Shown here: positions 1 to 64,000 of the stretch, piece by piece
Numbering within the stretch: the first letter of the stretch is position 1
How the letters are laid out: every line of letters begins with the position of its first letter
Source: a virus
Taxonomy: Duplodnaviria > Caudoviricetes
Reading direction: 5' to 3' (one strand)
DNA: 64,000 nucleotides
IMG/VR virus record: IMGVR_UViG_3300013121_000038
Coordinates: 38,312-102,311 of that record
Program-made: the position numbers and the translations under genes
Notes under the pieces: model-generated
What the model was told of the DNA's origin: nothing
Database searches by the model: none
Seen by the model: only the letters and a program-made list of their open reading frames with translations

Positions 1-1410
1 AAGACCTTCTACAACGCTCACGCCTTCCAGCACCACGCGAACAAGGACACCGCACGCGCGTTCGGGGTTCCTGTCGTTTCCGTCCTGAATCCGCGCATGA
101 AGCGCGTCGAGCTCATCATCAAGCTCGACCGCGCGGCGGCGCGCGCCCAGGGCGCCGACGGCATCATCACCCGCATCGACAACGGCGAGTTCCCAGACGT
201 CTCGATGGGATGCAAGGTCCCGTACGACGTCTGCTCGATCTGCGCCCACCGCTCGAAGACGCGGAACGACTACTGCCAGCACATGCGGCCGCCGGAAGAG
301 CTCCGGCACATCTACGGCCCGAACAAGATCCTGCCGGATGGTCGCAAGATCTACGTCATCAACACCATCCCCCGCTTCTTCGACATCTCCTTCGTCTTCA
401 TCGGCGCCGACAAGACGGCCAAGGTGATGGCGAAGCTGGCCTCCAATGGTGCGCATGTCTGCCTGGGTGAAGTGTGTGCGATACCTGCCGGAGCAGGAGC
501 GACTGGGCCTCAACTGTATGGACCCAGCGGCAACCCTCTCGATGTTCGAGACCTTCACAAGGTCGCCTCCGCCTGCGACGACCGGACCGGGCCATGTGGC
601 CGCCGATGCGCTGACTGCTCCGAGCGAGACGCCTGCGAAGAGGAGAAGCTCGCTTCCGCCTTCCATGTGAAGTCGGCCGGCAAGAAGATTGCCGAGATCG
701 TGAAGGACGTCCCAGCCGGTGTCTTCTCGATGAAGCGCCTGCCGGAGATGGAGAAGCGGGAGCCTGACATCTCCCGGGAGGACCTCGACCGGATGTCTGA
801 GCGTCCTCTTGCGTCATCCCTCGGCGCCGCCGCGCGGATGGGGATCGTCCTCAAGCCCCACGAATTCCAGAGGGTTGTGCTCAAGCGGATGGGAGAAGAT
901 GCGCTGATCTCCCACCTCGACAAGCACCACCACGTCTTCCGCGAGGTGCCGGACGCCGGCGAGAGCCTCTCCTGCGACGTCCGCGACCCGCTCGACGAAG
1001 TCTTCGACCTCTTGAAGAAGTACATCCGGTCACGTACCGCTCTTGGACCGTCTTTCCAGATGCGGGTGATGGTGGTCGGGAAGTCGAAAAATGTCCTTCC
1101 CACTAGAACCCCAATCGGCAACTCTCTTCTCGACAAGGTGAGCGCCGCGTACAACAGCTACCGGCGTGGAGTTCTGGAGAAGGTCTCGCAGGTGATCGAA
1201 GAAGTGAAGAGCGACCCAAGGTTGGCGGAAGCGGTTCTCGGAGACGGACTCAGCATGATGTTCAAGACGGCCAGCTCCGAGATCCTCTTTCCCGACTCGG
1301 TGAAGTACATGTTGGGCGCTCATCTGCAAGATCGTGGTCTGCTGTGCAAGTCGGCCGCTGGCGCGGTCGTTCTCGATGACTCGGTCTTTTCGGAGACCAA
1401 CTCGGCCTAG
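1..1410 (+). CDS. Putative prohead (capsid maturation) protease, 5'-truncated
   Basis: Frame is open from base 1 (KTFYNAHAFQHHANKD...). Motifs F-x-HH-x-NKD, DVSMGC-x-V-x3-CSIC...YC-x-H and FFDISFV-x2-GAD resemble phage prohead serine proteases with a Zn-ribbon insert. First gene of the head module. Confidence 0.7.
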   Translation, partial: KTFYNAHAFQHHANKDTARAFGVPVVSVLNPRMKRVELIIKLDRAAARAQGADGIITRIDNGEFPDVSMGCKVPYDVCSICAHRSKTRNDYCQHMRPPEELRHIYGPNKILPDGRKIYVINTIPRFFDISFVFIGADKTAKVMAKLASNGAHVCLGEVCAIPAGAGATGPQLYGPSGNPLDVRDLHKVASACDDRTGPCGRRCADCSERDACEEEKLASAFHVKSAGKKIAEIVKDVPAGVFSMKRLPEMEKREPDISREDLDRMSERPLASSLGAAARMGIVLKPHEFQRVVLKRMGEDALISHLDKHHHVFREVPDAGESLSCDVRDPLDEVFDLLKKYIRSRTALGPSFQMRVMVVGKSKNVLPTRTPIGNSLLDKVSAAYNSYRRGVLEKVSQVIEEVKSDPRLAEAVLGDGLSMMFKTASSEILFPDSVKYMLGAHLQDRGLLCKSAAGAVVLDDSVFSETNSA

Positions 1411-1470
1411 AGGCATCCGCCTCAGAGACGGCCACACCAACCCCTGAAGTACCGAACCAGGAGAAACGAC

Positions 1471-2268
1471 ATGCCGATGGATCCACAGCTCGCTGCCATC
1501 TACGGGACCAACCAGGACGAGAGCGACGTCGAGAAGCTCGCCGCCGCCGAGCTCGCCGAGGAGCTCGCAGACGAGGGCGAGGAGGTCGAGGAGTCCGACC
1601 TCTCCGACGAGGAGGCCGAGGAGCTCGCCCAGCAGCTTCTCGCCGCCGAGGGCGAGGAGGGCGCGGAGCAGGGTGACGAGGAGGACGAGGAGGGCGCCGC
1701 CGTCGAGGAGCCGGGCGAGGAGGAGCAGGAGAAGCTCTCCGAGGCCGACTACCTGGGCCGCGTCATGGCCCACGCCTACACCCAGGAGCTCCGCAAGATC
1801 GCCGCCGTCGGCGACTCCAGCGCCTACGAGGGCAAGGACACCGCGTCCCGCGCCCAGAAGGTCGGCGGCTGGGCTCGTCGTCAGGGCCACCGTGCTGCCG
1901 GCGCCGCCAAGGCCTTCGGCAAGCACTTCAAGGGCGGCGACAAGTGGTCCCTGAAGGGCCAGCACGCCGGCAAGACCTGGGGTGCTCGCGCCGCCGTCGG
2001 TGCGGCTGCCGGTGCTGCCGGCTACGGCGCCTACCGGAAGTTCAAGGGCAAGGGCAAGAAGAAGCAGTCCGCCGCCGAGCCGTCGGCCCTCGACATCCTC
2101 GCCGAGCGCCGCGCGCTGGAGATCCTGGCCGAGAACGGCATCGACCCGACCCAGGAGCAGGAGAAGACCAGCGCCTCCGAGCCCGAGATGGAGGCCCTCG
2201 GCAACGCCGTCGAGCAGCGGGCGTACGCGCTGCTCCAGGCCAACGGCTACATCCAGGAGCAGGAGTAG
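1471..2268 (+). CDS. Acidic scaffold/internal head protein with a central basic Gly-rich cassette
   Basis: Very acidic N- and C-termini, GGAG RBS, located between protease and major capsid; several K-x-[AS] motifs. Confidence 0.6.
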   Translation: MPMDPQLAAIYGTNQDESDVEKLAAAELAEELADEGEEVEESDLSDEEAEELAQQLLAAEGEEGAEQGDEEDEEGAAVEEPGEEEQEKLSEADYLGRVMAHAYTQELRKIAAVGDSSAYEGKDTASRAQKVGGWARRQGHRAAGAAKAFGKHFKGGDKWSLKGQHAGKTWGARAAVGAAAGAAGYGAYRKFKGKGKKKQSAAEPSALDILAERRALEILAENGIDPTQEQEKTSASEPEMEALGNAVEQRAYALLQANGYIQEQE

Positions 2269-2274
2269 CACCTT

Positions 2275-2311
2275 CCTGGTGGGCGGCGGGTACGAGACGC
2301 CGCCCACCAGG
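2275..2311 (+). terminator. 14-bp stem-loop (terminator or mRNA-stabilising hairpin)
   Basis: CCTGGTGGGCGGCG-N9-CGCCGCCCACCAGG immediately after the stop codon; no strong U-tract. Confidence 0.5.
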
Positions 2312-2329
2312 CTGTAGTTCGGAGTGCGC

Positions 2330-2710
2330 ATGCCAGCTTGGATCCACGACAGGGCAGAGCACATCCAGAAGAAGAACCCGTCGATGCCGAAGAGCCAGGC
2401 CTTCGCCATCGCCACGCAGCAGTCGCACGCGACAGGACACACCCCGCAGGGCTACGGAACGGCAGAGGGCAAGAGGAAGGCGAAGAGGAAGTACGACAAG
2501 CCGGCGTCGAGCTACACGCAGACGGCGGACCCTAGCAGCAAGACCAAGTCGAGCGGCCTCAACTTGGTTTTCCTGAAAGGGTTCACAAGCGAGCTTGAGA
2601 AGATCTCAGGCGTGTCTGTGAAGAAGAGGTTGGAGCACCCAGCGGAGAAGCCGTCGGCGACTCCTGAGAACTTTCCACCGCCCCTCGCGTCAGCAGCAGG
2701 GGACAGATAG
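2330..2710 (+). CDS. Small basic head-module protein
   Basis: GGAG RBS before ATG 2330; SQAFAIAT helix motif; FTSELEKIS motif shared with other head-module proteins. Confidence 0.6.
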   Translation: MPAWIHDRAEHIQKKNPSMPKSQAFAIATQQSHATGHTPQGYGTAEGKRKAKRKYDKPASSYTQTADPSSKTKSSGLNLVFLKGFTSELEKISGVSVKKRLEHPAEKPSATPENFPPPLASAAGDR

Positions 2711-2722
2711 GACGGAGATGCG

Positions 2723-4288
2723 ATGAAGACCAAGCTCGCCGGTCACCTGCCACTCCAGGACGCCATCGCGCGGACCATCGAGGAGGCGCGCGAGAAGATG
2801 AAGCTCGCCTCCGATGCCTGCGAGGGGGAGGACAAGGAGAAGGTGAAGAAGCTGGTGAAGTTCGAGAAGAAGGAGCACGGCCACATCCCCTCCGAGAAGG
2901 AGGAGCGGGCCGAGTACGAGAAGAAGAGCTCCATCATCGACACCGACGACCCGGAGGAGGTGGAGAAGCTGGCCGCCTCGCTCGACTTCCTCGCCGAGAA
3001 GATCGCCGGCGACTCCGTCACCATCGGCGGCGAGTCGCGTCAGGGCGGCCAGGTCCTCGCGACCATGAACGCCGTCGGCGGCACCCAGCCCTACAAGAAG
3101 GACTCGTCCAAGAGCCACAACGTGCCGACGTCGACCGGCATGAAGTCGACGAAGGACAACCCAGGCGCGTCCACCGCCGTCCCCACGGACGACGAGCGGG
3201 CCCCTGGCGGCACCGGGGCCAAGTACCCCGCCAAGGGCGTCCTCAAGACCGGCGGCGTGAAGAAGACGGCCATGGACTACCACCAGGCCCGCGCGGTCGG
3301 CCAGGCCGTCGGCCTCGGCACCCATCTCGTGGGCGGCGCCATCGGCTACCAGAAGGGCAAGGAGCAGCACGCCCGAGGCGAGAAGCACACCTTCGGGGTG
3401 CCGCAGGGCGCGGCCGCCCTCTTCCTCCCAGGCGGCGCCGGCTACCAGCTCGGCCGCTACATGGGCCACAACGCGGCCGGCGGCGAGAAGAAGAAGGGGA
3501 AGAAGAAGCACAGCTCCGTCGAGCGGCTCCAGCTCGCGCTGGCAGCCCAGACCGGCATCGTCACCCCGGAGATGGCTGCCGACATGGAGAAGGACGCCGG
3601 CAAGGTCACCGACGCCCTGAAGTCCATGGGCGGCAAGGCGCGCGCCGCCGGCGGCCGCGTCATGGAGCTCCTCAAGGGCGGGAAGTTCGGCGCTGGCAAC
3701 CGCGCCAGCAACTACCGGCCTGGTGCGAGAGGCACCATCCCTTCGAGCGAGGCGTGGAAGTCGCTCGGGACTCGTGCTGCGGCCGGAACGGCTGCCGTCG
3801 TCGGCGGGAAGAAGGCCTACGACAAGCTGAAGAAGAAGGGCAAGAAGAAGGCCGCCGGCGTCGAGGCCGTCGACTACATCCTCTCCAAGATCAGCGCCGT
3901 CGAGAACGGTGGCGAGAGCCCGCAGGGTGGTGAGCAGCTCAGCAACACCGCCCCGGTGCCCTCCAACGCCGGCCGTGAGCTCATCCGGAACAAGGACGGC
4001 ATCAAGAACGTGACCAAGGCCCAGGCCAAGTCCCCTCGCAAGAAGGAGCTGGCCGAGGTCCTGACCGAGCCTGCCATGAGCGCGGCTCACGACTCCAAGG
4101 TCAACGAGAACCTGCGGAACGCCGCGAAGGGCGGCGTGAAGATCGCAGCGGCACGGGTGTTCCTCCAGAAGATCGCTTCGGAGGGCTGCCAGTGCTCTGG
4201 CGCCGGCAAGTGCCGGTTCTGCCAGATGCAGGAGAAGGCTGCCGCACTTCGCGGCAACGGAGCCGAGGCCGTCGCCTCGGAGGCATGA
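2723..4288 (+). CDS. Internal head/scaffold polyprotein with two Gly-rich basic cassettes
   Basis: 521 aa, strong codon bias, internal GGES-x-QGG repeat, C-terminal C-x-C-x5-C-x2-C, many K-x-[AS] motifs. Confidence 0.65.
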   Translation: MKTKLAGHLPLQDAIARTIEEAREKMKLASDACEGEDKEKVKKLVKFEKKEHGHIPSEKEERAEYEKKSSIIDTDDPEEVEKLAASLDFLAEKIAGDSVTIGGESRQGGQVLATMNAVGGTQPYKKDSSKSHNVPTSTGMKSTKDNPGASTAVPTDDERAPGGTGAKYPAKGVLKTGGVKKTAMDYHQARAVGQAVGLGTHLVGGAIGYQKGKEQHARGEKHTFGVPQGAAALFLPGGAGYQLGRYMGHNAAGGEKKKGKKKHSSVERLQLALAAQTGIVTPEMAADMEKDAGKVTDALKSMGGKARAAGGRVMELLKGGKFGAGNRASNYRPGARGTIPSSEAWKSLGTRAAAGTAAVVGGKKAYDKLKKKGKKKAAGVEAVDYILSKISAVENGGESPQGGEQLSNTAPVPSNAGRELIRNKDGIKNVTKAQAKSPRKKELAEVLTEPAMSAAHDSKVNENLRNAAKGGVKIAAARVFLQKIASEGCQCSGAGKCRFCQMQEKAAALRGNGAEAVASEA

Positions 4289-4298
4289 GGAGCTGACG

Positions 4299-4694
4299 AT
4301 GCCCGACAAGATCAGCAACGTCCAGGTCGCCCAGCTCCAGAAGCTGGCGAGCACCACCCTCCGGAAGCTGGCGGGGGAGAACAAGACGCTCCGCGACGAG
4401 AACGGTGACCTGAAGACCAAGGTCGCCGCCTTCGAGAAGAGGGCTCGCGCGGAGAAGATCGCGTCCGAGATGGAGTCCAAGGGGCTCAACCTCGGATCCA
4501 CCTTCGAGCAGAAGGTGGCAGAGCTGCTGGAGAACGACCGACTCGACGTCGTCGAGGAGGCCGTCGGTCTGGCGGCGCCGCAGATCAAGCTCGCCTCCGT
4601 CCACGAGGACGGCGTCGAGGTGGAGAGCACGGGAGACGACGCCGCCGACAGGGCGACGCAGGTCTTCGCAGCAGGGCTCGCCTCCCTCGGCTGA
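4299..4694 (+). CDS. Coiled-coil scaffold-like protein
   Basis: Heptad pattern; GAGGAG RBS; just upstream of the decoration and capsid genes. Confidence 0.55.
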   Translation: MPDKISNVQVAQLQKLASTTLRKLAGENKTLRDENGDLKTKVAAFEKRARAEKIASEMESKGLNLGSTFEQKVAELLENDRLDVVEEAVGLAAPQIKLASVHEDGVEVESTGDDAADRATQVFAAGLASLG

Positions 4695-4747
4695 GGAACT
4701 TCAACCCCACGCTGTAGATCGACACACCCTTCAAGGAGAACACCAAG

Positions 4748-5230
4748 ATGTCCGCACCCAACTTCGAGCTGATCACGGAGCTCCAGGTCACCCTCCGCAG
4801 GGACTTCCCGCTGGCGGTGCCTGGCATCCTCAACCCCATGGACGCTCAGCCCCTCGTCGAGGGCGAGTGGCTGGAGCTGGACGCCAACTACCTGCTGAAG
4901 CGCGGCAGCGTCGCTGGCGGCGGCGTGAACGGGGCAGTCTTCCCGGTCCACACCGAGCGCGGTCGGTACGACACGCAGGCGGTCCAGAAGGCCAACGTCA
5001 TCTTCGCCGGCCAGTACGAGGCCGAGACGAAGATCTTCGACACCGGCGGGACGTACAACCCCGGCACCGAGCTGATGGTCGACGACGTGACCATCGGCGG
5101 CATCGTCCGGCGCGGCCTCAAGCCGGCCACGGCGGGCCACATCGTCGTCGGCCACGTCTCCAAGCTCACCGGCTCCGGCGCGTCGGCGAAGCTCCGCTTC
5201 ATCCACGGCGCCAACTACATGAAGGCCTAA
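4748..5230 (+). CDS. Putative head decoration/cement protein
   Basis: 160 aa beta-rich protein directly upstream of the major capsid gene; AAGGAG RBS. Confidence 0.6.
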   Translation: MSAPNFELITELQVTLRRDFPLAVPGILNPMDAQPLVEGEWLELDANYLLKRGSVAGGGVNGAVFPVHTERGRYDTQAVQKANVIFAGQYEAETKIFDTGGTYNPGTELMVDDVTIGGIVRRGLKPATAGHIVVGHVSKLTGSGASAKLRFIHGANYMKA

Positions 5231-5264
5231 GGCCTAGGCCGACACGAAAGGAACGGAGAAAACC

Positions 5265-6404
5265 ATGAGCGTGCCAGCCAAGGTCCTGAACGACCTGTTC
5301 TTCGAGAAGGTCGCCACCCAGGAGGGCAAGGACAAGATCGCCGAGTTCGGCGGGACGTACATCCGCGACCGACTCCGCGAGGTCTCCTTCGCCCGCAAGG
5401 TCCTCCCCCCGCAGCCCGTCCAGCGGTCCGAGTGCCAGCGGTCCGTCAACCACGACACCCTGGTCAAGATCGTCGACATCGAGCCCAACTCGAAGGCGAT
5501 GGCCATGGGCTTCCGTGGCCAGCCCACGGCGCGCTTCATCCGCGCGCCGCGCTACGAGATCCCCTTCTTCACGATCTCGTCCGAGAAGTTCGAGAAGACG
5601 GAGCAGGAGCTCCTCGCCTACGAGATGCCCATCACCAAGATCATCGAGGAGAACTCGGTGAAGGACATCCAGAGCATCGAGGACCGCCAGTTCCTGCTCT
5701 TCATCGAGGCCGCCGTCCAGGGCTTCCAGACCGACGCGAACGGAGGGGCCACGGCGTTCAACCACACGAACGTCAACGCCGGCTCCGTGAAGTCGGCCTC
5801 CGTGGTGAAGGGTGAGGGCGCCCTCACCGCCACGACCGAGGACTTCACCGTCTACCCCGTCCTCAAGACGGACTTCATCAAGATGAAGAAGCTCCTGCAC
5901 CGCCGGCACCTCCGCGCGGAGCGGATGCTTCTCACCGAGCCGGACTACGACGACATCTCGTCGTGGACCATCCAGGACGTCGGCATGACGATCGCCGGCG
6001 AGACCTCCACCGAGGGCTGGAAGAGCGACACGGTGGTGGGCCTGAAGATCATCCGCACCATCAAGACCGAGATCCTCCGCGAGGGCAACATCTACTGCTT
6101 CACCGCGCCGGAGTTCTGCGGCCGCTTCTACGTCCTCAACCAGACCAAGTTCTACATCGACAAGATCGCGAACCTGATCACCTGGCAGTCGTGGGAGGAC
6201 ATCGCGATCGGCATCGGCAACATCTCGTCGATCGTGAAGATGGAGCTCTACCCCGGCTCCGTCACGCCTGGTGAGGAGACCGCCATCGGCGGCGGCATCG
6301 ACTACCGCGCGGCCCTGCCCGTGGACGAGCTCGACCCGCTCCTCGCCCCGACCAACAACAAGGTCGACCAGGGCCTGAAGTACCCGAACGTCTCCCAGTT
6401 CTAG
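5265..6404 (+). CDS. Major capsid protein (HK97-fold, inferred)
   Basis: 379 aa; IRDRLRE-x-SFARK-x-LPP and ENSVKDIQ-x2-ED-x2-F segments typical of phage capsid proteins; extreme codon bias; followed by a strong hairpin. Confidence 0.8.
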   Translation: MSVPAKVLNDLFFEKVATQEGKDKIAEFGGTYIRDRLREVSFARKVLPPQPVQRSECQRSVNHDTLVKIVDIEPNSKAMAMGFRGQPTARFIRAPRYEIPFFTISSEKFEKTEQELLAYEMPITKIIEENSVKDIQSIEDRQFLLFIEAAVQGFQTDANGGATAFNHTNVNAGSVKSASVVKGEGALTATTEDFTVYPVLKTDFIKMKKLLHRRHLRAERMLLTEPDYDDISSWTIQDVGMTIAGETSTEGWKSDTVVGLKIIRTIKTEILREGNIYCFTAPEFCGRFYVLNQTKFYIDKIANLITWQSWEDIAIGIGNISSIVKMELYPGSVTPGEETAIGGGIDYRAALPVDELDPLLAPTNNKVDQGLKYPNVSQF

Positions 6405-6424
6405 CCATCCGGCCGGGGACAACG

Positions 6425-6467
6425 TGAGGGGAGGAGGAGCCACAACTCCTCCTCCCCTCATCGCTTT
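6425..6467 (+). terminator. 15-bp perfect stem-loop after the major capsid gene
   Basis: TGAGGGGAGGAGGAG-N6-CTCCTCCTCCCCTCA followed by TCGCTTT. Confidence 0.65.
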
Positions 6468-6487
6468 CCAGGGGGTAGGATGCCGCC

Positions 6488-6784
6488 ATGAAGGTCTTCA
6501 ACCTGACCAACCACCCGCTCGACTTCCACGGCCGGGTCATCGCGCCGAACGGCGGCAGCCTGGACTACCCAGAGCTCGACGCCTTCCTGCCGTCGCGTGA
6601 CAAGAAGCTGGAGGAGCTCCGCTACATCGCCTTCGGCTTCCTCCCGACCTGGTGGAAGAAGCAGCAGGAGAAGAAGCCACAGGTGCCGCACAAGCGCGTG
6701 ACCCTCAAGCTCTCGGACGACGTGAAGGTCTTCGACAGCGTCTCGACCAGGACTTCCAGGCACGGGAAGAAGTACCAGGGGTGA
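6488..6784 (+). CDS. Hypothetical protein
   Basis: 98 aa ORF with coding-like codon usage in the operon. Confidence 0.65.
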   Translation: MKVFNLTNHPLDFHGRVIAPNGGSLDYPELDAFLPSRDKKLEELRYIAFGFLPTWWKKQQEKKPQVPHKRVTLKLSDDVKVFDSVSTRTSRHGKKYQG

Positions 6785-6787
6785 GGC

Positions 6788-7006
6788 ATGGCGACCGAAT
6801 CAGCCATCATCCGGATGAGGAAGATCCTGGAGAGCAAGGGCATCTCTCAAGACCTGCTGAAGGACACCCTGATGGTGTACGGCCGTGACTGGCTGCGGGA
6901 AGTAGAGGGTGACGTGGTCGGGGAGGAGGCCCTGGCGGCGCGCCGCACCAAGGCGTTCCGGATGGTCGCTGACTCCTGCCCTGACCTCTTCCCGCTCAAG
7001 GACTGA
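6788..7006 (+). CDS. Hypothetical protein
   Basis: 72 aa, tightly coupled to both neighbours. Confidence 0.6.
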   Translation: MATESAIIRMRKILESKGISQDLLKDTLMVYGRDWLREVEGDVVGEEALAARRTKAFRMVADSCPDLFPLKD

Positions 7007-7554
7007 TGATGGCCGACGACCTCGGATACGGCGCAGCAGGCACCAACCTCCCGGCTCCGTCCATGGAGTCGGCTGAGGGCGTGGTGCTGCCGGCGGCGCC
7101 GACGGAGCTCAACGACTTCGTCAACCAGGTCCGGCTCTTCATGCGGGACTACTCGGAGCTGAACCGCCTCATCGCCGGGGAAGAATCCTCGAACCGCCAG
7201 ATCATGTGGGCCGTCTTGGACGCCCTCGACGATTTCAACACAGACCCGCCCTTCACCCGCTTCAACCTGAACAGCTTCCCGTCTCGCAGCCTGCTGCTAC
7301 GGCTCACCGTCATCTCGCTGCTGGAGTCGATCGGCCTCCTCCAGACGCGCAACCATCTCCAGTTCTCGGACGGAGGCATCCAGGTCGGCATCAACGACAA
7401 GACGCCATTCCTCCAGTCCTGGATCCAGCTCTTCCGTTCTCGCTCCGACCAGAAGAGCCAGCGGCTCAAGGTCGCCTACAACATCGAGGCAGCCTGGGGC
7501 GGCGGCATCCACAGCGAGTACCGCTTCGTGAACAACTTCTACGGAGAATGGTGA
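7006..7554 (+). CDS. Putative head-tail adaptor/neck protein
   Basis: 182 aa helical protein (VRLFMRDY...ALDDFN...FSDGG); position after the capsid gene is typical of adaptors. Confidence 0.55.
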   Translation: MMADDLGYGAAGTNLPAPSMESAEGVVLPAAPTELNDFVNQVRLFMRDYSELNRLIAGEESSNRQIMWAVLDALDDFNTDPPFTRFNLNSFPSRSLLLRLTVISLLESIGLLQTRNHLQFSDGGIQVGINDKTPFLQSWIQLFRSRSDQKSQRLKVAYNIEAAWGGGIHSEYRFVNNFYGEW

Positions 7555-8132
7555 TGCGGCCCAACATCGACTCCTTCTTCGACGAGCTGCTGAACGTCTC
7601 GGAAGAGCTCACCAAGCAGTCGAATGCCCCTGTCCCTACCCCGAAGAAGGTTGGGCTTTCTGGCAAGGGCGCTCTCATCGGTGGCGCTCTCGGCGCCGGC
7701 CTGGGCGGAATCCGCGCCATCGGCCGAGAGACGCACGAGCGTGCGGCTGATGACCGTGCCGGCCTGACCGACGAGCAGAAGAAGGTCCTGAGGAAGAAGC
7801 GTCTCGCCGGTCACGCAGCCAACATCCTGGCCTGGAGCGGCGCAGGCTCTGGCATCGGTAGCCTGGAGCGCAAGGCGCGCGGTGTCGTCGGCGAGGCCGG
7901 AGAGAAGGTGTGGGATTCCATCGACTACGCCCGCGCGCACGCAGACGAGGTCGTCGCGGATGCTCGCAAGCACGCGGACCAGGTCGTCGCCGACGCCCAT
8001 GCCCGCGCCAACCAGACTGTTCACGACGCGCCGAAGAACTTCGTCAAGGGCATCGGTCACGCTGCGGCAAACGCCGGAAAGCGAGTCGGTCGCGGCATCA
8101 AGTCCATCTTCACCAGGAAGCCGAAGGTGTAA
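7554..8132 (+). CDS. Glycine-zipper internal virion protein
   Basis: ATG overlaps the upstream TGA; FFDELL...ELTKQS leader followed by GALIGGALGAGLGG; ARAHADEVVAD tandem repeat. Confidence 0.65.
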   Translation: MRPNIDSFFDELLNVSEELTKQSNAPVPTPKKVGLSGKGALIGGALGAGLGGIRAIGRETHERAADDRAGLTDEQKKVLRKKRLAGHAANILAWSGAGSGIGSLERKARGVVGEAGEKVWDSIDYARAHADEVVADARKHADQVVADAHARANQTVHDAPKNFVKGIGHAAANAGKRVGRGIKSIFTRKPKV

Positions 8133-8141
8133 GGAGCCAGC

Positions 8142-8282
8142 ATGGCCATCGCAGCGTTCAAGGTCGCCGAGTTCAGCACCGCCCTGGATCTCCAGAAGTT
8201 CGTGGCGACTGGGGCGCCCGTCGTTGTCGTCTCCATCGTCTTCAACGGCGCCAGCGGCAAGTACGTCCTGTTCTACACCTAG
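8142..8282 (+). CDS. Small hypothetical protein (46 aa, below the ORF-track cutoff)
   Basis: AAGGAG RBS; MAIAAFKVAEF...KYVLFYT fills the intergenic gap. Confidence 0.65.
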   Translation: MAIAAFKVAEFSTALDLQKFVATGAPVVVVSIVFNGASGKYVLFYT

Positions 8283-8295
8283 CCAGGGAGCGGCC

Positions 8296-8922
8296 GTGGA
8301 CGACCTCACCTTCTATCAGGCGCTGCGCGGTCCAAGGGCCGAAGGCGGCGAGGCATGTCTGCGCTCCCTCATGAAGAAGACTGCCCAGACAACGCCGGTC
8401 AAGAAGCCGATCTCCGTCCAGGACACTCATGCCATATCCAACGACATCCAGGCTCGGATGGCGGAGGTCGTGAAGAGGCTGAAGGCGATCAAAGCCGGCA
8501 AGATCAAGAAGGGCTCGGCCGAGGAAGCGAAGAAGCAGGTCCTCGACCGACTCAAGGCTCATGCTCCTGAGCTCATCGGCGGCGGTGTCGGAACCGTGGC
8601 GGGTGGTCTGTACGGTTATCTTGCGTCCCGCCGCAAGGATCCGAAGAAGCCGTCGGCCATGGAAGAGGACGCCGCCAAGATGCTGCGGGCGTACGAACGT
8701 GCCGAGCAGGAGATGAAGGAAGAGGGCAAGAAGCCAGGCTTCCCGCACAAGATGCGTGGTGTCTACGCCCGTGCCTTCGCCGACGCCTCGAAGGTGATGA
8801 AGGAGCATCCAGTCGCCACCGGCGCGATGTATGGCGGCGCCGCTGGTTCGGCCGGGGCAGGGCTCGGTCGTATCGCCTACGACCTCTACAACAGCAGAAT
8901 CGGAAAGGGCCTCGACGTATGA
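8296..8922 (+). CDS. Glycine-zipper internal virion protein
   Basis: GTG start after GGGAG; LIGGGVGTVAGGLYGY and GAMYGGAAGSAGAGLG zippers; KKTA motif. Confidence 0.65.
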   Translation: MDDLTFYQALRGPRAEGGEACLRSLMKKTAQTTPVKKPISVQDTHAISNDIQARMAEVVKRLKAIKAGKIKKGSAEEAKKQVLDRLKAHAPELIGGGVGTVAGGLYGYLASRRKDPKKPSAMEEDAAKMLRAYERAEQEMKEEGKKPGFPHKMRGVYARAFADASKVMKEHPVATGAMYGGAAGSAGAGLGRIAYDLYNSRIGKGLDV

Positions 8923-10166
8923 ACCACGAAGCTCAACTCGCCAAGACCCTCGGAGACGACGAGCAGGAGAAGCTCGCGTCCCACTTTGCTTCCTACACCG
9001 TCGACGAGCTCGCGTCTCTCCTGAAGGAGAAGACTGCGCTCGCTCCGATGCCTGCTCCTGCGGCGACCCAGGGCGATCTCATGCGTGAGCGCACCAAGGG
9101 CGGGCGGATGATCAACACGCTGAAGAATACCTTCAAGCCGCCAGTGCTGGCGTCGGTGAAGATCGCCGACGAATGGGGCCGGCAGCTAGCGAACGAGGAC
9201 ATCGAGAAGAACGCCTTCATGGATCAGGCGCTCGGCCTCGCCGTCGGTCATCACTATGGCAAGGAGCAGAAGAAGCGTGGCGAGAACTACAGCTTCGGAG
9301 TTCCGCAGGGCGCCGCTGCTCTCTTCCTGCCTGGGGGAGCCGGCTACCAGATCGGCCGCTACATCGGCCACAACGACAAGAGCGTGAAGAAGGGCAAGAA
9401 GAAGAAGGCCAGCGCCCAGCTCGTCTACGAAGCGCTCATGGAGAAGATCTCTACCGGCGCCGTCGGCAACCTCGGCGGCCAGATGCCGAGCCTCACACCG
9501 AAGATGCCGACTGCTCCCAAGGTCGGCGCCGGCAACATGATGCCGCGAATCGGAACGGTCGGAGGTGGCGGGCTCGGCAAGACCGTGACGGGCGCGGCCA
9601 GGCTGCGCGCGGAAATGGACAAGGTGGCCTTCTGGGGCTCCGGCACCATCGCCAAGGGCATCAACTGGGCCGCCCCTCATCTCGCCAAGGCCACCAGCGC
9701 CCTCGCGTCGGCTGGGCCAGGCAAGTCCGCTCTCATCGGCGCCGGCGTGGGTGCTGCCGGCGGTGCCGCGCGGCACGCGCTGTCGGGCAGAGACCCCCAG
9801 ACGGGGCAGAAGCGCACCACCCTGCTAGGTTCCATGGCCGGCGGCGCCGCTCTCGGTGGCGCGGCTGGCGCTGGTCTCAGTGCAGGAGCCAGCCGCTTCC
9901 AGGGCTCTGCGCTGCATGGGCGCATGACCAGCGGCAACTTCAAGTTCAACACCCAGCCTCCGGCTGCGGCCGCAGGAGCAGCCGGCGCCGCCGGGCCGAC
10001 GCCTGTCGCGCAGCCGGCGCCAGTCGGTCCAGGCGGACTGCGTCCGAATCCAGAAGGCGCTCCGGCACACTGGCGAAACGCTCCGCCTCCGCCGGCTGCT
10101 GGTCCTCAGGCAGCCGGTCCACAGCCAACGCCAGTGAAGAAGGGCTGGTTCGGGCTCGGCAGGTAG
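8919..10166 (+). CDS. Multi-cassette glycine-zipper internal virion polyprotein
   Basis: 415 aa; segments delimited by EKLA, EKTA, VKIA, EKNA, KKAS, EKIS and DKVA; shares a cassette with 2723-4288. Confidence 0.65.
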   Translation: MNHEAQLAKTLGDDEQEKLASHFASYTVDELASLLKEKTALAPMPAPAATQGDLMRERTKGGRMINTLKNTFKPPVLASVKIADEWGRQLANEDIEKNAFMDQALGLAVGHHYGKEQKKRGENYSFGVPQGAAALFLPGGAGYQIGRYIGHNDKSVKKGKKKKASAQLVYEALMEKISTGAVGNLGGQMPSLTPKMPTAPKVGAGNMMPRIGTVGGGGLGKTVTGAARLRAEMDKVAFWGSGTIAKGINWAAPHLAKATSALASAGPGKSALIGAGVGAAGGAARHALSGRDPQTGQKRTTLLGSMAGGAALGGAAGAGLSAGASRFQGSALHGRMTSGNFKFNTQPPAAAAGAAGAAGPTPVAQPAPVGPGGLRPNPEGAPAHWRNAPPPPAAGPQAAGPQPTPVKKGWFGLGR

Positions 10167-10169
10167 TCG

Positions 10170-11081
10170 ATGATCCCTCTCGTCACCAAGCTGTGGGTTC
10201 GGTCCTTCAACATGGACCACATGGACGTGTTCTGGGAGATCGGCCCGGTGCCGGCGACCAGCGACACGGCTCCCCACACCATCTTCGACTGCGAGTTCAC
10301 CGTCCTCCGTTCGCAGGCGGCGCTTGGTCCGTACGAGGCGATCAGCTTGCCGTTGATGGACCAGTACCACTTCCGCGACGTGAAGATCTCCCGTCTCCAC
10401 AAGTGGCGGCAGTGGTTCTACAAGCTGAAGGTCACCAACAAGAAGACAGGCGAGGAGAAGGAGTACGGGCCATGCTCCGACGTCGAGCCGGAGCCGGACC
10501 TCATCGCCGCAGAGATCATCCGGCAAGAGGACATGCTCTTCCGGAAGTTCGTGGGTCGACGCTGCTGGCTCCTACCTGTGCGCACCTTCGGCCCTCGCTG
10601 TTCCTGCTTCGACACTACGCTGCAACGGGTCACACGCTCTGCGCATCTGCCGTGCTTCGGCACCGGATGGCTCGGCGGGTACATGCGCCCTGTAGAGGTC
10701 TTCGTCCAGTTCGACCCGAACCCGAAGCGCACAGTGCTTCAGGCCACAGGCGAGATGCAGCCGACGAATGCCTCCGCCAGGATGTCTTCCTTCCCACCCA
10801 CCAGCCCGCGTGACATCATCATCGAGTCGGAAAACCGTCGCTGGCGTGTGGTGAATGTCTCACAAACTCAACGGCTTAGGGCGGCCGTACACCAGGAGCT
10901 CACTCTCCACGAAGTTCCCAAGACAGACGTCGAGTACTCCATCCCTCTCGACGTCGACGCGCGCTCGGTGACTCCGTCCGACGAGGGGAACTTCACGAAC
11001 GCGCAGAACATCGAGAAGCATGGCGACGACTCCGACATTCTCTCGTTCTGGACTGGCAAGGCACGCGGCACTCTTCGATGA
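10170..11081 (+). CDS. Putative head-closure/neck protein
   Basis: RCSCFD...CFGTGWLGGY metal-binding motif and DIIIE...RRWRV beta segment; neck position. Confidence 0.55.
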   Translation: MIPLVTKLWVRSFNMDHMDVFWEIGPVPATSDTAPHTIFDCEFTVLRSQAALGPYEAISLPLMDQYHFRDVKISRLHKWRQWFYKLKVTNKKTGEEKEYGPCSDVEPEPDLIAAEIIRQEDMLFRKFVGRRCWLLPVRTFGPRCSCFDTTLQRVTRSAHLPCFGTGWLGGYMRPVEVFVQFDPNPKRTVLQATGEMQPTNASARMSSFPPTSPRDIIIESENRRWRVVNVSQTQRLRAAVHQELTLHEVPKTDVEYSIPLDVDARSVTPSDEGNFTNAQNIEKHGDDSDILSFWTGKARGTLR

Positions 11082-11391
11082 GATCGAGAAGATCTCCGAA
11101 GAGGCGCACGTGATGCAGCCGGCTCCAGTTGCGCCCAAGAAGAAGCCGAACTGGAAGAACGTCCTCAAGGCTGGTGCCGGCTACGCACTCGGTGGCGCGG
11201 CCGGCTACGTCGGCGGCATGGCAGCAGAGCGCGGGCTCGCGCACGTCTTCAGGAACAAGTGGCCGTCGATGACGCCTGAGCAACGGTACAAGGTGCTCTA
11301 TCCGGCTCTCGGCGCCGCGACCGTCGGCCTCATGGCAGTGAACCACGCCTCCCAGATTCGCCGTCAGCAGGCTCTGGAGGGAGATGAGTGA
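11020..11391 (+). CDS. Small glycine-zipper internal virion protein
   Basis: ALFDEIEKIS leader followed by GAGYALGGAAGYVGG. Confidence 0.6.
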   Translation: MATTPTFSRSGLARHAALFDEIEKISEEAHVMQPAPVAPKKKPNWKNVLKAGAGYALGGAAGYVGGMAAERGLAHVFRNKWPSMTPEQRYKVLYPALGAATVGLMAVNHASQIRRQQALEGDE

Positions 11392-12115
11392 CGCCAAGAT
11401 CAGCTCCGGCGTTCCTCAGCCTCAGGGCGTGGGAGAAGATCCTCTCTTCCACTACACCAAGCTCTTCGTCCGCTTCCTCCAGGTGGTCTTCTCGACGTTC
11501 GAGAAGGGCGCCTACCGCTGGCTGCCGGATCTGGAGCTGACGGACATCGTCATCTCCGACCAAGGCGTGCTCGGCAACCCGGTCGTCGAGAAGCGTCCTT
11601 CCATCGTATGCATGAGAGGTCATGCGTCTTGGTCGAACGTCTCGATGGACCAGTTCAAGAGCTTCAACTTCCAGAATGGGACGAGAACGCACACCGACCT
11701 CATCGCCAGCTCCATGCTCTACCAGTGCATGGCCAAGGAGGGTCTGGAGGCTCAGCGCCTCGCTTGGATCGCTTCGTACGCAACGCGAGTGCTGAAGCGC
11801 AACCTGATGCGCGCAGGTCTTCACCGGGTGGGAGAGAACGTGGAGATGGGCCCGGAGTCGGATGCAAGCTCACTCCTCGAAGACGCTGGCAAGGAGATTT
11901 CGCTCGTCCCTGTCTCGGTCCCGTTCTTCTTCCAGGACACCTATGGCATCGGGCCGGTAGACAATCTCCTTCTCAAAGACCTCAACCTGAGACTAACTTC
12001 TGAGATCAACAGCCTGGCGGAGCGACAGGTCGGACTTCGGCCACCAGCCATCGGCGGAAGAGTTCTTGATTCCTACAAGGTGATCTCGATCACGCAGAGG
12101 GTGCCGAAGAAGTAG
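11384..12115 (+). CDS. Putative tail terminator/completion protein
   Basis: 243 aa immediately upstream of the sheath; RPSIV motif; synteny. Confidence 0.5.
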   Translation: MSDAKISSGVPQPQGVGEDPLFHYTKLFVRFLQVVFSTFEKGAYRWLPDLELTDIVISDQGVLGNPVVEKRPSIVCMRGHASWSNVSMDQFKSFNFQNGTRTHTDLIASSMLYQCMAKEGLEAQRLAWIASYATRVLKRNLMRAGLHRVGENVEMGPESDASSLLEDAGKEISLVPVSVPFFFQDTYGIGPVDNLLLKDLNLRLTSEINSLAERQVGLRPPAIGGRVLDSYKVISITQRVPKK

Positions 12116-12147
12116 CTCCCTCAGAAGCAAGTTGAAAGGGGCACAAG

Positions 12148-15100
12148 ATGGCCAACGCTGCTGCGGAGCTTGCTCAGCCAGGCGTGAAGGTTCTCCAGTC
12201 GATCAGGAAGACGTCGCCGACCTTCCTGCGGCCGACGCTCGCTCCAGTCGTGGTCGGTCCTGCCTTCGAGATCATCGAGGCGCTGACCGCCGACGGCACG
12301 CTGAACGCGAAGGCCAAGTACGGCGCCTACGCTCAGCTCGGGAAGACGATCTCGCAGTCGTCCTTCCCGGACCCGCGCGGCAACGTGGACGAGCTGGACG
12401 TGCTGGAGGAGACCATCAAGGCCTACCTCTTCACGGCTGGCCGGCTCACCGAGCTGCCGATGTCGCCTGGCGACTCGTTCCTGCTCGCATCGCACAAGGC
12501 GTCGACGGCGGTCTTCAAGGTCACCGGCAACAACTTCGCCGTCCAGGGCAAGAACATCATCCTGGCGGTGGACCAGCCTGTCGCTGCTGACACCACCGAG
12601 GACGTCACCGTCGCCTTCACCGGCGGCAGCCCGTACACCGCTGCCGAGGTGGTGGCTGCCATCAACACCGCCTTCGGCTTCGAGCTGGCGGTGGTCACGA
12701 AGGACGGTGCCGGAGCCGTGACCGGCTTCGAGCTCATCTCCCCGACCACCGGCGCGCTCAGCTCCCTCACCGTGCGCGGCGGCGGCACGGCCAACGAGGA
12801 TCTCGGTCTCGGCTTCGCCGCCGCCGTGAAGGTGCAGGAGCGCATCGAGGCTTCCGGCTTCCGCGCCTTCGACCTCTCGAACAACGCTACCGTCTCCACC
12901 TGGGTGGAGTTCGCCCGTGGCGAGTACTGGACCGGGGCCGTCGCGTCCGGCGCCAGCGCCTGGCCAGCCAAGGCCGCGCGCCGTCCTCTCACCGGCGCTG
13001 ACGTCGCCGGGCGAGACGTGCAGGTGCAGTTCGGCACCGGCGCGGGCCAGATCCCAGTGGTCCCAGGCGACCAGATCGTCGCCGACGGCATCGTGGTGAA
13101 GAACGGCGAGATCGCCCGAGTCGAGTCCGAGAAGATCAAGATCGGCACCGTGAACACGCTGCTGTCTTCGGTCGACTCCGACGGCAACTACACCAACAAG
13201 GTGTACGACGACGTGGCGCTCGGGCTGCTCCTCGATCCCAACTCTCCCTTCTCGCCGAAGTACGTCTGGTTCAAGGCGAACGGGCTCTCGCCGAACGCGG
13301 CTGCCACGGCAGCGAAGATGGTCGGCACAGCCACCGCGCAGGCCGCCACGAAGCCGACGGTCACCGGCCAGGCAGATGCGACGCCGGACGTCTTCCAGGG
13401 CCTGGGCTTCGACTACACGCTGACCAGCGGCGGCGTGACCGAGACCAAGCACCTGACCTTCGCCCAGGCGGACGCCTTCGCGACCGTCCAGGAGATCGCG
13501 GACTACATCAACGCGAACACCAACGACATCGCCGTCACCCTCTCCGGCAACAAGCTGGTCTTCGAGGGCCCGGACGCCGGCGCTGACAAGAGCATCGGCA
13601 TCCTCGACTCCGGCAGCGCCAACACCGGCCTCGGCATCACCGCCGCGCTCTCGGACACCGGCACCGATCCGGAGTTCGCCAACCTCCCGAGCACGACGCT
13701 GAAGTTCTCCTTCGACGACAGCGACCACGTCTACGACGTCTCGTTCACCGACAAGAGCCTCACGCAGGCCATCGACCGCATCAACTCGCTGGTGGGCGTC
13801 ACGGTGGCCTCCAACGTCGGCGACCAGCTCGTCCTCACGTCGCAGCTCAGCGGCGTGGCGTCTCGCGTGAAGGTCGTCGAGGGCTCGGCCATGACCGAGC
13901 TCGGCTTCACCGCCGGCCAGACCTCGGACGACGCTGGCGGGACCAAGGGCACCGGCCGTCCGAGCCCGAACGCCTACCTCGACGGCGCCAACAACCTGGT
14001 GATCGGGCCACAGCTCGTCCGGGACCCGGTCACCGGCGCGCCGCTCGACTTCATGACGAGCTCGGCCAGCCTCTACATCCAGTACAAGGGCCTGCGCCGG
14101 GACGTCTCCCCAGCGGCCAAGGTCGCGGGAGTACTGCGCCTTCCAGGCGTGGACACCCTCTCGCAGGTCCTCGACCCAGTCGACGCGCGCAACCCGCTGG
14201 CGCTCGGCATGTACCTGGCGATGCTCAACGCCCCCAACTTCGAGGTGAAGGGTCTGGGCGTCGACGAGGTGAGCGCCGCTGCTCCAGAGGGCACGGAGCT
14301 GGCCTACGCTCGCGCGGCCGCCATGCTGGAGGCCGAAGAGGTCTACGCCATCGCCCCGCTCAGCCAGAACGAGGTGGTCCACCAGACCTTCATCACCCAC
14401 GCCACGGTGATGTCCGAGCCCGAGCAGGCCGGCGAGCGCATCGTCTTCTTCAACAAGAAGACCCCGACCACCCAGTCGCCGACGGCGGCTGCCAACGGCG
14501 TGGGCGCGAAGGCGACGGCGACGGCGAACCAGCTCATCCTCGACGTCACTCCTCAGCAGGGCCTGGTGGATGCTGGCGTGAACCCTGCGCTGCCTCTCTC
14601 GGCCGCCACTGGCGTCTACATCGAGTTCAACTGGAAGGGCGTCTTCTACCGCTACAACGTGTCGAGCGTGAACGGCGGTCGTGCCGATCTTCGCGTCTCG
14701 TTCGGCGCCGGCGAGAACGACGACTTCTTCTACTCGACCGTCACCATGCCCACCGACGTGCTCGACGCCGCGTGGTCCATGAAGGTGCGCGGCGCCTCGG
14801 TCGTCATCCCAGGCTCCAACCCTCCCAAGACCGACTACTCCCTCGTCGCCGACACGGTGTCCGAGGCCAACGGTGGCGTGGGCAACCGGCGCGCCTTCTC
14901 GGTCTTCCCCGACACGGTCAAGACCACGCTGGCCGGCATCGAGGTCGAGATCCCTGGCTACTACGCCTGCGCGGCTGCCGCCGGCATGGTGGCTGGCCTG
15001 CCTCCGCAGCAGGGCTTCACCAACTACCCCATCACCGGCCTCACGGGCGTCTCCGGCACCGAGAAGTTCACCCGGAAGCAGCTCAACAAGATGGCCGGTG

Positions 15101-15471
15101 GCGGCACCTACATCCTCATGCAGGAGGTGCAGGGTGGTCCGGTCTTCAGCCGGCACCAGCTCTCCACCGACGTGAGCCAGGTCGAGGTCCGAGAGCTCTC
15201 GGTCACCAAGGTGGTGGACTTCGTCGCGAAGTTCCTCCGCGCCGGCCTCCGCCGCTTCATCGGCCGCCAGAACATCAACGCCGTCTTCCTCGACTCGGTC
15301 GGTACCACGATCCAGGGCATGCTCCAGTTCCTCACCGAGAACGGCATCATCAACGGGGCCAACCTCAACAACATCATCCAGGACCCGAGTGCGCCTGACA
15401 CCGTCATGGTCGACGTGACCCTCGACGTGCCGTTCCCCTGCAACTACATCCGCCTGACCCTCGTGGTCTGA
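12148..15471 (+). CDS. Contractile tail sheath protein
   Basis: 1107 aa; N-terminal PGV-x-V and VVVGP; C-terminal RHQLST, RELSV-x-KVVDF and V-x-V-x-LDVPFPCNYIRLTL sheath signatures. Confidence 0.9.
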   Translation: MANAAAELAQPGVKVLQSIRKTSPTFLRPTLAPVVVGPAFEIIEALTADGTLNAKAKYGAYAQLGKTISQSSFPDPRGNVDELDVLEETIKAYLFTAGRLTELPMSPGDSFLLASHKASTAVFKVTGNNFAVQGKNIILAVDQPVAADTTEDVTVAFTGGSPYTAAEVVAAINTAFGFELAVVTKDGAGAVTGFELISPTTGALSSLTVRGGGTANEDLGLGFAAAVKVQERIEASGFRAFDLSNNATVSTWVEFARGEYWTGAVASGASAWPAKAARRPLTGADVAGRDVQVQFGTGAGQIPVVPGDQIVADGIVVKNGEIARVESEKIKIGTVNTLLSSVDSDGNYTNKVYDDVALGLLLDPNSPFSPKYVWFKANGLSPNAAATAAKMVGTATAQAATKPTVTGQADATPDVFQGLGFDYTLTSGGVTETKHLTFAQADAFATVQEIADYINANTNDIAVTLSGNKLVFEGPDAGADKSIGILDSGSANTGLGITAALSDTGTDPEFANLPSTTLKFSFDDSDHVYDVSFTDKSLTQAIDRINSLVGVTVASNVGDQLVLTSQLSGVASRVKVVEGSAMTELGFTAGQTSDDAGGTKGTGRPSPNAYLDGANNLVIGPQLVRDPVTGAPLDFMTSSASLYIQYKGLRRDVSPAAKVAGVLRLPGVDTLSQVLDPVDARNPLALGMYLAMLNAPNFEVKGLGVDEVSAAAPEGTELAYARAAAMLEAEEVYAIAPLSQNEVVHQTFITHATVMSEPEQAGERIVFFNKKTPTTQSPTAAANGVGAKATATANQLILDVTPQQGLVDAGVNPALPLSAATGVYIEFNWKGVFYRYNVSSVNGGRADLRVSFGAGENDDFFYSTVTMPTDVLDAAWSMKVRGASVVIPGSNPPKTDYSLVADTVSEANGGVGNRRAFSVFPDTVKTTLAGIEVEIPGYYACAAAAGMVAGLPPQQGFTNYPITGLTGVSGTEKFTRKQLNKMAGGGTYILMQEVQGGPVFSRHQLSTDVSQVEVRELSVTKVVDFVAKFLRAGLRRFIGRQNINAVFLDSVGTTIQGMLQFLTENGIINGANLNNIIQDPSAPDTVMVDVTLDVPFPCNYIRLTLVV

Positions 15472-15484
15472 GAAGGAGCTGTCC

Positions 15485-16240
15485 ATGGCGCTCACGCAGC
15501 GAGCCACCATCATGATCGCGAACCTCGCCAAGCGTGGCGATTCGTTCGCGCGCAACATCCTCTTCAAGTCGACGTACAAGGACCAGATGCTGATCTCCAG
15601 CCTGGCCAAGCGCGGCGACCACCAGGCGAGACGCCACGTTCTCGGCACCAACGCTCCGGTGATGGCGAAGGCCCTCGTGAACCGGCTCGCCAAGGCCGGC
15701 GAGTGCATCGCCCAGGGCCTCAACTCCATCACCGTCGACAAGAACCCGCAGGTGATCACCTTCGCCCAGCCGGCCAACCGCACCTTCGGCAGTGCGCCGG
15801 CGGCGCTCGTCGCCAGCAGCGACTCCGGGCTGACGGTGACCTTCGCCGTGGTCAGCGGCCCAGCCACGGTCAGCGGCAACGTGCTGACCCTGACCGGCGC
15901 TGGTGACGTGGTGGTGCGCGCCTCTCAGGTGGGCGATCCCAACACGGCTGCTGCCACGCCGGTCACGCGGACCATCACCATCGACAAGGCCGATCAGGTC
16001 ATCACCTTCGACGCGCCGGCCAGCGTGGAGCAGGCCGACTCCCCGGTCACCCTCGTCGCCACCTCGACGTCTGGCCTCGCGGTCGCCTTCGCTGTGCAGA
16101 GCGGCCCAGGCACCGTCGACGGGGACGAGCTCACCATCACCGCCGGCACTGGCACCATCGTGGTCCGTGCCACGCAGGCGGGCGACGACAACTACAACGC
16201 CGCCACCCCGGTCGACGAGTCCATCGACGTCACCGGGTAA
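15485..16240 (+). CDS. Virion protein with two Ig-like repeats
   Basis: Two QVITF...SGL-x-V-x-F-x-V-x-SGP-x-TV-x-G-x2-LT...A-x-Q-x-GD repeats; N-terminal LAKRGD-like motif three times. Confidence 0.7.
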   Translation: MALTQRATIMIANLAKRGDSFARNILFKSTYKDQMLISSLAKRGDHQARRHVLGTNAPVMAKALVNRLAKAGECIAQGLNSITVDKNPQVITFAQPANRTFGSAPAALVASSDSGLTVTFAVVSGPATVSGNVLTLTGAGDVVVRASQVGDPNTAAATPVTRTITIDKADQVITFDAPASVEQADSPVTLVATSTSGLAVAFAVQSGPGTVDGDELTITAGTGTIVVRATQAGDDNYNAATPVDESIDVTG

Positions 16241-16255
16241 GAAGGGAGCTCTTCC

Positions 16256-16975
16256 ATGGCAACGATCACGAACTGGCAGCCCTACGTGCAGAAGGTGGAC
16301 AACTCGTCCGCCCTCGGCGAGGGCCGCTTCGCCTCCGGCGCGCTGACGATGATCGCGGCAGGGCCCCCAAGGCTCTCCGCTGTCGGCGGCGCCGCCGGCG
16401 CAGCGCAGTCCATCGGCAACCAGAACTGGGCCCTGCCCATCGGCATCGTCCAGAACTTCAACCTGGCCCACAACAAGAGCTTCGCTCGCTTCTGGGAGCT
16501 CGGGTCGGAGCGGAGCTACTTCATCGCGGGGCGCACGGTGGCGCAGGCCGGCTTCGGCCGCGTGCTCTACAACGGCCCCTCGATCCTCCGCATGATGTAC
16601 TCGTTCTACGACGACGCGGTGGCGCCGACGCTGGTGCCCACCTTCGGCGTGGACCCAAACATCTCCAAGTCGGTGGCGAACCAGCACGACGTGAAGATCC
16701 CGCCTGGGTTCGAGAACATCTACCTCAACCTGGCCTCGGACCTCTTCTCGCAGCCGTGCGGCCTCCTCGTCTACATGAAGGACTCCAACGAGGAGACGCT
16801 CACCGCCTTCTACCTGGAGGAGACGTACATCCCCTCCCACTCCATCGCCACCGACGCGCAGGGCGTCGTGGTGCAGGAGCAGGTGGCTCTCCAGCCAGAG
16901 CGCGTGGTGCCCATCGCCGTGGCGCAGCTCGCTCTCATCGCCGAGAACCAGGAAGTCGCTGCTCAGCTCGGGTAG
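16256..16975 (+). CDS. Tail tube protein
   Basis: PIGIVQNF...RFWELGS-x-RSYFI motif typical of myovirus tube proteins; follows the sheath. Confidence 0.75.
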   Translation: MATITNWQPYVQKVDNSSALGEGRFASGALTMIAAGPPRLSAVGGAAGAAQSIGNQNWALPIGIVQNFNLAHNKSFARFWELGSERSYFIAGRTVAQAGFGRVLYNGPSILRMMYSFYDDAVAPTLVPTFGVDPNISKSVANQHDVKIPPGFENIYLNLASDLFSQPCGLLVYMKDSNEETLTAFYLEETYIPSHSIATDAQGVVVQEQVALQPERVVPIAVAQLALIAENQEVAAQLG

Positions 16976-17007
16976 CTCCCGCCCGCCCACACTGCCAGGC
17001 AGGAGCG

Positions 17008-17050
17008 CGAAGGCCGGACCTCTGGGTGAGGGCCCGGCCTTCGTCTTTCT
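17008..17050 (+). terminator. Intrinsic terminator after the tube gene
   Basis: CGAAGGCCGG...CCGGCCTTCG followed by TCTTTCT; convergent gene downstream. Confidence 0.65.
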
Positions 17051-17143
17051 CGGTGCTGTGGAACCCGTCTGGCGCTGTTTCATGAGCCAACTGGGAGCCG
17101 TCGCAGGATCTCCCTGCGCACCATGGCGCCTGACGGAACTGGC

Positions 17144-17680
17144 CTACGCCTGGCCCGCCTGCTTCATGACCTCCTGGACCGCCGCCGGCGTGAACGGGAG
17201 CGGGGCGGGGGCGGGGCCTGGCGCCGGCGCGGGGGCAGGAGCGGGCGCCGTCTGGGTGGTGGGGGCCGGGGCCGCCTGCTTCTGGGCCTGCTGCGTGGGC
17301 GTCGCCGTGGCCTTCTTCTCCGCCACCGGGAAGGTGGTCTCGCGCCAGGTCTTCATGGAGCCGATGGTGGCGAGGAGCTCGGTGTCGAAGGCGGTGATGA
17401 GGGTGGGGTTGTGCTGGCCCTGGTTGTTGCCGGCGAGCTTCTCGCGGGCGTTGACGAGAGCCTCCACCTGCTTGCGCAGCTCGTAGATGTCGTAGGAGAC
17501 GCTGGTCTGACCGGAGCCCTCCTGCGCCTGGTAGCCGACTCCGACCTCGGCCTTGTTGTTGCCCCTCGTCTTCGAGATGGCCATCTCGGCGGCGACGACG
17601 GCCTTGTTCGCAGCCTTGGTTGCCTTCGTTGCAGAGCGCTTCGCCTTGATGGCTGAGCGGTCGTAGACTCCACGTGGCAT
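17144..17680 (-). CDS. Hypothetical protein with basic histone-like N-terminus and Pro/Ala-rich tail
   Basis: AAGGA RBS; MPRGVYDRSAIKAKRSATKATKAANK. Confidence 0.7.
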   Translation of the reverse strand: MPRGVYDRSAIKAKRSATKATKAANKAVVAAEMAISKTRGNNKAEVGVGYQAQEGSGQTSVSYDIYELRKQVEALVNAREKLAGNNQGQHNPTLITAFDTELLATIGSMKTWRETTFPVAEKKATATPTQQAQKQAAPAPTTQTAPAPAPAPAPGPAPAPLPFTPAAVQEVMKQAGQA

Positions 17681-17749
17681 CGGGTCTTCCTTTCGCGTCT
17701 TGGGTGAGAGACGACTTCTTCTTCTTACCACCTCATGTGTGAAAAGCAA

Positions 17750-17932
17750 CTACCTCTTCTCTTCTTTCAACAAGTCGGCTCTCTCGAAGAACTGGTCGAC
17801 GATGACCTGCACCAGCTTGCTCATCGAGACCGGCTTCCCCAAGTTGGCAGAGAGCTCGCGACGGAGCTCTTCGAGGCGCCGCTTGGTGGCTCTGGAGAAT
17901 CTGACTTCGGTGCGCGGGTCGTTCGCAGCCAT
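17750..17932 (-). CDS. Putative ribbon-helix-helix DNA-binding protein
   Basis: RTEVRFS strand plus two helices (ATKRRLEELRREL, SMSKLVQVIVDQF); start could be 17962. Confidence 0.55.
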   Translation of the reverse strand: MAANDPRTEVRFSRATKRRLEELRRELSANLGKPVSMSKLVQVIVDQFFERADLLKEEKR

Positions 17933-18106
17933 TTGGGCTAAGATGTGGGTGTCAGTGGACAAATCGAGAAACCTGGCTTCTCACTCAGCTTTCTAGCACA
18001 TCCCACTCGGTGATTCGTCGGCGCCAGCAGGTTGTTTTCCCAGTCCTAAATGGGTAGAACCCGCCAGGCAGCCCTGCTGTTCCGGTGACAAAAGGAGCTC
18101 TACACG

Positions 18107-18433
18107 ATGGGCGCACAGGAAGAGGACCTCGTCCTCGACAAGTTGGTGAGTGGTGACAGGCCGTCCCTCTACGCCGCCGGCATGGTGGCCGCCCAGGCGC
18201 TCAAGGACACAGGCACAGCGGTCTTCATGCTCGACGTGCTGGGCCGAGTCCACCTCGTTCCGCCGCAGCTCGTCGAGGTGAAGCGACGCCCCAAGCTGAG
18301 CGACGACGAACTGAATGCTCTCGACGAGAATGAAGCTCTTGGCTTGCTGGTGAAGCAAGGCGAGGATGAGGAGAGCATCATCGCTTACGTGAGGCGGCGG
18401 GCCGCCGCGCAGTCAGAGAAAGGGGTCCTGTGA
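18107..18433 (+). CDS. Hypothetical protein
   Basis: AAGGAG RBS; 108 aa. Confidence 0.65.
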   Translation: MGAQEEDLVLDKLVSGDRPSLYAAGMVAAQALKDTGTAVFMLDVLGRVHLVPPQLVEVKRRPKLSDDELNALDENEALGLLVKQGEDEESIIAYVRRRAAAQSEKGVL

Positions 18434-18669
18434 TGGCGACGCAAGTCTGCGACAGAACCCCTTGCGAGTACATGAAGGCCACCATCGACGCTCTCATCTC
18501 GAACTCGTACGTGCAGGACCGTTTCAGCATCATGGTGCAGTCGCAGCTCGACCCCAGGATCTCGTTCCTCGTGCCGTTGAAGTACTGCCCCTTCTGCGGA
18601 ACGCGTATCGATCCAGCATGGGTCAGTGGCTTCTACAAGATGACCGGCTCGATGCGAGAAGTCGGATAA
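18433..18669 (+). CDS. Small Zn-ribbon protein
   Basis: C-x4-C ... YCPFCG motif. Confidence 0.65.
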   Translation: MATQVCDRTPCEYMKATIDALISNSYVQDRFSIMVQSQLDPRISFLVPLKYCPFCGTRIDPAWVSGFYKMTGSMREVG

Positions 18670-18672
18670 CCC

Positions 18673-19305
18673 ATGCCGAACCCGGTCACCGCAGTACCTG
18701 CCACACCTCTGCCGATCGACGCGAACGTCAACGCGGCCGCAGAGGCGTTTCTCACCTCTCTTCTCCAGATCTTCGAGCACGGCACCACAGGGCTCTCTGG
18801 ACAAGAGAACACCGACCCCTCTTACCAGCAGCTAGACGGGGCTGGGACCATCGGCCCCATGGTCCTTCGCTCGCGTGAGCAGCAGCTCTTCTTCAGGCAG
18901 GTAGGGCTTGCGCTGGCCAAGAACTTCGCCAACCTCACCGTCACCGTCCCAGAGCCGTACTTCTCCCAGTCGTACACCAGCGACGGCGTGACGCGTGGAG
19001 ACGCGGTGGTGATGACCTCAGAGGGGCATGTGGGACCTGGGTCCTGCACCACTGACGTCGGCTCCCTCCTCGTCGGAATGGCCAGGGACGACGCCAGCGC
19101 CGGCGCCACAGTGGTTGTGGTGCTCTTCGGCTCCTTCTTCGACGTCCTCGTCGGAGCAGCTCTCAACGAGGAGTTCTTCCTCGGCCCGACTGGTCGCCCA
19201 GTGCGCTTCGATGACCTCGTACCTGGGCAGCGCATCATCCGTCTCGGCTACGCCAGTTCTTCCACGGACCTCGAAGTCCGCATCGACGACCTCGGAGTGA
19301 GGTAA
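18673..19305 (+). CDS. Virion appendage protein with a C-terminal cement-like domain
   Basis: GDAVV...VGMA...FFLG-x2-G...LGYA domain, paralogous to the C-termini of 23740-24582 and 25077-26603. Confidence 0.6.
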   Translation: MPNPVTAVPATPLPIDANVNAAAEAFLTSLLQIFEHGTTGLSGQENTDPSYQQLDGAGTIGPMVLRSREQQLFFRQVGLALAKNFANLTVTVPEPYFSQSYTSDGVTRGDAVVMTSEGHVGPGSCTTDVGSLLVGMARDDASAGATVVVVLFGSFFDVLVGAALNEEFFLGPTGRPVRFDDLVPGQRIIRLGYASSSTDLEVRIDDLGVR

Positions 19306-19308
19306 TTC

Positions 19309-20682
19309 ATGGGCGGCTTCTTCGCACACACCGGCGGCTCTCCATCTGGATACACCGCTCTTCCAGTCACCACGTTCGACACTCTGCTCGACGCCATCGT
19401 GACCGATGTCGGCGCAGGCCAGAACGGCTGGACGCTCTACGACGACCAGCGAAGCGCTTTCACGCCTCTCGTACTGCCGTGCAACGTGAACGGCCTGAAC
19501 ATCACCAACCAAGGAATCGTTTTCACGAACGGCTCCTCGGCCATCTCGCAGAACACTTACGGCCGCTTCCGGAGGAACTGGGTCCCTGGCATCTCTGGCA
19601 CATACATCTCGGTCGACCAGACCAACTGGTACTACTGCTCGGCCATCGCCTCTCAGACGGCAGCCACTCTCGATCGCAACTACACCGGCACGACGACCTC
19701 TGCTGCAACCGGCCACAACATCTACGAGAAGAGTGGGCCGTACATCGTCTTGAAGCACACGAGCTCGCAGAGGACTTTCTACGTCATGCTGTGCAGGCCG
19801 GTCTCCTACGGCGCTGGCCTACGAGTGCAGGTCTTCGAGACCTGGAACGCCGGCACGCACGTCGGCACCAACGGTGGGCCGCAAGAAGAGATGCGCTGCT
19901 TCGAGGACGGCAATGGTCGTTCAGGAGCCACCGTTCTTCAGTACCTTCTGTTCCTTCTGCCAGACGCATTCGGGCTGTGGCTTGGTGGAGCTGCATCAGA
20001 GCCTGGCGTCACCATGTCGGACTTCTTCTACACCGGCAACCTCAACCCTCTGCGCGTCGGCGACGACACCTGCCTGATTCAGGCATGTACCAGTCAGGAT
20101 CTCTCCGGCATCAAGGTCGATGCCACCCCTGCCTATAGTGTTGCCACCGCCAACAACCGCATCGGCGGGGCGGCGATGTTCAGAAACATCGCTGGTACTG
20201 TGTGGGTAGATCCGAGAGCCGTCGCATCGTGGACTGGGTCCAACGAATACGCCATCGTACCGAGGGGCTTCTCGTATCAGTTCGGCATCGATCGGACCAA
20301 CCTCGACGACGGCGCCAAGTTCCAGTTCTGCGAGATGGACGCCTACTGGACCGGGCCTACTGGCAGCGGCTTCGACAAGAACGAGGGCAAGCGTGGGGAG
20401 CTGAGGTACGTGAAAGTGCCGGTGATGAATCCGTCCGGTCTTCACTTCGCTTCTCTCGGACCGGCGGATGACGGCAACACGTACGTCCTCTTCGGCACTA
20501 GCGGTCCGAACACTCAAAGTGCTGCTCCCACCAGCTACGTCGGAGATGTGGTCTACAACACAGCTACTTTCAGCGGTTTTGCCTGGTCGCTGAGAAATGG
20601 AACCTTGGGCCAGGTCTCTGTCAGTGGCTCCCTCAACGTCTTGTTCACCACTCGCTGGTTCATGATGCCCATCAACCTGTAG
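19309..20682 (+). CDS. Putative virion structural/fibre-associated protein
   Basis: 457 aa, Gly/Thr/aromatic-rich beta protein in the fibre cluster. Confidence 0.55.
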   Translation: MGGFFAHTGGSPSGYTALPVTTFDTLLDAIVTDVGAGQNGWTLYDDQRSAFTPLVLPCNVNGLNITNQGIVFTNGSSAISQNTYGRFRRNWVPGISGTYISVDQTNWYYCSAIASQTAATLDRNYTGTTTSAATGHNIYEKSGPYIVLKHTSSQRTFYVMLCRPVSYGAGLRVQVFETWNAGTHVGTNGGPQEEMRCFEDGNGRSGATVLQYLLFLLPDAFGLWLGGAASEPGVTMSDFFYTGNLNPLRVGDDTCLIQACTSQDLSGIKVDATPAYSVATANNRIGGAAMFRNIAGTVWVDPRAVASWTGSNEYAIVPRGFSYQFGIDRTNLDDGAKFQFCEMDAYWTGPTGSGFDKNEGKRGELRYVKVPVMNPSGLHFASLGPADDGNTYVLFGTSGPNTQSAAPTSYVGDVVYNTATFSGFAWSLRNGTLGQVSVSGSLNVLFTTRWFMMPINL

Positions 20683-20685
20683 ACC

Positions 20686-21264
20686 ATGGCTACTCCGCAC
20701 CGCTACTGGCGCATCAACATCGCCCTCGCCAATGGCGCTAGCAGCTACACTTCTATGAGTGAGGTGCAGCTCAGAGATGTGGTTGGTGGTCCTGATCGCA
20801 CTGGCTCCGGCACTGCGTCGGCCAGTTCGGCCTATTCAGGCTACCCAGCGTCGAGCGCGGTCGATAACACGACGGCCACGTCATGGGCTTCCTTTCCCAA
20901 CTACGTCCCGCAGTGGTGGGCGTACGACTTCGGTCCAGGTGTCGCCTACGACATCATTGAAGTGGTGATCTCAGCACGTGCGGATGGCTACCCCCACGAA
21001 GCGCCGACCGACTTCACTATCGAATGGAGCGACAATGGTGCGGACTGGACGGTAGCCGCCCATCTCCTCACAACAGTGTGGACTGGTAACGGAGAGAGCA
21101 AGAGCTTCTTCACCCGCACCCCGCACCTCGTTGCCCGCTCTGCTGACAACGCGCCTAGCGGGGTACGCTCTGTCGCTCGTCCCGCCAAGAACCTCATCAC
21201 GACGGCTGGCTCGTCGACAAGTGCTCGCAAGAACGGCTCCAAGCTGAGCCCAGGAGTCGGCTAG
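20686..21264 (+). CDS. Discoidin/F5-8 type C-like carbohydrate-binding virion protein
   Basis: RYWRINI, ASASS, AVDN...W, WWAYDFG and FTIEWSDNG-x-DWT motifs. Confidence 0.65.
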   Translation: MATPHRYWRINIALANGASSYTSMSEVQLRDVVGGPDRTGSGTASASSAYSGYPASSAVDNTTATSWASFPNYVPQWWAYDFGPGVAYDIIEVVISARADGYPHEAPTDFTIEWSDNGADWTVAAHLLTTVWTGNGESKSFFTRTPHLVARSADNAPSGVRSVARPAKNLITTAGSSTSARKNGSKLSPGVG

Positions 21265-22116
21265 GTGGAGTTCTGGGCAGATCGCGTGCTTTCTCTCAAC
21301 CCGGTCGCCTTCTGGCGTCTAAACGACGCCTCCGCTCCGTTCTTTGACTCCGGGCCGAACGGTCTGCACTCGTCCGGGTACGCCTTCGCCCATGGCTACC
21401 GTCAGACCGCTTACGCACTGGTCGAACATCAAGATCTACTAGGCCCGCTGCTATGGGGAGGTGGGTCTAGTAGCAGCGCGCAGTTCACCGCCAGCTCTCT
21501 CTATGACTTTGAGTGGGACCAAGCGTTCGCCGCTTTTGCCTGGTTCTACCCAATAGGCAACGCTGGGCCTCTTGTCTGCAAGGCGAACGGTGCGGGAACT
21601 CTTGGATGGGAGTTCGGTCTTGACACCGGCCGTCCGTTCTTCGCGATGTACCAATCAGGCGCCGTCTACATCAAGGTGATGGCCACCGACTCGGTGTCGT
21701 TCACGGCGATGAACGGCATCGCCTTTACCTACGATGGCTCTGGCACTCCAGAAGGAGTCGCCCTCTACTTGAATGGTCGCCTACTCGCATCGACAGCTAC
21801 CGGGGTCGCGTCCTTCTCTTCAGGCTCCATCAAGGCACCGGATCGAGTAACCATCGCGTACCGAGGTACGGTCGTTGGTGGCGGGTCAGCCCTGTACGGA
21901 CGTCAGGGGGACACGGTGGTTTTCGGCCCAGGCTACCCCTCGACACTTGCGGTAGATATCTTCGGCTTCGCAGCGGATGTAGTCGCAAGATACGCTGCCG
22001 AAGACGCCGGCTACGTCCGCTCCGTCTCCCGCCCGGCCAAGAACCTCCGAAGCCTCACGTCCTCCACAAGCACCCGTCGCAGGAAGCGGCGCAAGGTCAA
22101 CCCCGGAGTCAACTAG
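21265..22116 (+). CDS. Concanavalin A/LamG-like lectin-domain virion protein
   Basis: PVAFWRLND, IAFTYDG and LYLNG motifs. Confidence 0.65.
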   Translation: MEFWADRVLSLNPVAFWRLNDASAPFFDSGPNGLHSSGYAFAHGYRQTAYALVEHQDLLGPLLWGGGSSSSAQFTASSLYDFEWDQAFAAFAWFYPIGNAGPLVCKANGAGTLGWEFGLDTGRPFFAMYQSGAVYIKVMATDSVSFTAMNGIAFTYDGSGTPEGVALYLNGRLLASTATGVASFSSGSIKAPDRVTIAYRGTVVGGGSALYGRQGDTVVFGPGYPSTLAVDIFGFAADVVARYAAEDAGYVRSVSRPAKNLRSLTSSTSTRRRKRRKVNPGVN

Positions 22117-23736
22117 ATGCTCATCCTCAAGACAGGACAGGATGCTCTGGTGCCGGTCGTCTTGAACGACGCCACGACGGGGAACGCCTACAACGGCGCG
22201 CTCTACAACAACGTCTTGGCCACCATCATCAAGAACGATGGCACGGTGGTGGACCTCGGCGAGCTTGCACCAACGGACTGGACGCAGATCGAGACCGGGG
22301 CCTACTCGTTGCGCGGCTACTACCTGCTCAAGATCCCGGCCAGCGCCATCGATCAAGAGGGCATGCTGCACTACGGCGTGGCTGTGACTGGCGTTGAGTT
22401 CTACCCAGGCGTCGCCACGGTGCGCGCCAACACCGAGAAGAACATCTTCGATCGCATCGGCGCCCCAGTCGGTGCCAGCATCTCCGCTGACATCCAGAAC
22501 ATCAGCGCCGCAGTCGGTGGCGAGGGAGGCTTCCAGGCCGCAGACCGCCAGACGCTCCTCGACGTGAAGGCGAAGACTGATCTTCTTCCGACTGATCCAG
22601 CCGACCAGAGCCTGGTCGAGGCCGCCGTCGCTGCGACCTTCACGGCATCGGACCGCTCGAATCTCGGCGCCATCAAGGCCAAGACAGACAACCTGCCAGC
22701 AGTGCCGGCGTCTCAGGGCGACGTCACCACGGCCCGAGACAACGTCAACACCAACACGAACTCCAGAGCCACAGAGCTCAAGGGCACGAGCTGGAACGGC
22801 ACCAACGACACGCTGCACCAGCTCCGTCTCAAGGCTGACTCCATCGACGCGAAGACGGCGAATCTTCCCGCTGACCCGGCGAGCGAGAGTGGTCTTGGTG
22901 GCGCAGGCTACGATCCTCTCACCGACTCTCTTCACCAGCTCCAGCTCGCCATCTCGGCAACTGTCAGCGGAGAAGGCGGCTTCGGCCCGACGGACCGGGC
23001 CACCATCCAGGCCATCGAGGCTCTGCTTCCGCCTGCCGGCGTCATCGCATCGAACCTCGACGTGGAAGCAGCCATGGGTGTGGACACAACGAACTCGCCT
23101 TTCAACGTGAAGCGCACCATCTCCGAGGTGTACGTCTACGCCAGGAACAACATCCACGCGAAGACCACCAACCTGCCAGCCGACCCAGCCTCCAACACGG
23201 TGGTGAACGCCAGAGCCACCGAGATGAAGGGCTCTGGATGGGCTGCGACCGACTCTCTCAAGGACATCAAGAGCTCCATCGTCGCCTCGAACTTCACCCA
23301 GGCCGATCGAGACGCCATCAACGACACCAACGCCGACGTCAACAGCATGCGGACCGTGGTCGACAACATCCGCTCCGAGACGGTTGCCATCAAGGGGAAG
23401 ACGGACAATCTCCCAGTCGACCCGGCCTCGAACAGCCACATCGACATCGCCGTCGGTGCTGGTGCCAACGCCTTCACCGAAACCGAACGCCAGGCGCTCA
23501 TGGACATCAAGGCGAAGACCGACAACCTGCCTCCAGACCCGGCGGCGGCTTCCGCCGCTTTCGGCTCCGCTGACAGAGACGTCATGAGCTCCATTCGTGC
23601 GAAGACGGACCTCTTGCCGCCTGACCCGGCGTCCACCACCAGCATCACGGCTCTCTCGAACAAGGTGGGTACGCCGAGAGCCACGGTCTCTCAGGACATC
23701 GCTGACGTGACGGACGTCGTTCTGTCGAACGGGTGA
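22117..23736 (+). CDS. Fibrous virion protein with seven [AG]KT-x-[NL]-LP-x2-PA repeats
   Basis: Seven copies of the repeat separated by helical spacers. Confidence 0.7.
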   Translation: MLILKTGQDALVPVVLNDATTGNAYNGALYNNVLATIIKNDGTVVDLGELAPTDWTQIETGAYSLRGYYLLKIPASAIDQEGMLHYGVAVTGVEFYPGVATVRANTEKNIFDRIGAPVGASISADIQNISAAVGGEGGFQAADRQTLLDVKAKTDLLPTDPADQSLVEAAVAATFTASDRSNLGAIKAKTDNLPAVPASQGDVTTARDNVNTNTNSRATELKGTSWNGTNDTLHQLRLKADSIDAKTANLPADPASESGLGGAGYDPLTDSLHQLQLAISATVSGEGGFGPTDRATIQAIEALLPPAGVIASNLDVEAAMGVDTTNSPFNVKRTISEVYVYARNNIHAKTTNLPADPASNTVVNARATEMKGSGWAATDSLKDIKSSIVASNFTQADRDAINDTNADVNSMRTVVDNIRSETVAIKGKTDNLPVDPASNSHIDIAVGAGANAFTETERQALMDIKAKTDNLPPDPAAASAAFGSADRDVMSSIRAKTDLLPPDPASTTSITALSNKVGTPRATVSQDIADVTDVVLSNG

Positions 23737-23739
23737 TAA

Positions 23740-24582
23740 ATGGCTACCCCGAGAATCATCAACGAGATCTCGCACGACACCCGAGCGACTCTTCAGCATT
23801 CGCACTCTCGTGGTGGCTTCAAGGAGATCGTAAGAGATCTCACTGGGCTTCTTACCGACATCATCATCTGGGTCGACTCAGGTAAGACGAGGAAGATTCG
23901 CGAGACTCATCTCACACGAGTGCTCGGCAAGCTGACCAGCGTCACCAAGAAGCAGTACGACATGGACGGCAACCTGGTGGAGCAGTACACCCAGGATTTC
24001 GACCGAGACGGCACCGGCAAGGTCGTCGACATTCGGTTGTCGGCCACCGTCTTCCCAACAGGCATCGGCGGGCAGCCTGTAGGGGCGGCTGGTTCGGTCC
24101 AGATTCGCTCAGCCGGTCTGCCTCTTGGCGGCGCTGGCACTCTCGACTTCTTGGACGCCACCGTGGCCGTCAACAATGGTGTGGCGTCCATCAGCACAGG
24201 GGTGGCGGGCGGCTCTCCGAACTCCTTCACCGGCATCTGTCTCAACACCATTCAGGTGGGCGATCTCGTCTTCGCGGCTGGGCCGAATCGGACCGTGGAC
24301 CTCGCCGACCCGGTCAACATGACCAAGATGCCGGTCATCGGCATTGTGAGCTCGAAGCCTACACCGTCTTCATGCATCGTCCAGACGACTGGCATCGCCA
24401 CTGGTCTCTCGGGTCTCACCGCAGGGCAGTACGTCTTCATCGGAAGAAACGGGAGACCGACTATGACGTCTCCCACTCCAGCGCTTGGTGAGACACTTGT
24501 CCACCAGCCGCTGGGCATCGCCATCGACTCCACCTCGATGGTCTTGTGTCTCAGCATCATCACCACCCGAGTGCGGGGGTAA
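23740..24582 (+). CDS. Virion appendage protein
   Basis: N-terminal beta-hairpin repeats; C-terminal cement-like domain. Confidence 0.6.
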   Translation: MATPRIINEISHDTRATLQHSHSRGGFKEIVRDLTGLLTDIIIWVDSGKTRKIRETHLTRVLGKLTSVTKKQYDMDGNLVEQYTQDFDRDGTGKVVDIRLSATVFPTGIGGQPVGAAGSVQIRSAGLPLGGAGTLDFLDATVAVNNGVASISTGVAGGSPNSFTGICLNTIQVGDLVFAAGPNRTVDLADPVNMTKMPVIGIVSSKPTPSSCIVQTTGIATGLSGLTAGQYVFIGRNGRPTMTSPTPALGETLVHQPLGIAIDSTSMVLCLSIITTRVRG

Positions 24583-24638
24583 ACCGTTCCCACACTCATA
24601 CCCGGATGTTACAGTCACCCACGTTCCAGGAGTCCTGT

Positions 24639-25061
24639 ATGGCCAAGAAGACCGTCACCCCGATCATCAAGGACCTCGCTCCAGCCGCCGCTCCGGCCCC
24701 CAACGGCAACGGAGCCACTCACCCGCTCGCCATCGACGAGTTGAGCCTCCTGCGTCTCACCAGAGCTGCCGAGAAGGGCCGCGCGGCCAATCTGGAGCTT
24801 CAGCTCGCCTCGAATGCCATCAATGGCCTCTTCCAGAGGTGGCTCCAGGAGAACGAAGAGGCGAAGAAGCTGAACGCCCGCATCGTGGAGCTCCAGGCAG
24901 AGGCCAAGAAGGCGCAAGACGACTACACCGAGATCGTCAAGAAGATCGACGCCGAGCTGAAGATCGACCTGAAGGAGTACTCCTACGACGACGAGACGGG
25001 GGTGCTCCACAAGCTGCCTGCTGCGCCACCGCCAGCGGCGCCAGCTCAGCCAGCCCAGTAA
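24639..25061 (+). CDS. Coiled-coil protein, possible fibre chaperone
   Basis: AGGAG RBS before ATG 24639; heptad repeats. Confidence 0.55.
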   Translation: MAKKTVTPIIKDLAPAAAPAPNGNGATHPLAIDELSLLRLTRAAEKGRAANLELQLASNAINGLFQRWLQENEEAKKLNARIVELQAEAKKAQDDYTEIVKKIDAELKIDLKEYSYDDETGVLHKLPAAPPPAAPAQPAQ

Positions 25062-25076
25062 CCAAGGAGCAGTCCG

Positions 25077-26603
25077 ATGGCCCTTCGTCGCTTCCTCTTC
25101 CAGACCATTGCCGCTGGTTCGGCGTACTTCGACTCCAGCCAGGACTCGGATGAAGTATCGCTGGCGAAGGTCACTCTCGTCACGGGAGTCGGTGGAGTAG
25201 GTCTCGACGCTGGCACCACTGACTTCACCAACGTCAGGAAGGCGACGTTCGTCACCGGCGTTGCCGGAGTAGCCATCGACGCTGGCGGGCTGAGGATCAC
25301 CAACCTCAACCTCACTCCATCAGCCAACAGCGACGCCGTCTCGAAGCAGTACGTCGACAACATCGCCGCTGGTGTGGACTGGAAGGCCTCGGTCCGCGTC
25401 GCCCTCACCACCAACCTGGCGAACCCGACGACGGCGCCAGGAGCCAACGTCGACGGCGTTGCGATGGTGGCAGGAGACCGCTTCCTCCTCATCGGTCAGA
25501 CGGCGCCTGCTGAGAACGGCATTTACGTCTGGACCAACGCCACCTCGGCTGCCAGAGCCGCTGATGCTTCTGCTGGCACGCTGACGTCTGGTGCTGCCGT
25601 CTTCGTGGCAGAAGGCACGCAGGACAACAAGGCCTTCATTCTCACCACCAACGATCCGATCACGGTCGGCACCACAGGGCAGGCGTGGACGCAGTTCGTC
25701 GGCATCGGTACGTACACCGCTTCCAACGGCGTCCAGATCTCCGGCATGGCCATCAGCGGCGTGGCCAACACCGCGCAGGGCCTGAACGTCGGGGCCTCCG
25801 GCTTCGGCATCACCCTGAACGGCACCAACCCAGGTCTCGCCTTCACCTCCACCTACGTCGACGTGAAGTACGGCAACGGCGTGGCTGCGAGCGCCACAGG
25901 TGTCACTGCGGTCGGCAACGCGGCGCAGGGCATCAACGTCGGTGCCTCAGGCATCGGCATCACTCTCGCAGCAGCTCCAGGCCTTGAGTTCAACACAGGC
26001 CTCAAGATCCTGCTCGACCCGACCAACCCTGGTCTTCAGCTCACCTCTGGTCTCAAGATCCTGCTGAGCGGCACCACTCTCTCCCTCGCGGGAGGGCTTT
26101 CCGTCGTCGGCGTGCCTGCGGCCGGCACCTGGCAGATCGGCGGAGTCGCCACGTCGGCCAACGTCACGGCGGCCAACCTCGGTACCCTCACGGGTGGCGG
26201 AGACGCCTCGGCGCTGCACACGCACGCAGGTCTGACCTCTATCTCCGTGGCTTTCTCTGCCACCGTGGGCGCCGGCGGTGTGACGAAGGGGGACTGCCTC
26301 TACTTCTCGGCCAACGACACCGTGAACAAGGGAGACCCAACCAACGTCGCCAAGTCGGTCATCATCGGCGTCGCTCAGACCACGCAGTCGGCTGCTGCCT
26401 CAGTGGGCGTGCAGACGGACGGAGTGCTGACAGGAGCCGGCTCCGGATGGACCGCTGGACAGCAGATCTTCATGAGCACGACCGGCGGTCTCACCAACGA
26501 TCCAACCTCTCTCGCTTCTCGCACACGCACCATCCAGGCAGGCATCGCGAAGAACGCCACGGACCTCGCCATCAACGTCCGCGACTACGGCATGAAGGCG
26601 TAG
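25077..26603 (+). CDS. Head/tail fibre protein
   Basis: DAVSKQYVD and DWKASVRVA...GDRFLL-x2-QT-x3-ENGIY motifs common in phage fibres; Gly-rich shaft repeats; C-terminal cement-like domain. Confidence 0.75.
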   Translation: MALRRFLFQTIAAGSAYFDSSQDSDEVSLAKVTLVTGVGGVGLDAGTTDFTNVRKATFVTGVAGVAIDAGGLRITNLNLTPSANSDAVSKQYVDNIAAGVDWKASVRVALTTNLANPTTAPGANVDGVAMVAGDRFLLIGQTAPAENGIYVWTNATSAARAADASAGTLTSGAAVFVAEGTQDNKAFILTTNDPITVGTTGQAWTQFVGIGTYTASNGVQISGMAISGVANTAQGLNVGASGFGITLNGTNPGLAFTSTYVDVKYGNGVAASATGVTAVGNAAQGINVGASGIGITLAAAPGLEFNTGLKILLDPTNPGLQLTSGLKILLSGTTLSLAGGLSVVGVPAAGTWQIGGVATSANVTAANLGTLTGGGDASALHTHAGLTSISVAFSATVGAGGVTKGDCLYFSANDTVNKGDPTNVAKSVIIGVAQTTQSAAASVGVQTDGVLTGAGSGWTAGQQIFMSTTGGLTNDPTSLASRTRTIQAGIAKNATDLAINVRDYGMKA

Positions 26604-26621
26604 CGGGCTGAAGGGATAAGA

Positions 26622-29600
26622 ATGGCTGTCGTTGCGGTCTTCCCTCTCGTCAACTCCGCAGGGCAGTACGAGGCCCCTCTCGACTACTCCACTGGAGTCG
26701 AGCAGGGCCTTGTGGCGCGTGGCTTCTATCCTCAGAAGCTGGCGACTCCACTCACCGCTCCGACAGTCACTACTGGCGTCGAGTACGATGCCACGGACTC
26801 CTTCTTCGTCGTCAAGACGGAAGGCTCCAAGATCTCGCTTCAGATCGGCGGGAACGAGTACGCTTGGCTGAGCAACACCGGCGAGCTCAACTCCGTCTCC
26901 TTCAAGGCCAACGCTGCTTCTGGAGCCGTAGGGCTGCAACTCGTGTCCGGGGCCAAGATCTCTTTCGGCCAGAGCGGCACTGACTATTGGTACGGCAATG
27001 GCGGAGCGATTCGTACGCCCGGCACCTTGCTGGTCGACAGCAACATCTACACCAACTCGCACTACGTCGGCCAAGGTGCTGGCGGCATTGTTCTCAGGAC
27101 GGTTGGAGGTCTCAGCAGCAGCTACACCGGCACTAGCGTCTGGTCCACGACGGACCAGACCATCGCTGGTGCGAAGATGTTCCGCGTCTTCCGCGACCAG
27201 GGGACCACCGAGCTACTCTCGGTGTACCAGTCTGGTGCGGTGGAAATCAAAGGCACGGACGCCACTGGCCTGCTCAAGCTGTTCTCCGTCACCAACTCCA
27301 GCTCCAGCCTGGACCCGGTGTTCGGTATCGGCATCGGTGTCGGCGGGCAGTACGACAACTACATCAAGTTCTTCGTCAACTCGACGTGGGTCGGCGGCTT
27401 CTACGACGGTGCCACGCCCAACTTTATCGCCCAGTATGGCATGGCGGTGAACAACTACGGCAAGTACACGGCGTACGCTCATGGCAACGCCTACTGGCAG
27501 CCGGACAAGGACGCCACCAGCGTCGCCCGCCTTCAGGGCTGGCTCGGTCTTGAGGTCTTCGCGTTCCCAGGTGAAGGAGCCACGGTCACTGCCGTGCCGG
27601 CTACTGCTGTTCTGATGGGGCAGCACTACGGCTTCACGGCTCAGGGCTCGAAGGTCGTCTCGTTCCGCAACGGCTACGCTTACGAGCGGGCGTACATTGA
27701 CGGCTACGGCACTCTAGGCCACGTCGAAACGGCTCGTCTCAAGAGCGATGCGCCAGCAGCCGGGCGCACGGTCACCAACTACGCTCTTCAGTCACAAGCG
27801 TTCAATACCGTACCTTGGTACAAATACGGAGCCGGTGGGGCTGCTGCGCCGACTGTCACGGAAAACAACGTCGTCGCTCCGGACGGCACCACCACAGCAT
27901 CCACCGTCTCGATCCCGGCGGTGACCGCTGGACAGTACTCGGTGCTGAACCAGACGTATGCGTGCGCCAACGGCTACTACTACTGCTTCAGCATCTGGTT
28001 GAAGGCGGCCGCGCCAGGCACTACGTACCTCTACCTCTACAACAACACCTCCAACTCGTTCCGCCGCGTCGCCCAGTGCTCGGTGACGACGTCGTGGCAG
28101 CGCTTCTACGTCTCTGGCCAGACGAACAGCACCTCCCTCCAGTTCAACTTCGGTGTCGATGCCCTCACGGCCGGCACCACGATGGTGGGGCAGAGCGCCA
28201 TCACGTTGCACGTGTGGGGCGCTCAGCTTGAGCACAACGCCACGTTCCCGAGCCAGTACGTCCCGACGACGACGGCATCGGCTTCTGCGACGGTGAACGA
28301 GGCTGCCGTCGTCACGACGCAGAACCTGTTCACAACTGGCAAGCTCCAGTCCTGGAAGAACCAGGATCTGGAGAAGGCGTCCCTCGATTACAGCGGCAAC
28401 TTCTACGCCCGCACGCTCTACGTCCTCACCGGCTCGCTGATTGCTCAGTCCGGCAACCCAGTCTACTTGACCTCGGGGGCCTCTGACGGCTCCACCGCTG
28501 CTGGCGTCGTCATCAACACACAGGCGACCTTCAACAACTCAGCCTCCAAGCTCCTTCAGCTCTACAACAACAACATCGAGAAGATCTACTTCGCCGGCTA
28601 CACCGGGGCGAGCTTCGGCAGCATTACGGACGGCACACGCACGCTGACGTTCGGTGCCGACTCCAACAACCCGTGGGTCGCCACCTCCACCGCGCACGAC
28701 CTCCGATTCGGCACGTCGAATCAGACCAGGTGGACGGTGCAAGCGGCTGGCCACCTGCTTGCCGCCTCCGGCTACAACATCACAACGACCGGCGCGCTCT
28801 CCGTCGCCGGCGCCACCATCACGACGAACGGTCTCACGGTCTCCAACGGCCACGTCACTCTGACCAACGGCAACCGGGTCGTCGTCGGTACTGGGACGGC
28901 TGGGTACGCCGCCGTCTTCGGGAACAGGAACCACACCGACGCCGCCGCGCTGAACTACGGCGCCTACTTCGCCTACGACTGCTACTGGGACGACACCGCT
29001 GACAAGTGGATGGCGCAGCGCACGACGCTGGGCACCAAGCTGGTGATGACCGCCGGCTATCACGACGGAGGCTTCCGGTGGAAGACGTACTCCAGCGGCG
29101 GCACCGGCGATCTGGTGAATGGCTGGGCCGACGCCGACATGCTCACCATGATGTCGCTGAATGCCGGCGCGCCTACCTCCAACGCGATCTTCGCCACACT
29201 CAACTCACCAGGCACCTACTACGGCAGCAGCAAGCTCCTCTCACTCCAGAACAACACCGTTGAAAAGGCGTACTTCCTCTACGACGGCACTCTCGTGGCG
29301 CCCAACGCCATGAAGCGTTGGTATCAGACCGCAACGCTTCCAGTCGTGGTCGGAGACTACGTCGAGATCGGATCATTCAACGTCGGAGCCGGGGGTCACG
29401 CAGTTCAGCTAAGTGTCGTCGTTTCGTCCTCTGGCTTCTCAGTGGCGAAGCATTACACGGTTTCGGCCCAGTTCAACCAGACGAGCAACACCTACAAACT
29501 GGTGGTGCCTGATTCGACTTCTGGTCAGTACGCCGGTCAGGACTACGACCTGGAGCTCAACGTCAGCAACACTGTCCTCACCTTCCGGCTTCGTAGGACT

Positions 29601-31829
29601 GCCGGGACCACTGCCGGCACCGCCTACATCACCGTTCTGTCTACTGGTGTGGAGTCTGACGCTTACACCGCTCTGACTGGAACCGGCACCTCCATTGTCA
29701 CTGACTACTTCAACGACGGTGGCACGTTGGGCGTCGTCACCGGATACTCCGCTGATAGCTCTTCGGCTGTCGGCGTCGTCTTGGACACGAAGAACCCCTT
29801 CGCCACCTCTGGTGCGAAGATCGCCTCCTTCCGGACCGCCGGTTCCGAGAAGGCGTACATCGCCTTTGACGGCTCCAGTTACTTCTCGAACACCGTGACT
29901 AGCGCCACCCGCTTCATCGCGGGATCGACCGGCTACCAGGCTGGTGTCGGGCTTTCGCTGCTGCTCCAGGGTAGGCAGTCCAGCAGCGATACGGCAGTGA
30001 ACGTCATCCTGGACACGCTGACCATCCCCTATACACATTCCGGCTCCAAGCTCCTCTCGATCCGGAATGCGGGGGTCGAGCAGGCGTACTTCGACTACAA
30101 CGGCGCGCTCGCCGTGCCTTCTGCCGCGATCGGCGGGTTCGGCATCCTGGCAGGTATCGCCGACCGCACCAGCAGCACGCTTTCCTTCGTGGATGGCACT
30201 CGTGTCTTCACTCTCGCACCAGTTGGCTCCTTCGTCGTGTGGGCCAACAACGTCAAGTACACGAAGAGCACCAACCAGACCGTCACCATCCCCAACACGG
30301 TGGGCGAGCACTTCATCTACTTCAACGCCTCCGGCACCCTCGTCTCCAGCACGACTTCATGGAACGTCGAGAGTGATCAGATCGCCACCGTCGCCACCAT
30401 CTATTGGGACGGCACGAAGGGCGTCGTTGGGGACGAGCGGCACGGTGCCTTTCGCAACCGCTCGCAGCACGCCTACCTGCACAACACGCGTGGCACGGCG
30501 TACCAGTCTGGTCTCGCCGGCACCTTCACCGATACCACTCTCTCCGTCACGTCCGGCATCATCTGGGACGAGGATATCAAGCACGACCTGAGCGGTACCT
30601 ACACCACCTGCCGGCTCTGGTACCGCACCACTGGTGGCACGGTGATGACGTCGGCTACGGCCAGCGCCACGCCGTACTCGGTGAACGCCGGCACGCTGCG
30701 ATACGACAACGCTGGTGTCCTGACTGCCGTCGGCGTCAACGGCTACGTCGTCAACTGGGTCTATGCCACCAACGACAAGGACTACCCGATCGCGGTGGTG
30801 GTGAGCCAGGAGGAGTTCACCACTCTCGGCCAGGCTCGGGCTGCCACGCAGCCCAGCTTCCCCAACCTGACTACTCGGGAGTGGAAGCTCCTCTACAGCG
30901 TCATGTACCGCAACGCGGCTGGCACGCCGACCTTCACCGAGAGCGTCGACTATCGCAACACGTCTTCGCTGCCGAATGCTACGGTCAGCTCGCTTCCAGC
31001 CATCGCCGTCACCGTCACTCCGTTCGGGACCATCGCCGCCACCAACGTCCAGGCGGTTTTGGAGGAGATCGTAGCAGAGGCGGCGTCCGTATCCGGACTC
31101 GACACAGAGCTACAGTTCAATAACTCCGGCGTCTTCGGGGGGACAACTGGCGTCACGTATGACGCGGCCACTCACTCCATCTCGGTGGTGGACACGTCTT
31201 TGGTGACCATCAAGGTGGGCGTAAACGAGGATGGTAGCGGTATCGATCTTGTCGCCGCCGATCAGGGTGATGGCGTCTACTCGGACATCGGCTTCTATGC
31301 TTCCAGGCCCACCATCGGCAACGTCATCAAGTTGGAGGCCAGGGACTCTCGGAGTCAGCTTCAGCTCTACTGGCCGCTCGGTGCGGCTAGCGAGAGTCTT
31401 GAGATCGGCTCCGACGCCGAAGGGCCCTACATCAACGGGTTCGGCGGCTGGGCACTTCCGACCAGGATCTACAGCGACGCCGAACTTCACATTCACAGCG
31501 TGTCTGACGTCAACATCTGGTCGGATTCTTTCTATGTTGAGATCGGTCCACCAAATTCTGTTACTGGAACTCCAGGGGTCGACTCTCAGGAGCGAATCCT
31601 TCAGTTCAGGGACTTCGACCAAAACGGCAACTCAAACGACATCGCCACGATCAAGACTAGGTGGATCGACATCGCCAATGGTAAGGCTCGCCTGATGCTC
31701 TCCAGCACTTCGGAAGATGTCGGTGTGGAGATCGTCGGAGGCATCGTCATGCGTTCTCCAGATGGCACGATCTACTTGGTGACCATCAACAACGATGGCT
31801 CGCTGGTATCGACAGAGATCTCGATCTAG
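26622..31829 (+). CDS. Large tail fibre/receptor-binding protein (1735 aa)
   Basis: Repeated [SAG]K-hh-S-h-x-N-x3-EKA shaft units; APDGT...WQRF...WGAQLE...YVPTT carbohydrate-binding-like domain; ATNVQAVLEEI and LQFNNSG-x-FGG fibre motifs. Confidence 0.8.
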   Translation: MAVVAVFPLVNSAGQYEAPLDYSTGVEQGLVARGFYPQKLATPLTAPTVTTGVEYDATDSFFVVKTEGSKISLQIGGNEYAWLSNTGELNSVSFKANAASGAVGLQLVSGAKISFGQSGTDYWYGNGGAIRTPGTLLVDSNIYTNSHYVGQGAGGIVLRTVGGLSSSYTGTSVWSTTDQTIAGAKMFRVFRDQGTTELLSVYQSGAVEIKGTDATGLLKLFSVTNSSSSLDPVFGIGIGVGGQYDNYIKFFVNSTWVGGFYDGATPNFIAQYGMAVNNYGKYTAYAHGNAYWQPDKDATSVARLQGWLGLEVFAFPGEGATVTAVPATAVLMGQHYGFTAQGSKVVSFRNGYAYERAYIDGYGTLGHVETARLKSDAPAAGRTVTNYALQSQAFNTVPWYKYGAGGAAAPTVTENNVVAPDGTTTASTVSIPAVTAGQYSVLNQTYACANGYYYCFSIWLKAAAPGTTYLYLYNNTSNSFRRVAQCSVTTSWQRFYVSGQTNSTSLQFNFGVDALTAGTTMVGQSAITLHVWGAQLEHNATFPSQYVPTTTASASATVNEAAVVTTQNLFTTGKLQSWKNQDLEKASLDYSGNFYARTLYVLTGSLIAQSGNPVYLTSGASDGSTAAGVVINTQATFNNSASKLLQLYNNNIEKIYFAGYTGASFGSITDGTRTLTFGADSNNPWVATSTAHDLRFGTSNQTRWTVQAAGHLLAASGYNITTTGALSVAGATITTNGLTVSNGHVTLTNGNRVVVGTGTAGYAAVFGNRNHTDAAALNYGAYFAYDCYWDDTADKWMAQRTTLGTKLVMTAGYHDGGFRWKTYSSGGTGDLVNGWADADMLTMMSLNAGAPTSNAIFATLNSPGTYYGSSKLLSLQNNTVEKAYFLYDGTLVAPNAMKRWYQTATLPVVVGDYVEIGSFNVGAGGHAVQLSVVVSSSGFSVAKHYTVSAQFNQTSNTYKLVVPDSTSGQYAGQDYDLELNVSNTVLTFRLRRTAGTTAGTAYITVLSTGVESDAYTALTGTGTSIVTDYFNDGGTLGVVTGYSADSSSAVGVVLDTKNPFATSGAKIASFRTAGSEKAYIAFDGSSYFSNTVTSATRFIAGSTGYQAGVGLSLLLQGRQSSSDTAVNVILDTLTIPYTHSGSKLLSIRNAGVEQAYFDYNGALAVPSAAIGGFGILAGIADRTSSTLSFVDGTRVFTLAPVGSFVVWANNVKYTKSTNQTVTIPNTVGEHFIYFNASGTLVSSTTSWNVESDQIATVATIYWDGTKGVVGDERHGAFRNRSQHAYLHNTRGTAYQSGLAGTFTDTTLSVTSGIIWDEDIKHDLSGTYTTCRLWYRTTGGTVMTSATASATPYSVNAGTLRYDNAGVLTAVGVNGYVVNWVYATNDKDYPIAVVVSQEEFTTLGQARAATQPSFPNLTTREWKLLYSVMYRNAAGTPTFTESVDYRNTSSLPNATVSSLPAIAVTVTPFGTIAATNVQAVLEEIVAEAASVSGLDTELQFNNSGVFGGTTGVTYDAATHSISVVDTSLVTIKVGVNEDGSGIDLVAADQGDGVYSDIGFYASRPTIGNVIKLEARDSRSQLQLYWPLGAASESLEIGSDAEGPYINGFGGWALPTRIYSDAELHIHSVSDVNIWSDSFYVEIGPPNSVTGTPGVDSQERILQFRDFDQNGNSNDIATIKTRWIDIANGKARLMLSSTSEDVGVEIVGGIVMRSPDGTIYLVTINNDGSLVSTEISI

Positions 31830-31837
31830 GACTCGAC

Positions 31838-33379
31838 ATGCCTCTTCATGCACAGATGAAGTATGTCGGCGCGGTGCCTCTCATCACCGTACTCGACAAG
31901 ACCGCGCCTCTCTTGTCGAGCAACGGGAACCAAGTCATCATCGATGACTGGATCGATCTTGCCGAGTGGGGTGTGATAGCAAGCTCCAGCCTCTGCTACC
32001 TCGACGCCTGGGTCGAGAAGAACGTGGCTGGCGAATGGGTGCCGGTTATCCTGGGGGCAGCGGACCAGGCCCCTCCTGACTTCCCTGGCATCGATCCGCA
32101 AGGCTACACCGTCCTGTTCAGCTTTTTGGCGGACTCCTTAGACGTCCCCGTTCTTGACATCGTCGAGTTCGGTGGGACTACGGAGTACGGCAACTGGGCC
32201 GGCACGGATCCGCGCACCCACGTCGACAACATCTCCTTCACCCATCCTGACATGCGGCTGTCGCGCATCAGGGCTGTTGCGAAGGCCGACTGCTCAAGCG
32301 GGACGCACGACGATAAGAACTACCGCTTCCGGATGCGGGTTCGTGTGCCAGACATGTGCGTCTGGTCCAAGGAGGTGGAGATCCCGGCCACCGACGGGCA
32401 GATCTTCCTCGACGAGCCGCTCATCAGCCTCACCGATCTCGGCGTGAGTTCGTTCGCCAGCGAAGTCGCAATGGTGGCGCTCATCCGGCGCAACGGCAAG
32501 ACCATCAGGGTCAATGACTCCAGGCAGTCCCTCGACAATGAGACGTTCGACCCTCCCTCGTACCCCATCCAGATCTACGCGAACGTCGTCACTCCCAACC
32601 AGCACGTCTACGACCCCTCGCAGAATGGATCTCCGGCGTTCTACAACTGCAAGCTGTACGGTGACGGCAACAGCGACGTTTACCCGTACGGCGTGAAGGC
32701 CGGTGGCTCGTGGCTTGGTGGCGGGCTTGGTCAGTGTACCGAGTTCATCAACGACACCATCAAGATTGCGGCTTGGCGTGACGGCGCAGCCTACACGACA
32801 TACATCCCATCGAAGGGCGCCTCCGAGGTCGCGGTGCCTGGCGGCAGCGCGGACGGCTGCACGCTGCTTATCAAGATCTTCAGGGCCGCTCCGTATCTTA
32901 CGTGGGTCTATCCATTCAACCAGGCGGAGAACCCTTACTGTATCAGGGTCCCTTCGGCCGTCTCTGGTGTCCCGGCTAAGTACGTCCTGGATCAGGAAGG
33001 CCTCGTCGTCGATCCGAACAATCGCCTCAAGATGCCGTGGTCCGGGCCACATGCGCTTCTCGCCGACGTCACGACGCTCGGCGACGACCTGCGCAAGGAG
33101 ATGATGCTGGTCTCCGACCCGGTGCCTGTGCCGACCGGCTCCCTGGACTACGCCCCGACCTACTCTGATGGTCGCCTGTCGTACGAGACGTGGACGGAGA
33201 CATCAGGCTCGATACTACTGAAGCGCAAGGACTATACTTACGCGAGCGGGCTCGTGGACACCGAGATCACCAAGGTCTACAACCCGCTCGATGGCACCAC
33301 CGTCATCGCCCAGACCACGGTGACGTACTCCTACACCGCAGGTCGGCTTTCCGGCTACTCCTGCACGAGGGACGTCTGA
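31838..33379 (+). CDS. Putative virion structural protein
   Basis: 513 aa in the fibre cluster; C-terminal Y-T-Y hairpin repeats. Confidence 0.55.
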   Translation: MPLHAQMKYVGAVPLITVLDKTAPLLSSNGNQVIIDDWIDLAEWGVIASSSLCYLDAWVEKNVAGEWVPVILGAADQAPPDFPGIDPQGYTVLFSFLADSLDVPVLDIVEFGGTTEYGNWAGTDPRTHVDNISFTHPDMRLSRIRAVAKADCSSGTHDDKNYRFRMRVRVPDMCVWSKEVEIPATDGQIFLDEPLISLTDLGVSSFASEVAMVALIRRNGKTIRVNDSRQSLDNETFDPPSYPIQIYANVVTPNQHVYDPSQNGSPAFYNCKLYGDGNSDVYPYGVKAGGSWLGGGLGQCTEFINDTIKIAAWRDGAAYTTYIPSKGASEVAVPGGSADGCTLLIKIFRAAPYLTWVYPFNQAENPYCIRVPSAVSGVPAKYVLDQEGLVVDPNNRLKMPWSGPHALLADVTTLGDDLRKEMMLVSDPVPVPTGSLDYAPTYSDGRLSYETWTETSGSILLKRKDYTYASGLVDTEITKVYNPLDGTTVIAQTTVTYSYTAGRLSGYSCTRDV

Positions 33380-33753
33380 TGCTCGGCATTGTCCAGGTAC
33401 AGGAGCTCCTGCCGGCTGGTGGCGCGCTCATCCACAGGAAGCTCGCCGCCAACACCACCAACGCTACCAGCGTTCTCGATGCTGCTGGTCGCGTCTATGG
33501 TTGGTACGTCTTCAACCTCTCGGCTGCCACCAAGTACCTAAAGCTCTACGACCTCGCGGCGGCGCCGGCGGTGGGTACCGACACGCCAGTCATGACGATC
33601 CCCATCCCGCCTGGTGGTGGCGCTAACGTCTGGTTCTCCGGCGGCATCGCGTTCTCGACCGGCATCGCCTACGCCATCACGGGCGGTGTCGCAGACACCG
33701 ACACCACGGCCCTCGCCACCAACGACGTCGTCCTCAACTTGCTGTACGCCTGA
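33379..33753 (+). CDS. Small beta-rich virion protein
   Basis: ATG overlaps the upstream TGA; YLKLYD...P-x-VGTDTP...GIAFSTGI motif. Confidence 0.65.
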   Translation: MLGIVQVQELLPAGGALIHRKLAANTTNATSVLDAAGRVYGWYVFNLSAATKYLKLYDLAAAPAVGTDTPVMTIPIPPGGGANVWFSGGIAFSTGIAYAITGGVADTDTTALATNDVVLNLLYA

Positions 33754-34436
33754 TGGCTCTCAGTGCCTATGCCGAAGGAGCTTCGCTGACGTTCATCACG
33801 TCGGCAGGGTCCATCCCTCTGCCTGCCAATACAGCAGAGGGGGACCTTCTCGTCTGCTGTGCCGCCAGCAGGTCCCTCACCCCGCCCACCATCGAGAGTG
33901 GTTGGAACCTGATTCAAACGGCATCTGGCGGCTCGATGGCATCGCTCCGTGCCTGGTGGCGCGTGGCCACCGCCGGGCAAGCCGCTCCCTCTGTCACTCC
34001 AGGCGTGGCTTCGGTTGCCAACATCGGGTTCATCTTCCGCATACGAGGGTTCGACCCTTCGTCCCCCATCGACGTGGTCGGAGCCGCCGGCGGTGGTACG
34101 AGCCAGGCGACCCCTAGCTCGTCTGGCATAGTGACGACGCGCCCGAATGCTTGGATCTTCCACCTCGGCTGCCTCGGCACCACTTCCTCCACGACCCCTA
34201 CACTGACCCACTACTCGATCGGCGTGGTGAGCACTACGAGACTCACTGCCGTGTATGTTGGCGCAAGCAACAAGATCCGCATCTCCCTCTTCTCGACCAT
34301 CTGGCCCACGGCCTCGGACTGCGGCACCGACTACCTCAGCACGAACGTGAGCTCTGGCTCCAACGCACGCTTTCTATTCGCCATCCGCCCCGAGCCTGAG
34401 CCGGCGAAAGGCTTGATGCTCTTCGGTGTCGGATAG
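33753..34436 (+). CDS. Putative virion protein
   Basis: LPA-x4-GDLLV...GW beta-sandwich pattern. Confidence 0.55.
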   Translation: MALSAYAEGASLTFITSAGSIPLPANTAEGDLLVCCAASRSLTPPTIESGWNLIQTASGGSMASLRAWWRVATAGQAAPSVTPGVASVANIGFIFRIRGFDPSSPIDVVGAAGGGTSQATPSSSGIVTTRPNAWIFHLGCLGTTSSTTPTLTHYSIGVVSTTRLTAVYVGASNKIRISLFSTIWPTASDCGTDYLSTNVSSGSNARFLFAIRPEPEPAKGLMLFGVG

Positions 34437-34459
34437 TACTCATCACTCAAGGAGATCAC

Positions 34460-34762
34460 ATGGCCTTGCAGCTCAACCTCACAGCGGACAAGACAGCAGT
34501 CGGCATGGCTGCGCCCGAAGCCTACGCCCGCATCGTCTACCTCACCTTCGACACGAAGACTGGCCGGGTGCAGTTGTCGGTCGACGTCCACGCCAACCAA
34601 CAGGCTCGGGAAGATGGCAAGGCACCGATCAGCGGAGGCGTCTACACCGGGGTGGTGGGTGTGGACATGCCCAACATCGACGACACCATCCCAGGTATTC
34701 GTGCGGCGCTCTACGACTGGCTGAAGACGCTTCCGGACTTCGCCGGCTCGATAGACGTGTAA
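34460..34762 (+). CDS. Small tail-associated protein
   Basis: AAGGAG RBS; AYARI...LYDWLKTLPDF motif seen next to phage fibre genes. Confidence 0.6.
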   Translation: MALQLNLTADKTAVGMAAPEAYARIVYLTFDTKTGRVQLSVDVHANQQAREDGKAPISGGVYTGVVGVDMPNIDDTIPGIRAALYDWLKTLPDFAGSIDV

Positions 34763-34869
34763 GAAGAGCCGTACAGCGGGCCTTGAGTGACTACCCTCGC
34801 GTGAGAGAGAAGGTGGTGGTGCTAGGCCACCATCTTCCAACCGACGCCTCCACCGAGTGGGTCCAGGTC

Positions 34870-34986
34870 ATGGGCATCATCCTCTACGTCATCGCCACGT
34901 CTGCTGCGGCTCTGATGGTCGGAGTCTGCGCCGACGGTATCGCTTCTCTCTTCGAGCGCTACGCCAAGCGCCGGGCGAAGAGCTAA
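34870..34986 (+). CDS. Short membrane peptide
   Basis: Hydrophobic segment plus basic tail; start uncertain. Confidence 0.35.
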   Translation: MGIILYVIATSAAALMVGVCADGIASLFERYAKRRAKS

Positions 34987-34997
34987 GAGAACGAAGG

Positions 34998-35040
34998 GCT
35001 AACGGCAAAGCCGCCCGAAGGCGGCTTTGTCGGCGTTCTT
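34998..35040. terminator. Bidirectional terminator at the convergence of the virion and early arms
   Basis: CGGCAAAGCCGCC-CGAA-GGCGGCTTTGTCG; TTAGC tail on the - strand. Confidence 0.75.
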
Positions 35041-35051
35041 GAGGAGTGGTA

Positions 35052-35582
35052 CTACGGCACTGCAACTGCGGGTGTTGCGGTTCCAGTCGGTGCCGTGTGC
35101 GGCGTCGGAGCCGCGCCATGCATTGATGGCGCAATCGGTGCCATAGCACCTCCTCTCTCCCCTCCACCGTGGGACCGTCGGGGTTGGCGACGGTCTCCAG
35201 CAGGGCTTCGTGCCTCGTTTCCCACTCTCTTCGCCTGGTCGTCGTTCCGGGCGATGTCGCGCTTCAACGCAGACTTGGCTGCCTCGACGCGGAGCTTGAT
35301 GTACTCCTCGTCCCCCAACAGCCTCTTCTGCACTTCGCACTCCAGCTTCGACACGGCCAGAGCCGTATCTCCCTTCGCCTTCTCCTCGTCGTCGGAGTGC
35401 TCCTCTTTCGACGCCTCGGCCCTCACTTTCGAGCCCAGGTCTTCGTAGTACTGGCGGCCCGCCAACAGGAGTGCGGTCTTCGCCCGCAACATCTCCCGTC
35501 GTTCGTCGAGCAGAGGTCCGCCTTCCTCTGCTCCGCCCACTGCTTCATCAACGCCCGACTCCACCATCCGCAGCAGTTCCAT
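35052..35582 (-). CDS. Hypothetical coiled-coil protein
   Basis: 176 aa; AAGGA RBS; preceded by its own promoter motif. Confidence 0.65.
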   Translation of the reverse strand: MELLRMVESGVDEAVGGAEEGGPLLDERREMLRAKTALLLAGRQYYEDLGSKVRAEASKEEHSDDEEKAKGDTALAVSKLECEVQKRLLGDEEYIKLRVEAAKSALKRDIARNDDQAKRVGNEARSPAGDRRQPRRSHGGGERGGAMAPIAPSMHGAAPTPHTAPTGTATPAVAVP

Positions 35583-35666
35583 GGTTCTTGAATCCTTCCA
35601 TCTAAGAAGAGCACATTCTCTTCTTCTGTTTTCTTATCCCACAGCCAGACAGCGATTTGCTGCGCC

Positions 35667-36113
35667 TCAGTTCTTCATCGAGGAGCCCAGGTTCATCATC
35701 GACAGCATCGGGTCTCCCAGGAATGTGTCGATGTTCTTCACCATCTCCTTCGAGTCGACGCCTGCGTCGAGCAAAGCATCAAGCTCTACCTTGTACGTCT
35801 GAGTGGCGATGATGGTGCAGAGCTTCGGGCAGCACGTGATGTAGTCCTCCTTCATCATCGTGCCATCCTGGCTGATTGAGATCTTCACGACTTGGCAGAT
35901 GTTCCGTACCTCACGGTGCGCCCGGTAGATCTCCAGTGCCACACCCTCTTGCTTCTTCATGCCCGTCGCCAGGTTGGCAGCGGACAGCACCATCTTCACG
36001 GACTCCAACACCTTCTGCATCCCCTCGATCTTGGACGCCTTCGTGTTGTGTGGTGACGACAGGTACGACTGGCACTCGTTCTTCGCCTTCTGCACAGCGT
36101 CGTCGAGAAACAT
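35667..36113 (-). CDS. Hypothetical protein
   Basis: GGAGG RBS before ATG 36113. Confidence 0.65.
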   Translation of the reverse strand: MFLDDAVQKAKNECQSYLSSPHNTKASKIEGMQKVLESVKMVLSAANLATGMKKQEGVALEIYRAHREVRNICQVVKISISQDGTMMKEDYITCCPKLCTIIATQTYKVELDALLDAGVDSKEMVKNIDTFLGDPMLSMMNLGSSMKN

Positions 36114-36127
36114 GTCGCCTCCCACAA

Positions 36128-36256
36128 GCTAAGAAACGGCGCCAGTTAACCAGGCTGGCGCCGGAGCAGAGAGTTCCCTCTTCACGGCAGTCCGGGAGGA
36201 ATGCGCCGGCGGCATGGCGCGCCGGTTTTTGCGCTCAGAGTTACGGTCCCTGCTCA
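36128..36256 (-). ncRNA. Candidate small RNA (~125 nt)
   Basis: Bounded by the promoter motif (36262-36289) and a hairpin-TTCTTAGC terminator (36128-36163); GAGCAGGG/CUCUGCUC closing stem; no RBS-led ORF. Confidence 0.5.
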
Positions 36257-36380
36257 CCTGTCTTATCCCTTTCCCAAGAGCATTGTTGCATACGAGCTAA
36301 AAGAAGCCGAAGGGGAATGTGCCCCATCGGCCTCCGGGCCCGGAACCGCACTTGGGAGCGCGGTGACGACCAGACCCAAG

Positions 36381-36497
36381 CTACTTGAAGAGACGGTGCC
36401 TCTCGGACCAGACGCACCACACCGCCCAGACTCCGACGCACAACCAGAAGAAAGCCATCATGGTAATCCTCCCGTATCTTCTTGTGCCCTTTTTCAT
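36381..36497 (-). CDS. Short membrane peptide
   Basis: MKKGTRRYGRITMMAFFWLCVGVWAVWCVW... Confidence 0.35.
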   Translation of the reverse strand: MKKGTRRYGRITMMAFFWLCVGVWAVWCVWSERHRLFK

Positions 36498-36574
36498 GGT
36501 CGAATTGCTAAGAGTGAGAGAGCCATACGGCCCCGACGTCCCCCTCGCATGAGGACGTCGGGGCTGCACAAGCC

Positions 36575-37144
36575 CTACTCGGTCTTGGGCTTGTCCGGGT
36601 TGCCAGGCGGCAGCAGAGCCGCCCTGAAGGACGGGGCGATGAGCCGGTTGGCCTGCTGCTGCGCCCTCGGCAGCCACTCCTTGTAGGGCTTGGCCTCGGC
36701 GGTGTCGGGGATGGCGTCCTGGTCGATCGACTCGATGATCTCGGAGAACTTCTTCGACGCGCTGGCGATACGCGCCGCCTGCGTGGCAGCAGGCCCCTTG
36801 GTCATGTCGAGATCGTCGACGGTGGCGCGCATGCCGAGGCCGACCTTCGAGATGATGCGTCGGCCGTACTTCTTGAGCAGGATGTTGCGCGCCGTGCTCT
36901 TCAGCTTCTTCTTGCAGAACTCCACATCATCGGAGTCGGCACGCGGCCGCGTCCGCAGCCCCATCGCGCTGTAGGCGATGTCGACGAGGTTCTTGAACGC
37001 GTAGGGGTCGTGCCGTGCTGCCCAGTCGAGGTAGTGCGCGATCGCCTCGGCGAGGTTCAGGTCCGCTGGCTTCTTGTAGTCCGGCGCAGTGGACCGCCGC
37101 TTCGTGGTCTCGTTCTTGGTCACTGAAGGCTCCATCCTATCCAC
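36575..37144 (-). CDS. Hypothetical protein
   Basis: 189 aa basic protein with coding-like codon bias. Confidence 0.7.
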   Translation of the reverse strand: MDRMEPSVTKNETTKRRSTAPDYKKPADLNLAEAIAHYLDWAARHDPYAFKNLVDIAYSAMGLRTRPRADSDDVEFCKKKLKSTARNILLKKYGRRIISKVGLGMRATVDDLDMTKGPAATQAARIASASKKFSEIIESIDQDAIPDTAEAKPYKEWLPRAQQQANRLIAPSFRAALLPPGNPDKPKTE

Positions 37145-38042
37145 CCTTCTGGAGTTGAGAGTTGTACCGCTCCAAGGTCAAGTAGCTGTGCATAACCGAC
37201 TCGAAGAGCTCGGAGGTGTCTCCGTGCGTCTTGTCCGGATGATACTCGTTGGCCAGACGCCACTTGTTCCTCTTGGCCAGGTGCAGGTCCGCCGGCTTCC
37301 CGTTCGGCGGCGGGTCCATCCCCAGCGTGGAACAAGCCTTCTCGACCTCGTCCTTCGACACCGACTCCTGCTTGTCCATCTTCGCCACATGCTCGTCGGT
37401 CTCCATCGCCTTGGCGAGGCTGTCTCTGAAGTCGCGAGCCACGATGCGGAGCATCACCAGCAACTCGCGTTCCAGTGTCGTGTGTACGACCGGATCGGAG
37501 TATGCCAGCTCCTTCTTCAGGAACTTCTCGGTGCGCGCCTTGATGTCGGCCCAGAAGATCGCGCTCTCGGTCGCCAGCTTCTCAGGAGACTTCCTAGGGC
37601 TTCTCCTCTTGCGAGTGAGGTGCTTCTGCCCTGCGATGCGGTACGGAACCCCGGACCTCGACATCCTGATGTACGGGAGCTGGTCGTACTCCTTCAGCGC
37701 CTCGTTCAAGACGTCAGCGACCTGGCGGTTGGTGCTGAGTGCCTTGATCCGAGCCTTCATGATCATGCTGGCTATGGATGAAGTGGTCATCTTCTTCTCG
37801 TCGAGTCTCCTCCAGAACTCTTCTACCCCATCACCGATAGAGAGCAGCATGCTGCGAACACGGAAGTCACGCTGAGCCACGCCAGGGATGTTCGCAGCGA
37901 ACCACTTCTCTCCAGAGAGTGGACCGTTCCATCCGCTGCTGACAACCTTGACCCACAGCTCGTGCTCCAACATCGCCCGCTCTCGCTGAGTGGCGTAGTC
38001 GGCAAGAGCGATGTGCTCGGCGATCAACTCTTGCAGTGTCAT
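37137..38042 (-). CDS. Protein with a C-terminal J-domain (DnaJ-like)
   Basis: ACSTLGM...KRNKWRLANEYHPDK...FESVMHSY-x2-L; HPD motif intact. Confidence 0.75.
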   Translation of the reverse strand: MTLQELIAEHIALADYATQRERAMLEHELWVKVVSSGWNGPLSGEKWFAANIPGVAQRDFRVRSMLLSIGDGVEEFWRRLDEKKMTTSSIASMIMKARIKALSTNRQVADVLNEALKEYDQLPYIRMSRSGVPYRIAGQKHLTRKRRSPRKSPEKLATESAIFWADIKARTEKFLKKELAYSDPVVHTTLERELLVMLRIVARDFRDSLAKAMETDEHVAKMDKQESVSKDEVEKACSTLGMDPPPNGKPADLHLAKRNKWRLANEYHPDKTHGDTSELFESVMHSYLTLERYNSQLQKGG

Positions 38043-38662
38043 GAGAGCTTCCTCACGATGTCTTCGAGCTTGCTTAGCAGCTCGGTCTGACGCTTCTCGA
38101 AACCCTCGAACATCTTCTTGATTTCGTCTACTCCTTCCCTCGTGTAAATGGTGGACTGCAAGGCGGTGTGCATCGTCTCGATGAGCTCCCCCAACAGGTA
38201 GTTCGTCTGTGCGAGGGAGTTCTTGTCGGCTGGAGGCGGCGGCACTTCGCCAGGCTTCGTTGGGATGTACGGCGCTGGGGCGAGGAACAACGTCTGCTGC
38301 CCGTTCTCTGGCTGAGTCTGGGCTGACGTCTTGGGTTGTGCCGGGGGGTCGACTGGCATCTGTGGCGGCACGTTCGACGGCCACACGAAGTCAGCGATGC
38401 TCTCGTCGCTCTCCAAGATGTCATCCAGCCTGTCGGCATCAGCTAAAACGTATTCAGCGGGCTTACCGACTTCTCCCGTCTCAGCCACCTTGCGAGCAGC
38501 GCCACACGCAACGAGGCTTCTGAGGACCCGGCGTTGGAAGACTCGATTGCCTTCCTCTTCCGGCATCCCCATGAAGAGCTCGTTGCGTGTGGCGACCTTG
38601 CCCTTGCGCAGCGTACGGAGAGCGCGACGGACGAATCCAAGACGCGCTGCCTCGTTCGCCAT
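38039..38662 (-). CDS. Putative winged-helix DNA-binding protein
   Basis: TRNELF...RRVLRSLV-x2-G-x3-KV...AEYVL pattern; C-terminal coiled coil. Confidence 0.5.
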   Translation of the reverse strand: MANEAARLGFVRRALRTLRKGKVATRNELFMGMPEEEGNRVFQRRVLRSLVACGAARKVAETGEVGKPAEYVLADADRLDDILESDESIADFVWPSNVPPQMPVDPPAQPKTSAQTQPENGQQTLFLAPAPYIPTKPGEVPPPPADKNSLAQTNYLLGELIETMHTALQSTIYTREGVDEIKKMFEGFEKRQTELLSKLEDIVRKLS

Positions 38663-38673
38663 GTGTCAGCCTC

Positions 38674-39183
38674 CTAGATCGCCGGCGGGGTGTACTGCTG
38701 CTTGATCATGAGCATGACGAACTTCTTCACCTTCACGATGCCCGCCTTGCCGTTCTTCTCCATGAACTGGTAGCGGCGGGCGATCTCGTCGCGCTGGCTC
38801 GGCACCTTCACCGCCTCGTGCGCGAACACCACCAACCGCTTGGTGGACGTGCCGACGTTGACGATGACGGTCTCGAAGACCGGGAACAGCTCCAGCGGCT
38901 GGTCCTTGATGAGCGCCGACTTCACGCTCCTCATGCGAGAGCGGAGCTTGGCGATCTTCGCGTTCTCGTACGCGTCGTTCTTGTCGACCTTCGCGATCGA
39001 CTCGAACAGCTTGGGGTAGCTCTTCCCCTTGTCTGCCTCCACCGCGTCCTTCATCTCCTGCGGTGTGGCGTCGACGTGCGCCGTCTTGAGCTTCGCCACC
39101 AACGTGGCGATCTCCAACCCGTAGTCCGTCGGTGCTTTCCCACGGATGTGGTCGAGCACGTACTTTGTCGTGATCTGTGCCAT
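38674..39183 (-). CDS. Hypothetical protein
   Basis: 169 aa, Lys-rich. Confidence 0.7.
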   Translation of the reverse strand: MAQITTKYVLDHIRGKAPTDYGLEIATLVAKLKTAHVDATPQEMKDAVEADKGKSYPKLFESIAKVDKNDAYENAKIAKLRSRMRSVKSALIKDQPLELFPVFETVIVNVGTSTKRLVVFAHEAVKVPSQRDEIARRYQFMEKNGKAGIVKVKKFVMLMIKQQYTPPAI

Positions 39184-39246
39184 AGCACTAAGAAGGCGCC
39201 CGAGCAGTCTCGGGCGCCTCCTCCTTTCAAGAGGGTTGGGTGTGCT

Positions 39247-39783
39247 CTACAGCTTGCCGCTGAAGACGCCAGCCACGCGGCGCGCCTCGAAGCCGTCCTC
39301 GAAGACGCTGAGCTTGTCGAGCCCCATCGACTTCATGAGCTCGACCATCTTCTGGCGCTCCTCGACGTCGAACTCCATGTTGACGTCGAGGATGAACACG
39401 GCCTTGTTCTTCTTGGCCATCTCCATGCGCCGGCGGATGTAGCCGGCCAGCTCCTCGGGCAGCGCCAACGCCACCTGGGGCGGCTGCTCCTTCGGCGCCC
39501 TCACCAGCCGCGCCGCCTGCCTGGTCGTGCTCTTGGCCTTCTTCTTCTCGGCCTTGACCGCCGAGTTGTACTGCGCCGCCCGGCTCTTCATCTGGCTGTT
39601 GGTGAGCCCGAGGTCGCGCGCCACCTTGGAGCACGTCTTCGAGTCCATGCCGCCCTTGAACTGCTTCCTCACCTCGGCCAGTGCCTGCTTCTTCGACTGG
39701 CCCAGCTTGAGCAGCTCGGTGTAGAGAGCGATCTTCTTCGCAGCCTTTTCCACCAGCTTCTTGTTGTTGCTCGGCATTCGCAT
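39247..39783 (-). CDS. Highly basic hypothetical protein, possibly DNA-binding
   Basis: Lys/Ala-rich; has its own promoter motif and terminator. Confidence 0.7.
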   Translation of the reverse strand: MRMPSNNKKLVEKAAKKIALYTELLKLGQSKKQALAEVRKQFKGGMDSKTCSKVARDLGLTNSQMKSRAAQYNSAVKAEKKKAKSTTRQAARLVRAPKEQPPQVALALPEELAGYIRRRMEMAKKNKAVFILDVNMEFDVEERQKMVELMKSMGLDKLSVFEDGFEARRVAGVFSGKL

Positions 39784-39889
39784 CCTCCCGGAATGGAAGA
39801 CTGAAAGACTCAGCCTTCACGTCTGTGGTCTTATCCCCTGACAGGGATGCCATTTGCCACGCGTGAGGGGACCTCTTAGACTGCGTTCC

Positions 39890-40180
39890 ATGAGCTCTGT
39901 CATGATGGCATCTGGCGACCCCAAGCCGTTCGGCTGGATCGCGGACCAGGTCTGGCACACCTCCAACAACCCATGGCTGCCGGCCGAGCCACAGCCATGG
40001 TATGTGCCGCAGACGATCGTGGAGCCTCAACCAGCACTGCCACCCATCGTCGTGATGCCCACCCAGGAGCTGGACGCTCTCAAGAAGCGTCTGGACGAGC
40101 TGGAGAAGGCCGTGAAGAAGCTCAGCCCGGTGAAGGAAGACGGCCCGGAGTGCGAGCCTGGTCGAGTGGTCGAGCTCTAG
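39890..40180 (+). CDS. Hypothetical protein (opposite strand to neighbours)
   Basis: Pro/Trp-rich N-terminus followed by a coiled coil. Confidence 0.5.
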   Translation: MSSVMMASGDPKPFGWIADQVWHTSNNPWLPAEPQPWYVPQTIVEPQPALPPIVVMPTQELDALKKRLDELEKAVKKLSPVKEDGPECEPGRVVEL

Positions 40181-40384
40181 GGCTAAGAAAGAGGCGGGGC
40201 GCTGTACAAGCCGCCCCGCCCGGTCTACTCCACTCGCTCTTTCTCTAGGTCGGAGAGGCTTCTCACCTAGTGACGTGAACGCAGCCTGAGAGCCTCCCCT
40301 ATCGCGTACGGTGTCAGAGGTTCTGGGCTTCAACCACCGAGCTTGTCGCTCAGCATCGCATCACTCCTCTCGTACCTCGTTCTA

Positions 40385-40522
40385 TCACCGCTCCTGCCTT
40401 GGCGGCTGGATGAGCCTCATCCGCTCGCGTAGCGCCGAGACCCCTAGCACGGCGGCGATGCCCATCAACAGCCCAGGCAGAACCCACTTCTCAGCGATGA
40501 TCTCGATCTTGATACCGAACAT
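40385..40522 (-). CDS. Short membrane peptide
   Basis: MFGIKIEIIAEKWVLPGLLMGIAAVLGVSAL... Confidence 0.45.
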   Translation of the reverse strand: MFGIKIEIIAEKWVLPGLLMGIAAVLGVSALRERMRLIQPPRQER

Positions 40523-40590
40523 GACAACTCGCTTTCTACGTCTCCCTGCTCAACCGCCAGAGGAGACGTAGTGCCTCAGCCGGCGCATGA

Positions 40591-40827
40591 TCACCTCCTT
40601 TCGTTAGGATCCCAGCCGTAGCCGTGCTCGGTCGCGCCGATGAACTCGCCCTCGTGGTTGACTGGGCGCCAGCTCCAGAAGTTGCTGAGCCCGTGCTCGC
40701 CCCAGTACTGCCCGCTGGTGATCTTCACCATGCGGCCATCGGGATGCTTGACGATGTCGCCCACCTTGAAGGGCGCACCACCAAGCACCTCTTCCGTCAT
40801 CTGCTTCACCCAGTTGGCGACTGGCAT
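40591..40827 (-). CDS. Hypothetical protein
   Basis: AGGAGG RBS; FKVGDIVKHPDGR SH3-like start. Confidence 0.65.
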   Translation of the reverse strand: MPVANWVKQMTEEVLGGAPFKVGDIVKHPDGRMVKITSGQYWGEHGLSNFWSWRPVNHEGEFIGATEHGYGWDPNERR

Positions 40828-40835
40828 GCGCCCTC

Positions 40836-41096
40836 CTAGGACATCTTGAAGCGACGCCACTTCATGTCCTCGCCGTCGTCGAGGAAGATGTGGAAGCCGT
40901 TGTGCTCGGTGTAGACGATGAGCCAGCCCTCGTACTTCTCGATCTCCGCGTTGTGGAAAGTGCAGGACGTGAGGTCGTGGTGCGTGACCGTGACGAGCCA
41001 CTTGAAGTTGCGCTCCGACGACATCTTGGAGTCCACTCCATAGGCGTGTTCCATGGCATGCCTGAATGGACTCACAGGCTTCTGTCTTCGCATCAC
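40836..41096 (-). CDS. Hypothetical protein
   Basis: Packed in the operon; start uncertain. Confidence 0.55.
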   Translation of the reverse strand: MMRRQKPVSPFRHAMEHAYGVDSKMSSERNFKWLVTVTHHDLTSCTFHNAEIEKYEGWLIVYTEHNGFHIFLDDGEDMKWRRFKMS

Positions 41097-41326
41097 TTGC
41101 CTCTCTTGCAGCGACAGTGGCCCTTCTTCGCCAGGTGATCATGGGCCATGTCGAGCTTGGTTGAGAACTTCTCCAAGTTCTCCAGCGTCTGCCTCTGCGA
41201 CAGCTCGTTGGAGATGTACTGGCCCTCGGTCGGTCCGAAGCCACGAGAGCACGTGAGAGTGATGAGCTGCTTGGCTTCCTCCTCATCCCCGACTGAGAAG
41301 ACGGGGAGGAAGCCCTTATCCGGCAC
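41093..41326 (-). CDS. Hypothetical protein
   Basis: Packed in the operon. Confidence 0.55.
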   Translation of the reverse strand: MPDKGFLPVFSVGDEEEAKQLITLTCSRGFGPTEGQYISNELSQRQTLENLEKFSTKLDMAHDHLAKKGHCRCKRGK

Positions 41327-41393
41327 ACGGCCGAATCGGACGACGACAGCTCAAAAGATCTTGATGGGCCCGTTGTCGAGCCGCTCACCGATC

Positions 41394-41618
41394 CTAGTGC
41401 CGATCATGGCTGATACGCTTTCCGTCTCTGCGCTCCTGCTGTCGCAGATACTTCTTGAGCCCGCTCTTGGCCCGAGCAGCACCTCGATGGCCGTTGGCGA
41501 AGTCGTTGCCGATCTGGGCTTGCACCACCGAGCTCGACAGCTTCCTGGTTCTGCGCAACATGGACGGATCTCTGAAAGAACCAGGATCCTTGTACCCACG
41601 TCTGTGGTTTGTCTTCAT
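41394..41618 (-). CDS. Small basic hypothetical protein
   Basis: AAGGAG RBS; Arg/Lys-rich. Confidence 0.6.
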   Translation of the reverse strand: MKTNHRRGYKDPGSFRDPSMLRRTRKLSSSVVQAQIGNDFANGHRGAARAKSGLKKYLRQQERRDGKRISHDRH

Positions 41619-41621
41619 GCT

Positions 41622-42002
41622 TCACTCCTTCCAGTACTTCGGCTTGCCTTCGATGAGTGCATCGAGGCGTTGGCGAGGGTCCCCCACGTCGCCGCCGTAG
41701 GAGACCACCACGGAGTCCAGCGCCTTGTTGATGTCTGGCTCGGAAGCCAGCGCTGCTTGCAGCTTGTCGAGTGCCTCACGGGCACGCTCTGGCTTGTACG
41801 TTCAAAGCTCAAGGAGGATGTGCGGCGGGCCGCACTCACCAGCCTCGAACTTCACCACGTTGTCGTCATGCTGGTACTGCTCCACTTGAATGCGGAGCTG
41901 GCCGAGCATATAGCCATAGACGACCAAGCACACCTTGCCGTCTTCGCTAGCCAGGAGGAGCTTCTGCGCCCCGTACGTCGGAGCTCTCTCTGTGAACTTC
42001 AT
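41622..42002 (-). pseudogene. ORF interrupted by one in-frame TGA at 41802-41804
   Basis: Reads ...ILLEL*TYKPERAREALDKL...KYWKE*; coding-like codons continue for 59 codons with no early restart. Confidence 0.5.
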
Positions 42003-42429
42003 CTGGCTTCTTCTCCTCGTCCTTGTGCTTGAGCTCGCTCGGGTGGTACTGGAGCACGCGCTGGAACTTCAGCGACCCCTCCTCGTTGTCGAACTTGATG
42101 AAGTGGATGGCGCGAGCCGGGTAGCCGCACTCGGCGCAGTAGCCTTCTCCGTGTGCCAGCCCCCAGGTGAAGGTGCAGCCGAGGATGTACGCCTCCACCA
42201 TGTCCTTGCCGACGAGACGCTCACCACAGCCGATGCACTTGTGGTCCACCATGGGGGTGAAGTGGTGGTAGTAGACGTCGAGCTCTGCGTTCAACTTCGC
42301 ACACAGCTCGATGGCCTCAGGAGCGGTCTCCCCATCCTTCACCGTCACGCCGATGCCAACGCTTGCCACAGTGGCATGTGGCAGGTTCTTCGCCCTCAGC
42401 TCGTTGAGCTTCTCCAGGGTCATCTTCAT
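41947..42429 (-). CDS. Zn-finger hypothetical protein
   Basis: CIGCG...FTWGLAHGEGYCAECGYPAR. Confidence 0.65.
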   Translation of the reverse strand: MKMTLEKLNELRAKNLPHATVASVGIGVTVKDGETAPEAIELCAKLNAELDVYYHHFTPMVDHKCIGCGERLVGKDMVEAYILGCTFTWGLAHGEGYCAECGYPARAIHFIKFDNEEGSLKFQRVLQYHPSELKHKDEEKKPDEVHRESSDVRGAEAPPG

Positions 42430-42653
42430 AGCTTCTTCTCCACACCTTCGGGTGGCATCCAGATGATGCAACCGCAGCGTCCCTCCCTGATGACGATGTC
42501 CGTTGAGCAGCAGTAGACGCGACACGCCTCGTTCTTGCTGTCGTGCTTCTTGATGCTGTCGGTGATGATGAAGATCAGCGCCAGGACGACGATGGTCGCC
42601 ATGAAGGCGAAGAGGGCAGAGTAGCTGTCCTTGAAGACTGGTCTCCAGATCAT
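42426..42653 (-). CDS. Membrane-anchored Cys-rich protein
   Basis: One transmembrane helix followed by C-x3-CC...CGC. Confidence 0.6.
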   Translation of the reverse strand: MIWRPVFKDSYSALFAFMATIVVLALIFIITDSIKKHDSKNEACRVYCCSTDIVIREGRCGCIIWMPPEGVEKKL

Positions 42654-42853
42654 GGCTTCTTGCCCTTCCTGAGCAGCTTGTCGAGCTCCATCGTTGCCTT
42701 GGCCAGCTTGGTGTACGCGTCGACGTCCACCGCCACGTAGTTCTTCGTCCCGTAGGAGCCGTGAACGCCTGACACCACGACGTTCACGGCGGCATGGTGG
42801 ACGTCGGCGAGGAGCTTGGTCTGTCTCATGACTCTCTTCCCTAGGAGTTCCAT
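42650..42853 (-). CDS. Hypothetical protein
   Basis: GGAGG RBS. Confidence 0.6.
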   Translation of the reverse strand: MELLGKRVMRQTKLLADVHHAAVNVVVSGVHGSYGTKNYVAVDVDAYTKLAKATMELDKLLRKGKKP

Positions 42854-42861
42854 GCTGCCTC

Positions 42862-43095
42862 CTACTTCTTGAGCTTCTTCACGAAGCGGCCGATGGCGAC
42901 GGCGAGGCCAACCGTCATCCGAGCCTGTCCGTCGTTGGGGTCGATGGCGTCGATTGCTGGTCTCACCACCGAGAGCAGCATCTGGAGCTCTCGGTGAGCC
43001 TTCGCCGCATGGCCGTGGTAGATCGAAGCCGGGTGAGAGATGGACTCCACCAAGTCCGACAGCGTCGGAACGATCTTCGATGGCTTGCGAGGCAT
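42862..43095 (-). CDS. Hypothetical protein
   Basis: Packed in the operon. Confidence 0.6.
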   Translation of the reverse strand: MPRKPSKIVPTLSDLVESISHPASIYHGHAAKAHRELQMLLSVVRPAIDAIDPNDGQARMTVGLAVAIGRFVKKLKK

Positions 43096-43680
43096 TTACT
43101 TCTTCGCCTTCTTGGCTGTCGTGAGGCGCTTCGGCTTCTCACCACGGCGGCGCAGGGCGATGAGCCTGAAGCCCTTCTTCTTGGCGAGCGTGTTGAGCTC
43201 CTCCACGCTGAGCAGGTGCGCTGTGGCGTGGATGAGCTTCTCGCTGACGTCGGTCGCCGGCTTGGGCGGCTCAGGAGGCGGCACGTACTCGTACTCCTCG
43301 ACCTTCTTGGCCTGGTTCTTGAGCTTCAAGACATTCGGCTCGGTCTTCTTGCCGTGGATGTCCTTGATCTCGGCGAGGCGGCGCTCCTTGCGCAGGATCT
43401 GCTGGATACCCTCCCAGCGGTAGAGCTCCTGCGCCACCTTGACGTCGTTCTTCGGGTCGTCGATGGGCAAGTGCATGAGCACACGAGCCGTGTTGCCGCC
43501 CACCAGCACCACAGCCGTGGTGTCAGCGTGGTGCGTCTCGACCACGTAGAGGCCGTGGCCGATGGGCTGGTTGTGGCTGCCCATCTGGATGGCGGTGTGG
43601 ATGAGCTCTCCCAGCTTGGTGTCCGCCTTGAGCTCACCAAGCAGGTCGTTGAGCAGGAACAGCGTTGTGTTGAGTCCCAT
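43096..43680 (-). CDS. Hypothetical protein
   Basis: GAGGAG RBS; MGLNTTLFLLND start. Confidence 0.65.
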   Translation of the reverse strand: MGLNTTLFLLNDLLGELKADTKLGELIHTAIQMGSHNQPIGHGLYVVETHHADTTAVVLVGGNTARVLMHLPIDDPKNDVKVAQELYRWEGIQQILRKERRLAEIKDIHGKKTEPNVLKLKNQAKKVEEYEYVPPPEPPKPATDVSEKLIHATAHLLSVEELNTLAKKKGFRLIALRRRGEKPKRLTTAKKAKK

Positions 43681-44081
43681 TACCCCTCCTCGGGATGGAT
43701 CTTGATGACGGCGTTGAACGGCATCTCCGCAGCGAGGTAGACGCTCGGGCCGAAGATGCTCATGAGCTCCCAGAGCTGCCACTTCGACCAACCATCAACC
43801 TCAGCGATGGGCTTGAGCTTGATGTCTTTCGGCAGCTTCAGCTCATCGTGGTACTTCTTCAGCAGCGCTCGTCCGTGATCGGTGAGCTTCACCGAGACGT
43901 AGCTGTTGATGTTGAAGAAGTTGTTCTTCTGCTCCTCTGCCAGTGCCTCTTCCACCGCCTTGCCGAAGATCATCGAGCGGTGCATCCACTTGATGACGTC
44001 TTCGGTGTCAGAGTCGAGGCCAGGGAAGGCCTTGACGTGCTTCACCAGCTCGGTAGACGACTTCTGAAGTGTGGTGCTCAT
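43680..44081 (-). CDS. Hypothetical phage protein
   Basis: FNINSYVSVKLT...WQLWELMSIFG domain. Confidence 0.65.
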   Translation of the reverse strand: MSTTLQKSSTELVKHVKAFPGLDSDTEDVIKWMHRSMIFGKAVEEALAEEQKNNFFNINSYVSVKLTDHGRALLKKYHDELKLPKDIKLKPIAEVDGWSKWQLWELMSIFGPSVYLAAEMPFNAVIKIHPEEG

Positions 44082-44413
44082 ATCTTCCCCTTGGTGATGG
44101 CAGACATCACCAGCTCGTGAAGGATCATTGCCAGATCTCGTCTGCTCTTCTCCAACGTCTTCGAGTCGGCGAGCTTCTTCGCCACCATGACCCACGCCTT
44201 CCAGAGCTCGGAGTCCGAGACATCTTCGTTCGTCTCACCATCGAGCGACGATACGGAGGTCGTCGTGCTGCCATCTTCGTTGCGGATGACCGAGACGACA
44301 ATGACGGCGTCGGAGCCAGTGAAGCCCTGTGCTTCGATCTCCTCCTTGGTGGCGCCGTCAGGGTCGTAGATGACCACGTGGCCTATCTTGTACCTCCGCT
44401 CGGTCTCGCTCAT
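44078..44413 (-). CDS. Hypothetical protein
   Basis: ATGA overlaps with both neighbours. Confidence 0.65.
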   Translation of the reverse strand: MSETERRYKIGHVVIYDPDGATKEEIEAQGFTGSDAVIVVSVIRNEDGSTTTSVSSLDGETNEDVSDSELWKAWVMVAKKLADSKTLEKSRRDLAMILHELVMSAITKGKI

Positions 44414-44610
44414 CGGATCAGGATCTCCAGAGAGATGGTGTAGCCGTGCTTCTTGGCGAACTCCTGCATCTCTTCCTTGTTGAAGTTGCAGTTGTAGTTG
44501 CCGCAGAAGTCAGTCACTGAGCCGTGGAAGAAGACAACAGGCTCCTTCCACGGGCTCCTTGGGTCACGTCCGAAGACGGTGACCATGGAGACTTCACTCG
44601 CCTCGAACAT
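44410..44610 (-). CDS. Hypothetical protein
   Basis: Packed in the operon. Confidence 0.6.
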   Translation of the reverse strand: MFEASEVSMVTVFGRDPRSPWKEPVVFFHGSVTDFCGNYNCNFNKEEMQEFAKKHGYTISLEILIR

Positions 44611-44611
44611 G

Positions 44612-44908
44612 CTAGCCCTTGCTTTCTGGCTGGTAGCTCTGGTTCCAGCGCACCCTGTCCATCGCGACTTCTCTCTCCAAGACGCCTGCCTCGATCATGG
44701 TGTTGAGCGTCTCGTAGAGAGCGTTGCCGAGTCGGTTGTTGGACCAGAAGATCCACTTGAAACCGTGCCAGCCATCGGTCGGTGGTGGAGGTTGTGGTGA
44801 GGTGAACTCAGGAACGAGGCCGAGCACGGTTGCGAGCTCGTACGCGGCCACGTCCCAGTCCTGCCAGTTCTTCAGCCTGTCCTTGAGCGTCAGCATGGGC
44901 TCAGGCAT
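44612..44908 (-). CDS. Hypothetical protein
   Basis: Trp-rich 98 aa protein. Confidence 0.6.
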   Translation of the reverse strand: MPEPMLTLKDRLKNWQDWDVAAYELATVLGLVPEFTSPQPPPPTDGWHGFKWIFWSNNRLGNALYETLNTMIEAGVLEREVAMDRVRWNQSYQPESKG

Positions 44909-45557
44909 CGGGGAGAAGGTCCCAGTCGTCGGCCCACTCGCTGTAGTCGATGCCGCTCGGCTTGGCCGGAGACGGCTTCGGCACGGTCTGGTTCATTGGC
45001 GCCGAGGTCAGACGCCCAGACTGCGTGGCAGGCGAAGAAGGAACAGGAGGCATCGAAGGCGGCGGCACAGGCGCCTGAGGCACGGGAACAGGAGCGTGAG
45101 TCGAGACCTGGATCACAGGCCACTTCTCGACCATCCTGCTGTTGGAGTAGTTGCCGTTGCAGGTGGGATCGCTGCTCCAGCAGCCCCAGTACTGCCAGGA
45201 CTCGTGATCCGAGTGGACCTGGTTCGCCGGGACAGTGCAGCGATGCCCCTGAGGCGACGGAGCAGCGCAGCAGTCCTTGGAGCCGAGCATCCGCCCAGGC
45301 GGCTTGGCGGCCATCGGAGGAGGCTGCGCGACAGCCGGCGGCGGGGCGTAGTTGACCACAGCAGCGGCGTTGGGCCACTGCTCCAGCATCCTGCCACGGA
45401 CGCTGTAGGCGCCGCCGCAGGTGGGGTCCATGCTCCAGCAGCCCCAATCCGGCCAGGCTTCGTGGAAAACGTGTCCGTGGCTGCGTGGGATGGTGCAGTT
45501 GCGGCCCTGAGGCGACTGGTCAGCACAGCAATCGGCGCGACGGAGCTTCACTGGCAT
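44901..45557 (-). CDS. Protein with two Cys/His-rich repeats and an acidic C-terminal tail
   Basis: Two copies of DCC...CT[IV]P...H-x2-HE-x-W-x3-GCWS-x-DP-x-C; ends IDYSEWADDWDLLPDA. Confidence 0.75.
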   Translation of the reverse strand: MPVKLRRADCCADQSPQGRNCTIPRSHGHVFHEAWPDWGCWSMDPTCGGAYSVRGRMLEQWPNAAAVVNYAPPPAVAQPPPMAAKPPGRMLGSKDCCAAPSPQGHRCTVPANQVHSDHESWQYWGCWSSDPTCNGNYSNSRMVEKWPVIQVSTHAPVPVPQAPVPPPSMPPVPSSPATQSGRLTSAPMNQTVPKPSPAKPSGIDYSEWADDWDLLPDA

Positions 45558-45569
45558 GGTCTTCTCCTC

Positions 45570-45839
45570 TCATGCGTCTGGTAGGTTGTCGAAATCATCA
45601 GCCCAGTCCGAGTAGTCGATCTTCGTCGGTCCAGGCAGCTTGTACTTGTCGTTCGGCCACATCTTGTTCATGTGCTGACCGAAGAGCGTGCCGCCGCAGT
45701 CTGGGTCACCAGACCAGCAGCCGAATGCAGTCCAGCTCTCATGCTCTGCGTGGTTGACGGTCTTCGGCACGGTGCAGACGTAACCCTGGCCCTTGATGAC
45801 GATGAGGGCCTGGCAGCAATCAGATGCGTCCATCCTCAT
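45570..45839 (-). CDS. Paralogue with one Cys/His-rich repeat and the same acidic tail
   Basis: Same motif once; ends IDYSDWADDFDNLPDA. Confidence 0.75.
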   Translation of the reverse strand: MRMDASDCCQALIVIKGQGYVCTVPKTVNHAEHESWTAFGCWSGDPDCGGTLFGQHMNKMWPNDKYKLPGPTKIDYSDWADDFDNLPDA

Positions 45840-45908
45840 TACCCCCAGCTCTTGATGTTGAAAGCTAAGAAGGCGGCCCGAAGGCCGCCCCCATGATGCC
45901 ACTGCCTG

Positions 45909-46109
45909 TCACTGCGCGGACACCTCGACCTCGATGTAGTTCTGGCCGAGCGGGATGGTGACGTTGACGACGCGACCGATGAAGGTCTGTCCGTCCACCA
46001 CCAGCGGTCCGATGTTCCAGCCGATCTGCACTGGCACGAAGAGAGGCAGGTTGAACGTCCTCGGTCCGTTCCTCGTGTTGACGGTGATGCGATGGTTGAT
46101 GGCTTCCAT
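45909..46109 (-). CDS. Small beta-rich hypothetical protein
   Basis: Single-gene cassette with promoter motif and terminator. Confidence 0.7.
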   Translation of the reverse strand: MEAINHRITVNTRNGPRTFNLPLFVPVQIGWNIGPLVVDGQTFIGRVVNVTIPLGQNYIEVEVSAQ

Positions 46110-46237
46110 GTGCGTCTCCCGACGTAGTAACTGAGCTCTTGCTTCTCCTTTCTTATCACTCGTACCGACTAAACCTTGCGAAGAGCTAAGACGACGGAAT
46201 GCTCTCCGTCGAATGCCCTCGCATGAGGGCGGATGCG

Positions 46238-46645
46238 TTACTTCAGAGCCGCGAGGGCGTCCCCGAAGATGCCGCGAGCCCACTCGATGGTCTTCTGCTT
46301 GGCCTGGATCGAGTCAGAGGCCTCGAACTTGGTCTCCATGACGAGCTCGGTGTCCTCGGCCGTGTAGAGTCCGGCGCGCCAGATGGAAGGCGTCTTCTTG
46401 GAGTCCGTGGCGTCGTCGTAGTCGAAGGAGAGCTCGAAGGCGCCGAAGACTGCCTTCTCGGCGCACTCCGTATCCCCCAAGTGGTCCTCCTCCCAGGTCA
46501 GCGGCAGGACGGTCGGCTTGGTCGCTTCCTGGAGCTTGTCCCAGAGCTCCCCGGCCTGCTTGACCTGCGCGTCCATGGGTCCGTAGCTGATGGACGAGAA
46601 GTTGGCGGCAAGGATGAACTGCGCGATGAACTCGTGCTTGGTCAT
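46238..46645 (-). CDS. Hypothetical protein
   Basis: Single-gene cassette. Confidence 0.7.
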   Translation of the reverse strand: MTKHEFIAQFILAANFSSISYGPMDAQVKQAGELWDKLQEATKPTVLPLTWEEDHLGDTECAEKAVFGAFELSFDYDDATDSKKTPSIWRAGLYTAEDTELVMETKFEASDSIQAKQKTIEWARGIFGDALAALK

Positions 46646-46711
46646 GTGTGTTCCCGGTCTAGAGGCAGCAGGAGTGCTGCTCACGCTTCTTATGCCCGGC
46701 TCGCCCAAGTT

Positions 46712-47372
46712 CTTGACGTCTTTATGACGCAAACACGTCAAGCATGACCTGACGCGTAGCTCATCCAGAACACGTCAAGCACGGCGCAAAGCCAGGCCTG
46801 CTCACCTTGCGCCGTTCTTCTCTCCTCCTCAGTTCGGCGCACCTTGAGGGGAGCATGAAATCCAAGGCACGCTCACACCCCCTATACAAGCAGAGCTCTC
46901 GTCCCGGCTTCACCCTCCTGCCATTGACGTCTTCTAGACATGAACGCGTCAAGGGTGGGGAACATGAGAACCAGAGCCCGAGACAGAGTCGTGTGAGAGG
47001 AGAGCGTAGCACCAGCGAGTCAGGCTTCTGGCCCCTCGTTCTCCACAGCCCTGCTGAAGTACCCCCGCTCCCTCCAGCATGCGGCCTCTGTGTAAGCCCT
47101 GCCGATGGGTCGGGAGAGCCAGGGTCAGCACATCATCGAGAACTTCTCCTGCTCCCCTTGCGCCGGCGCACTTGGGAGAACAAGCTCCTCGCCATACCTC
47201 GCCTGGCCCTAGGGCTATGAAGACTTGAAACACCGGGGTAGGGAGGGGGGACAGTGGTACCCAAGTTTTGGGGGGGATTTTGTAGGGACTGGTTCCCCAG
47301 GGCCAGAGAGACCAAGCACGCACCAAGATTTGGGGGGAGGTTTTTGGTACCAGCCACTGTGAACGCGTCAAG
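46712..47372. repeat. Non-coding island with repeated palindromic sites
   Basis: TTGACGTCTT-N3-GAC-N3-AAC-R-CGTCAAG at 46713 and 46924; AACRCGTCAAG also at 46769 and 47362; CCAA-N3-TTGGGGG at 47261, 47323 (and 47820). Confidence 0.7.
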
Positions 47373-47445
47373 TCGGTCCATGGGCTAAGCAAGCCCCGGA
47401 GGGCTGGCCCCCGGCCCTTGAGCCGGGAAGACGGTCCAGAACCTG

Positions 47446-47727
47446 CTACTGCCAGGTCTGGCACTTGGTGGACTGCATCTTGTTCAAGCACGCCACGCCG
47501 ACCTGGATGCCCTCCTTCTCGTAGTACGCCCGGCACTTCTCGAAGTTGGTCTGGCGGGGGTCGCAGTTGGCCTTGGTCTGGGCATCCGACCAGTCCATGT
47601 GGACCTTGGCGCAGCCGACGGAGACCATCTCCTTCTCCTGGGGCGTCAGGCGGGGGTCGCAGGCCAGGGTGGTGGAAGGGGTGAGAGAGCAGACAGCGAG
47701 AACCAGGGTGATCAGGATGGTCTTCAT
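47446..47727 (-). CDS. Secreted Cys-rich protein
   Basis: Signal peptide MKTILITLVLAVCS...; six further Cys; CDPR twice. Confidence 0.7.
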   Translation of the reverse strand: MKTILITLVLAVCSLTPSTTLACDPRLTPQEKEMVSVGCAKVHMDWSDAQTKANCDPRQTNFEKCRAYYEKEGIQVGVACLNKMQSTKCQTWQ

Positions 47728-47952
47728 GATGTCCTCCCGGACGTTGTGACGGAGGAAGTTCCCCGTCAGAGCCTTATGCCGGAGGGTGGTCTGGAATTGC
47801 TTCTCCCGACCCCTTGCGCCCAAATTTTGGGGGTACATACGAGGCCGGCCTCGGAAACGCTGCCTACAGGATCATGGGCTAAAAAAGCCAGGCCCGGGGA
47901 GCTCGGTCTGGCTTTCCTGGGTGGCCGCCCAGGACGGTCGGGGCTGGTGCCC

Positions 47953-48210
47953 CTACTTCTTCGCCCGCTGCGCCTGGATGGCTCTGAGGTCCCGGATGGC
48001 GTTCTCCAGGGCGACGACCATGCCTTCGTCGTCCAGAGCCGCCTGGCCCACCGAGACCCGGGAGAAGACGTTCCCGAAGCTGTTCTGGACCACCAGGACC
48101 GAGTGCATGCCGAACTTCATCTTCCACCTGTGGAGCATGGAAGAGATGACGACCTTCTCGGCCTCCATGATCCGCTTCTCGACTTCCACCTGCTCGCGCG
48201 ACTTGGCCAT
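47953..48210 (-). CDS. Hypothetical protein
   Basis: Cassette gene. Confidence 0.65.
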   Translation of the reverse strand: MAKSREQVEVEKRIMEAEKVVISSMLHRWKMKFGMHSVLVVQNSFGNVFSRVSVGQAALDDEGMVVALENAIRDLRAIQAQRAKK

Positions 48211-48221
48211 GTGGGCGGGTC

Positions 48222-48467
48222 CTAGGTGCTGGAGGTCGTCGTCTCCAGGAGGTAGTCGAACTCCCTCCCGACCTTCTTCACCACGACCGTCTGCTTGATG
48301 CCGCAGGTCTCGGTCATCAAGTTGGCCCGCCCCTGGTACGGCTTGGAGCCGCTGTTGCCGGTGGCCTCCTTCTCCAGGTACTCGATGCTGTTGCCGCCAA
48401 CCGACTTGGTGAGCAGAGATGCCGCAGTTGCCCTCGTGATCTTCTTCTCGCTGATCGCCTTCGCCAT
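48222..48467 (-). CDS. Hypothetical protein
   Basis: GGAG RBS; cassette gene. Confidence 0.65.
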   Translation of the reverse strand: MAKAISEKKITRATAASLLTKSVGGNSIEYLEKEATGNSGSKPYQGRANLMTETCGIKQTVVVKKVGREFDYLLETTTSST

Positions 48468-48567
48468 GTGCTTCTCCAGTGAAGCTGCCTGAGTGCCGCT
48501 TCATCTCCTTATGGCTAAGAAGCACGGAGGGATTGCCCCCGTGCCCGGCTCCGGAGAGCCAGGACGT

Positions 48568-49056
48568 CTACCAGTAGTCGTTGACCAGCTCTTCCAGGTT
48601 GATGCCCTGGCTGACGATGGCGCGGTACCCGTCCCTCAGGGTCGCCTGGGCCTGCCGCGCCTGGGAGAGCTTCTCCTTGGCGAGCCGGAGGCTGCTCCTG
48701 GAGGTCCTGATCTCCTCGCACCACGCCCAGAGCAAGAAGCAGCACTTCTCGGCGAGCTGCTGCCGGTACGCCAGAACCTCGTCGGCGTCGAAGGGGTTCT
48801 TGGAGACGTCCACCGTCACCAGCTTGTTGAGTCGCTGGAGGTGGCGGACGACGTCCCGGAAGCTCTCGACCACGTGCGCGGCGCAGTTGAGGGAGATGTT
48901 CCTCCCCTCGCAGTACTTCGCCACCCGCTGCACCAGGACCATGGCGTTCTCGATGGTTCGCTCGTTGCCGACGAACCGATCGAAGCCCTTGATGTCCTGG
49001 GCCTTGAAATCCACGTGCTTCTGCTTCATCGCCTCGTACAGCGAGAAAGTCGCCAT
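48568..49056 (-). CDS. Hypothetical helical protein
   Basis: GGGAGG RBS; cassette gene. Confidence 0.7.
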   Translation of the reverse strand: MATFSLYEAMKQKHVDFKAQDIKGFDRFVGNERTIENAMVLVQRVAKYCEGRNISLNCAAHVVESFRDVVRHLQRLNKLVTVDVSKNPFDADEVLAYRQQLAEKCCFLLWAWCEEIRTSRSSLRLAKEKLSQARQAQATLRDGYRAIVSQGINLEELVNDYW

Positions 49057-49180
49057 GTGTACTGCCTCCCGTGAAGCCGGTTGGATTCCGGCCTATGGGC
49101 TTATGGCCTAAGACACCGGGGGATTGCCCCGGGCCGGCCTCGGAAGGCCGGAAGAAGACGTCCTGCGCCGTCTTCTCTTG

Positions 49181-49345
49181 CTACTGCGGGACTCGCGTCC
49201 CGTCCCAGGAGATGTTCCTGGGGATGGTTCCGTTCTTCTGGAGCTTCTTGTAGCAGTCCGGGCAGAGCTTCACCCAGGTGCAGACCAGCCAGATGTTCCT
49301 GACCTCCCGGTCGTTGGTGCAGCCGAAGCAGAGCCCGGAGGCCAT
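49181..49345 (-). CDS. Small Zn-finger protein (54 aa)
   Basis: CFGC...LCPDC; TGATG overlap with the upstream gene. Confidence 0.6.
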   Translation of the reverse strand: MASGLCFGCTNDREVRNIWLVCTWVKLCPDCYKKLQKNGTIPRNISWDGTRVPQ

Positions 49346-49527
49346 CAGGACCTCTGCATGGGCGGCCAGCGCCGGTAGCTGTACACGTGGAAGCCGAGGC
49401 CCATGAAGAGCAGCGGGATGCCGATGACCCGGAGCCCGGTGACGGTGAAGATGCCGGCCCCGGTGTAGCAGGCCATGACCACCAGAAGGCAGAGCCAGAG
49501 GTCGAACCCCAACTTCTTGGACCTCAC
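49345..49527 (-). CDS. Two-helix membrane protein
   Basis: Two hydrophobic segments. Confidence 0.6.
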   Translation of the reverse strand: MRSKKLGFDLWLCLLVVMACYTGAGIFTVTGLRVIGIPLLFMGLGFHVYSYRRWPPMQRS

Positions 49528-49937
49528 GACTTCCTCCCGAACCGCCTCAGCACCGACTGGCCCTTGGCCGGACCCTTGGACCGCTTCGCCCGCCTGGGCG
49601 TCACGTCCCGCTGGAAGCGGCCACCCTGGACCATGTCGACCATGTCGCCGCGCGCCGCCAGCACCATGCCGAGGAAGGTGTCGGCGCGCTTCTGGGAGGG
49701 GTCGGTACCCCTGCCCAGCATCTCGCGGAGGGACAACGCCGTGAAGCGCGTCAGCACCTCCTCGACGACGACCTTCACCACCTCCGCCGTCTTGGCCGAC
49801 GGGTGGGTGGCATCCACCTCGCCCCGCAGCTTGTCCACCACGTCCATCAACGCCTGGGCCAACTCGTGGTCCGGCAGCGACGCCAAGAGAGCGTCAACCG
49901 GACCAGGACACTCAGGGTTGCCGCAACGATCGCACAT
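49524..49937 (-). CDS. Hypothetical protein
   Basis: MCDRCG-x3-C N-terminus; GGAGGAG RBS. Confidence 0.65.
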   Translation of the reverse strand: MCDRCGNPECPGPVDALLASLPDHELAQALMDVVDKLRGEVDATHPSAKTAEVVKVVVEEVLTRFTALSLREMLGRGTDPSQKRADTFLGMVLAARGDMVDMVQGGRFQRDVTPRRAKRSKGPAKGQSVLRRFGRKS

Positions 49938-49940
49938 CGT

Positions 49941-50315
49941 TCACTCCTCCCGTTCGGTGTGATAGGGGCACGCGAGGCCATCTCGCCCAGTACCCCCGAA
50001 GCCCTTCACGTTCCGCCCGCACTCCGGGCAGACGCCACGACGAAGCGCCTCCCTCTCCATGATCTCGTCGCAAGAGAGAAGCCGGTTCTCGATGTAGCCA
50101 CTTCCCAGTGCAGCTCGCAGCTCCCGGCGCGCCTGCGCCATCCTCATGCGGCGCGCCTTCTTCTGCCACCAGCCCACGATGGGCCAGCGGATGAACCCGG
50201 GAACGAGACCCCAGAGCTCTTCCAGCATCGCCTGCGACAAGAGCCCGATGAGCCCCAGCGCAGCCGTCATGACCACCCCCAACACCAACGCCACCAGAAC
50301 CAACTCAAGCCACAT
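49941..50315 (-). CDS. Membrane protein with a C-terminal Zn-finger
   Basis: Transmembrane helix plus CPECG...CPYH. Confidence 0.65.
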   Translation of the reverse strand: MWLELVLVALVLGVVMTAALGLIGLLSQAMLEELWGLVPGFIRWPIVGWWQKKARRMRMAQARRELRAALGSGYIENRLLSCDEIMEREALRRGVCPECGRNVKGFGGTGRDGLACPYHTEREE

Positions 50316-50498
50316 GGTCTTCTCCCGTGACGGGCTTGTTTGCCCGCTACAGGCTTATGACGTAGCCGACCCGAGGGTTGCCTGTCTGTCCCAGGCACAC
50401 AGGGTAGGACATAGAAATTTCGTCATCACGGGCCATGGGCTAAGACTCGGAGGTGGAACTCCGAGCTCCCCGCAGGCCGGCGGGGGCGGTCCCCCAAC

Positions 50499-50732
50499 CT
50501 AGGAGGCCGTCTGGATGTAGACGATGTCCTTCCTGAGCCGCAGGTCGTGGGCCTCCTCGAAGGTCTTGCCGATGAGCTCGCTGAAGTCGAAGGAGATCTC
50601 ATCGTCGTAGTAGAAGATCGAGTCCTTCTCACCCTCGGCCGTCTCCATGTCGACCCGGACGTTGCCCGGACCCGTGAAGCACTGACCTTCGGGCGGATAG
50701 TTGAAGGTGACGCTGACGATCTTGTCAGCCAT
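50499..50732 (-). CDS. Hypothetical protein
   Basis: Single-gene cassette. Confidence 0.7.
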   Translation of the reverse strand: MADKIVSVTFNYPPEGQCFTGPGNVRVDMETAEGEKDSIFYYDDEISFDFSELIGKTFEEAHDLRLRKDIVYIQTAS

Positions 50733-50876
50733 GGTGATGCCTCCCGTAGGAAGAGAATGGCTCTTCCCTGTTGTCTCCTTATGACGGGTCCAAAGAAGGC
50801 CTTTCCTAGGGCCAAGCTAAAAAAGCGGCCGGACCCGGTGTTCTGGGCCCAGCCGCCTTCCCCCACCACGGAGCTT

Positions 50877-51320
50877 CTACATCTGGTGCTGGGCCGAGCG
50901 CTGCTCGCCGCCGGCCCCGTTGACCTGGGGGGCGGCCTTGGCGTTGGACAGCTCCTGCTCGGCCCGGAACAGCTTCAGGCCGGCCACGGCCCGCTTGGTC
51001 TCGGCCTCGATCCTGGCCGTCTCCGCCTCGACGGCCATCGCCGGCGTGAGCAGCTCCAGCTTGCGGAGCTCGGCCTGGGCCTGGGCCATCTCCACGCTGG
51101 CGCGCATCTTCAGCACGTCGGTGGAGGCCTTGGCGATCTCGCCGGCGGTGCGCGCCTTGATGAGGAGCGCCTCGCCGTGGGCCTTCATCAGGTCCTGGAA
51201 CGCCGGGCTGGAGGTGACGGTGGTGAAGACGGCGGCGACGGCCTCGCCGAACTTCGACCACCCAGACTTCTTCTTCTTCGTCTTCTTGCCGCCCTCGTCC
51301 TTCGTCTCGTTCTCGGCCAT
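50877..51320 (-). CDS. Coiled-coil hypothetical protein
   Basis: GGAGG RBS; single-gene cassette. Confidence 0.7.
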   Translation of the reverse strand: MAENETKDEGGKKTKKKKSGWSKFGEAVAAVFTTVTSSPAFQDLMKAHGEALLIKARTAGEIAKASTDVLKMRASVEMAQAQAELRKLELLTPAMAVEAETARIEAETKRAVAGLKLFRAEQELSNAKAAPQVNGAGGEQRSAQHQM

Positions 51321-51459
51321 ATCGATCCTCCCGGATCGGCGGAGCAGCGTCGAAAGACGCATCTTTCCGCTACACCCTTATCCCAGGGAGATCGCAGGAA
51401 TTGCCCTAAAACAGGGGGTTTCAGCTCCCCTGGGCGGCTCTCCGGCCGCCACGGTGTTT

Positions 51460-51651
51460 CTACTTCCGCCGCTCCGGCATGCGCCGGAAGCGGTTCATCG
51501 CCAGCTTGAAGCGCCGCTCCGTCGGAGACGGCACCTCTTCCTGCTCCCAGACGTCCTTCGTGTCCGGGAGCCGGCAGTGCGCCGGGAAGGTCAGGTTGCT
51601 GTCCCCAGGCACCATGATGACGTCTTCCAACTGGGCCATCCGGTACATCAT
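51460..51651 (-). CDS. Hypothetical protein
   Basis: ATGA overlap; GGAGG RBS. Confidence 0.6.
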   Translation of the reverse strand: MMYRMAQLEDVIMVPGDSNLTFPAHCRLPDTKDVWEQEEVPSPTERRFKLAMNRFRRMPERRK

Positions 51652-51902
51652 GGCCTCCGGAACTTGAACATCATCATCTTCAGGCCCTGGTGCGTGAGGA
51701 TGGCCCGGTTCTGGAGCTCCTTCGGCAGCCGGTCCAGGTGCCGGATCATGGCGGCGGCTTCGTCGAGCATGGCGAAGGCCTCCTTCACCTGGGTCGGGGT
51801 CAGGGCGCTCTCCTCGGAAAAGGAGATGAACTTCAGCTCCAACCTCTCCAGCGCCTCTTCGGCGAGCGTGGAGTTCAACGCCTTCTTTGCAGCGATCGTC
51901 AT
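51648..51902 (-). CDS. Hypothetical protein
   Basis: GGGAGG RBS. Confidence 0.65.
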   Translation of the reverse strand: MTIAAKKALNSTLAEEALERLELKFISFSEESALTPTQVKEAFAMLDEAAAMIRHLDRLPKELQNRAILTHQGLKMMMFKFRRP

Positions 51903-52028
51903 TGTGTTCCTCCCGTTTTGGAAGAAGAGCTGCTCTTCCTGTTCTCATCTTATGCCACAGACAGACACGGTCTTGAGCTAAGCACGAGCCCCGGAGGGCT
52001 CGGCCCAGTCTCGGAGGACTGGGTTGTG

Positions 52029-52787
52029 CTACTTGGCGCGGGCCGCCAGGCGGGCCTTCTTCTTGGCGACCTCCTTGCCCTTCCGGATGATCTCCCGGAG
52101 CCGCTCGGTCTTGGTGAGCCGCTTCGTCGGCTTCACCTCCTTCGCCGGCTCCGGCGGGTCCACCGGCACGGACGGCTCGTAGACCTGCACCGGCCGCACC
52201 TTGCCGTAGCGGAAGCCCCGCTCCAGGGCCTGGACGATGTTCACCGTCTCGTTCTTCCACTTGGCCTTGTCCACCATCGTCGGCCGGATGGGGTCGCCCG
52301 GGTGGAAGGTGTAGACGACCTCCTTCCCGTCCTCCGGCCCGAGGATGATGACGGAGAAGTCCACGATGAGCTGGTCCTCCAGCTTCAGCGGGAGCTCGGC
52401 CATCAGCCCGCCTCCGTAGGTGCCGGCGGTGCCCTTCGGGTCCACCAGCTTGACCATGGTCATGCTGGGGAACTGGGCCAGGTCGACGACGCCGAGCATG
52501 CCCGGGATGGGCGCCTTGAAGGCGGTGCAGCCCTTCAGGACGGCGGGGTGCTCGTACGGCTCCCAGTTCGCCTCGATGAGGCTCTGGACCGTCTGCGTCT
52601 CGTCGAAGGTGCTGCCGGACGAGTCGGGGCCGGCGGTGCGGCTCTTCAGCGTCTCGGCGATGTACTTCTCGTCGGACCTGGCGAACGCCAGGCCGATCCT
52701 CTTCTGGTGCTCGGTCTGCTCCGGCTTCTTCTCCTCCGGCTTCTCCTCCTGCGTCTGCTCCACGGTCGTCGTCTCGGTCTCAGCCAC
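52029..52787 (-). CDS. Hypothetical protein
   Basis: GTG start after GGGAGG; VILGPEDG-x-EVVYTFHPG motif. Confidence 0.7.
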   Translation of the reverse strand: MAETETTTVEQTQEEKPEEKKPEQTEHQKRIGLAFARSDEKYIAETLKSRTAGPDSSGSTFDETQTVQSLIEANWEPYEHPAVLKGCTAFKAPIPGMLGVVDLAQFPSMTMVKLVDPKGTAGTYGGGLMAELPLKLEDQLIVDFSVIILGPEDGKEVVYTFHPGDPIRPTMVDKAKWKNETVNIVQALERGFRYGKVRPVQVYEPSVPVDPPEPAKEVKPTKRLTKTERLREIIRKGKEVAKKKARLAARAK

Positions 52788-52989
52788 AAGTCCTCCCGGA
52801 CTCTTCTGCGAATGAGTGAACAGGAGGGGACTGCTCCCCTCCAGGACTGCGCGGCTCGCATGTCCGCACAGACGGAGCGCTCGTGGCTCCTCTGAACTTC
52901 TTATCCCTTCGGGAAGACGGACTTTGCTCCATTGGTGGTCTTGACTTTCACCTCTCGAAACGGCATCTCTCATCCAGCCCGGAGGATTC

Positions 52990-53304
52990 ATGCATCTCAC
53001 CATCCGAATCGACCGTCTCCCTGGCGGCCGCCTCAAGGGCTTCTTCGAGGAGCTGCCTGGGATCTTCTACACGTCAGACGACGAGTCCGCTCTCTCCGAG
53101 CGTCTCGGTCGGCTGGCGCACGCTCTCAGCTCGCCGCACGTCAAGATTCGCGAGATCAAGCCGGACGGCGACGTCGTGCTGGCCCTGGTACGGGAAGAGG
53201 AGGACGAGGAAGACGAGGAGTCTCCCACGTCTTTTCTGACCCTGACCGAGGCCGTCTTCATGGCCAGGCAGCAGAAGTCCTACGAGTTCATGGCTTCTTG
53301 CTAA
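52990..53304 (+). CDS. HicB-like-fold protein (tentative)
   Basis: IRIDRLPGG-x-LKGFFEELPGIF...ESALSERL resembles HicB N-terminal domains; GGAGG RBS; own terminator. Confidence 0.45.
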   Translation: MHLTIRIDRLPGGRLKGFFEELPGIFYTSDDESALSERLGRLAHALSSPHVKIREIKPDGDVVLALVREEEDEEDEESPTSFLTLTEAVFMARQQKSYEFMASC

Positions 53305-53323
53305 GGAAGCCGATCTTGTAGGC

Positions 53324-53364
53324 GGCCCCCACCACCCTGCGCGGGGATGGTGGGGGCCTTTTTT
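53324..53364 (+). terminator. Intrinsic terminator
   Basis: GGCCCCCACCA...TGGTGGGGGCC followed by TTTTTT. Confidence 0.75.
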
Positions 53365-53561
53365 CAGTTCTCCGGCGGCGGGCGGAACACGTCCCCACCG
53401 AAGACGCCTGGGTCTCGCGCCGGCGTGACGATGTTCGGCAACGCCTTCGCGAGCCCGCTCGCCTCCATCAGCCTTCTCGCCACCCGTCGCCGACGCCACC
53501 TGGGCACGATGAAGTACGCAGCCAGCGTGATGATGAAGACGGTGCCGATCAGATCCTCCAT
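53364..53561 (-). CDS. Small membrane protein
   Basis: N-terminal transmembrane helix, then Arg-rich. Confidence 0.6.
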   Translation of the reverse strand: MEDLIGTVFIITLAAYFIVPRWRRRRVARRLMEASGLAKALPNIVTPARDPGVFGGDVFRPPPEN

Positions 53562-53662
53562 TCGAGCCTCCCTTCGAGAAAGGGTGAAAGCCTACCGCAG
53601 CTAAAGAAGAAGCGGGTACCCGATGTTCTGGGTACCCGCCTCCTGCCGGGGTTCGCTGCTTG

Positions 53663-53941
53663 CTACGACGCCGCCTTGGTCTCCGCCGGCTTGGTCTCGG
53701 CCGGCTTGGTCTCGGCCGCCTTCTTCGCCTCCTTGCGGCTCTTGATGTTGGCCTTGGCGACGTCGATGCGCTTCTTCTTGTCCTCGTCGGACATGGTGGC
53801 GAGGACGTCCTTGCCGACGAGGATGGAGCTGCGGTTGGTGCCGTAGCGGGACAGGGCGTAGCCGGCGGCCATGCTGGCGGCGGCGGTAGCGACGATCTTC
53901 ACCACGGGACGCTTCAGGAACATCCAGAACGCGCTCATCAT
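53663..53941 (-). CDS. Hypothetical protein with AETKP repeats
   Basis: Cassette gene; three C-terminal AETK units. Confidence 0.7.
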   Translation of the reverse strand: MMSAFWMFLKRPVVKIVATAAASMAAGYALSRYGTNRSSILVGKDVLATMSDEDKKKRIDVAKANIKSRKEAKKAAETKPAETKPAETKAAS

Positions 53942-54183
53942 GATAGTCCTCCCGGACCAGACGGGGTTGGGTTTGGGTGCATCTTCCCGTCAACCCCTTA
54001 TGGCTGGATGAGGGTCTAAATTGCCCTCTGGGAGGCCTTTTGGAGGGTTTTACCCCGTGTACGGGCTAAAAAAGCACCCCCGGGCAGGACTGCCGGGGGT
54101 GCCACGGGCGCCTATGAATTACACCCAGACCGATTCCGGGTGCGCCGGGAGGCGGCGCCCACTGCAAAGGGTTGGAGGGGCTC

Positions 54184-54396
54184 CTACTTCACGACGGAGC
54201 GGATAAAAGCCATGTCTTCCATGGCCTCCACCCGCACGTGCTCTTCGTGCAGGAGCATGTCCTCCAGAGTCTCGGCTGCCTTGGACGCCCCCAAGTCCTT
54301 CAGGGCGTCCAAGATTCCCCTCTGGCGAGGGGTGATGGGCGGAGAGTTGGCCTTGGACTCCAGCCTTCTCATTGCCTGCGCGAGCTCCGGGGACAT
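54184..54396 (-). CDS. Hypothetical protein
   Basis: AGGAGG RBS. Confidence 0.65.
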   Translation of the reverse strand: MSPELAQAMRRLESKANSPPITPRQRGILDALKDLGASKAAETLEDMLLHEEHVRVEAMEDMAFIRSVVK

Positions 54397-54404
54397 GTTT
54401 CCTC

Positions 54405-54824
54405 CTAGTTCGGTCGCTTCGAGGCCCCAGCGGACTGGGACCACGCCGAGAACTGGGTCTCGGGCTTGGGGTTCTTGACCAGCGAGGAGAGCTCGACCAG
54501 CGTCACGAACCAGATCGCGTCTTCCGCGCTCTTGTACGCTGCCATCGAGACCTCGCTGGCCATCTTCTTGGCCTGCTTGCTCAGCTCATCGAAGGCCCGG
54601 ACCATGCTCCGGATCTTCGTCAGCCGCTCGATGACGGCCCCCGCCTCGGTGAGCGGGCGCATCGACAGCTCTCGAACCGCTGCCTCCACGTCCTTCAAGG
54701 TGGTGGCGACGTTCAGCAGGCCGTCCGTGGACAGGCCGTACTGCCCGATCTTGTTCTTCAGCGCCTTGATGTCAGCGTCGATCGTGAAAACCAGCTTCTC
54801 GATCTCGAAACGCGGATTAGCCAT
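54405..54824 (-). CDS. Helical hypothetical protein
   Basis: GGGAGG RBS; promoter motif upstream. Confidence 0.7.
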   Translation of the reverse strand: MANPRFEIEKLVFTIDADIKALKNKIGQYGLSTDGLLNVATTLKDVEAAVRELSMRPLTEAGAVIERLTKIRSMVRAFDELSKQAKKMASEVSMAAYKSAEDAIWFVTLVELSSLVKNPKPETQFSAWSQSAGASKRPN

Positions 54825-54945
54825 GTGGTGTTCCTCCCGTTATGGAAAGAGGTACTCTTTCCACTTGCGGTCTTATGGCCAAAAACCGGGCTGACTTGCT
54901 CACCCAGACATGATGAAACGGAGCCTGCCTGGGTGGCAAGTAGCA

Positions 54946-55473
54946 TCACCCACCACCGACCACTCCGAGAGCTGCCAGATCCTTCGCCCAGGGCAGCTCC
55001 TGGGCCGTGGGATGCTCTGAGAAGTGGATCTCGCAGTACATCGGGCCGTACTTGATGCCGTAGATGGCGTACCTGGAGCAGTCTTCGCACCTCGGGAGAT
55101 TCTCCAGGAGCTTCATCATGACGACATTGATCTTCCTCCAGTTGGTTTCGAGCTCTCCCTCGACGATCTGCCAGGCTGCGTCGAGCTCCTGAGGCATGCT
55201 CGGCCTCGTCGGACCGCTCTGGCCGAGCACCGTGCCGTAGTTGAAGCCGAAGCGCATGTTCTTCAGGATGCCGCGCTGCTTCTGAAGCCACATGCGCTCC
55301 GGCACCAGTCCATTCGGCCGCTGGCAGACTGGGCAGGATAGGACGTGGTCGTGTGTCGGGCCGTACGAGCTCCTCCAGAACTGCACCTTCGTCAGCGGAG
55401 GCACCTCCGCACCACACCTGCACGTCCCCACGGTCGGCAGGACTATCTCAACGACCTGTCCTTGCGGCTGCAT
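54946..55473 (-). CDS. Multi-Zn-finger hypothetical protein
   Basis: CRCG, CPVC, CEDC and CEIH motifs. Confidence 0.65.
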   Translation of the reverse strand: MQPQGQVVEIVLPTVGTCRCGAEVPPLTKVQFWRSSYGPTHDHVLSCPVCQRPNGLVPERMWLQKQRGILKNMRFGFNYGTVLGQSGPTRPSMPQELDAAWQIVEGELETNWRKINVVMMKLLENLPRCEDCSRYAIYGIKYGPMYCEIHFSEHPTAQELPWAKDLAALGVVGGG

Positions 55474-55952
55474 CACACCTCCACGATTCGGTTGGAGACC
55501 TCCTCCTCGTCCCCCGGCCGCACGTCGTAGCGGTTGAGGGCCAGGATCTTGCTCACGACGGCGATGCGACGCTCCTCCATGCTCTTGAACTGGGTCTTGA
55601 AGACCTGCTCGTCCTTCGGGGTCCGGCCGTAGGCGTAGAAACCGGCTCCTGGGCGAGCCGTTGGCTTGGGCTTCTGCTTCTTCCAGTCGAAGCAGCGCCG
55701 GCAGAGCAGCGAACCCTCCCACTCGTCGACGCCGAAGCGGTACGTCCAGGTGGCGCACAGCCCGGCGTTGGGCATGCAGTGCGCCGTGGCGGCCATCCCA
55801 CCGCCACCGTTCCACATCAGCTCCTTCGGCATGTGGACGGTGACGGCTCCGCCGACCCGAAGACCTCCCCAGGCGACGAGACAGAGCTCTGTCCAGGCGA
55901 GCTCGTGGATGATCCGACCATTGAAGTCGGGGATGTTCTGGATGAGGCTCAC
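55473..55952 (-). CDS. Hypothetical protein
   Basis: CRRC motif; coupled to neighbours. Confidence 0.6.
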   Translation of the reverse strand: MSLIQNIPDFNGRIIHELAWTELCLVAWGGLRVGGAVTVHMPKELMWNGGGGMAATAHCMPNAGLCATWTYRFGVDEWEGSLLCRRCFDWKKQKPKPTARPGAGFYAYGRTPKDEQVFKTQFKSMEERRIAVVSKILALNRYDVRPGDEEEVSNRIVEV

Positions 55953-56236
55953 GGCACGGTCTCCAGGATGGCCTTGGCGCCCTTCAGGAGCTCCTCGGCG
56001 CGCTCCTTCTCCTCCTCGACACGCACCCGGAGAGCCCCGATGGCCTCGTCGACGAGCTCCTCGATGTCAGGGCCCTTCTCGCAGTACAGCTCCTGGTCGT
56101 TGAAGTCTCGAATCGAGAACTCCCACTCGGAATCCTCGCGCTCCATCTTGACGCCGATGTTCTGGTCCTCCCCCTCCAGGCTGTTGAGGAAGACCAACAT
56201 CTCGATGCAGGCATCGATCTTCTTGTCCATGCTCAT
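55949..56236 (-). CDS. Acidic hypothetical protein
   Basis: 4-nt overlaps with neighbours. Confidence 0.65.
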   Translation of the reverse strand: MSMDKKIDACIEMLVFLNSLEGEDQNIGVKMEREDSEWEFSIRDFNDQELYCEKGPDIEELVDEAIGALRVRVEEEKERAEELLKGAKAILETVP

Positions 56237-56514
56237 GAGAAGTACTCCCCGATGTTGTGGCGTTCCTCGGTGACGTGTTCGAGGAACTTCATGAACTGCG
56301 CTCCGGTGAACGGACGATCGTACTCGTCGACGATGATCTCCTGGTCGAGATGGGCGACGCAGACCGCCTCGACATCTGAGCGCTTCTGAGCCCAGGCGAA
56401 CCCGTACTTCTGGCTGCCCAGGCCCCAGCGCAGGCCGATGTGGATCTGCGGGTCGTCCGTCCTGACGACCTTCCCGGTGACGGTCTTCGCGAGCCAGTAG
56501 TAGTTCGTGCTCAC
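56233..56514 (-). CDS. Hypothetical phage protein
   Basis: MSTNYY...HIG...IVDEY motif; GTG start after GGAGG. Confidence 0.65.
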   Translation of the reverse strand: MSTNYYWLAKTVTGKVVRTDDPQIHIGLRWGLGSQKYGFAWAQKRSDVEAVCVAHLDQEIIVDEYDRPFTGAQFMKFLEHVTEERHNIGEYFS

Positions 56515-57098
56515 GTCGGCCTCCCGACGGCGATGATGCAGCCCTTGAAGCCGACGGCGTTCGCCGGGATGGGGTGGTTCTGGGACATGCAGCCGCACTC
56601 CGAGCACTCGAAGTTCTCCTGTCTCGTCGGCGGCGGGTTGACGAGCGGATAGCAGACGTCGCAGTACGGATCGTCCCCGCTCATGTGCTTGGAGCAGTGG
56701 CCTGGAGACGAGCTGCGGAGCTGCGGAATGCCCCAGAGCTTCTCGATGGGGCCGTTGAGGATAATCGTCACCTCGTCCGGCAGCGGGCGTCTGGCCTTGC
56801 CGCGCCCCTCGTAGATGGGCTCCCCGCCCTCGTCGTAGCCCTCAGGGTTCCAGCCGCTGTGCCAGCCTGGGATGCCCTCCCAGATCCAGAGGCCGTCCTC
56901 CTTGGGGATCTCGGTCCACGGTCCTGCCTCGGCCTCGCGGCCGCCGCCGAGAGCCTCGACGTCCGCCTCGATGTTGGCGCCGACCTCGTGCATCAGGTAG
57001 ACGTGCTCCCCGTTCACGAAGAAGAACGCCTTCTCGACCTTCTTCTCCTCGGCCTTCTCATCGCCGACTGACTTCACGTCCTTGAACAGATCGCTCAC
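56511..57098 (-). CDS. Hypothetical protein with Cys-rich C-terminus
   Basis: GLWIWEG; CDVC and CSEC motifs. Confidence 0.65.
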   Translation of the reverse strand: MSDLFKDVKSVGDEKAEEKKVEKAFFFVNGEHVYLMHEVGANIEADVEALGGGREAEAGPWTEIPKEDGLWIWEGIPGWHSGWNPEGYDEGGEPIYEGRGKARRPLPDEVTIILNGPIEKLWGIPQLRSSSPGHCSKHMSGDDPYCDVCYPLVNPPPTRQENFECSECGCMSQNHPIPANAVGFKGCIIAVGRPT

Positions 57099-57280
57099 TC
57101 GGTCTCTCCTGGTGCGAAGATGCGGCCGCAGTCGGTGATCTCGACCTCCTCGCTGTCCTTGTCCATGTCCGAAGTCCTCATGTTGAGGACCTGCTTCTTG
57201 GCGTCGGCCTTTGTCTCGGCCTCGACCTCGATGGTTGCGGTCGCCGTGATGGTGACGGCAACGTAGAACTTCTTGGCCAT
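57095..57280 (-). CDS. Small hypothetical phage protein
   Basis: KFYVAV...IEVEAETKADA pattern. Confidence 0.7.
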   Translation of the reverse strand: MAKKFYVAVTITATATIEVEAETKADAKKQVLNMRTSDMDKDSEEVEITDCGRIFAPGETE

Positions 57281-57537
57281 CAGTCTTCCTCCTTGCGGGT
57301 ATCGAGAGGACAGTGCCTCCCGCTCCTCTTCGGCTCACCGTCCCGGAGCTGCGGGCAGTGCTTCCAGATGCACTCTCCATCACTGGCGCCTTGGCAGAAG
57401 CCGAGATGCCAGTGATGGAGGCAGCCGGAACCGACCGGCAGCATCTTGAGTCCGAACTTCTTGTGCATGCTAGGGATGGAGCAGCCGTCCTTCGACCAGC
57501 GCTTGCATGTCACGCAGACGGAGACTGGCTCTCTCAT
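57280..57537 (-). CDS. Cys-rich small protein
   Basis: Eight Cys; DGEC-x-W-x2-CPQLRDGEP. Confidence 0.6.
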   Translation of the reverse strand: MREPVSVCVTCKRWSKDGCSIPSMHKKFGLKMLPVGSGCLHHWHLGFCQGASDGECIWKHCPQLRDGEPKRSGRHCPLDTRKEED

Positions 57538-57764
57538 CACTTCACCGGAGCGACCTTGACGCGAATGGCGCGATACCCCATCCGGCGGTAGGCGCGCAAC
57601 GTCGCTGCCCACCTCTTCCAGTACTTCTGGCGGAACTCGTCGCCCATGAACTCGAAGAGTGCCTGCTGAGACTCGGACTTGCTGAAGGCCAGGGTCCGGT
57701 GCATCAGGTACCCACCGCTCTGCCGCATGCACCACATGATCGGTGGCTTGAGCTTCTTCATCAC
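57537..57764 (-). CDS. Small basic protein
   Basis: Coupled ORF. Confidence 0.6.
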   Translation of the reverse strand: MMKKLKPPIMWCMRQSGGYLMHRTLAFSKSESQQALFEFMGDEFRQKYWKRWAATLRAYRRMGYRAIRVKVAPVK

Positions 57765-57943
57765 TTCCTCGGGTTGAGGACCGCCGAGCAGCCGGCGCAG
57801 ATGGCGACTGGGTCATCCACCTCACACCTCGGGCAGGTCTCGGGAATGGTCCGAGCCGTCAGCGCAGCGAGGATCTGGTCGAGCTTCTTGTTGATGGTCG
57901 CCTGGTTGGCGAGGATCTGTGCAGCCTGGTCTTCTGCGCTCAT
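57761..57943 (-). CDS. Small Zn-finger protein
   Basis: CPRC...CAGC. Confidence 0.6.
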   Translation of the reverse strand: MSAEDQAAQILANQATINKKLDQILAALTARTIPETCPRCEVDDPVAICAGCSAVLNPRK

Positions 57944-58134
57944 GGCTTCTTGACCTCCTTCTCGACTTCGATGGGTGCGCGTTGGTTGGTGTCGCAGGCA
58001 CACGACACTCGGCTGTCGTAGCTGATGTCGCAGGCCCTGACGACGAACGGCTTGCACTTCTGGACGCACGTGTCGCACGTCTGGATTTCGCATCCAGTAG
58101 TGACGAGAGCCGCGAACAGGATGAGGAACTTCAT
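57940..58134 (-). CDS. Putative Cys-rich lipoprotein
   Basis: MKFLILFAALVTTGC lipobox-like signal. Confidence 0.6.
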   Translation of the reverse strand: MKFLILFAALVTTGCEIQTCDTCVQKCKPFVVRACDISYDSRVSCACDTNQRAPIEVEKEVKKP

Positions 58135-58337
58135 GCCTTGACCCTCTTCATGAAGAGCTCGTGGAGCATCTGCCGACCGACAGGGTCCGACAGCGCGACC
58201 ATCAGCATGCCGATGGTCTCCGAAGCAGGGGTGAGCTCTTCGTCTCCCTCCTGCGGCGGTAGTGCGGCTTCGTAGCTGCCATCAGCGCGAACGATGATGG
58301 CAGCGTCCTGGTCTCCCAGCGTAATGGTGGAGCTCAC
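58131..58337 (-). CDS. Hypothetical protein
   Basis: AAGGA RBS; GTG start. Confidence 0.6.
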   Translation of the reverse strand: MSSTITLGDQDAAIIVRADGSYEAALPPQEGDEELTPASETIGMLMVALSDPVGRQMLHELFMKRVKA

Positions 58338-58346
58338 GTTGTCCTT

Positions 58347-58550
58347 TCAGGCAGATGGTTTGGCCGGGATCTTGGCTTCGATGACGGCCTTGAGCAGCTC
58401 GATGCACCGGGCGGTGGCGACGAAGTCGATCTCCGCCGCCCGATACAGGTCCAGCTTGTCGCGCTTGGTGGCGAACTCGATGACCTCCCTCGTCTCCTGG
58501 AGACGCTGTTCGAGCTTGATGAGGATCTGCTCGTCGGTCAGGGTGATCAC
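58347..58550 (-). CDS. Hypothetical protein
   Basis: Coupled ORF. Confidence 0.6.
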   Translation of the reverse strand: MITLTDEQILIKLEQRLQETREVIEFATKRDKLDLYRAAEIDFVATARCIELLKAVIEAKIPAKPSA

Positions 58551-58837
58551 GGGCGGCGCTCCTCGAAGATGTGCCAGACCAGAGCCGGCGGCACAGACAT
58601 CGGCAGCGGCTGGATGACGGTGCCGAGGAAGGTGAGGCGGTCGTACTTGTAGACGTGGTGGCCGGTGCCGTGGATGCGGATCTGCCGGTACTCCTTCTCG
58701 ACCTCTTCGCTGTCGACCATGGCCCAGAGGAAGAGAGAGTCGCCGATCATGCCGACCGAGAGAATAGTCGCCCCTTTCGGCATCTTCACTTCCTGCCCGT
58801 CGGTGATCGCCAGCGGGAACTTCCAGATGGTCATCAT
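58547..58837 (-). CDS. Hypothetical phage protein
   Basis: IWKFPL...MPKGA-x-IL...LWAMVD...GTGH...VWHIFE, a motif set I recall from many phages. Confidence 0.75.
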   Translation of the reverse strand: MMTIWKFPLAITDGQEVKMPKGATILSVGMIGDSLFLWAMVDSEEVEKEYRQIRIHGTGHHVYKYDRLTFLGTVIQPLPMSVPPALVWHIFEERRP

Positions 58838-59016
58838 GTGTCTTCCTCGATCTCTTTCTTGGTCCGCTCTTTGAGAACCGCTTTCTCCTTCATGCGGACT
58901 TCTTTCTTGAAGGACTTGGAACGAGACTTGTCTTGGTGCCGCCCCTCCATCATGGCGATCTTGACTCCCTTGCCGACATCACCCGGCAACTGGCCCATCT
59001 TGATGCGCGGCTTCAT
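58834..59016 (-). CDS. Small basic protein
   Basis: AGGAG RBS; Lys-rich. Confidence 0.6.
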   Translation of the reverse strand: MKPRIKMGQLPGDVGKGVKIAMMEGRHQDKSRSKSFKKEVRMKEKAVLKERTKKEIEEDT

Positions 59017-59142
59017 CAGGTCTCCTGTGCCACTCGAAACGCCAGCGGCGTAGACACTGCCACCATCCAGCACGCGCCATGTGCGAGATGGGATGAGGCC
59101 GCACTCGGTCTCTTCGATGACAGACAGGACACCGAGGCGGTC

Positions 59143-59409
59143 TCATCGCGGGTCGGTCTTCCACCGATGCACGAACTCCCTCAGGTGCGCGAGAGAGACC
59201 TGCATGCAGGTCTGCTTGGCGTTGCGGTCGCTCGTGGCCTCGTAGTAGGCGAGCTGCACCTCGGCGAGGGCGCGGCGCTCGTTGCAGACCAGCTCGACGA
59301 CGCCCTCGTTCGAGCTGACGACTTCCCAGAGCGCCTCCCAGTCGATGTCGTCGTACTTCTTGATAGCCTCCTCGACCTTGGACAGGTCTGGCCAACGGTA
59401 GTCGGTCAT
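59143..59409 (-). CDS. Hypothetical protein
   Basis: ATGA overlap. Confidence 0.6.
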   Translation of the reverse strand: MTDYRWPDLSKVEEAIKKYDDIDWEALWEVVSSNEGVVELVCNERRALAEVQLAYYEATSDRNAKQTCMQVSLAHLREFVHRWKTDPR

Positions 59410-59765
59410 GTCTTGGTTCTCCACATGAGAGGGAACGGCGACTTCGGATCGAACTGGCGCGCTGTCCAGTCGATCCGAAGCCTACCGATGCGAACGACGC
59501 AGTGGTCCGTCCAGCCGCCGATGGGGCGCTTCTTGAGCCGGTTCTCTTCCTTGGTCGTCAGGAAGCGGGGCTTCAGTGGGTGGTGTCGAGCGGAGCGCGG
59601 CCTGTAGATGACGAGCTTCGCGCTGTTGGCGCCTGGGACGAAGTTCTCCTGGATGAACCTGACGAAGAACAGAGAGACGTTCGCGCATTCTCCGTTAGCC
59701 AGGGCTGGCTTCCGAAGGTCCTGGTTCTGCTTCCTGAATCTTGAGATCGCTTCCGTCAGAGTCAT
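59406..59765 (-). CDS. Putative papain/transglutaminase-like fold protein
   Basis: GEC-x3-S, DHCVV and IDWTARQF give a Cys-His-Asp order. Confidence 0.5.
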   Translation of the reverse strand: MTLTEAISRFRKQNQDLRKPALANGECANVSLFFVRFIQENFVPGANSAKLVIYRPRSARHHPLKPRFLTTKEENRLKKRPIGGWTDHCVVRIGRLRIDWTARQFDPKSPFPLMWRTKT

Positions 59766-60165
59766 CGACGGATTCCTTCTTGGCGATGTCGCCAAGATCT
59801 AGGGTCTGAGGCTTCGGGAGCTGGCACTTCGTGTAGTAGCACTGCACGGGACCGTGGTTCCGGCACAGGCTGGGCCTGGTCTCGTACGTCTTGCAGAGCC
59901 GCGTCTCCTTGTCGAAGTGCTTGCAGGTGAACCAGAACGACGGCTTGTGGTCCATCTCGCCGTTGCCGTTCAGGTAGGAGTGGTCGAGGAAGATGAGCAT
60001 GGTGGAGAGCTTGTCGAGCTCCTCCTTCTCCCAGGGCCGCGCGGAGGCGGCTTCCTTGAGAATTTCGGCCAGGCTCATCGACTTGTCGTTGGTGCCAGGC
60101 TTGCGGATGCGGAACCGCTCGCAGCAGAACCCGCCGCAGGTCTTCGGTGCAGTGGTGTCAGCCAT
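59695..60165 (-). CDS. YkgJ-like cysteine-cluster (Zn/Fe-chelating) protein
   Basis: C-x3-CC N-terminus and C-x-HFD-x5-C-x2-YE-x-RP-x2-CR signature. Confidence 0.75.
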   Translation of the reverse strand: MADTTAPKTCGGFCCERFRIRKPGTNDKSMSLAEILKEAASARPWEKEELDKLSTMLIFLDHSYLNGNGEMDHKPSFWFTCKHFDKETRLCKTYETRPSLCRNHGPVQCYYTKCQLPKPQTLDLGDIAKKESVDDSDGSDLKIQEAEPGPSEASPG

Positions 60166-60167
60166 GG

Positions 60168-60779
60168 CTACCTCCGGTTGAACGCGTACGTCAGCGCGGC
60201 GACCACCTCGCCCATGTTCTTGCCGTCGTAGCGGACGATTCTGTTGGTCGGGCTGAGAGAGATGTCCGCCAGCCTGGCAGGCGTGTTCCACGGGTGGGCC
60301 GGCACGATGACGACGCCACGAGGACGGTTCGCGAGCCACGGGTCGATGTACTCCGGCCAGTCATCGACCAGGACCCGGCCGTAGGCGGTGCTCTTGTCCT
60401 CGGTGATGGTGACCTTGGTGCCAGGCAACTCGCGCCGGCACCAGTTCACCTTCTCGGTCCACGCAGCCGTCGTGTTGTACGGACCCTTGGTGAGGATGGA
60501 GACGTCGAAGCCGAGCTTCCTCGTCATGTCGAGAATGTCCCAGCCCGGCTGGAACCTCGGAAGGTTCTCCCACCAGCCGGGCTGGTTCTTGACAAGCCGC
60601 TTGCGCTCTCGGAACCACGGAGCGTGGTCCGGGCCGATGTCGTCCGGCAGCCCTTCCATCGGCCCCATGATCTTCTTGAGGCCCTCCCTCATGGCGCCGT
60701 CGAAGTCGGCGAGCGTGCCGTCGAGGTCGAAGAGGGCGATCTTGGCGGGGTCGAACTTCTCGTAGTTGGTCTGGGCCAT
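60168..60779 (-). CDS. HAD-superfamily 5'(3')-deoxyribonucleotidase-like phosphatase
   Basis: FDLDGTLADF, ILT, EK-x2-W, DKS and LVDD motifs. Confidence 0.85.
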   Translation of the reverse strand: MAQTNYEKFDPAKIALFDLDGTLADFDGAMREGLKKIMGPMEGLPDDIGPDHAPWFRERKRLVKNQPGWWENLPRFQPGWDILDMTRKLGFDVSILTKGPYNTTAAWTEKVNWCRRELPGTKVTITEDKSTAYGRVLVDDWPEYIDPWLANRPRGVVIVPAHPWNTPARLADISLSPTNRIVRYDGKNMGEVVAALTYAFNRR

Positions 60780-60780
60780 G

Positions 60781-61209
60781 CTAGACCTCGGCCCGCGCTT
60801 CGGGCTTCGGCAGCGTGCGGTCCGTCACGATGTAGTAGGGCATGTTGCCGGGCAGCACCGCCCAGAGCTCGCGCGGCAGCGGGCAGACGACAGCCTTGAT
60901 CGCCTGCCCCAGGGAGAAGAGCATGTCCATGGACGGGTGCTCGCCCCACTGATCGCCCTTCTTGTCCACGCAGGCGTTGAGGAAGGACATCCCTCCGCCC
61001 TTCGTCTCCATGAACTCGTCCGGCAACTGGAGGAGCATGTCGATGATGTCCTGCTTGTGCTCCTCCAGCTTCGCGGGGACGAAGCCCCACTTGTGCATGA
61101 TGCCGTCGACGATGACGGCCTTCTCCATCATCTCCTCCTGTGGGACGTCGTCCCTGAAGAGACAGTCCTTGATGATGGCTTCCACGTTGGCAGCGGTGAG
61201 CTCCTTCAC
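60781..61209 (-). CDS. Hypothetical phage protein
   Basis: GGGMSFLNAC-x-D-x2-G-x-QWGEH...LPG-x-MPYY. Confidence 0.7.
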   Translation of the reverse strand: MKELTAANVEAIIKDCLFRDDVPQEEMMEKAVIVDGIMHKWGFVPAKLEEHKQDIIDMLLQLPDEFMETKGGGMSFLNACVDKKGDQWGEHPSMDMLFSLGQAIKAVVCPLPRELWAVLPGNMPYYIVTDRTLPKPEARAEV

Positions 61210-61325
61210 AGCTTTCCCCTGAGTCTGGCGATGAGTTCGCGCTTCACGTTCCAGGCCTTCGCCAATTCGATCTGGATCTTGCGTTCCTTCCACCACTCCC
61301 ACAGCCAGCAGGTCACGGCGACCTC

Positions 61326-61511
61326 TCAGCCGCCCACGTACTCCAGGGCGGCAGCGTAGGTGGCGGTTGCGACACGGACGGCTTCCTTGAGAGCTTCCTT
61401 GACGGCGGCATCGTCGTTGAGGTCGAGCTCTCCCTTCTTCGCCTTGTCCACGACCATGGTCGTGGCGATGTCGGCGATGCGCACCTTGTCTTCGGTGGTC
61501 CAGATGCTCAC
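61326..61511 (-). CDS. Hypothetical protein
   Basis: Coupled ORF. Confidence 0.6.
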   Translation of the reverse strand: MSIWTTEDKVRIADIATTMVVDKAKKGELDLNDDAAVKEALKEAVRVATATYAAALEYVGG

Positions 61512-61612
61512 GGCTTTCTCCTGCTGTTCCGGCCCAGCAACAGGCCGACGTAGAACGAGACGGTGCAGATGAGGATGGTGTAGATGAGGATGGCCCAGGA
61601 CTGGGTGTTCAT
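61508..61612 (-). CDS. Short membrane peptide
   Basis: Single transmembrane helix. Confidence 0.5.
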   Translation of the reverse strand: MNTQSWAILIYTILICTVSFYVGLLLGRNSRRKP

Positions 61613-61767
61613 GTGGCGTCCTTCGCGTCTTTCAAGCGGCTGAACTGCATGCCGCAAGCGACGCACCAGTAGTGGATTCGTCGCCCCAGGACGCCGAGGA
61701 CGCAGGCCTTGCTTTCGCAGATAGGGCAAGGGACCTGCTCCTCGACGTCCTCTTCTTCGCAGCTCAC
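61609..61767 (-). CDS. Small Zn-ribbon protein
   Basis: CPIC...LG-x-LG...CVACG. Confidence 0.6.
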   Translation of the reverse strand: MSCEEEDVEEQVPCPICESKACVLGVLGRRIHYWCVACGMQFSRLKDAKDAT

Positions 61768-62018
61768 GGCTTCGGCCCCTTCCCAGCGAGCCAAGCGGCG
61801 TACTCCGGGATGGCTTGCTGCGCGGCGGTGCAGACGTTCTTCGGGCAGTCCCACCAGCCGCCGGTCTCGTGGTAGGCCTGGTGGGTGTTCTCGGCCATGT
61901 ATCGGATGACGTCCTTGAAGTTGGCGTGCTCCGCCTCGATCTGCTGGAGGTGCCGGTACGCCTCCAGCTCGTTCTTGGGTTCCGAGACCTGGTGAGGCTC
62001 ACTTCTCTCGTCTGACAT
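61764..62018 (-). CDS. Hypothetical protein
   Basis: AAGGAG RBS; HQAYH...C-x4-C. Confidence 0.6.
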   Translation of the reverse strand: MSDERSEPHQVSEPKNELEAYRHLQQIEAEHANFKDVIRYMAENTHQAYHETGGWWDCPKNVCTAAQQAIPEYAAWLAGKGPKP

Positions 62019-62439
62019 GCGGCTCCTTCTTCCTTGGCCTGAGCCAGGTCTTGAGCTTCTTCTGGAGGATCGCGCAGTGCTCCTTGGTGACGGCCACGAT
62101 GACCATGGCGTGCGGCTTCTCGCCGATGAAGTGGTCGATCATCACGTAGCGATCGTGCTCGCTGTCTTGCATGAGACGCACGAGCTTGCCGGCGGTGCGG
62201 CCAACAGGCGTCTCAGCTAGCCGGACCTTCTTCGGCTCCTTCTCGCAGACGTGGCCGTGCGTATCAGCCATCTTCTGCTTGCACTTCGGACAGCGCGGGA
62301 GCTTCATCTTCTTGAGACAGCGGCTACAGGTGACGTGAGCCTTGACGTCGGTGTTGTCTGAGTCGAGAGACATCCTGGTGCCACACCACTCCCAGTTGGT
62401 GAGCTCATGACCGAACGGCTTGTAGTGGGTGTGCCTCAT
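61999..62439 (-). CDS. Zn-finger hypothetical protein
   Basis: VTCSRC and CPKC motifs. Confidence 0.55.
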   Translation of the reverse strand: MRHTHYKPFGHELTNWEWCGTRMSLDSDNTDVKAHVTCSRCLKKMKLPRCPKCKQKMADTHGHVCEKEPKKVRLAETPVGRTAGKLVRLMQDSEHDRYVMIDHFIGEKPHAMVIVAVTKEHCAILQKKLKTWLRPRKKEPHVRREK

Positions 62440-62440
62440 G

Positions 62441-62686
62441 TCAGCCTTCGACGCTGATGTCGTTGATGATGTAGTGCTCGAACCAGGTGCGGCCACACGC
62501 CTTGCGCAGGCAGTGGACCTTGATGTCGATCCGGCCGGAGGTCGGGGAGTCCTGCTCCAGCGGCTCCATCGACTTGCCGCCGCAGAACGGGCAGTGGTCG
62601 TTCGGATCAGCGAGGTACTTCTTCTTCACGGGCCGGAGGAACTTCTCCTCGCCGTGGTCCATCTTGGTCGCCTTCTCGGTTTTCAT
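62441..62686 (-). CDS. Zn-ribbon protein
   Basis: CPFCG...C-x4-CG-x2-W. Confidence 0.65.
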   Translation of the reverse strand: MKTEKATKMDHGEEKFLRPVKKKYLADPNDHCPFCGGKSMEPLEQDSPTSGRIDIKVHCLRKACGRTWFEHYIINDISVEG

Positions 62687-63003
62687 GACTTCCCTTTCTT
62701 CTCGGCTGTACGCCGATGGTCGTTGAACCAGATGACGGCTTGGCGCTTGGGCTCGTTGACTCGCAGCTCCCAGCCGCAGGAGCAGTGGATGGTGTAGCCG
62801 TAGTAGGTGCCGCCGCCACGAATCGGGCTGCCGCCCAAGGCGCGCCGGACGTACTTCGGCTGGTGCGCGGAGCGCGCCTTGGGCTGGCACTTCTTGCAGG
62901 TGGCGAGAGCGGGGTCTGCCACGATCTGTTCGTTTGCCACGACGATGCCGCAGAGGGTGTGGCCTGCGGCGCCGACGAAGACCTTCACGGCGTGGATCTT
63001 CAC
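62683..63003 (-). CDS. Zn-finger protein
   Basis: H...LCG...TCKKC and CSCGW...H. Confidence 0.65.
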   Translation of the reverse strand: MKIHAVKVFVGAAGHTLCGIVVANEQIVADPALATCKKCQPKARSAHQPKYVRRALGGSPIRGGGTYYGYTIHCSCGWELRVNEPKRQAVIWFNDHRRTAEKKGKS

Positions 63004-63209
63004 TTGGTGCCTCTCTTCATCACCATGTGGCGAGAGATCTGGTTCTTCGCCGCCTGGTAGATGATCTCCATCACCGTCTTGAGAGGCTTCACCTCGTTGA
63101 GCTTCTTCCCCTGCGCAGCCTGGGTGCGGATGTACTCCAGCAGGCAGTACAGGCAGGGGTCTTCCTTGGTGTCAGGGACCTGGTGCTTCTGGCAGACGTC
63201 AGCGCTCAC
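63000..63209 (-). CDS. Small Cys/His protein
   Basis: CQKH...CLYC. Confidence 0.6.
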   Translation of the reverse strand: MSADVCQKHQVPDTKEDPCLYCLLEYIRTQAAQGKKLNEVKPLKTVMEIIYQAAKNQISRHMVMKRGTK

Positions 63210-63852
63210 GGCCCGCCTCCTTGTCGAGCGCCAGAAGCTGCTCGTTGGTCATGCGGTCGAACTCGTCCCCGTCCTTGGAGCTCCAGTCCTCCCACCCGTC
63301 CCCGTCGTCGTCGACGGCCTCCGCATCAAAGACCATGACGCCGCCGGCGTTGCAGTAGTCGGGCTTGATGTTGTGTTCGAGCTGGAACTTGTCGTACTCG
63401 GCCAGCACGTTGAGCAGGAGCCTGGCGACGGTGAGCGACGGCACCGGGACCTCGAACGGAGTGCCAGGGACCTGAGGGATCCACCAGACCTTCAGGTCCC
63501 CGTGCTTCGGTCCGTCCTTCGACGGCTTCTTCTTCATCGCCGCCTCGAACGCGCGGCCCCCAGCCGCGAAGGCCTCCTCCGGAGTCGGGACGACCTTGTC
63601 TCCGAAGACCGGGTGGGTGGCCTTGTAGAGTTTGGCCACACGCACCCGCACTCCCTCGCTGTAGTAGCCAGCGAAGTAGCCCAGGTTGGAGCGGGCCGTG
63701 TCGATGTCGAGGCCGGAAGCGACGTACGCGGCGAGGAACGCGCCGGCCTCGTCCTGGTCCCTGACGTCGATGGCGGCGTCGAAGATCTCCCCCATCGTGC
63801 GGAGCTGCTTCCCCTTCCACTGTACGGCGAACGGCTTCTTCTCAGCCGGCAT
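63199..63852 (-). CDS. Protein with a C-terminal P22 gp17-like domain
   Basis: LKVWWIPQVP-x2-PF-x-V...LAEYD-x-FQ-x3-NIKPDYCNAGG...W-x-DW matches my recollection of the P22 gp17 family. Confidence 0.75.
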   Translation of the reverse strand: MPAEKKPFAVQWKGKQLRTMGEIFDAAIDVRDQDEAGAFLAAYVASGLDIDTARSNLGYFAGYYSEGVRVRVAKLYKATHPVFGDKVVPTPEEAFAAGGRAFEAAMKKKPSKDGPKHGDLKVWWIPQVPGTPFEVPVPSLTVARLLLNVLAEYDKFQLEHNIKPDYCNAGGVMVFDAEAVDDDGDGWEDWSSKDGDEFDRMTNEQLLALDKEAGRER

Positions 63853-64000
63853 TGGCCGCCTTCGTCTTCCTGCTCTTCACGAGCTTGTCGATGTAGTTGC
63901 GAGCCTCCAGCGGGATGTGGCCCATGTCGTACTGGATGAGCTTCTCCAGGTAGTCGTCCGGGCACTCCGTGACGAGCTTCGCCGCGTGAATGCCGTGGTG
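63842..64000 (-). CDS. Partial CDS (5' end outside the window)
   Basis: Open frame HHGIHAAKLVTEC...KAANAG*. Confidence 0.55.
   Translation of the reverse strand, partial: HHGIHAAKLVTECPDDYLEKLIQYDMGHIPLEARNYIDKLVKSRKTKAANAG

Follow-up and report, generated by a model that had tools for sequence, protein, structure and literature searches.

A candidate Lys-x-Ala/Ser-coded prohead core and maturation system in a large environmental myovirus

Genes of the head module

The 64,000-nucleotide stretch analysed here (the window, positions 1-64,000) comes from an uncultured phage of the ~200-kb class. Its 102-kb record covers part of a genome, and relatives with complete genomes measure 193-210 kb. 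It opens on a head-gene module, read on the plus strand, in which core proteins, a protease, further core proteins, a scaffold-like protein and the capsid protein follow one another. A short motif, Lys-x-Ala/Ser (K-x-[AS]), recurs in these genes; the ten copies quoted in a preliminary description of this DNA, and the four basic cassettes delimited there, are all present in the translations where it had placed them.

The gene at 1-1410 covers the C-terminal 469 of the 564 residues of a predicted prohead protease; it starts 284 nt upstream of the window, and the full gene spans genome positions 38027-39721. The catalytic domain (residues 47-229, ending at about position 402) contains a Cys/His knuckle, and the remainder is a helical tail. 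In the structural model (pLDDT 67, with a confident N-domain), residues 47-229 match T4 gp21 (5jbl_A) with a Z-score of 9.7 and an rmsd of 3.0 over 134 of 165 residues, the next entry reaching Z 5.4. Matches in BFVD comprise phage G gp19, PaBG, phiRSL1 and entries named prohead serine protease, and PHROG 18299 ('head maturation protease') is matched at E 2e-8, while searches gave no Pfam family at E 0.05 and no PDB chain by sequence at E 1. His106, His107 and Ser163 are invariant in 25 orthologues and, by sequence alignment, are also conserved in gp222 of the cultured Salmonella phage Arash (OQ632216), which is 41% identical over the catalytic domain. The protease proposed earlier for this gene is thus supported by the model as one of the T4 gp21 fold.

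Seven copies of the motif lie in the protease itself, at residue 26 (encoded upstream of the window) and at tail residues 238, 280, 472, 487, 515 and 543, with copies at both edges of the catalytic domain. Three of them are conserved among relatives: the one at residue 26 in 25/30, that at 238 in 40/45 and that at 472 in 46/48. Five of the seven fall in low-confidence, probably flexible segments of the model, and those at 472 and 487 in confident helices. Activation of T4 gp21 involves self-cleavage of its own N-terminus, with nine residues removed (PMC9958956), and the phiKZ and SPN3US proteases trim their own C-termini (PMC5694885).

The major capsid protein (5265-6404, 379 residues; PHROG 2522 major head protein, E 5e-11) is 30% identical to that of Arash. 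The N-terminal motif noted previously is indeed present (F-E-K-V-A, residues 13-17), but just 14 of 80 relatives share it, and the rest read Q-K-L-D-S or Q-R-L-D-T; the copy at residue 298, inside the fold, is kept in 80/80. A scaffold-like coiled-coil protein of 131 residues (4299-4694), found in 74 relatives and weakly matching PHROG 18653, has three copies where 0.57 are expected (p 0.02), two of them in its first 25 residues; scaffold-type proteins carry 5-7 copies each.

Other members of the module bear the motif at the end of a leader or leader-like segment. In the 126-residue protein at 2330-2710 the N-terminal domain is conserved; an internal site, S-E-L-E-K-I-S (residues 89-93), comes after it and is kept as D-E-L-x-K-I-A in 12 of 13 aligned relatives. 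At 7554-8132, a 192-residue protein begins with a 23-residue acidic leader (F-F-D-E-L ... L-T-K-Q-S) and continues as a basic body of charge +13 that includes a glycine-zipper stretch; the protein's match to Pfam Gly-zipper_Omp (PF13488; E 0.046, 14.1 bits) is below the gathering cut-off of 25. The 208-residue protein at 8296-8922, for which only three relatives were found and whose start codon is uncertain, carries M-K-K-T-A (residues 26-30) as well as a pair of Gly-rich stretches. Finally, the 123-residue protein at 11020-11391 has a leader ending in F-D-E-I-E-K-I-S (residues 19-26) and a basic body in which two stretches are Gly-rich and mildly hydrophobic; the leader is kept as D-E-L-x-K-I-[AS] in 4/4 relatives, supporting the long start at 11020.

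Distribution of the Lys-x-Ala/Ser motif

Motif counts were compared with those in within-protein shuffles, which keep composition, using 300 shuffles in the window test and, as the head set within the window, the proteins of 1-11391. In these proteins K-x-[AS] occurs 71 times against 54.2±6.4 in the shuffles, 3 of 300 equalling that number, and the form preceded by a hydrophobic residue (hydrophobic-x-K-x-[AS]) occurs 27 times against 12.1±3.4, a count reached by 0/300. E-K-[ILVT]-A is seen there 8 times with 0.6 expected, and in the head proteins used for the control motifs K-[ILV]-A-[ASG] is seen 20 times with 2.2 expected (z 11.6). The sheath, tube and fibre proteins of 11384-35000 are in contrast depleted of K-x-[AS] (29 versus 42.3 expected), so the enrichment of the head genes over the tail genes claimed previously is borne out, and genes beyond 35000 in the window show no enrichment in the shuffle test. 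Arg-for-Lys, Glu-for-Lys and reversed versions of the motif are not enriched in the head proteins. The same holds there for the T4-type [LI]-x-E (z 1.1), the phiKZ-type [SAG]-x-E (z 0.4) and the assemblin-type [VLI]-x-A-[SA] (z 0.9), the first two values being motif statistics and not enzymology.

The position of the motif is also distinctive. Of 27 head-set proteins, 13 have its Lys between residues 6 and 32, compared with 10 of 118 others (Fisher p 7e-6), and about 8 proteins carry F-x-D-E-L-x-K-I-[AS] or a near variant. The enrichment belongs to the set as a whole and peaks in the genes just upstream of the window; the cassette proteins tested singly do not reach significance (p 0.10-0.14). 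It had been proposed that the motifs fall where composition flips from acidic to basic, and this is not general: the mean charge step at 53 sites is -0.09 versus +0.21 at random positions, the flip being confined to the sites that open cassettes.

The motif system is larger than the interval to which it had first been assigned, the signal extending to a pair of genes immediately before the window, to a cluster on the portal side, to 80 relatives from metagenomes and to Arash. Numerous sites are conserved in alignments of the relatives despite variable flanks, and each complete relative genome has 3-6 exact D-E-L-x-K-I-A coding strings versus 0 for the reversed control pattern. In Arash, gp218-226 contain 41 motif sites versus 9.1±3.0 expected (z 10.5), with 11 versus 9.3 in neighbouring non-head genes. 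Arash is the nearest cultured system, though not a described mechanism: the paper on this phage mentions no protease and gives gp218-226 only as structural proteins. The two systems share orthologous protease and capsid proteins and the same motif, at even higher density in Arash, and in Arash gp224 the motif divides the protein into three basic segments rich in Gly; Arash cassettes, however, have no poly-Lys tail.

Basic cassettes bounded by the motif

The clearest cassette layout is that of the 265-residue core protein at 1471-2268, which has four segments: a leader to residue 24 with an invariant D-x-E-K-x-A, an acidic segment (residues 25-111, charge -30), cassette 1 (residues 112-200, positions 1804-2070), which is basic and Gly/Ala-rich (charge +16), and an acidic, helical C-terminal segment (charge -10). 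The order of acidic segment, K-x-A, basic cassette, KK-x-[SA] and second acidic segment recurs in 40 distinct orthologues. K-x-[AS] follows a conserved anchor in 39/40 of them, and KK-x-[SA] lies 0-9 residues upstream of a C-terminal anchor in most, while the cassette between varies from 28 to 159 residues and is net positive in 29/30.

In the 521-residue core protein at 2723-4288 both ends are conserved, and the cassette slot between them is variable. Nearly all relatives retain its sites at residues 80-84 (33/34) and 481-485 (64/67), and a four-Cys knuckle (4178-4285) follows the last site. The slot holds cassette 2 (3272-3514, charge +8) and cassette 3 (3599-3856, charge +17), whose opening sites are not conserved by column (0/27 and 1/32 relatives); the relatives hold 0-2 cassettes of differing kinds between K-x-A sites. 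Cassette 4 (9216-9413, charge +8) lies in the 415-residue protein at 8919-10166, which has three motif sites and, after the cassette, a low-complexity tail rich in Gly, Ala and Pro.

All four cassettes are in frame, each opening directly after K-x-[AS] and closing in KKK-x-[AS]. The preliminary description had counted these closing sequences as second sites of the same type; they are present as described, but without the hydrophobic residue of the consensus. With 73% identity across a 48-residue stretch (E 6e-21), cassettes 2 and 4 are paralogous; their host proteins resemble each other nowhere else, and the homology stays inside the motif boundaries. Their shared core has a dN/dS of 0.33 at a dS of 0.55, with 11 synonymous and 13 non-synonymous changes. 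This type is also present in L020 and L012, and cassettes 1 and 3 are about 38% alike. On their sequences, the cassettes are real motif-bounded modules, basic and predicted to be disordered.

A prohead-core reading and its alternatives

The best explanation, to which we assign a probability of about 0.6, is that the locus encodes a prohead-core and maturation system of a large myovirus coded by K-x-A/S. The motif itself is quite probably the cleavage and targeting code of the phage's own protease: it is head-specific, lies near N-termini and domain boundaries, is conserved as far as Arash and occurs on the protease. Most likely, the gp21-fold serine protease would recognise [D/E]-[L/M/I/F]-x-K-[I/L/V/T]-[A/S]-[small], and the motif would be used in three ways. 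It would end a short N-terminal leader (F-x-D-E-L-x-K-I-A or looser) which, if it works like the T4 capsid-targeting sequence, directs otherwise unrelated proteins to the growing core before being cut off. Its multiple copies in scaffold-type proteins and in the protease tail would allow these to be reduced to small pieces able to exit the shell. It would also mark boundaries within polyprotein-like core proteins built of acidic helical segments in alternation with basic cassettes 60-90 residues long, which are Gly/Ala-rich and probably disordered. Once cut apart, the acidic pieces would most likely leave the shell and the basic cassettes remain associated with the DNA as internal peptides comparable to T4 IPI-III, to exit with it at infection; our preference for such DNA-associated retention is tentative.

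As to the bond, cutting after Lys is slightly favoured, since the hydrophobic residue would then stand at P3 as in T4 and since Lys-to-Arg changes are found at the capsid site; cutting after Ala/Ser is somewhat less probable. There is precedent for either bond in K-x-A|S: herpesvirus assemblin cleaves Ala|Ser, and HK97 gp4 cleaves the delta domain of the capsid protein after a Lys.

Several other explanations were weighed against this one. Composition or helical bias might be suspected, the head proteins being helical and rich in Lys, Ala and Leu, with several single sites not conserved; yet composition-keeping shuffles still leave z-scores of 4.4-11.6, the reversed, Arg and Glu variants are flat, and Arash repeats the pattern at z 10.5, and we reject this explanation. 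That the motif is an uncut docking helix for scaffold, portal or shell, with any proteolysis at another site, would account for leader conservation exceeding a minimal protease site (F-x-D-E-L) and for copies in confident helices (protease 472 and 487) or folds (capsid 298). It would also fit the Arash virion preparation, in which gp220-225 are listed at 80-100% coverage (Arash proteome table), a figure that argues, at face value, against full propeptide removal; the preparation also contains ribonucleotide reductases and other non-structural enzymes. A docking role is nevertheless very unlikely, as no T4-, phiKZ- or assemblin-type motif is enriched in place of this one, the copies flanking the catalytic domain and the 5-7 per scaffold-type protein suit shredding better, and the studied relatives of this protease fold all process head proteins at a short motif (PMC5694885).

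The remaining alternatives accept the cut code and differ on the fate of the cassettes. They might be membrane-active glycine-zipper peptides, forming an ejection channel or acting on the host membrane, as first suggested for this locus. GxxxGxxxG is about threefold denser in the head set (27 in 7216 residues versus 26 in 23605), and the conserved element across Arash gp221/gp224 is the Gly-rich stretch, not a poly-Lys tail. Moreover, 7554-8132, the tail of 8919-10166, 11020-11391 and the upstream gene 37014-38030 bear leaders and Gly-rich stretches of borderline hydropathy (1.25-1.5), all outside the four cassettes. Within the cassettes this suggestion is weak and we hold it unlikely: cassettes 1, 2 and 4 have one to two GxxxGxxxG strings each, below transmembrane hydrophobicity, and no 19-residue stretch reaches a Kyte-Doolittle value of 1.2 in 1471-2268, in 2723-4288 or inside cassette 4, whereas true membrane segments elsewhere in the genome score 1.8-2.8. 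Charges of +8 to +17, a low-confidence Atlas model of the 1471-2268 protein (pLDDT 0.44) and the absence of matches to Gly-zipper_Omp in the cassette proteins, or to any Pfam glycine-zipper family above cut-off, point the same way. Equally improbable in our view are disposable, charge-balancing linkers of the scaffold core that pair with its acidic segments while the head is assembled and are then degraded or expelled with the other pieces. The wide variation of the cassettes in length, number and sequence, their predicted disorder and the placing of their host proteins as T4 core genes, adjoining protease and scaffold, would suit such linkers, but net positive charge and boundary motifs are kept in nearly all of the 40 orthologues, the cassette 2/cassette 4 core is under purifying selection and the Arash cassette proteins are detected in virion preparations.

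The prohead-core reading most likely describes a variant of the T4/phiKZ prohead-protease system, the mechanism being already known and the recognition code new. The T4 core (gp21, gp22/gp67/gp68, IPI-III and Alt) resembles it in protease fold, in a protease gene beside core, scaffold and capsid genes, in short motif-ended N-terminal leaders common to unrelated proteins (the capsid-targeting sequence), in multi-copy scaffold-type proteins, in predicted retained products that are basic, and in a motif copy near the protease's own N-terminus. However, T4 cuts after Glu in [L/I]-x-E while the signal here centres on Lys-x-Ala/Ser; the protease here is, at 564 residues, distinguished by its long helical tail and its Cys/His knuckle; and the basic pieces sit amid acidic segments in polyprotein-like genes, not in separate small genes. 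Assemblin and HK97-type prohead proteases belong to a related fold class, but in HK97-type systems processing is essentially confined to the capsid protein and the protease, in contrast to the set of putatively tagged cargo proteins here. Adenovirus pVII and pX (mu) are small, very basic DNA-condensing peptides freed inside the capsid by the virion protease at a short motif. They offer an analogy for basic peptides released in the capsid, from an unrelated cysteine protease and virus lineage and with no Gly/Ala-rich stretch. Head maturation in giant phages is represented by phiKZ gp175, 201phi2-1 and SPN3US gp245, from large myoviruses that likewise encode their own RNA polymerase, with multi-motif propeptides on head and ejection proteins and a self-processing protease (PMC5694885, PMC10052503); those enzymes cut after Glu ([S/A/G]-x-E, A-x-E), a motif that is flat here, and their propeptides are mostly of 111-254 residues, whereas many here are of 12-30.

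The T4/phiKZ-type prohead proteases studied so far all cut after glutamate (PMC5694885), and a Lys-x-Ala code, if true, would widen their known specificity beyond Glu. Judged from sequence, this code appears to replace Glu in a large clade from the environment, which comprises about 1750 protein clusters, every one labelled hypothetical. The code would then supply a simple annotation rule for head-internal and ejected proteins in genomes of the clade, and would point to Arash gp222 as the protease, so far unannotated, of a phage in culture. The acidic/basic polyprotein layout and its variable slot suggest how small basic peptides may be made safe, loaded and released in the capsid. It is even conceivable, though quite unlikely, that the K-x-A-bounded slot is a plug-in site through which this widespread clade exchanges one small basic peptide for another, each packed into the head, set free there by the protease and injected together with the DNA to act on host membrane or nucleic acids; the cassettes would then be a protease-released peptide arsenal and not mere scaffold or DNA counter-ions.

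Enrichment and conservation of the motif

The ten peptides quoted in the preliminary description and its four basic, Gly/Ala-rich cassettes (1804-2070, 3272-3514, 3599-3856 and 9216-9413) lie exactly at the positions given there, and each cassette starts directly after a K-x-[AS] and ends in KKK-x-[AS]. The enrichment test that had been proposed for this motif was run against shuffles preserving the composition of each protein. Within 1-11391, K-x-[AS] was observed 71 times (54.2±6.4 in the shuffles), hydrophobic-x-K-x-[AS] 27 times (12.1±3.4) and E-K-[ILVT]-A 8 times (0.6), whereas the tail genes at 11384-35000 hold 29 copies of K-x-[AS] against 42.3 in the shuffles. The motif is enriched in the head proteins and depleted in the tail genes; past 35000, where the genes are mostly on the minus strand, it is flat versus the shuffles. 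K-[ILV]-A-[ASG] reaches 20 copies versus 2.2 expected, and the sequence logo of the sites reads [D/E]-[L/M]-x-K-[I/L/V]-A-[A/S/G]. No enrichment was seen in the head proteins when Arg or Glu replaced Lys, for the reversed motif, or for T4-, phiKZ- and assemblin-type motifs. In 13 of 27 head-set proteins, compared with 10 of 118 others, the motif Lys falls within residues 6-32 (p 7e-6). Pfam searches with all the head proteins retrieved no family above cut-offs.

The source is a single virus record of 102,311 bp (the window being its bases 38312-102311) with a G+C content of 60-67% and 145 genes called by a codon-usage gene caller, including terminase, a weak portal match, the capsid protein, a sheath of 1107 residues and a long run of small genes on the minus strand. 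IMG/VR contains 170 relatives of the capsid protein, 80 of which were compared (identity 59-89%). Among the contigs of these relatives, five represent complete genomes with terminal repeats, of 193-210 kb, so the record covers roughly half of a phage genome of ~200 kb. Of all relatives, only Salmonella phage Arash and three Vibrio phages are cultured, with capsid identity of ~30%. Directly 5' of the capsid gene, all 80 relatives encode a 160-residue protein (4748-5230) with neither a motif copy nor a family match, a candidate for a decoration or capsid-accessory role.

Many sites persist among the relatives though their flanks vary. In the 521-residue protein (2723-4288), V-E-K-L-A is kept in 33 of 34 relatives and the L-Q-K-I-A near the end in 64 of 67; 12 of 13 keep the D-E-L-x-K-I-A that the small 2330-2710 protein bears, and the D-x-E-K-x-A that the 265-residue protein (1471-2268) carries at residue 20 is invariant in eight aligned sequences. 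Small shifts of the sites, by a few residues, make column-wise tblastn understate conservation in Gly/Lys-rich regions, and anchor-based counting was used in its place for the 1471-2268 family. The capsid N-terminus, also listed as a site in the preliminary description, fits the motif in close relatives (14 of 80), but distant ones read Q-K-L-D-S or Q-R-L-D-T while retaining the code elsewhere. Since the motif is kept there only in close relatives, this site is at most a candidate maturation cut.

The code-bearing system is larger than the region 1-11391. Motif density is highest just upstream of the window, in two genes at genome 36083-37027 (6 sites versus 1.0 expected) and 37014-38030 (5 versus 1.4), followed by the protease (7 versus 1.6). 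The two upstream genes (genome 36083-38030; window -2228 to -281; L004:83-2030 in the loci compared) probably encode the main core or scaffold proteins subject to shredding. A second enriched cluster (14 sites versus 6.2) surrounds the weak portal match at genome 9326-16612 and includes several small proteins beginning F-x-D-E-L-x-K-I-A. Two proteins, at genome 12085-12777 (locus L002; PHROG 16160, E 9e-18) and window 2330-2710, carry the D-E-L-x-K-I-[AS] tag internally, behind an N-terminal domain (60-90 residues) that is conserved, and the piece ahead of this tag may be functional in its own right.

The prohead protease

The full protease gene encodes 564 residues, the window beginning at residue 96 (1-1410). 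Its sequence has no match in Pfam or, by profile search, among PDB sequences, and matches PHROG 18299, 'head maturation protease' (E 2e-8). Modelling with AlphaFold from 25 orthologues gave high confidence over residues 40-230, and this domain aligns with T4 gp21 over 134 residues (Z 9.7, rmsd 3.0; next entry Z 5.4), a match that is weak by Foldseek against the PDB alone (gp21 E 0.12) and clear only after VIA re-alignment. His106, His107 and Ser163 are invariant in the 25 orthologues.

Motif copies bracket the catalytic domain, at residue 26 just before it and at residue 238 just after it, and are kept in 25 of 30 and 40 of 45 relatives, respectively; the latter is also kept in Arash gp222. 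The helical tail holds five further copies, and 5 of all 7 copies fall in low-confidence segments of the model. The placement of the copies fits the self-processing known for this enzyme class: self-removal of the N-terminus in T4 gp21 (PMC9958956), and of the C-terminus in the proteases of phiKZ and SPN3US (PMC5694885). Complex prediction from alignments of protease residues 40-245 and the N-terminal 60 residues of the 1471-2268 protein gave a score of 0.02, in a run without controls, a value that weighs on neither side as regards binding.

Inside the catalytic domain, an invariant C-x-x-C ... C-x-H (C173, C176, C187 and H189; residues 173-189, window 232-282), shared with Arash gp222, resembles a small zinc knuckle; T4 gp21 is not known to have one. 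The protease genes of several relatives (loci L022, L055, L071, L072, L006 and L011; proteins P0022 and P0089) carry intein-like inserts with homing-endonuclease motifs, assigned by precomputed Pfam to Hint_2, Intein_splicing, Hom_end_hint and LAGLIDADG_3, and the insert-bearing proteins reach 900-1170 residues versus the usual ~565.

Cassettes and their host proteins

The protein that follows the protease (1471-2268) consists of four segments: a leader (residues 1-24), an acidic segment (residues 25-111, charge -30), cassette 1 (charge +16, 43% Gly+Ala) and a C-terminal acidic helical tail (charge -10). When 40 distinct orthologues were anchored on two conserved blocks, K-x-[AS] followed the first anchor in 39, and KK-x-[SA] stood 0-9 residues ahead of the second in most; the cassette between them varies from 28 to 159 residues and is net positive in 29 of 30. 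In the 521-residue protein the ends are conserved, and a slot at the centre holds, depending on the relative, 0-2 cassettes of differing kinds, each between K-x-A sites. Cassettes 2 (3272-3514) and 4 (9216-9413) share 73% identity over 48 residues, the sole similarity between their host proteins (2723-4288 and 8919-10166). At the DNA level they differ by 11 synonymous codon changes and 13 non-synonymous ones, for a dN/dS of 0.33. The identity being confined to the cassette, these values argue that the peptide is constrained and has moved as a unit.

The proposal that the released peptides are membrane-active glycine zippers is unlikely for the four cassettes, whose hydrophobicity never reaches transmembrane level. 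For the 1471-2268 protein, the Atlas model is of low confidence (pLDDT 0.44), and with both observations in mind 'glycine zipper' is best taken as a description of composition rather than evidence of membrane insertion. Cassette 1 has no named look-alike above 0.82 in the ESM Atlas. Some other leader-bearing head proteins have Gly-rich stretches of borderline hydrophobicity. Amid the leader-bearing head genes, a 46-residue ORF (8142-8282), seen in just two relatives, has one strongly hydrophobic stretch (hydropathy 1.71). The acidic-to-basic flip described for the motif is found at the cassette-opening sites, but a flip at every site was tested and rejected, and it is not a general property of the motif.

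The C-terminal end of the 521-residue core protein, beyond the last conserved L-Q-K-I-A, is a four-Cys knuckle (C-x-C ... C-x-x-C; 4178-4285) that is kept in relatives and duplicated in loci L026 and L036. If this L-Q-K-I-A is cut, the knuckle would come off as a peptide of ~36 residues.

A probable prohead core with its own recognition code

Arash shows the code most clearly, with 41 sites versus 9.1±3.0 in gp218-226 and 11 versus 9.3 in the RNA polymerase, helicase and tail genes that flank them; its gp224 has three basic Gly-rich segments with the motif between them. Gp222 (L001:8036-9511), annotated only as 'structural protein', is the orthologue of the present protease (41% identity, E 3e-43), and the Arash paper makes no mention of a protease. 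Gp220-225 appear in the virion proteome table. Coverage values of 80-100% speak, at face value, against propeptide removal; the preparation also holds many non-structural enzymes, and the supplement consists of gene and protein tables without peptide lists.

The site pattern bears on the cut bond in two ways. The strong Ala and the small residue after it argue for an Ala|Ser cut, which would resemble assemblins. A cut after Lys appears favoured because the hydrophobic residue two before Lys mirrors the P3 preference of T4, and because Lys-to-Arg changes occur at the capsid site.

Processing of head proteins is itself a mechanism already known from T4, phiKZ and SPN3US. In the literature searched, the Lys-x-Ala code, its use in a clade of ~1750 unannotated protease clusters and the motif-bounded cassette slot are apparently undescribed. 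The system is best read as a prohead core in the style of T4 that uses another recognition code, for which we infer the steps from motif to cut, packaging and function. The leader would load the tagged proteins, scaffold-type proteins and the protease tail would be shredded at multiple sites, and the polyprotein-like core proteins would be split such that acidic pieces leave and basic pieces stay with the DNA.

What the first reader, a model, noticed from the sequence alone, without database searches (positions are those of the whole stretch)
3356..9413. The same peptide cassette occurs in two otherwise unrelated genes
GKEQHARGEKHTFGVPQGAAALFLPGGAGYQLGRYMGHN...KKGKKKHS (3356-3514, gene 2723) versus GKEQKKRGENYSFGVPQGAAALFLPGGAGYQIGRYIGHN...KKGKKKKAS (9258-9413, gene 8919). 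The 19-aa core FGVPQGAAALFLPGGAGYQ is identical while several third codon positions differ, which points to selection on the peptide. Similarity stops near the K-x-[AS] boundaries, as expected for a portable module.
Basis: seen in the sequence. Interest (0 to 1): 0.75.

Follow-up and report, generated by a model that had tools for sequence, protein, structure and literature searches.

The report
Portable helical-hairpin module in phage head proteins
Two unrelated head-region genes of an uncultivated ~200-kb phage really do share a conserved ~50-residue peptide; it belongs to a previously unannotated small protein module that occurs as a stand-alone gene or sits inside many different carrier proteins in related phages, and its function is still unknown.

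Summary
Gene 2723 (aa 204-249) and gene 8919 (aa 106-151) share a 46-48 aa block: 73% identity, BLASTP E 6e-21, and no other similarity. The 19-aa identical core has 9 synonymous and 0 non-synonymous differences.

It is more than a two-copy curiosity. A profile search of 1.84 billion proteins found 60 cluster representatives carrying the same module. No Pfam, NCBIfam, PHROG or PDB family matches it.

The module has four parts:
- an N-terminal E-K-x-A tag;
- two GxxxGxxxG helices;
- a conserved R-G-E loop and a P-G-G-x-G-Y-Q-x-G-R turn-helix;
- a Lys-rich tail.

AlphaFold2 gives a helical hairpin (pLDDT 76).

Evidence that it is portable:
- It lies at very different positions in at least eight carrier families.
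- All three carrier families examined closely have orthologues without it.
- 9 of 11 near-complete related genomes lack it.
- In some phages it is a free-standing 76-85 aa gene.

Function is inferred, not shown. It is most likely an accessory peptide carried inside the phage head. It may be cut out at flanking E-K-x-[A/S] motifs, which are about 4-fold enriched in head-module proteins.

I class it as a new variant of a known kind (promiscuous accessory domains of phage structural proteins). The scan's first readers had noted this same stretch before, in overlapping notes.

The parts
2723..4288 (+). Carrier gene 1 (521 aa). It lies between the prohead protease and the major capsid protein. It has conserved N- and C-terminal domains and a hypervariable Gly/Ala/Lys-rich middle.
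   Evidence: ORF with GC3 0.93. Homologues in about 74 related loci align only over aa 1-180 and 381-503. No Pfam, PHROG or NCBIfam hit.
3260..3271 (+). K-K-T-A, the tag-like motif upstream of cassette copy 1. It aligns with the E-K-x-A column of the family.
   Evidence: Family alignment A6; coordinates.
3332..3469 (+). Cassette copy 1, conserved core (aa 204-249): glycine-zipper helix, basic loop, turn-helix ending in His.
   Evidence: BLASTP E 6e-21; DNA repeat D1; HMM hit E 2e-25; coordinates.
3470..3514 (+). Lys-rich tail after copy 1, ending in H-S-S. It is partly native to the carrier: L003's cassette-less homologue has a very similar Lys run ending H-A-S-S.
3764..3859 (+). Second, generic module in gene 2723: a Gly/Ala-rich segment followed by a poly-Lys run. 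It is not a member of the cassette family.
   Evidence: No significant BLASTP similarity to the cassette.
8919..10166 (+). Carrier gene 2 (415 aa). A Gly/Ala/Pro-rich 'beads on a string' protein between the capsid genes and the tail sheath.
   Evidence: ORF. Positional orthologues in L018, L010, L003, L117 and L242.
9204..9215 (+). E-K-N-A tag at the N-terminal boundary of cassette copy 2.
   Evidence: K and A are at least 90% conserved in 61 members; coordinates.
9234..9371 (+). Cassette copy 2, conserved core (aa 106-151).
   Evidence: Predicted helices at residues 2-27, 35-42 and 48-58 of window:9198-9428.
9372..9413 (+). Lys-rich tail after copy 2, ending in K-A-S.
9018..9038 (+). L-L-K-E-K-T-A motif. 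It is the left end of the ~140-aa block (including the cassette) that is absent from the closest relative's orthologue.
   Evidence: Alignment of gene 8919 with L003:15891-16400; coordinates.
9435..9452 (+). L-M-E-K-I-S motif, the right end of the same indel block.
1..1410 (+). Prohead (head maturation) protease. Its 5' end lies outside the window; the full gene is G000:38027-39721 (564 aa).
   Evidence: phrog_18299, E 6e-6. tblastn to Bacillus phage G gp19 (E 2e-17) and to a Gordonia phage 'capsid maturation protease'. gp19 is named a head maturation protease in PMC12484599.
5265..6404 (+). Major capsid protein. It was used to collect the 80 related loci. Its N-terminus carries F-F-E-K-V-A (5298-5315).
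   Evidence: phrog_2522, E 5e-11; 170 relatives in IMG/VR; the motif is conserved in 78/81 orthologues.

Best explanation
The shared peptide is one member of a previously unannotated, autonomously folding protein module of about 55-65 residues.

Its layout, from N to C:
- an [E/D]-K-x-A tag;
- a first GxxxGxxxG helix;
- a conserved basic loop (K-x-Q-x-x-R-G-E ... F-G);
- a short helix;
- an L-L-P-G-G-x-G-Y-Q-x-G-R...H turn-helix carrying a second GxxxGxxxG;
- a disordered Lys-rich tail.

As far as seen, it is confined to the head-gene module of an uncultivated clade of roughly 190-210 kb, high-GC, contractile-tailed phages that also encode their own multisubunit RNA polymerase.

Shown here:
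- The module is under purifying selection.
- It is a free-standing 76-85 aa gene in some phages.
- In others it is embedded in the hypervariable Gly/Ala/Lys-rich linkers of several unrelated head-module proteins.
- Each of the three carriers examined closely has orthologues without it.
- Most complete relatives lack it altogether, so it is accessory.

Inferred:
- It moves by in-frame recombination inside low-complexity linker DNA: (AAG)n Lys runs, GGC/GCC runs, and the recurring GAG-AAG-NNN-GCC that encodes the tag.
- It is a payload rather than an address label. It rides into the prohead as part of, or alongside, head-module proteins.
- It is probably released by the prohead protease at the flanking hydrophobic-E-K-x-[A/S] motifs.
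- Its poly-Lys tail would keep it on the packaged DNA, so it would be ejected with the DNA.

What the hairpin itself binds is not known. Candidates are itself (through the glycine zippers), DNA, or a host target.
For: Reality and selection.

Family:
- hmmsearch of profile A5 against 1.84e9 representatives gave 60 hits at E<=1e-3 and 50 at E<=1e-10. Carriers are 76-1089 aa, with the match at very different positions.
- In the 61-sequence alignment K4, A6, G13, G17, G21, G28, E29, P45, G46, G47, Y50, Q51, G53, R54 and H58 are conserved in at least 90% of sequences.
- No Pfam, NCBIfam, PHROG or PDB family matches.
- AlphaFold2 with that alignment gives pLDDT 76, three helices and a disordered tail.

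Portability:
- With the cassette masked, carriers fall into at least 8 multi-member groups plus many singletons. Within the gene-8919 group the cassette sits at relative positions 0.19-0.95.
- P0019 is a positional orthologue of gene 8919.
- About 74 homologues of gene 2723 lack the cassette.
- L003 (capsid protein 89% identical) has a gene-8919 orthologue missing a ~140-aa block that includes it.
- The 769-aa protein of this genome has an unrelated insert where its L084 and G001 orthologues have the cassette.
- 9 of 11 genomes at least 90% complete have no copy; 2 have one each.
- The gene-8919 cassette is 83-85% identical to those of P0004 and P0003, whose flanks are 28-44% identical. It is only 60% identical to that of P0023, whose flanks are 50-62% identical.

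Autonomy: there is an 85-aa free-standing gene at the gene-8919 position in L242, between homologues of genes 7006 and 10170, and a 76-aa gene in L241.

Protease-site idea:
- E-K-x-[AS] occurs 37 times against 9.5+-3.0 in shuffled head-module proteins (z 9.2). Tail genes and the rest of the genome show no excess.
- The motif is conserved at fixed alignment columns, including the capsid protein N-terminus in 78/81 orthologues.
- It is also enriched in the head module of the distant cultured relative Arash (14 observed, about 2 expected).
- A prohead protease gene heads the module.
- Proteins encoded between the protease and the capsid gene in Arash are annotated as structural proteins on the basis of virion mass spectrometry.
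Against: - No cleavage, packaging, DNA binding or oligomerisation has been observed. All functional steps are inference.
- I chose the E-K-x-[AS] motif after looking at the sequences, so its z-score is post hoc.
- The motif is not clearly enriched in phage G, which has a homologous protease (8 observed, 4.3 expected).
- In the model the tag lies inside a long helix, which is not an obviously accessible cleavage site.
- The cassette tree is largely unresolved, so the number and direction of transfers cannot be stated.
- Part of the presence/absence pattern could be vertical descent with many losses rather than transfer.
- The carriers are assumed to be virion-internal from gene position only.
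Confidence: 0.65

Rival explanations
1. The module is a capsid-targeting or cargo-loading signal. It is an address label that docks whatever protein carries it onto the capsid interior, scaffold or portal, like the T4 capsid targeting sequence or encapsulin cargo-loading peptides.
For: It is short and portable, and it is confined to head-module proteins next to a protease and an HK97-type capsid gene. It is bounded by a motif that could be a processing site.
Against: 9 of 11 near-complete relatives have no copy although they keep the capsid protein (59-89% identical among the 80 loci fetched), and cassette-less carrier orthologues are found in about 74 related loci. Some phages have it as a free-standing 76-85 aa gene with nothing attached to target. 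It is usually internal, not terminal.
Confidence: 0.1
2. The module is a membrane-active glycine-zipper hairpin. It is a cationic helical hairpin that inserts into the host membrane, either at ejection (as a conduit or depolariser) or during lysis or exclusion.
For: It has two GxxxGxxxG helices and a polybasic tail. The top structural neighbours are transmembrane helical hairpins, but with Z<=4.6, which is not significant. The genome has many Gly-zipper proteins.
Against: The maximal 19-residue Kyte-Doolittle mean has a median of 0.85 over 61 cassettes, below the usual 1.6 threshold. Only 2 of 61 reach it. Helix 1 and the loop carry conserved His, Lys, Gln, Arg and Glu. No Pfam glycine-zipper model matches.
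Confidence: 0.12
3. The module is a DNA-binding or condensing peptide. The turn-helix (L-P-G-G-x-G ... G-R) together with the poly-Lys tail would bind packaged DNA non-specifically, like the protease-released basic core peptides of adenovirus. This overlaps with the last step of the best explanation.
For: A Lys-rich tail follows nearly every copy, including the free-standing genes, which end right after it. The helix-turn-helix resembles a helix-hairpin-helix in outline; this is my reading and is only a lead.
Against: No helix-hairpin-helix Pfam model matches any of the 61 members, and no such fold appears in the structure searches. The turn has one residue more than the canonical P-G-hydrophobic-G.
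Confidence: 0.1
4. The similarity is a neutral relic of a recent intragenomic duplication or gene conversion, with no function of its own; or the two genes are diverged full-length paralogues.
For: The two copies lie 5.9 kb apart in one genome. In the C-terminal half they are each other's best match, 24/26.
Against: Synonymous divergence is high (dS 0.55 overall, about 1 in the core) with no amino-acid change in the core. The N-terminal halves match only 10/20, and other family members match better. The same module is conserved in 60 protein clusters. The flanks show no similarity.
Confidence: 0.03

Closest known systems
Promiscuous accessory domains on phage structural proteins (Ig-like domains; from my own knowledge: Fraser et al. 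2006, J Mol Biol)
   Same: A small, autonomously folding domain that is sporadically present or absent among orthologous structural proteins. It occurs in unrelated carriers, is dispensable, and is spread by recombination.
   Different: This one is an all-helical glycine-zipper hairpin, not an Ig beta-sandwich. It sits in disordered Lys-rich linkers of head-module (probably internal) proteins rather than on the virion surface. It also exists as a free-standing gene and is bounded by a recurrent E-K-x-A motif.
Protease-processed internal head and ejection proteins of T4 and of phiKZ/SPN3US-type giant phages (PMC5694885, PMC7411985, PMC10052503 were listed; their content here is from my own knowledge)
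   Same: Genes clustered with a prohead protease and capsid gene. A short recurrent motif flanks the units. The sets of proteins are variable and accessory. The virions are expected to carry many proteins, including an RNA polymerase.
   Different: Those proteases belong to the T4 gp21 family and cut after Glu in (L/I or S/A/G)-x-E. Here the protease is of the phage G gp19 type, and the candidate motif is E-K-x-[A/S]. Cleavage is unproven. No such portable hairpin is described there.
Encapsulin cargo-loading peptides and the T4 capsid targeting sequence
   Same: A short portable peptide associated with HK97-fold shells and diverse carriers.
   Different: Those are terminal, roughly 10-15 residues long, and required for loading. 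This module is about 55 residues, mostly internal, absent from most relatives, and can stand alone.
Glycine-zipper families (Pfam Gly-zipper_YMGG, Gly-zipper_Omp, Rick_17kDa_Anti)
   Same: GxxxGxxxG periodicity on helices. A weak ESM-Atlas neighbour at rank 12, score 0.76, carries Gly-zipper_YMGG.
   Different: No HMM match. The segments are not hydrophobic enough for a membrane span. The conserved polar loop and the P-G-G-x-G-Y-Q-x-G-R signature are unique to this module.

Membership tests
Any curated protein family (Pfam-A, NCBIfam, PHROGs) or solved structure | Significant profile or sequence match | tested here: not met
   No Pfam hit on the two carriers at E<=0.1, and no family shared among the 61 members. 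No PHROG. No NCBIfam. The PDB profile search gave a best E of 0.9.
Any known fold | Structural match of the predicted model | tested here: inconclusive
   Foldseek against PDB gave no match at E<=10. VIA-align wide gave a best Z of 4.6, within the noise for helical models.
Pfam glycine-zipper families (YMGG, Omp, Rick_17kDa_Anti) | GxxxGxxxG repeat | tested here: met
   G13/G17/G21 and G49/G53/G57 of window:9198-9428. The first three are at least 90% conserved.
Pfam glycine-zipper families (YMGG, Omp, Rick_17kDa_Anti) | HMM match, and a hydrophobic segment able to span a membrane | tested here: not met
   No HMM hit. The median maximal 19-residue hydropathy is 0.85, below 1.6.
Capsid targeting sequence (T4 type) / encapsulin cargo-loading peptide | Short terminal peptide present on the packaged proteins of every member of the clade | tested here: not met
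   The module is about 55 aa and mostly internal. It is absent from 9 of 11 near-complete relatives.
Capsid targeting sequence (T4 type) / encapsulin cargo-loading peptide | Binds the shell or scaffold and is needed for loading | not testable with these tools
Promiscuous accessory domain of phage structural proteins | Same domain in unrelated carriers, with orthologous carriers lacking it | tested here: met
Promiscuous accessory domain of phage structural proteins | Autonomous unit (can exist alone) | tested here: met
   Free-standing 85-aa and 76-aa genes lying inside contigs. AlphaFold2 model with pLDDT 76.
Protease-processed head polyprotein or propeptide system | Prohead protease encoded in the module | tested here: met
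   phrog_18299. Homology to phage G gp19 and to a Gordonia phage capsid maturation protease. PMC12484599. The catalytic fold could not be confirmed: the model has pLDDT 49.
Protease-processed head polyprotein or propeptide system | Recurrent site motif flanking the released units | tested here: inconclusive
   E-K-x-[AS] is enriched at z 9.2 in head-module proteins only. It is conserved at alignment columns and also enriched in Arash, but not in phage G. The motif was chosen post hoc.
Protease-processed head polyprotein or propeptide system | Observed cleavage products in virions | not testable with these tools
   There is no proteome for this uncultivated clade. As far as I read it, the Arash paper gives protein identifications and coverage, not cleavage ends.
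Helix-hairpin-helix DNA-binding motif | HhH profile or fold match | tested here: inconclusive
   No HhH Pfam family among the 61 members. None is listed by the fold searches. The resemblance is only in outline.

The most novel reading that the evidence does not exclude
The head module of this phage clade encodes polyprotein-like precursors. In this reading, short functional peptides, this hairpin among them, are delimited by E-K-x-[A/S] sites for the prohead protease. They can therefore be shuffled freely between carriers, or exist as single genes, much like peptides in neuropeptide or viral polyprotein precursors. The released cationic hairpin would travel with the DNA into the host and act as an accessory injected effector, for example in anti-defence or DNA protection.
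Probability: 0.25. Interest if true: 0.8.

Novelty: new variant of a known kind. Interest (0 to 1): 0.55.

Why it matters
The work defines an undescribed, well-conserved small domain family: 60 clusters in public metagenomes and no entry in Pfam, NCBIfam, PHROGs or the PDB.

It also gives an unusually clean natural record of module shuffling. The same unit appears as a stand-alone gene, fused at many positions, and absent, all within one clade of large uncultivated phages that probably package many proteins, including their RNA polymerase.

If the flanking E-K-x-[A/S] motif is the protease site, it would supply the cleavage code for a protease family (phage G gp19 / Arash gp222 type) whose cleavage specificity I did not find described. 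It would also show that phage heads can deliver interchangeable processed peptides.

The module and motif are concrete handles for proteomics on cultivable relatives and for annotating the 'dark' head genes of these phages.

Tried and rejected
- Exact-word and pattern searches were nearly blind to the family. The search for homologous proteins on the cassette region found only the window's two proteins. The search for related loci with single or few sequences found nothing, or only the L018/L010 contigs. One metagenome hit, L084, came from the core alignment. Only the full HMMER profile search revealed the family.
- A degenerate DNA pattern for P-G-G-x-G-Y-Q-x-G-R gave 19 stretches in IMG/VR, of which 3 contigs were true. 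It gave 120 stretches in bacterial and archaeal genomes, none true.
- Fold searches, ESM Atlas and the PDB profile search gave nothing usable.
- The protease catalytic domain was folded with 12 homologues. The pLDDT was 48.7, too poor to search with, so the protease fold is unconfirmed. No Pfam or PDB sequence hit.
- The maximum-likelihood tree of cassettes has 40 of 58 inner branches unresolved. It cannot give donors or an order of events.
- Within-genome homogenisation (gene conversion) of the two window copies is inconclusive. The C-terminal halves match 24/26, but P0003, P0004 and P0011 reach 22/26.
- The idea that every genome of the clade keeps at least one copy is rejected.
- K-x-[AS] as such is hardly above chance (z 2.7).
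- The 769-aa carrier as portal: no PHROG, Pfam or phage-database support.

Full report
WHAT THE WINDOW IS

The window is the right 64 kb of a 102-kb IMG/VR virus record, estimated about 55% complete. The DNA is 60-67% G+C.

Gene order in the first 16 kb:
- a prohead protease (1-1410; its 5' end lies outside the window);
- four proteins with no annotation (1471, 2324, 2723, 4299);
- a 160-aa protein (4748);
- the major capsid protein (5265-6404, phrog_2522);
- several small proteins;
- gene 8919;
- gene 10170;
- a 1107-aa tail sheath (12148-15471, phrog_279).

Upstream in the same record lie the large terminase and, according to an earlier first-reader note that I did not check on G000 itself, a fused beta-beta' RNA polymerase. 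The related contig L084 does encode a fused beta-beta' polymerase by Pfam.

The capsid protein has 170 relatives in IMG/VR. Of these, 80 were fetched, at 59-89% identity, many from contigs of 177-210 kb. The only cultured relatives are distant, at about 30% identity: Salmonella phage Arash and three Vibrio phages. The Arash virion proteome contains 116 proteins, including abundant RNA polymerase subunits (PMC10585845).

BLASTP of the two gene products gives a single segment: aa 203-250 against aa 105-152, 35/48 identical, E 6e-21. It is the only significant internal similarity among head-module proteins of the whole record. It is also the longest direct DNA repeat in the region, 174 nt at 75% identity.

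Nei-Gojobori counts over 48 codons give dS 0.55 and dN 0.18. In the identical 19-residue core there are 9 synonymous and no non-synonymous differences. So the copies are old and the peptide is constrained. This is neither a recent duplication nor an assembly artefact.

IT IS A DOMAIN FAMILY

Word-based searches saw nothing beyond the window. Among the 80 related loci, the cassette appeared only in the gene-8919 homologues of L018 and L010. A metagenome scan added L084, where the cassette sits in a 747-aa protein.

A profile of these five copies was searched with HMMER against 1.84 billion representatives. It found 60 proteins at E<=1e-3, 50 of them at E<=1e-10.

In the 61-sequence alignment the following are at least 90% conserved: an upstream Lys and Ala (the E-K-x-A tag), three glycines spaced i/i+4/i+8, an R-G-E loop, and P-G-G-x-G-Y-Q-x-G-R...H. 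A variable Lys/Glu-rich tail follows.

No Pfam, NCBIfam, PHROG or PDB sequence family matches.

With this alignment AlphaFold2 predicts a long helix (residues 2-27 of window:9198-9428), a loop, a short helix (35-42), a P-G-G turn, a third helix (48-58) and a disordered tail, at mean pLDDT 76. Foldseek finds nothing, and VIA-align gives only Z<=4.6.

IT IS PORTABLE

With the cassette masked, the carriers fall into many unrelated groups.

(a) The gene-2723 family.
- About 74 homologues in related loci align only over aa 1-180 and 381-503. Their middles are hypervariable and none has the cassette.
- More distant members (P0032, P0033, P0039, P0041, P0047, P0049, P0051) do carry one in that middle region.
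- L003's homologue has, at the same place, a generic Gly/Ala-rich segment followed by a very similar Lys run ending H-A-S-S. So the Lys tail of copy 1 is at least partly native to the carrier.

(b) The gene-8919 family.
- This is a positionally conserved gene between homologues of gene 7006 and gene 10170.
- The cassette lies anywhere from residue 41 to residue 623.
- In L003, the closest relative (capsid protein 89% identical), a ~140-aa block including the cassette is missing. Its ends coincide with two L-x-E-K-x-[AS] motifs in the window.

(c) A 747-869 aa family.
- L084 and the complete genome G001 have the cassette at one hot spot.
- The window's own genome has an unrelated Gln/Lys-rich insert at that site.

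(d) Free-standing genes.
- In L242, an 84-kb contig with the same protease-capsid-sheath synteny, the gene at the 8919 position is only 85 aa: two tag motifs, the hairpin, the Lys tail, then the stop codon.
- L241 has a 76-aa gene of the same kind.

(e) Complete genomes. Of 11 genomes at least 90% complete, nine have no copy and two have one.

(f) Cassette and flanks disagree. The cassette of gene 8919 is 83-85% identical to those of P0004 and P0003, whose flanks are 28-44% identical. It is only 60% identical to that of P0023, whose flanks are 50-62% identical.

The cassette tree itself is too short to resolve donors. Whether the two window copies have homogenised each other cannot be decided.

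HOW IT PROBABLY MOVES (INFERENCE)

All insertion sites lie in low-complexity linker DNA: (AAG)n Lys runs, GGC/GCC runs, and the repeated GAG-AAG-NNN-GCC of the tag. Such DNA offers microhomology for in-frame illegitimate or homeologous recombination. The L003 indel, bounded by two copies of the tag motif, fits this.

WHAT IT PROBABLY DOES (INFERENCE)

The module is dispensable, sporadic and able to stand alone. That makes it more likely a payload than an address label.

Its carriers lie between the protease and the sheath. In Arash, proteins encoded between the protease and the capsid gene are annotated as structural proteins from virion mass spectrometry.

The tag motif E-K-x-[A/S]:
- It occurs 37 times in head-module proteins against 9.5+-3.0 after shuffling (z 9.2). 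Tail genes and the rest of the genome show no excess.
- It is conserved at fixed alignment columns, including the capsid protein N-terminus in 78 of 81 orthologues.
- It is likewise enriched in the Arash head module, typically preceded by a hydrophobic residue: 14 observed against about 2 expected.
- It is not clearly enriched in phage G.
- I chose this motif after seeing the data. Plain K-x-[AS] is barely enriched (z 2.7).

The protease is homologous to phage G gp19 and to a Gordonia phage 'capsid maturation protease' (PMC12484599). Its fold could not be confirmed.

The simplest model is that head-module proteins are cut at these motifs, which frees the hairpin with its poly-Lys tail. The tail would then hold it on the packaged DNA.

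The hairpin is not hydrophobic enough for a membrane span: the median maximal hydropathy is 0.85. Membrane activity, DNA binding and self-association through the glycine zippers all remain open. The complex predictor was closed.

VERDICT

The thing found is a new, well-conserved, promiscuous mini-domain of phage head-module proteins. The known kind it resembles is the promiscuous accessory domain of phage structural proteins. It is a new variant of that kind because of its fold, its setting, and its bounded, possibly protease-delimited architecture. Its function is unknown and testable.

The same stretch had been noted by first readers of this scan in overlapping notes. Those notes served as leads and were tested here only in part.

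Noticed in passing
window 1-12115 and G000:9317-50426 (head module, + strand): The four-residue motif E-K-x-[A/S], usually preceded by a hydrophobic or acidic residue, is about 4-fold over-represented in head-module proteins only (37 observed against 9.5 expected). It occurs in the protease itself, the scaffold-position proteins and the capsid protein N-terminus. It is also enriched in the Salmonella phage Arash head module.
   Followed up: partly
window 7548-7600, 11080-11110, 2590-2620; L003:14285-14330 and others: A longer tag of the form F-x-D-E-L-x-K-I-[A/S] lies at or near the N-terminus of several small Gly-zipper proteins. In several family members (P0012, P0024, P0058) it directly precedes the cassette. 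It seems to be the extended form of the E-K-x-A boundary.
   Followed up: partly
G000:25736-28045 (12.6-10.3 kb upstream of the window); L084:5338-7581; L112: This conserved 747-869 aa protein of unknown function lies next to the phage RNA polymerase gene in L084. It has one hypervariable insertion hot spot between a K-[LM]-A-S motif and a (K)-K-S-S / S-A-S motif. The hot spot holds the cassette in two relatives and an unrelated Gln/Lys-rich insert in this genome.
   Followed up: partly
L084:76-4254: A single open reading frame carries both beta (Rpb2 domains 6 and 7) and beta' (Rpb1 domains 1-5) RNA polymerase modules, directly upstream of head-module genes. A first-reader note reports the same fusion in the window's genome.
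   Followed up: no
window 8919-10166 vs 2723-4288: Gene 8919 has lower third-position G+C (0.79) than gene 2723 (0.93). Its cassette copy uses several A/T-ending codons (GGA, GTT, GCT, CCT) where copy 1 has G/C. This may reflect a different history or avoidance of recombination between the copies.
   Followed up: no
window 1978-2073 and 3764-3859: Genes 1471 and 2723 each carry a generic module: a Gly/Ala-rich segment, a K-K-G-K-K-K-like run, small residues, then an amphipathic helix. It has the same architecture as the cassette unit but no significant sequence similarity to it.
   Followed up: partly
window 44901-45557 and 45570-45902 (- strand): Two adjacent minus-strand genes share a Cys/Trp-rich domain, duplicated within the first gene, and a common C-terminal I-D-Y-S-[DE]-W-A-D-D motif (BLASTP E 9e-17).
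   Followed up: no
window 18673-19305, 23740-24582, 25077-26603: Three tail-region proteins share a C-terminal domain of about 100 aa (BLASTP E 2e-8 and 1e-7). This looks like exchangeable fibre or receptor-binding tips.
   Followed up: no

Follow-up and report, generated by a model that had tools for sequence, protein, structure and literature searches.

The window, as we call the whole 64,000-nt stretch of DNA analysed here, carries a short two-part word, GCAA-N19-ATAAG, many times over. The question is whether this word is a promoter and, if so, which RNA polymerase would read it. The window belongs to a 102-kb contig, about 55% of the genome of a roughly 190-kb uncultured activated-sludge phage. 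A first-pass annotation had counted 15 repeats, and we recovered 11 exact and four near-exact copies (Table 1). A pattern scan of the window found exact matches only on the minus strand, from 35633 to 54899; in dinucleotide-preserving shuffles the pattern turned up 0.07 times on average and at most twice. With up to one mismatch to GCAA-N16-GNNATAAG allowed, 15 matches were obtained, on the minus strand only, versus 0.99 expected; these are the 11 exact copies, three near-exact ones (46689, 50778 and 51949) and a doubtful one at 36481-36508, which may be a chance match. The fourth near-exact copy was picked up through its core, GCCATAAG, and has a 20-nt spacer.

Table 1. Predicted promoters, terminator-like sites and a sigma70-like site in the window.
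Feature	Position	Strand	Remarks
Exact promoter, GCAA-N16-GCCATAAG	54872-54899	-	Start codon 54824, 47 nt downstream; then 5' UTR hairpin
Exact promoter, GCAA-N16-GCCATAAG	53997-54024	-	Start codon 53941; predicted transcription start near 53990
Exact promoter, GCAA-N16-GGGATAAG	52900-52927	-	Start codon 52787, 112 nt downstream
Near-exact promoter, TCAA-N16-GGCATAAG	51949-51976	-	Start codon 51902
Exact promoter, GCAA-N16-GGGATAAG	51377-51404	-	Start codon 51320
Near-exact promoter, GAAA-N16-GTCATAAG	50778-50805	-	Start codon 50732
Exact promoter, GCAA-N16-GTCATAAG	50354-50381	-	Start codon 50315
Exact promoter, GCAA-N16-GCCATAAG	49100-49127	-	Start codon 49056; GCAA box within loop of preceding terminator hairpin
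Variant promoter, GCAA-N20-ATAAG, core GCCATAAG	48508-48536	-	Start codon 48467; overlaps terminator
Exact promoter, GCAA-N16-GGCATAAG	47773-47800	-	Probable start codon 47727; 93-aa product with lipoprotein-signal-peptide-like N-terminus
Near-exact promoter, TCAA-N16-GGCATAAG	46689-46716	-	Start codon 46645
Exact promoter, GCAA-N16-GTGATAAG	46152-46179	-	Start codon 46109
Exact promoter, GCAA-N16-GGGATAAG	39830-39857	-	Start codon 39777; back to back with plus-strand sigma70-like site
Sigma70-like site, TTGCCA-N17-TAGACT	39854-39882	+	Divergent to promoter 39830-39857, sharing its -35 region
Doubtful copy, GCAA-N16-GGCACAAG	36481-36508	-	ACAAG replaces ATAAG
Exact promoter, GCAA-N16-GGGATAAG	36262-36289	-	Start codon 36113, 148 nt downstream
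Exact promoter, GCAA-N16-GGGATAAG	35633-35660	-	Start codon 35582 of ORF 35052-35582
Terminator-like sites (TTAG starts)	36129, 36297, 39188, 40183, 45865, 46186, 47385, 47879	-
Terminator-like sites (TTAG starts)	48515, 49108, 50440, 50817, 51406, 51978, 53601, 54066	-

The spacer between the boxes holds almost no information content, which agrees with the free spacer sequence described before. The proximal element, said to be mostly G-[GCT]-[GC]-ATAAG, has this form in 15/15 window copies, and the G three bases 5' of ATAAG is invariant even though it lay outside the search pattern. For the distal box, 70 sites from three genomes were selected, with GNNATAAG on the motif strand as the sole criterion. 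At a distance of exactly 16 nt on the 5' side, the successive bases were G in 44/70, C in 48/70, A in 58/70 and A in 62/70 of them. The upstream GCAA box is not a search artefact, because it is present at a fixed distance when not searched for. A purine stands 7 nt past ATAAG in 58 of 70 GNNATAAG sites of the three genomes. As judged from the sequence, the repeated word appears to be a true two-part promoter, in which a -35-like box, GCAA (also GAAA, TCAA or ACAA), would precede by 16 nt an extended -10-like G-N-N-A-T-A-A-G, with transcription predicted to start at the purine 7 nt beyond the last G.

Extended -10 promoters of sigma70-family holoenzymes have the form TGnTATAAT, with or without TTGACA. 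Like these, the ATAAG sites consist of two boxes set a constant distance apart, about 18 bp between hexamer positions. They match at -14 (G), -11 (A), -10 (T), -9 and -8 (both A), have a purine 7 nt past the -10 box, and lie after terminators and before genes. They differ in the invariant G, not T, at -7, in the C or G instead of T at -12 (T in some relatives, GGTATAAG), in a -35 box, GCAA or GAAA, without TTG, and in the presumed reader, a phage sigma and not the host primary sigma. The invariant G(-7) and the unusual -35 box would thus separate them from host sigma70 promoters. The class had been described as non-sigma70; it is indeed distinct from the consensus, but its extended -10 geometry brings it closer to bacterial promoters than this description implied. 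The likeness to sigma28, which had been called loose, is also closer than stated. The sigma28 (FliA) promoter consensus is TAAA-N15-GCCGATAA, and in both cases the upstream box ends in AA, the downstream box has G-C-C...ATAA and the AA-to-ATAA distance is 19 nt. On the other hand, the ATAAG sites have no CGA core in the -10 box, they carry GCAA instead of TAAA, and their trailing G is invariant (ATAA is followed by G in 38/38 cases and never by another base).

As claimed, the copies lie in non-coding DNA on the minus strand before start codons. All 15 are intergenic and 38-148 nt (median about 46) 5' of minus-strand start codons, where usually about 40-115 nt had been given, and the start codons behind all of them carry a GGAGG-type ribosome site. 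The reported absence of the motif from the virion arm and past 55 kb held on rescanning, with no copy in the plus-strand virion arm of the window and none beyond 54899. The only plus-strand GGGATAAG, at 26613-26620, was rejected, being without the upstream box and overlapping a ribosome site. Many minus-strand genes, at 40-46 kb and at 55-64 kb, lack an ATAAG site in their vicinity. About 16 terminator-like sites on the minus strand, within 36129-54110, close the short transcription units. They consist of a strong hairpin and, after it, a T-run with [CT]TTAG(C) at its end; folding energies are -16.5 to -31 kcal/mol (42 nt analysed per site). A unit would then run from the promoter through an mRNA 5' hairpin, the GGAGG ribosome site and one to a few small genes to the hairpin and T-run terminator. 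An RNA-library contig that terminates at 53981, near the promoter at 53997-54024, is a weak hint of transcription there.

Five further minus-strand copies are found in the contig upstream of the window, before helicase, DnaB and other non-structural genes. The genes served would be non-structural ones: inside the window a hypervariable small-gene block, and elsewhere on the contig replication genes. The earlier proposal of a host-takeover regulon needs widening: helicase, DnaB and primase genes also stand behind an ATAAG promoter, and therefore the class marks non-structural genes generally, not takeover genes only.

A phage-encoded sigma factor or RNA polymerase had been suggested as the reader, and a search for such genes was positive, for the polymerase on this contig and for sigma in relatives. 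A fused beta-beta' RNA polymerase of 2106 aa (Rpb2_6 match 5.5e-55, Rpb1_2 match 2e-28) is encoded at contig positions 18236-24556, 13.8 kb before the window. It retains NADFDGD, and the alignment of its beta' part with bacterial beta' (1e-110) runs through the clamp-helix region. Its gene stands behind a canonical TTGCCA-N17-TATCCT promoter, without an ATAAG promoter. Canonical TTGCCA/TTGACG-N17-18-TAnnCT sites are restricted to the strand opposite the motif; they precede the polymerase gene in 3/3 genomes compared, and in 27/80 relatives versus 0-9/80 controls. As for sigma, a divergent sigma70-family protein of 260-310 aa is encoded in 14/15 relatives and in 9/9 complete genomes. The profile of this family matches SigA structures (1.5e-10), one member matches Pfam Sigma70_r3 (7.8e-11), and members match several NCBIfam sigma models, some of them weakly FliA/WhiG. 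With regions 2, 3 and 4 in ordinary architecture, the protein has the size of group-3 sigmas, as sigma28 does, and is closest in character to primary and group 2-3 sigmas; unlike sigma28, it fits no sigma subfamily model. The sigma gene was not found on this incomplete contig and, to judge from synteny with relatives, would sit in the missing part of the genome.

The motif is conserved well beyond this phage. Relatives of the fused polymerase occur at 241 IMG/VR loci, and in relatives' genomes the motif is distributed between the strands as 9:0, 4:0, 24:1, 27:5 and 8:0, while controls with the pattern reversed stayed near 0. Strand specificity is kept in relatives down to 33-37% polymerase identity, and at five positions the promoters of this contig have orthologous counterparts in the closest complete relative. 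Within 460 nt of the polymerase gene, GNNATAAG pointing away from that gene was found in 56/80 relatives, as compared with 1/80 for the same strand and 2-5/80 for coding controls.

We thus consider it fairly probable that the ATAAG promoters are read by the phage sigma70-family factor, most likely on the single-chain phage beta-beta' polymerase, once the host polymerase has expressed it. In such a T7-like cascade, the host polymerase would make the phage enzyme, which would in turn read the ATAAG promoters. This order is likely because the polymerase gene lies behind a canonical and not an ATAAG promoter, just as the T7 enzyme gene lies behind a host-type one; the T7 enzyme itself, however, is single-subunit, has an unrelated fold and uses a promoter made of one contiguous block. 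The phage sigma might just as well read the canonical TTGCCA-type promoters, with another factor acting at the ATAAG sites.

It is also conceivable, if rather unlikely, that the phage sigma reads the ATAAG sites on the host core, while the phage beta-beta' enzyme serves another class, for example late genes. Phage sigmas that redirect the host core are a known precedent (SPO1 gp28, T4 gp55), and the ordinary region 2-4 architecture kept by the phage sigma would suit this role. No alpha subunit was found to be encoded, which would make a holoenzyme of phage parts alone an unusual case. Moreover, use of the host core is assumed for jumbo phages in which sigma homologs can be recognised (PMC7598289). 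Against this, every complete genome of the clade encodes both sigma and the fused polymerase, with the polymerase in single copy and one universal sigma. When residues 1000-1460 of a relative's polymerase were folded with the sigma of that relative, the result was 0.86 versus 0.09 for the best of three controls, but the pairing of sigma with beta' is textbook knowledge with solved structures, and therefore the predicted contact shows likeness, not binding, and the prediction may pass solely through the existing solved complexes. This mark was reached by 58/80 solved complexes and 2/110 mismatched pairs; contact agreement between runs was at least 60%, partner pLDDT was at least 74, and the predicted interface is the clamp-helix region.

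We find it quite improbable that the host RNA polymerase, with a host primary or sigma28-type sigma, reads the ATAAG sites and leaves canonical-looking or late promoters to the phage pair. The plain bacterial geometry of the motif would suit such a reader, as would the 19-nt distance shared with the textbook sigma28 consensus, and the small-gene block resembles an early region, which in many phages is read by the host enzyme. However, T(-7) ranks among the principal contacts made by primary sigmas (cited in PMC7598289), and this position is the one held by the invariant G; the lack of TTG in the -35 box and of the CGA of sigma28 sites points in the same direction. The motif is also conserved across loci with G+C from 0.36 to 0.67, whose phages probably infect different hosts. 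Finally, separate canonical sigma70-like promoters coexist in these genomes, and therefore host-type sites here look different.

Virion polymerases are known from phiKZ and N4, and polymerase and sigma might likewise be packed and injected, the ATAAG sites then being an immediate-early class with no need of the host enzyme. The polymerase gene does lie among structural genes and on their strand, its stop codon directly adjoining the start of a spike-like gene that matches Phage_base_V, and the sigma gene, likewise on the structural-gene strand, is opposite to the dominant motif strand in 12/12 relatives with both recorded. In addition, the N-terminal helix of sigma (consensus A-L-D-W-V-L-x-K-L-S-A-A) loosely resembles the capsid-address tag F-x-D-E-L-x-K-I-A of other proteins in this phage. 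This resemblance is weak, though, as both acidic positions differ, and the polymerase has no evident tag. Since a canonical promoter is conserved before the polymerase gene, host-driven expression after injection is suggested, and we regard packaging as very unlikely. That the sites bind a repressor or activator as operators, or serve recombination or packaging, is hardly credible: fixed-spacing bipartite sites can bind dimeric regulators too, but the two boxes are neither direct nor inverted repeats of one another, the sites always take the orientation of the downstream gene, they come after terminators and before 5' UTR hairpins and ribosome sites, and both their geometry and the presence of a purine where transcription is predicted to begin fit sigma-type promoters.

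Phage sigma cascades, such as those of SPO1 (gp28, gp33/34) and T4 (gp55), likewise use a phage-specific, non-host-consensus promoter class for a temporal or functional gene class; unlike them, this phage brings its own bacterial-type catalytic core, so that sigma and core may both be viral. It shares with phiKZ/AR9-type jumbo phages a large genome, a beta/beta' homolog and a conserved motif before non-structural operons that is recognisable from sequence without other data. The enzymes of those phages, though, consist of 4-5 polypeptides in virion and non-virion sets with no recognisable sigma, and each of their promoters is one short block, AT-rich or of TATG type (PMC7598289), whereas the enzyme here is a single fused chain that resembles bacterial enzymes far more closely, a sigma can be recognised and the promoter has two boxes. 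The contig probably belongs to the mReC assemblage of RNA polymerase-encoding metagenomic Caudovirales, some above 200 kb, with beta and beta' homologs (Weinheimer and Aylward 2020, PMC7481178). In that paper the words promoter and sigma are both absent, and fusion is mentioned for crAssphage only. The ATAAG motif is common to a whole clade of phages that carries its own single-chain bacterial-type RNA polymerase together with its own sigma factor.

Scanning of the window, together with gene calls made from codon statistics, confirmed the description of the motif in the first-pass annotation in every particular. The window contains eleven exact copies of GCAA-N19-ATAAG, spread over 35633-54899 and confined to the minus strand, against a chance expectation of 0.07 (mean of dinucleotide-preserving shuffles). 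When one mismatch was allowed, we found 15 matches against 0.99 expected, again on the minus strand throughout. The G lying three bases 5' of ATAAG was not part of the search pattern, and it is invariant in the aligned copies; the motif is therefore better written as GCAA-N16-G-[GCT]-[GC]-ATAAG. Its spacer has a fixed length and a free sequence, with information near zero. A search for the core GNNATAAG by itself gave 16 hits in the window, of which 15 are on the minus strand and fall in the same interval and one is on the plus strand. Every site is intergenic, at 38-148 nt 5' of a start codon on the minus strand that has a ribosome site of the GGAGG type, and the strand bias of the motif in three genomes is 21:1, 34:1 and 15:0. 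We also asked whether ATAAG is avoided elsewhere. It is rare outside promoters, but other A/T-rich words with an identical composition are rare as well, so that avoidance is unsupported. The word CCTACAC seemed strand-specific and was considered as a second promoter word; it was rejected, as most of its copies are intragenic and reflect codon usage.

Sites and genes considered in this analysis
Feature	Location	Strand	Remark
Three near-exact ATAAG copies	window	-	TCAA or GAAA replaces GCAA
Near-exact ATAAG copy	window 48508	-	spacer of 20 nt
Doubtful match	window 36481	-	ACAAG in place of ATAAG
Five further ATAAG sites	contig, outside the window	-	ahead of a helicase operon, DnaB and three small non-structural units
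About 16 terminator-like sites	window 36129-54110	-	hairpin, T-run and [CT]TTAG
TTGCCA-N17-TATCCT	contig 18112-18140	+	96 nt before the polymerase start; consensus scan
TTGCCA-N18-TACACT	contig 9254-9283	+	before the neighbouring plus-strand operon; consensus scan
Canonical sigma70-like site	window 39854-39882	+	
CGAGGATA block	contig 18120-18135	read on -	invariant in three genomes (alignment A5)
Fused polymerase gene, 2106 aa	contig 18236-24556 (locus L010:236-6556)	+	13.8 kb before the window
Tightly packed small genes, about 26	window 55473-64000	-	hardly any intergenic space, no ATAAG site
Metatranscriptome insert, 386 nt	window 40222-40607		depth 23
93-aa product	window 47446-47727	-	behind the promoter at 47773
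Second small sigma, about 195 aa	distant relatives G007:C1:157921-158433 and G010:C1:176097-176585	-, -	clear Sigma70_r2 and r4
Sigma N-terminal helix	relatives' loci L096:7649-8536 and L105:10434-11297	-, +	A-L-D-W-V-L-x-K-L-S-A-A (alignment A3)
F-x-D-E-L-x-K-I-A tag	contig 10494, 14942 and 30289, among others		N-termini of several virion-arm proteins

The window forms the final 64 kb of a viral contig of 102,311 bp. The contig is rated about 55% complete, and the public runs that contain it derive from activated sludge. Its plus strand carries virion genes at 9-73 kb (large terminase, a tail-sheath domain, a spike-like protein), while the minus strand carries, at the left end, genes for replication (primase, DnaB and a helicase) and, from 74 kb to the contig end, a long series of small genes. 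The small-gene block has almost no homologs in two related genomes. The proposal that the motif defines a host-takeover regulon is too narrow, as sites also head the helicase operon and DnaB; the motif thus marks non-structural genes generally, not just a takeover block. The minus-strand genes at 40-46 kb and 55-64 kb lack ATAAG sites of their own, and the promoter of the packed genes at the right end of the window must lie past the contig end or belong to another class. No Pfam match was obtained for the ten largest genes behind the window's ATAAG promoters, no Rfam family was found in 34-64 kb, and no tRNA genes were found. One small product of this region (93 aa) starts with MKTILITLVLAVCS, which resembles a lipoprotein signal peptide.

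At most sites, a hairpin of the 5' UTR begins 5-10 nt after ATAAG (mean folding-energy z-score of -1.2 for 21 sites, several of them below -2.4). It is followed by the ribosome site, by one to a few genes and by a terminator-like structure, namely a strong hairpin and a T-run ending in [CT]TTAG, usually with an additional C. TTAGC occurs on the contig 27 times on the minus strand versus 4 times on the plus strand, and judged from this sequence pattern the [CT]TTAG tail may be a signal for termination or processing that is peculiar to the system. At two places the GCAA box lies inside or adjoins the previous terminator. The arrangement is one of many short transcription units, each separately promoted. 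Two sludge metatranscriptome runs yielded contigs of 150-386 nt in genes downstream of ATAAG sites, in which strand, starts and level are unreadable and DNA carry-over is possible. One RNA-library contig stops 9 nt short of a predicted start, though an assembled contig cannot show starts, and we regard these contigs as no more than a hint; stretches devoid of RNA coverage carry no weight. The piece with the highest depth among those on the window is an insert between Illumina adapter sequence, and no ATAAG site was found near it.

To describe the geometry of the sites, we pooled 70 of them from the contig and two complete relatives, with GNNATAAG on the motif strand as the sole criterion of selection. 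The upstream box was recovered at a fixed distance without being selected for (G in 44, C in 48, A in 58 and A in 62 of the 70), with 16 nt separating GCAA from GNNATAAG, and a purine occupies the predicted +1, 7 nt past the last G, at 58 of the 70 sites. The base following CAA-N16-GNNATAA is G in 38/38 cases. When this last G is numbered -7, the motif has G at -14, A at -11, T at -10, A at -9 and A at -8, while position -12 is C or G, and some relatives have GGTATAAG throughout; across the clade, the variants at -12 track the phylogeny. The sites thus display the geometry of sigma70-family promoters: two blocks with a fixed spacer, intergenic, co-oriented with a gene and at a short distance before its start codon. 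They do not follow the primary-sigma consensus, as the A at -11 is present but -7 is G and not T in 38/38 free sites. The pattern is the same as that of the extended -10 promoter TGnTATAAT, except that G replaces T at -7 and that C or G stands at -12. The -35 box is devoid of TTG, being GCAA, GAAA or TCAA.

The motif is conserved far beyond this contig. In five relatives at 51-67% polymerase identity, exact copies are distributed between the strands as 9:0, 2:0, 0:3, 4:0 and 0:2, and the reversed pattern, used as a control in these five, gave no matches. In complete genomes at 37-44% polymerase identity, AA-N16-GNNATAAG occurs at 24:1, 27:5, 8:0, 9:6 and 8:0, and the same strand pattern was seen in many further fragments. 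In as many as 56 of 80 relatives, the 460 nt upstream of the polymerase gene contain a GNNATAAG directed away from that gene, versus 1 of 80 on the polymerase strand and 2-5 of 80 in coding controls. Conserved boxes are visible as well in a three-genome alignment of the intergenic region 5' of the polymerase gene. The G+C content of the relatives' loci spans 0.36-0.67, and their hosts are therefore probably diverse.

We also followed the suggestion to search for sigma and RNA polymerase genes, which was productive on the contig for the polymerase and, for the sigma, in the relatives only. The polymerase is a single chain with beta domains followed by beta' domains; it retains the NADFDGD catalytic motif, and its beta' part matches bacterial beta' at about 1e-110 in an alignment spanning the clamp-helix region. 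Homologs of about 2100 aa number in the thousands, on contigs of up to about 220 kb, and 241 loci were collected from IMG/VR; a single-protein query against viral contigs returned none, and an alignment query was needed to reach them. The gene is single-copy in both complete genomes that were examined, and no alpha-subunit homolog was found in 10 genomes. In some relatives the gene contains inteins (precomputed Pfam LAGLIDADG_3, Hom_end and Intein_splicing), with products of 2450-3390 aa. As for affiliation, the mReC clade is characterized by tailed-phage contigs with beta and beta' homologs and a T4-type capsid protein of family PF07068 (PMC7481178); here, the beta and beta' homologs and a tail-sheath domain are present, and the presumed capsid protein has no Pfam match. 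No close cultured relatives were found by DNA; by protein, Vibrio phages D69, D181 and D148 come closest (about 29.5% identity).

Domain searches with Sigma70_r2 and r4_2 found nothing on the contig, which is incomplete. Sigma-domain searches of the relatives led us to a family of 260-310 aa proteins with sigma homology, present in 14 of 15 relatives and in 9/9 complete genomes, and absent solely from the present, incomplete contig. Its profile matches the PDB chains of SigA (the best, 1.5e-10), RpoS, SigF and FliA, the matches to SigF and another sigma chain spanning almost the full length. The Pfam matches of one member are Sigma70_r3 (7.8e-11) and r4 (7e-4), and homology to regions 2, 3 and 4 places the family within sigma70. 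NCBIfam models of RpoD, SigBFG and FliA match 7-10 of 18 members weakly, which indicates no clear subfamily. By synteny, contig 1-73 kb matches a segment of the closest complete genome that runs from 45.6 kb backwards across the origin as far as 192 kb, and the sigma locus, at 88 kb there, thus corresponds to a part missing from the contig, as far as gene order can tell. Two weak Sigma70_r4 matches in the closest relatives were rejected as sigmas, since they proved to be XRE-type helix-turn-helix proteins. The second small sigma of distant relatives is additional to the universal one and is not present in the closest relatives. The conserved N-terminal helix of the sigma family loosely resembles the tag found on virion-arm proteins; if it is a capsid-address tag, the sigma might be packaged.

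An ATAAG site stands ahead of the polymerase gene in only 1 of 80 relatives. The gene is instead preceded by a promoter of the canonical class, and the canonical sites of this gene and of the neighbouring operon have equal positions in two complete relatives. Of 80 relatives, 27 have a loose sigma70-like pattern 5' of the polymerase gene, versus 0-9 of 80 in controls, with matches clustering 114-128 nt ahead of the protein match. Sites of the form TTGCCA-N17-18-TAnnCT lie on the plus strand only. Read on the other strand, the TTGCCA of each is the TGGCAA in which a divergent ATAAG promoter has its -35 box, and the two classes are thus placed back to back with a common -35 region. The CGAGGATA block is located 5' of the divergent ATAAG promoter, at a distance of about 30 nt, and, on the plus strand, forms the TATCCT -10 box of the polymerase promoter. 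Taken together, the two classes occupy opposite strands of these genomes: ATAAG promoters, which have G at -7, are numerous, and canonical ones, which have T there, are few.

We state with high confidence that the ATAAG sites are promoters, given where they lie and how they are oriented, their geometry, the terminators that flank them and their conservation. We infer that their reader is an enzyme brought by the phage, because the motif deviates at -7 and in the -35 box, because it is conserved across a clade of varied base composition, because one sigma and one polymerase are universally present, and because the same genomes have separate host-type promoters. The most economical account of the two classes is a T7-like cascade, in which the host holoenzyme would use the canonical promoter, the phage polymerase would be made, and the phage sigma would then direct transcription from the ATAAG promoters.

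Other arrangements are conceivable. The polymerase might be injected along with the DNA, which would agree with the position of its gene among virion genes, its stop codon abutting the ATG of a spike-like gene with a Phage_base_V match. It is also conceivable that the phage sigma might read the canonical class instead of the ATAAG sites, or that it might work on the host core enzyme. As regards the latter, the clamp region of a relative's polymerase folded with its own sigma reached a predicted score of 0.86 versus 0.09 for the best of three controls (at least 60% contact agreement among runs, partner pLDDT of at least 74), a mark that 58 of 80 solved complexes attain but just 2 of 110 mismatched pairs, with contacts between polymerase residues 1206-1275 and sigma residues 97-115. 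Since sigma and beta' are already a solved pair, this result speaks for a retained form of the interface and not for binding. Promoters of the sigma28 (FliA) class have the consensus TAAA-N15-GCCGATAA, with a CGA core in the -10 box. The AA-to-ATAA distance is 19 nt in both (on the sigma28 side, from the textbook consensus), and this spacing alone agrees, as the upstream box here is not TAAA and the downstream box lacks CGA. A system of the phiKZ/AR9 type, with beta and beta' in 4-5 polypeptides, two enzyme sets, no sigma homolog and single-block promoters (PMC7598289), is rejected on account of the single fused gene in one copy, the sigma of the relatives and the bipartite promoter. A T7-like single-subunit polymerase is dismissed because its promoter is contiguous over about 20 nt, not bipartite with a free spacer, and the PF00940 domain was not found on the contig in a domain search run without a positive control.

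Returning to a phage-borne reader, we consider it quite possible, if still somewhat short of probable, that this clade of ~200-kb phages has a complete initiation system of its own, orthogonal to the host: an alpha-free single-chain beta-beta' core, a dedicated factor of the sigma70 family and a private promoter code (GCAA-N16-GNNATAAG, position -7 being G) that the host holoenzyme could not use, all switched on by the host polymerase from the canonical promoter ahead of the polymerase gene. Large phages have been described with a split, sigma-less multisubunit polymerase or with sigma factors for the host core (PMC7598289); according to that review, sigma homologs are absent from jumbo phages that encode an RNAP, and polymerases from phages that possess a sigma homolog (see also PMC7824862). 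The present clade appears to bring both a fused bacterial-type core and a sigma, plus a clear promoter code. We found no description in the literature of the motif or of a fused polymerase combined with a sigma in phages, and a paper on metagenomic RNAP-encoding tailed phages contains neither the word 'promoter' nor the word 'sigma' (PMC7481178). If true, this would be the first viral bacterial-type sigma-plus-core pair and a natural minimal bacterial-type holoenzyme. Should the assignment hold, a compact two-protein holoenzyme of the bacterial type, with a defined promoter, would be at hand for the study of -7 reading and of alpha-free core assembly, and perhaps for use in orthogonal expression. 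Hundreds of genomes of uncultured phages, from sludge, soil and water, could also be annotated for transcription units, and the finding would bear on the debated origin of viral multisubunit polymerases.
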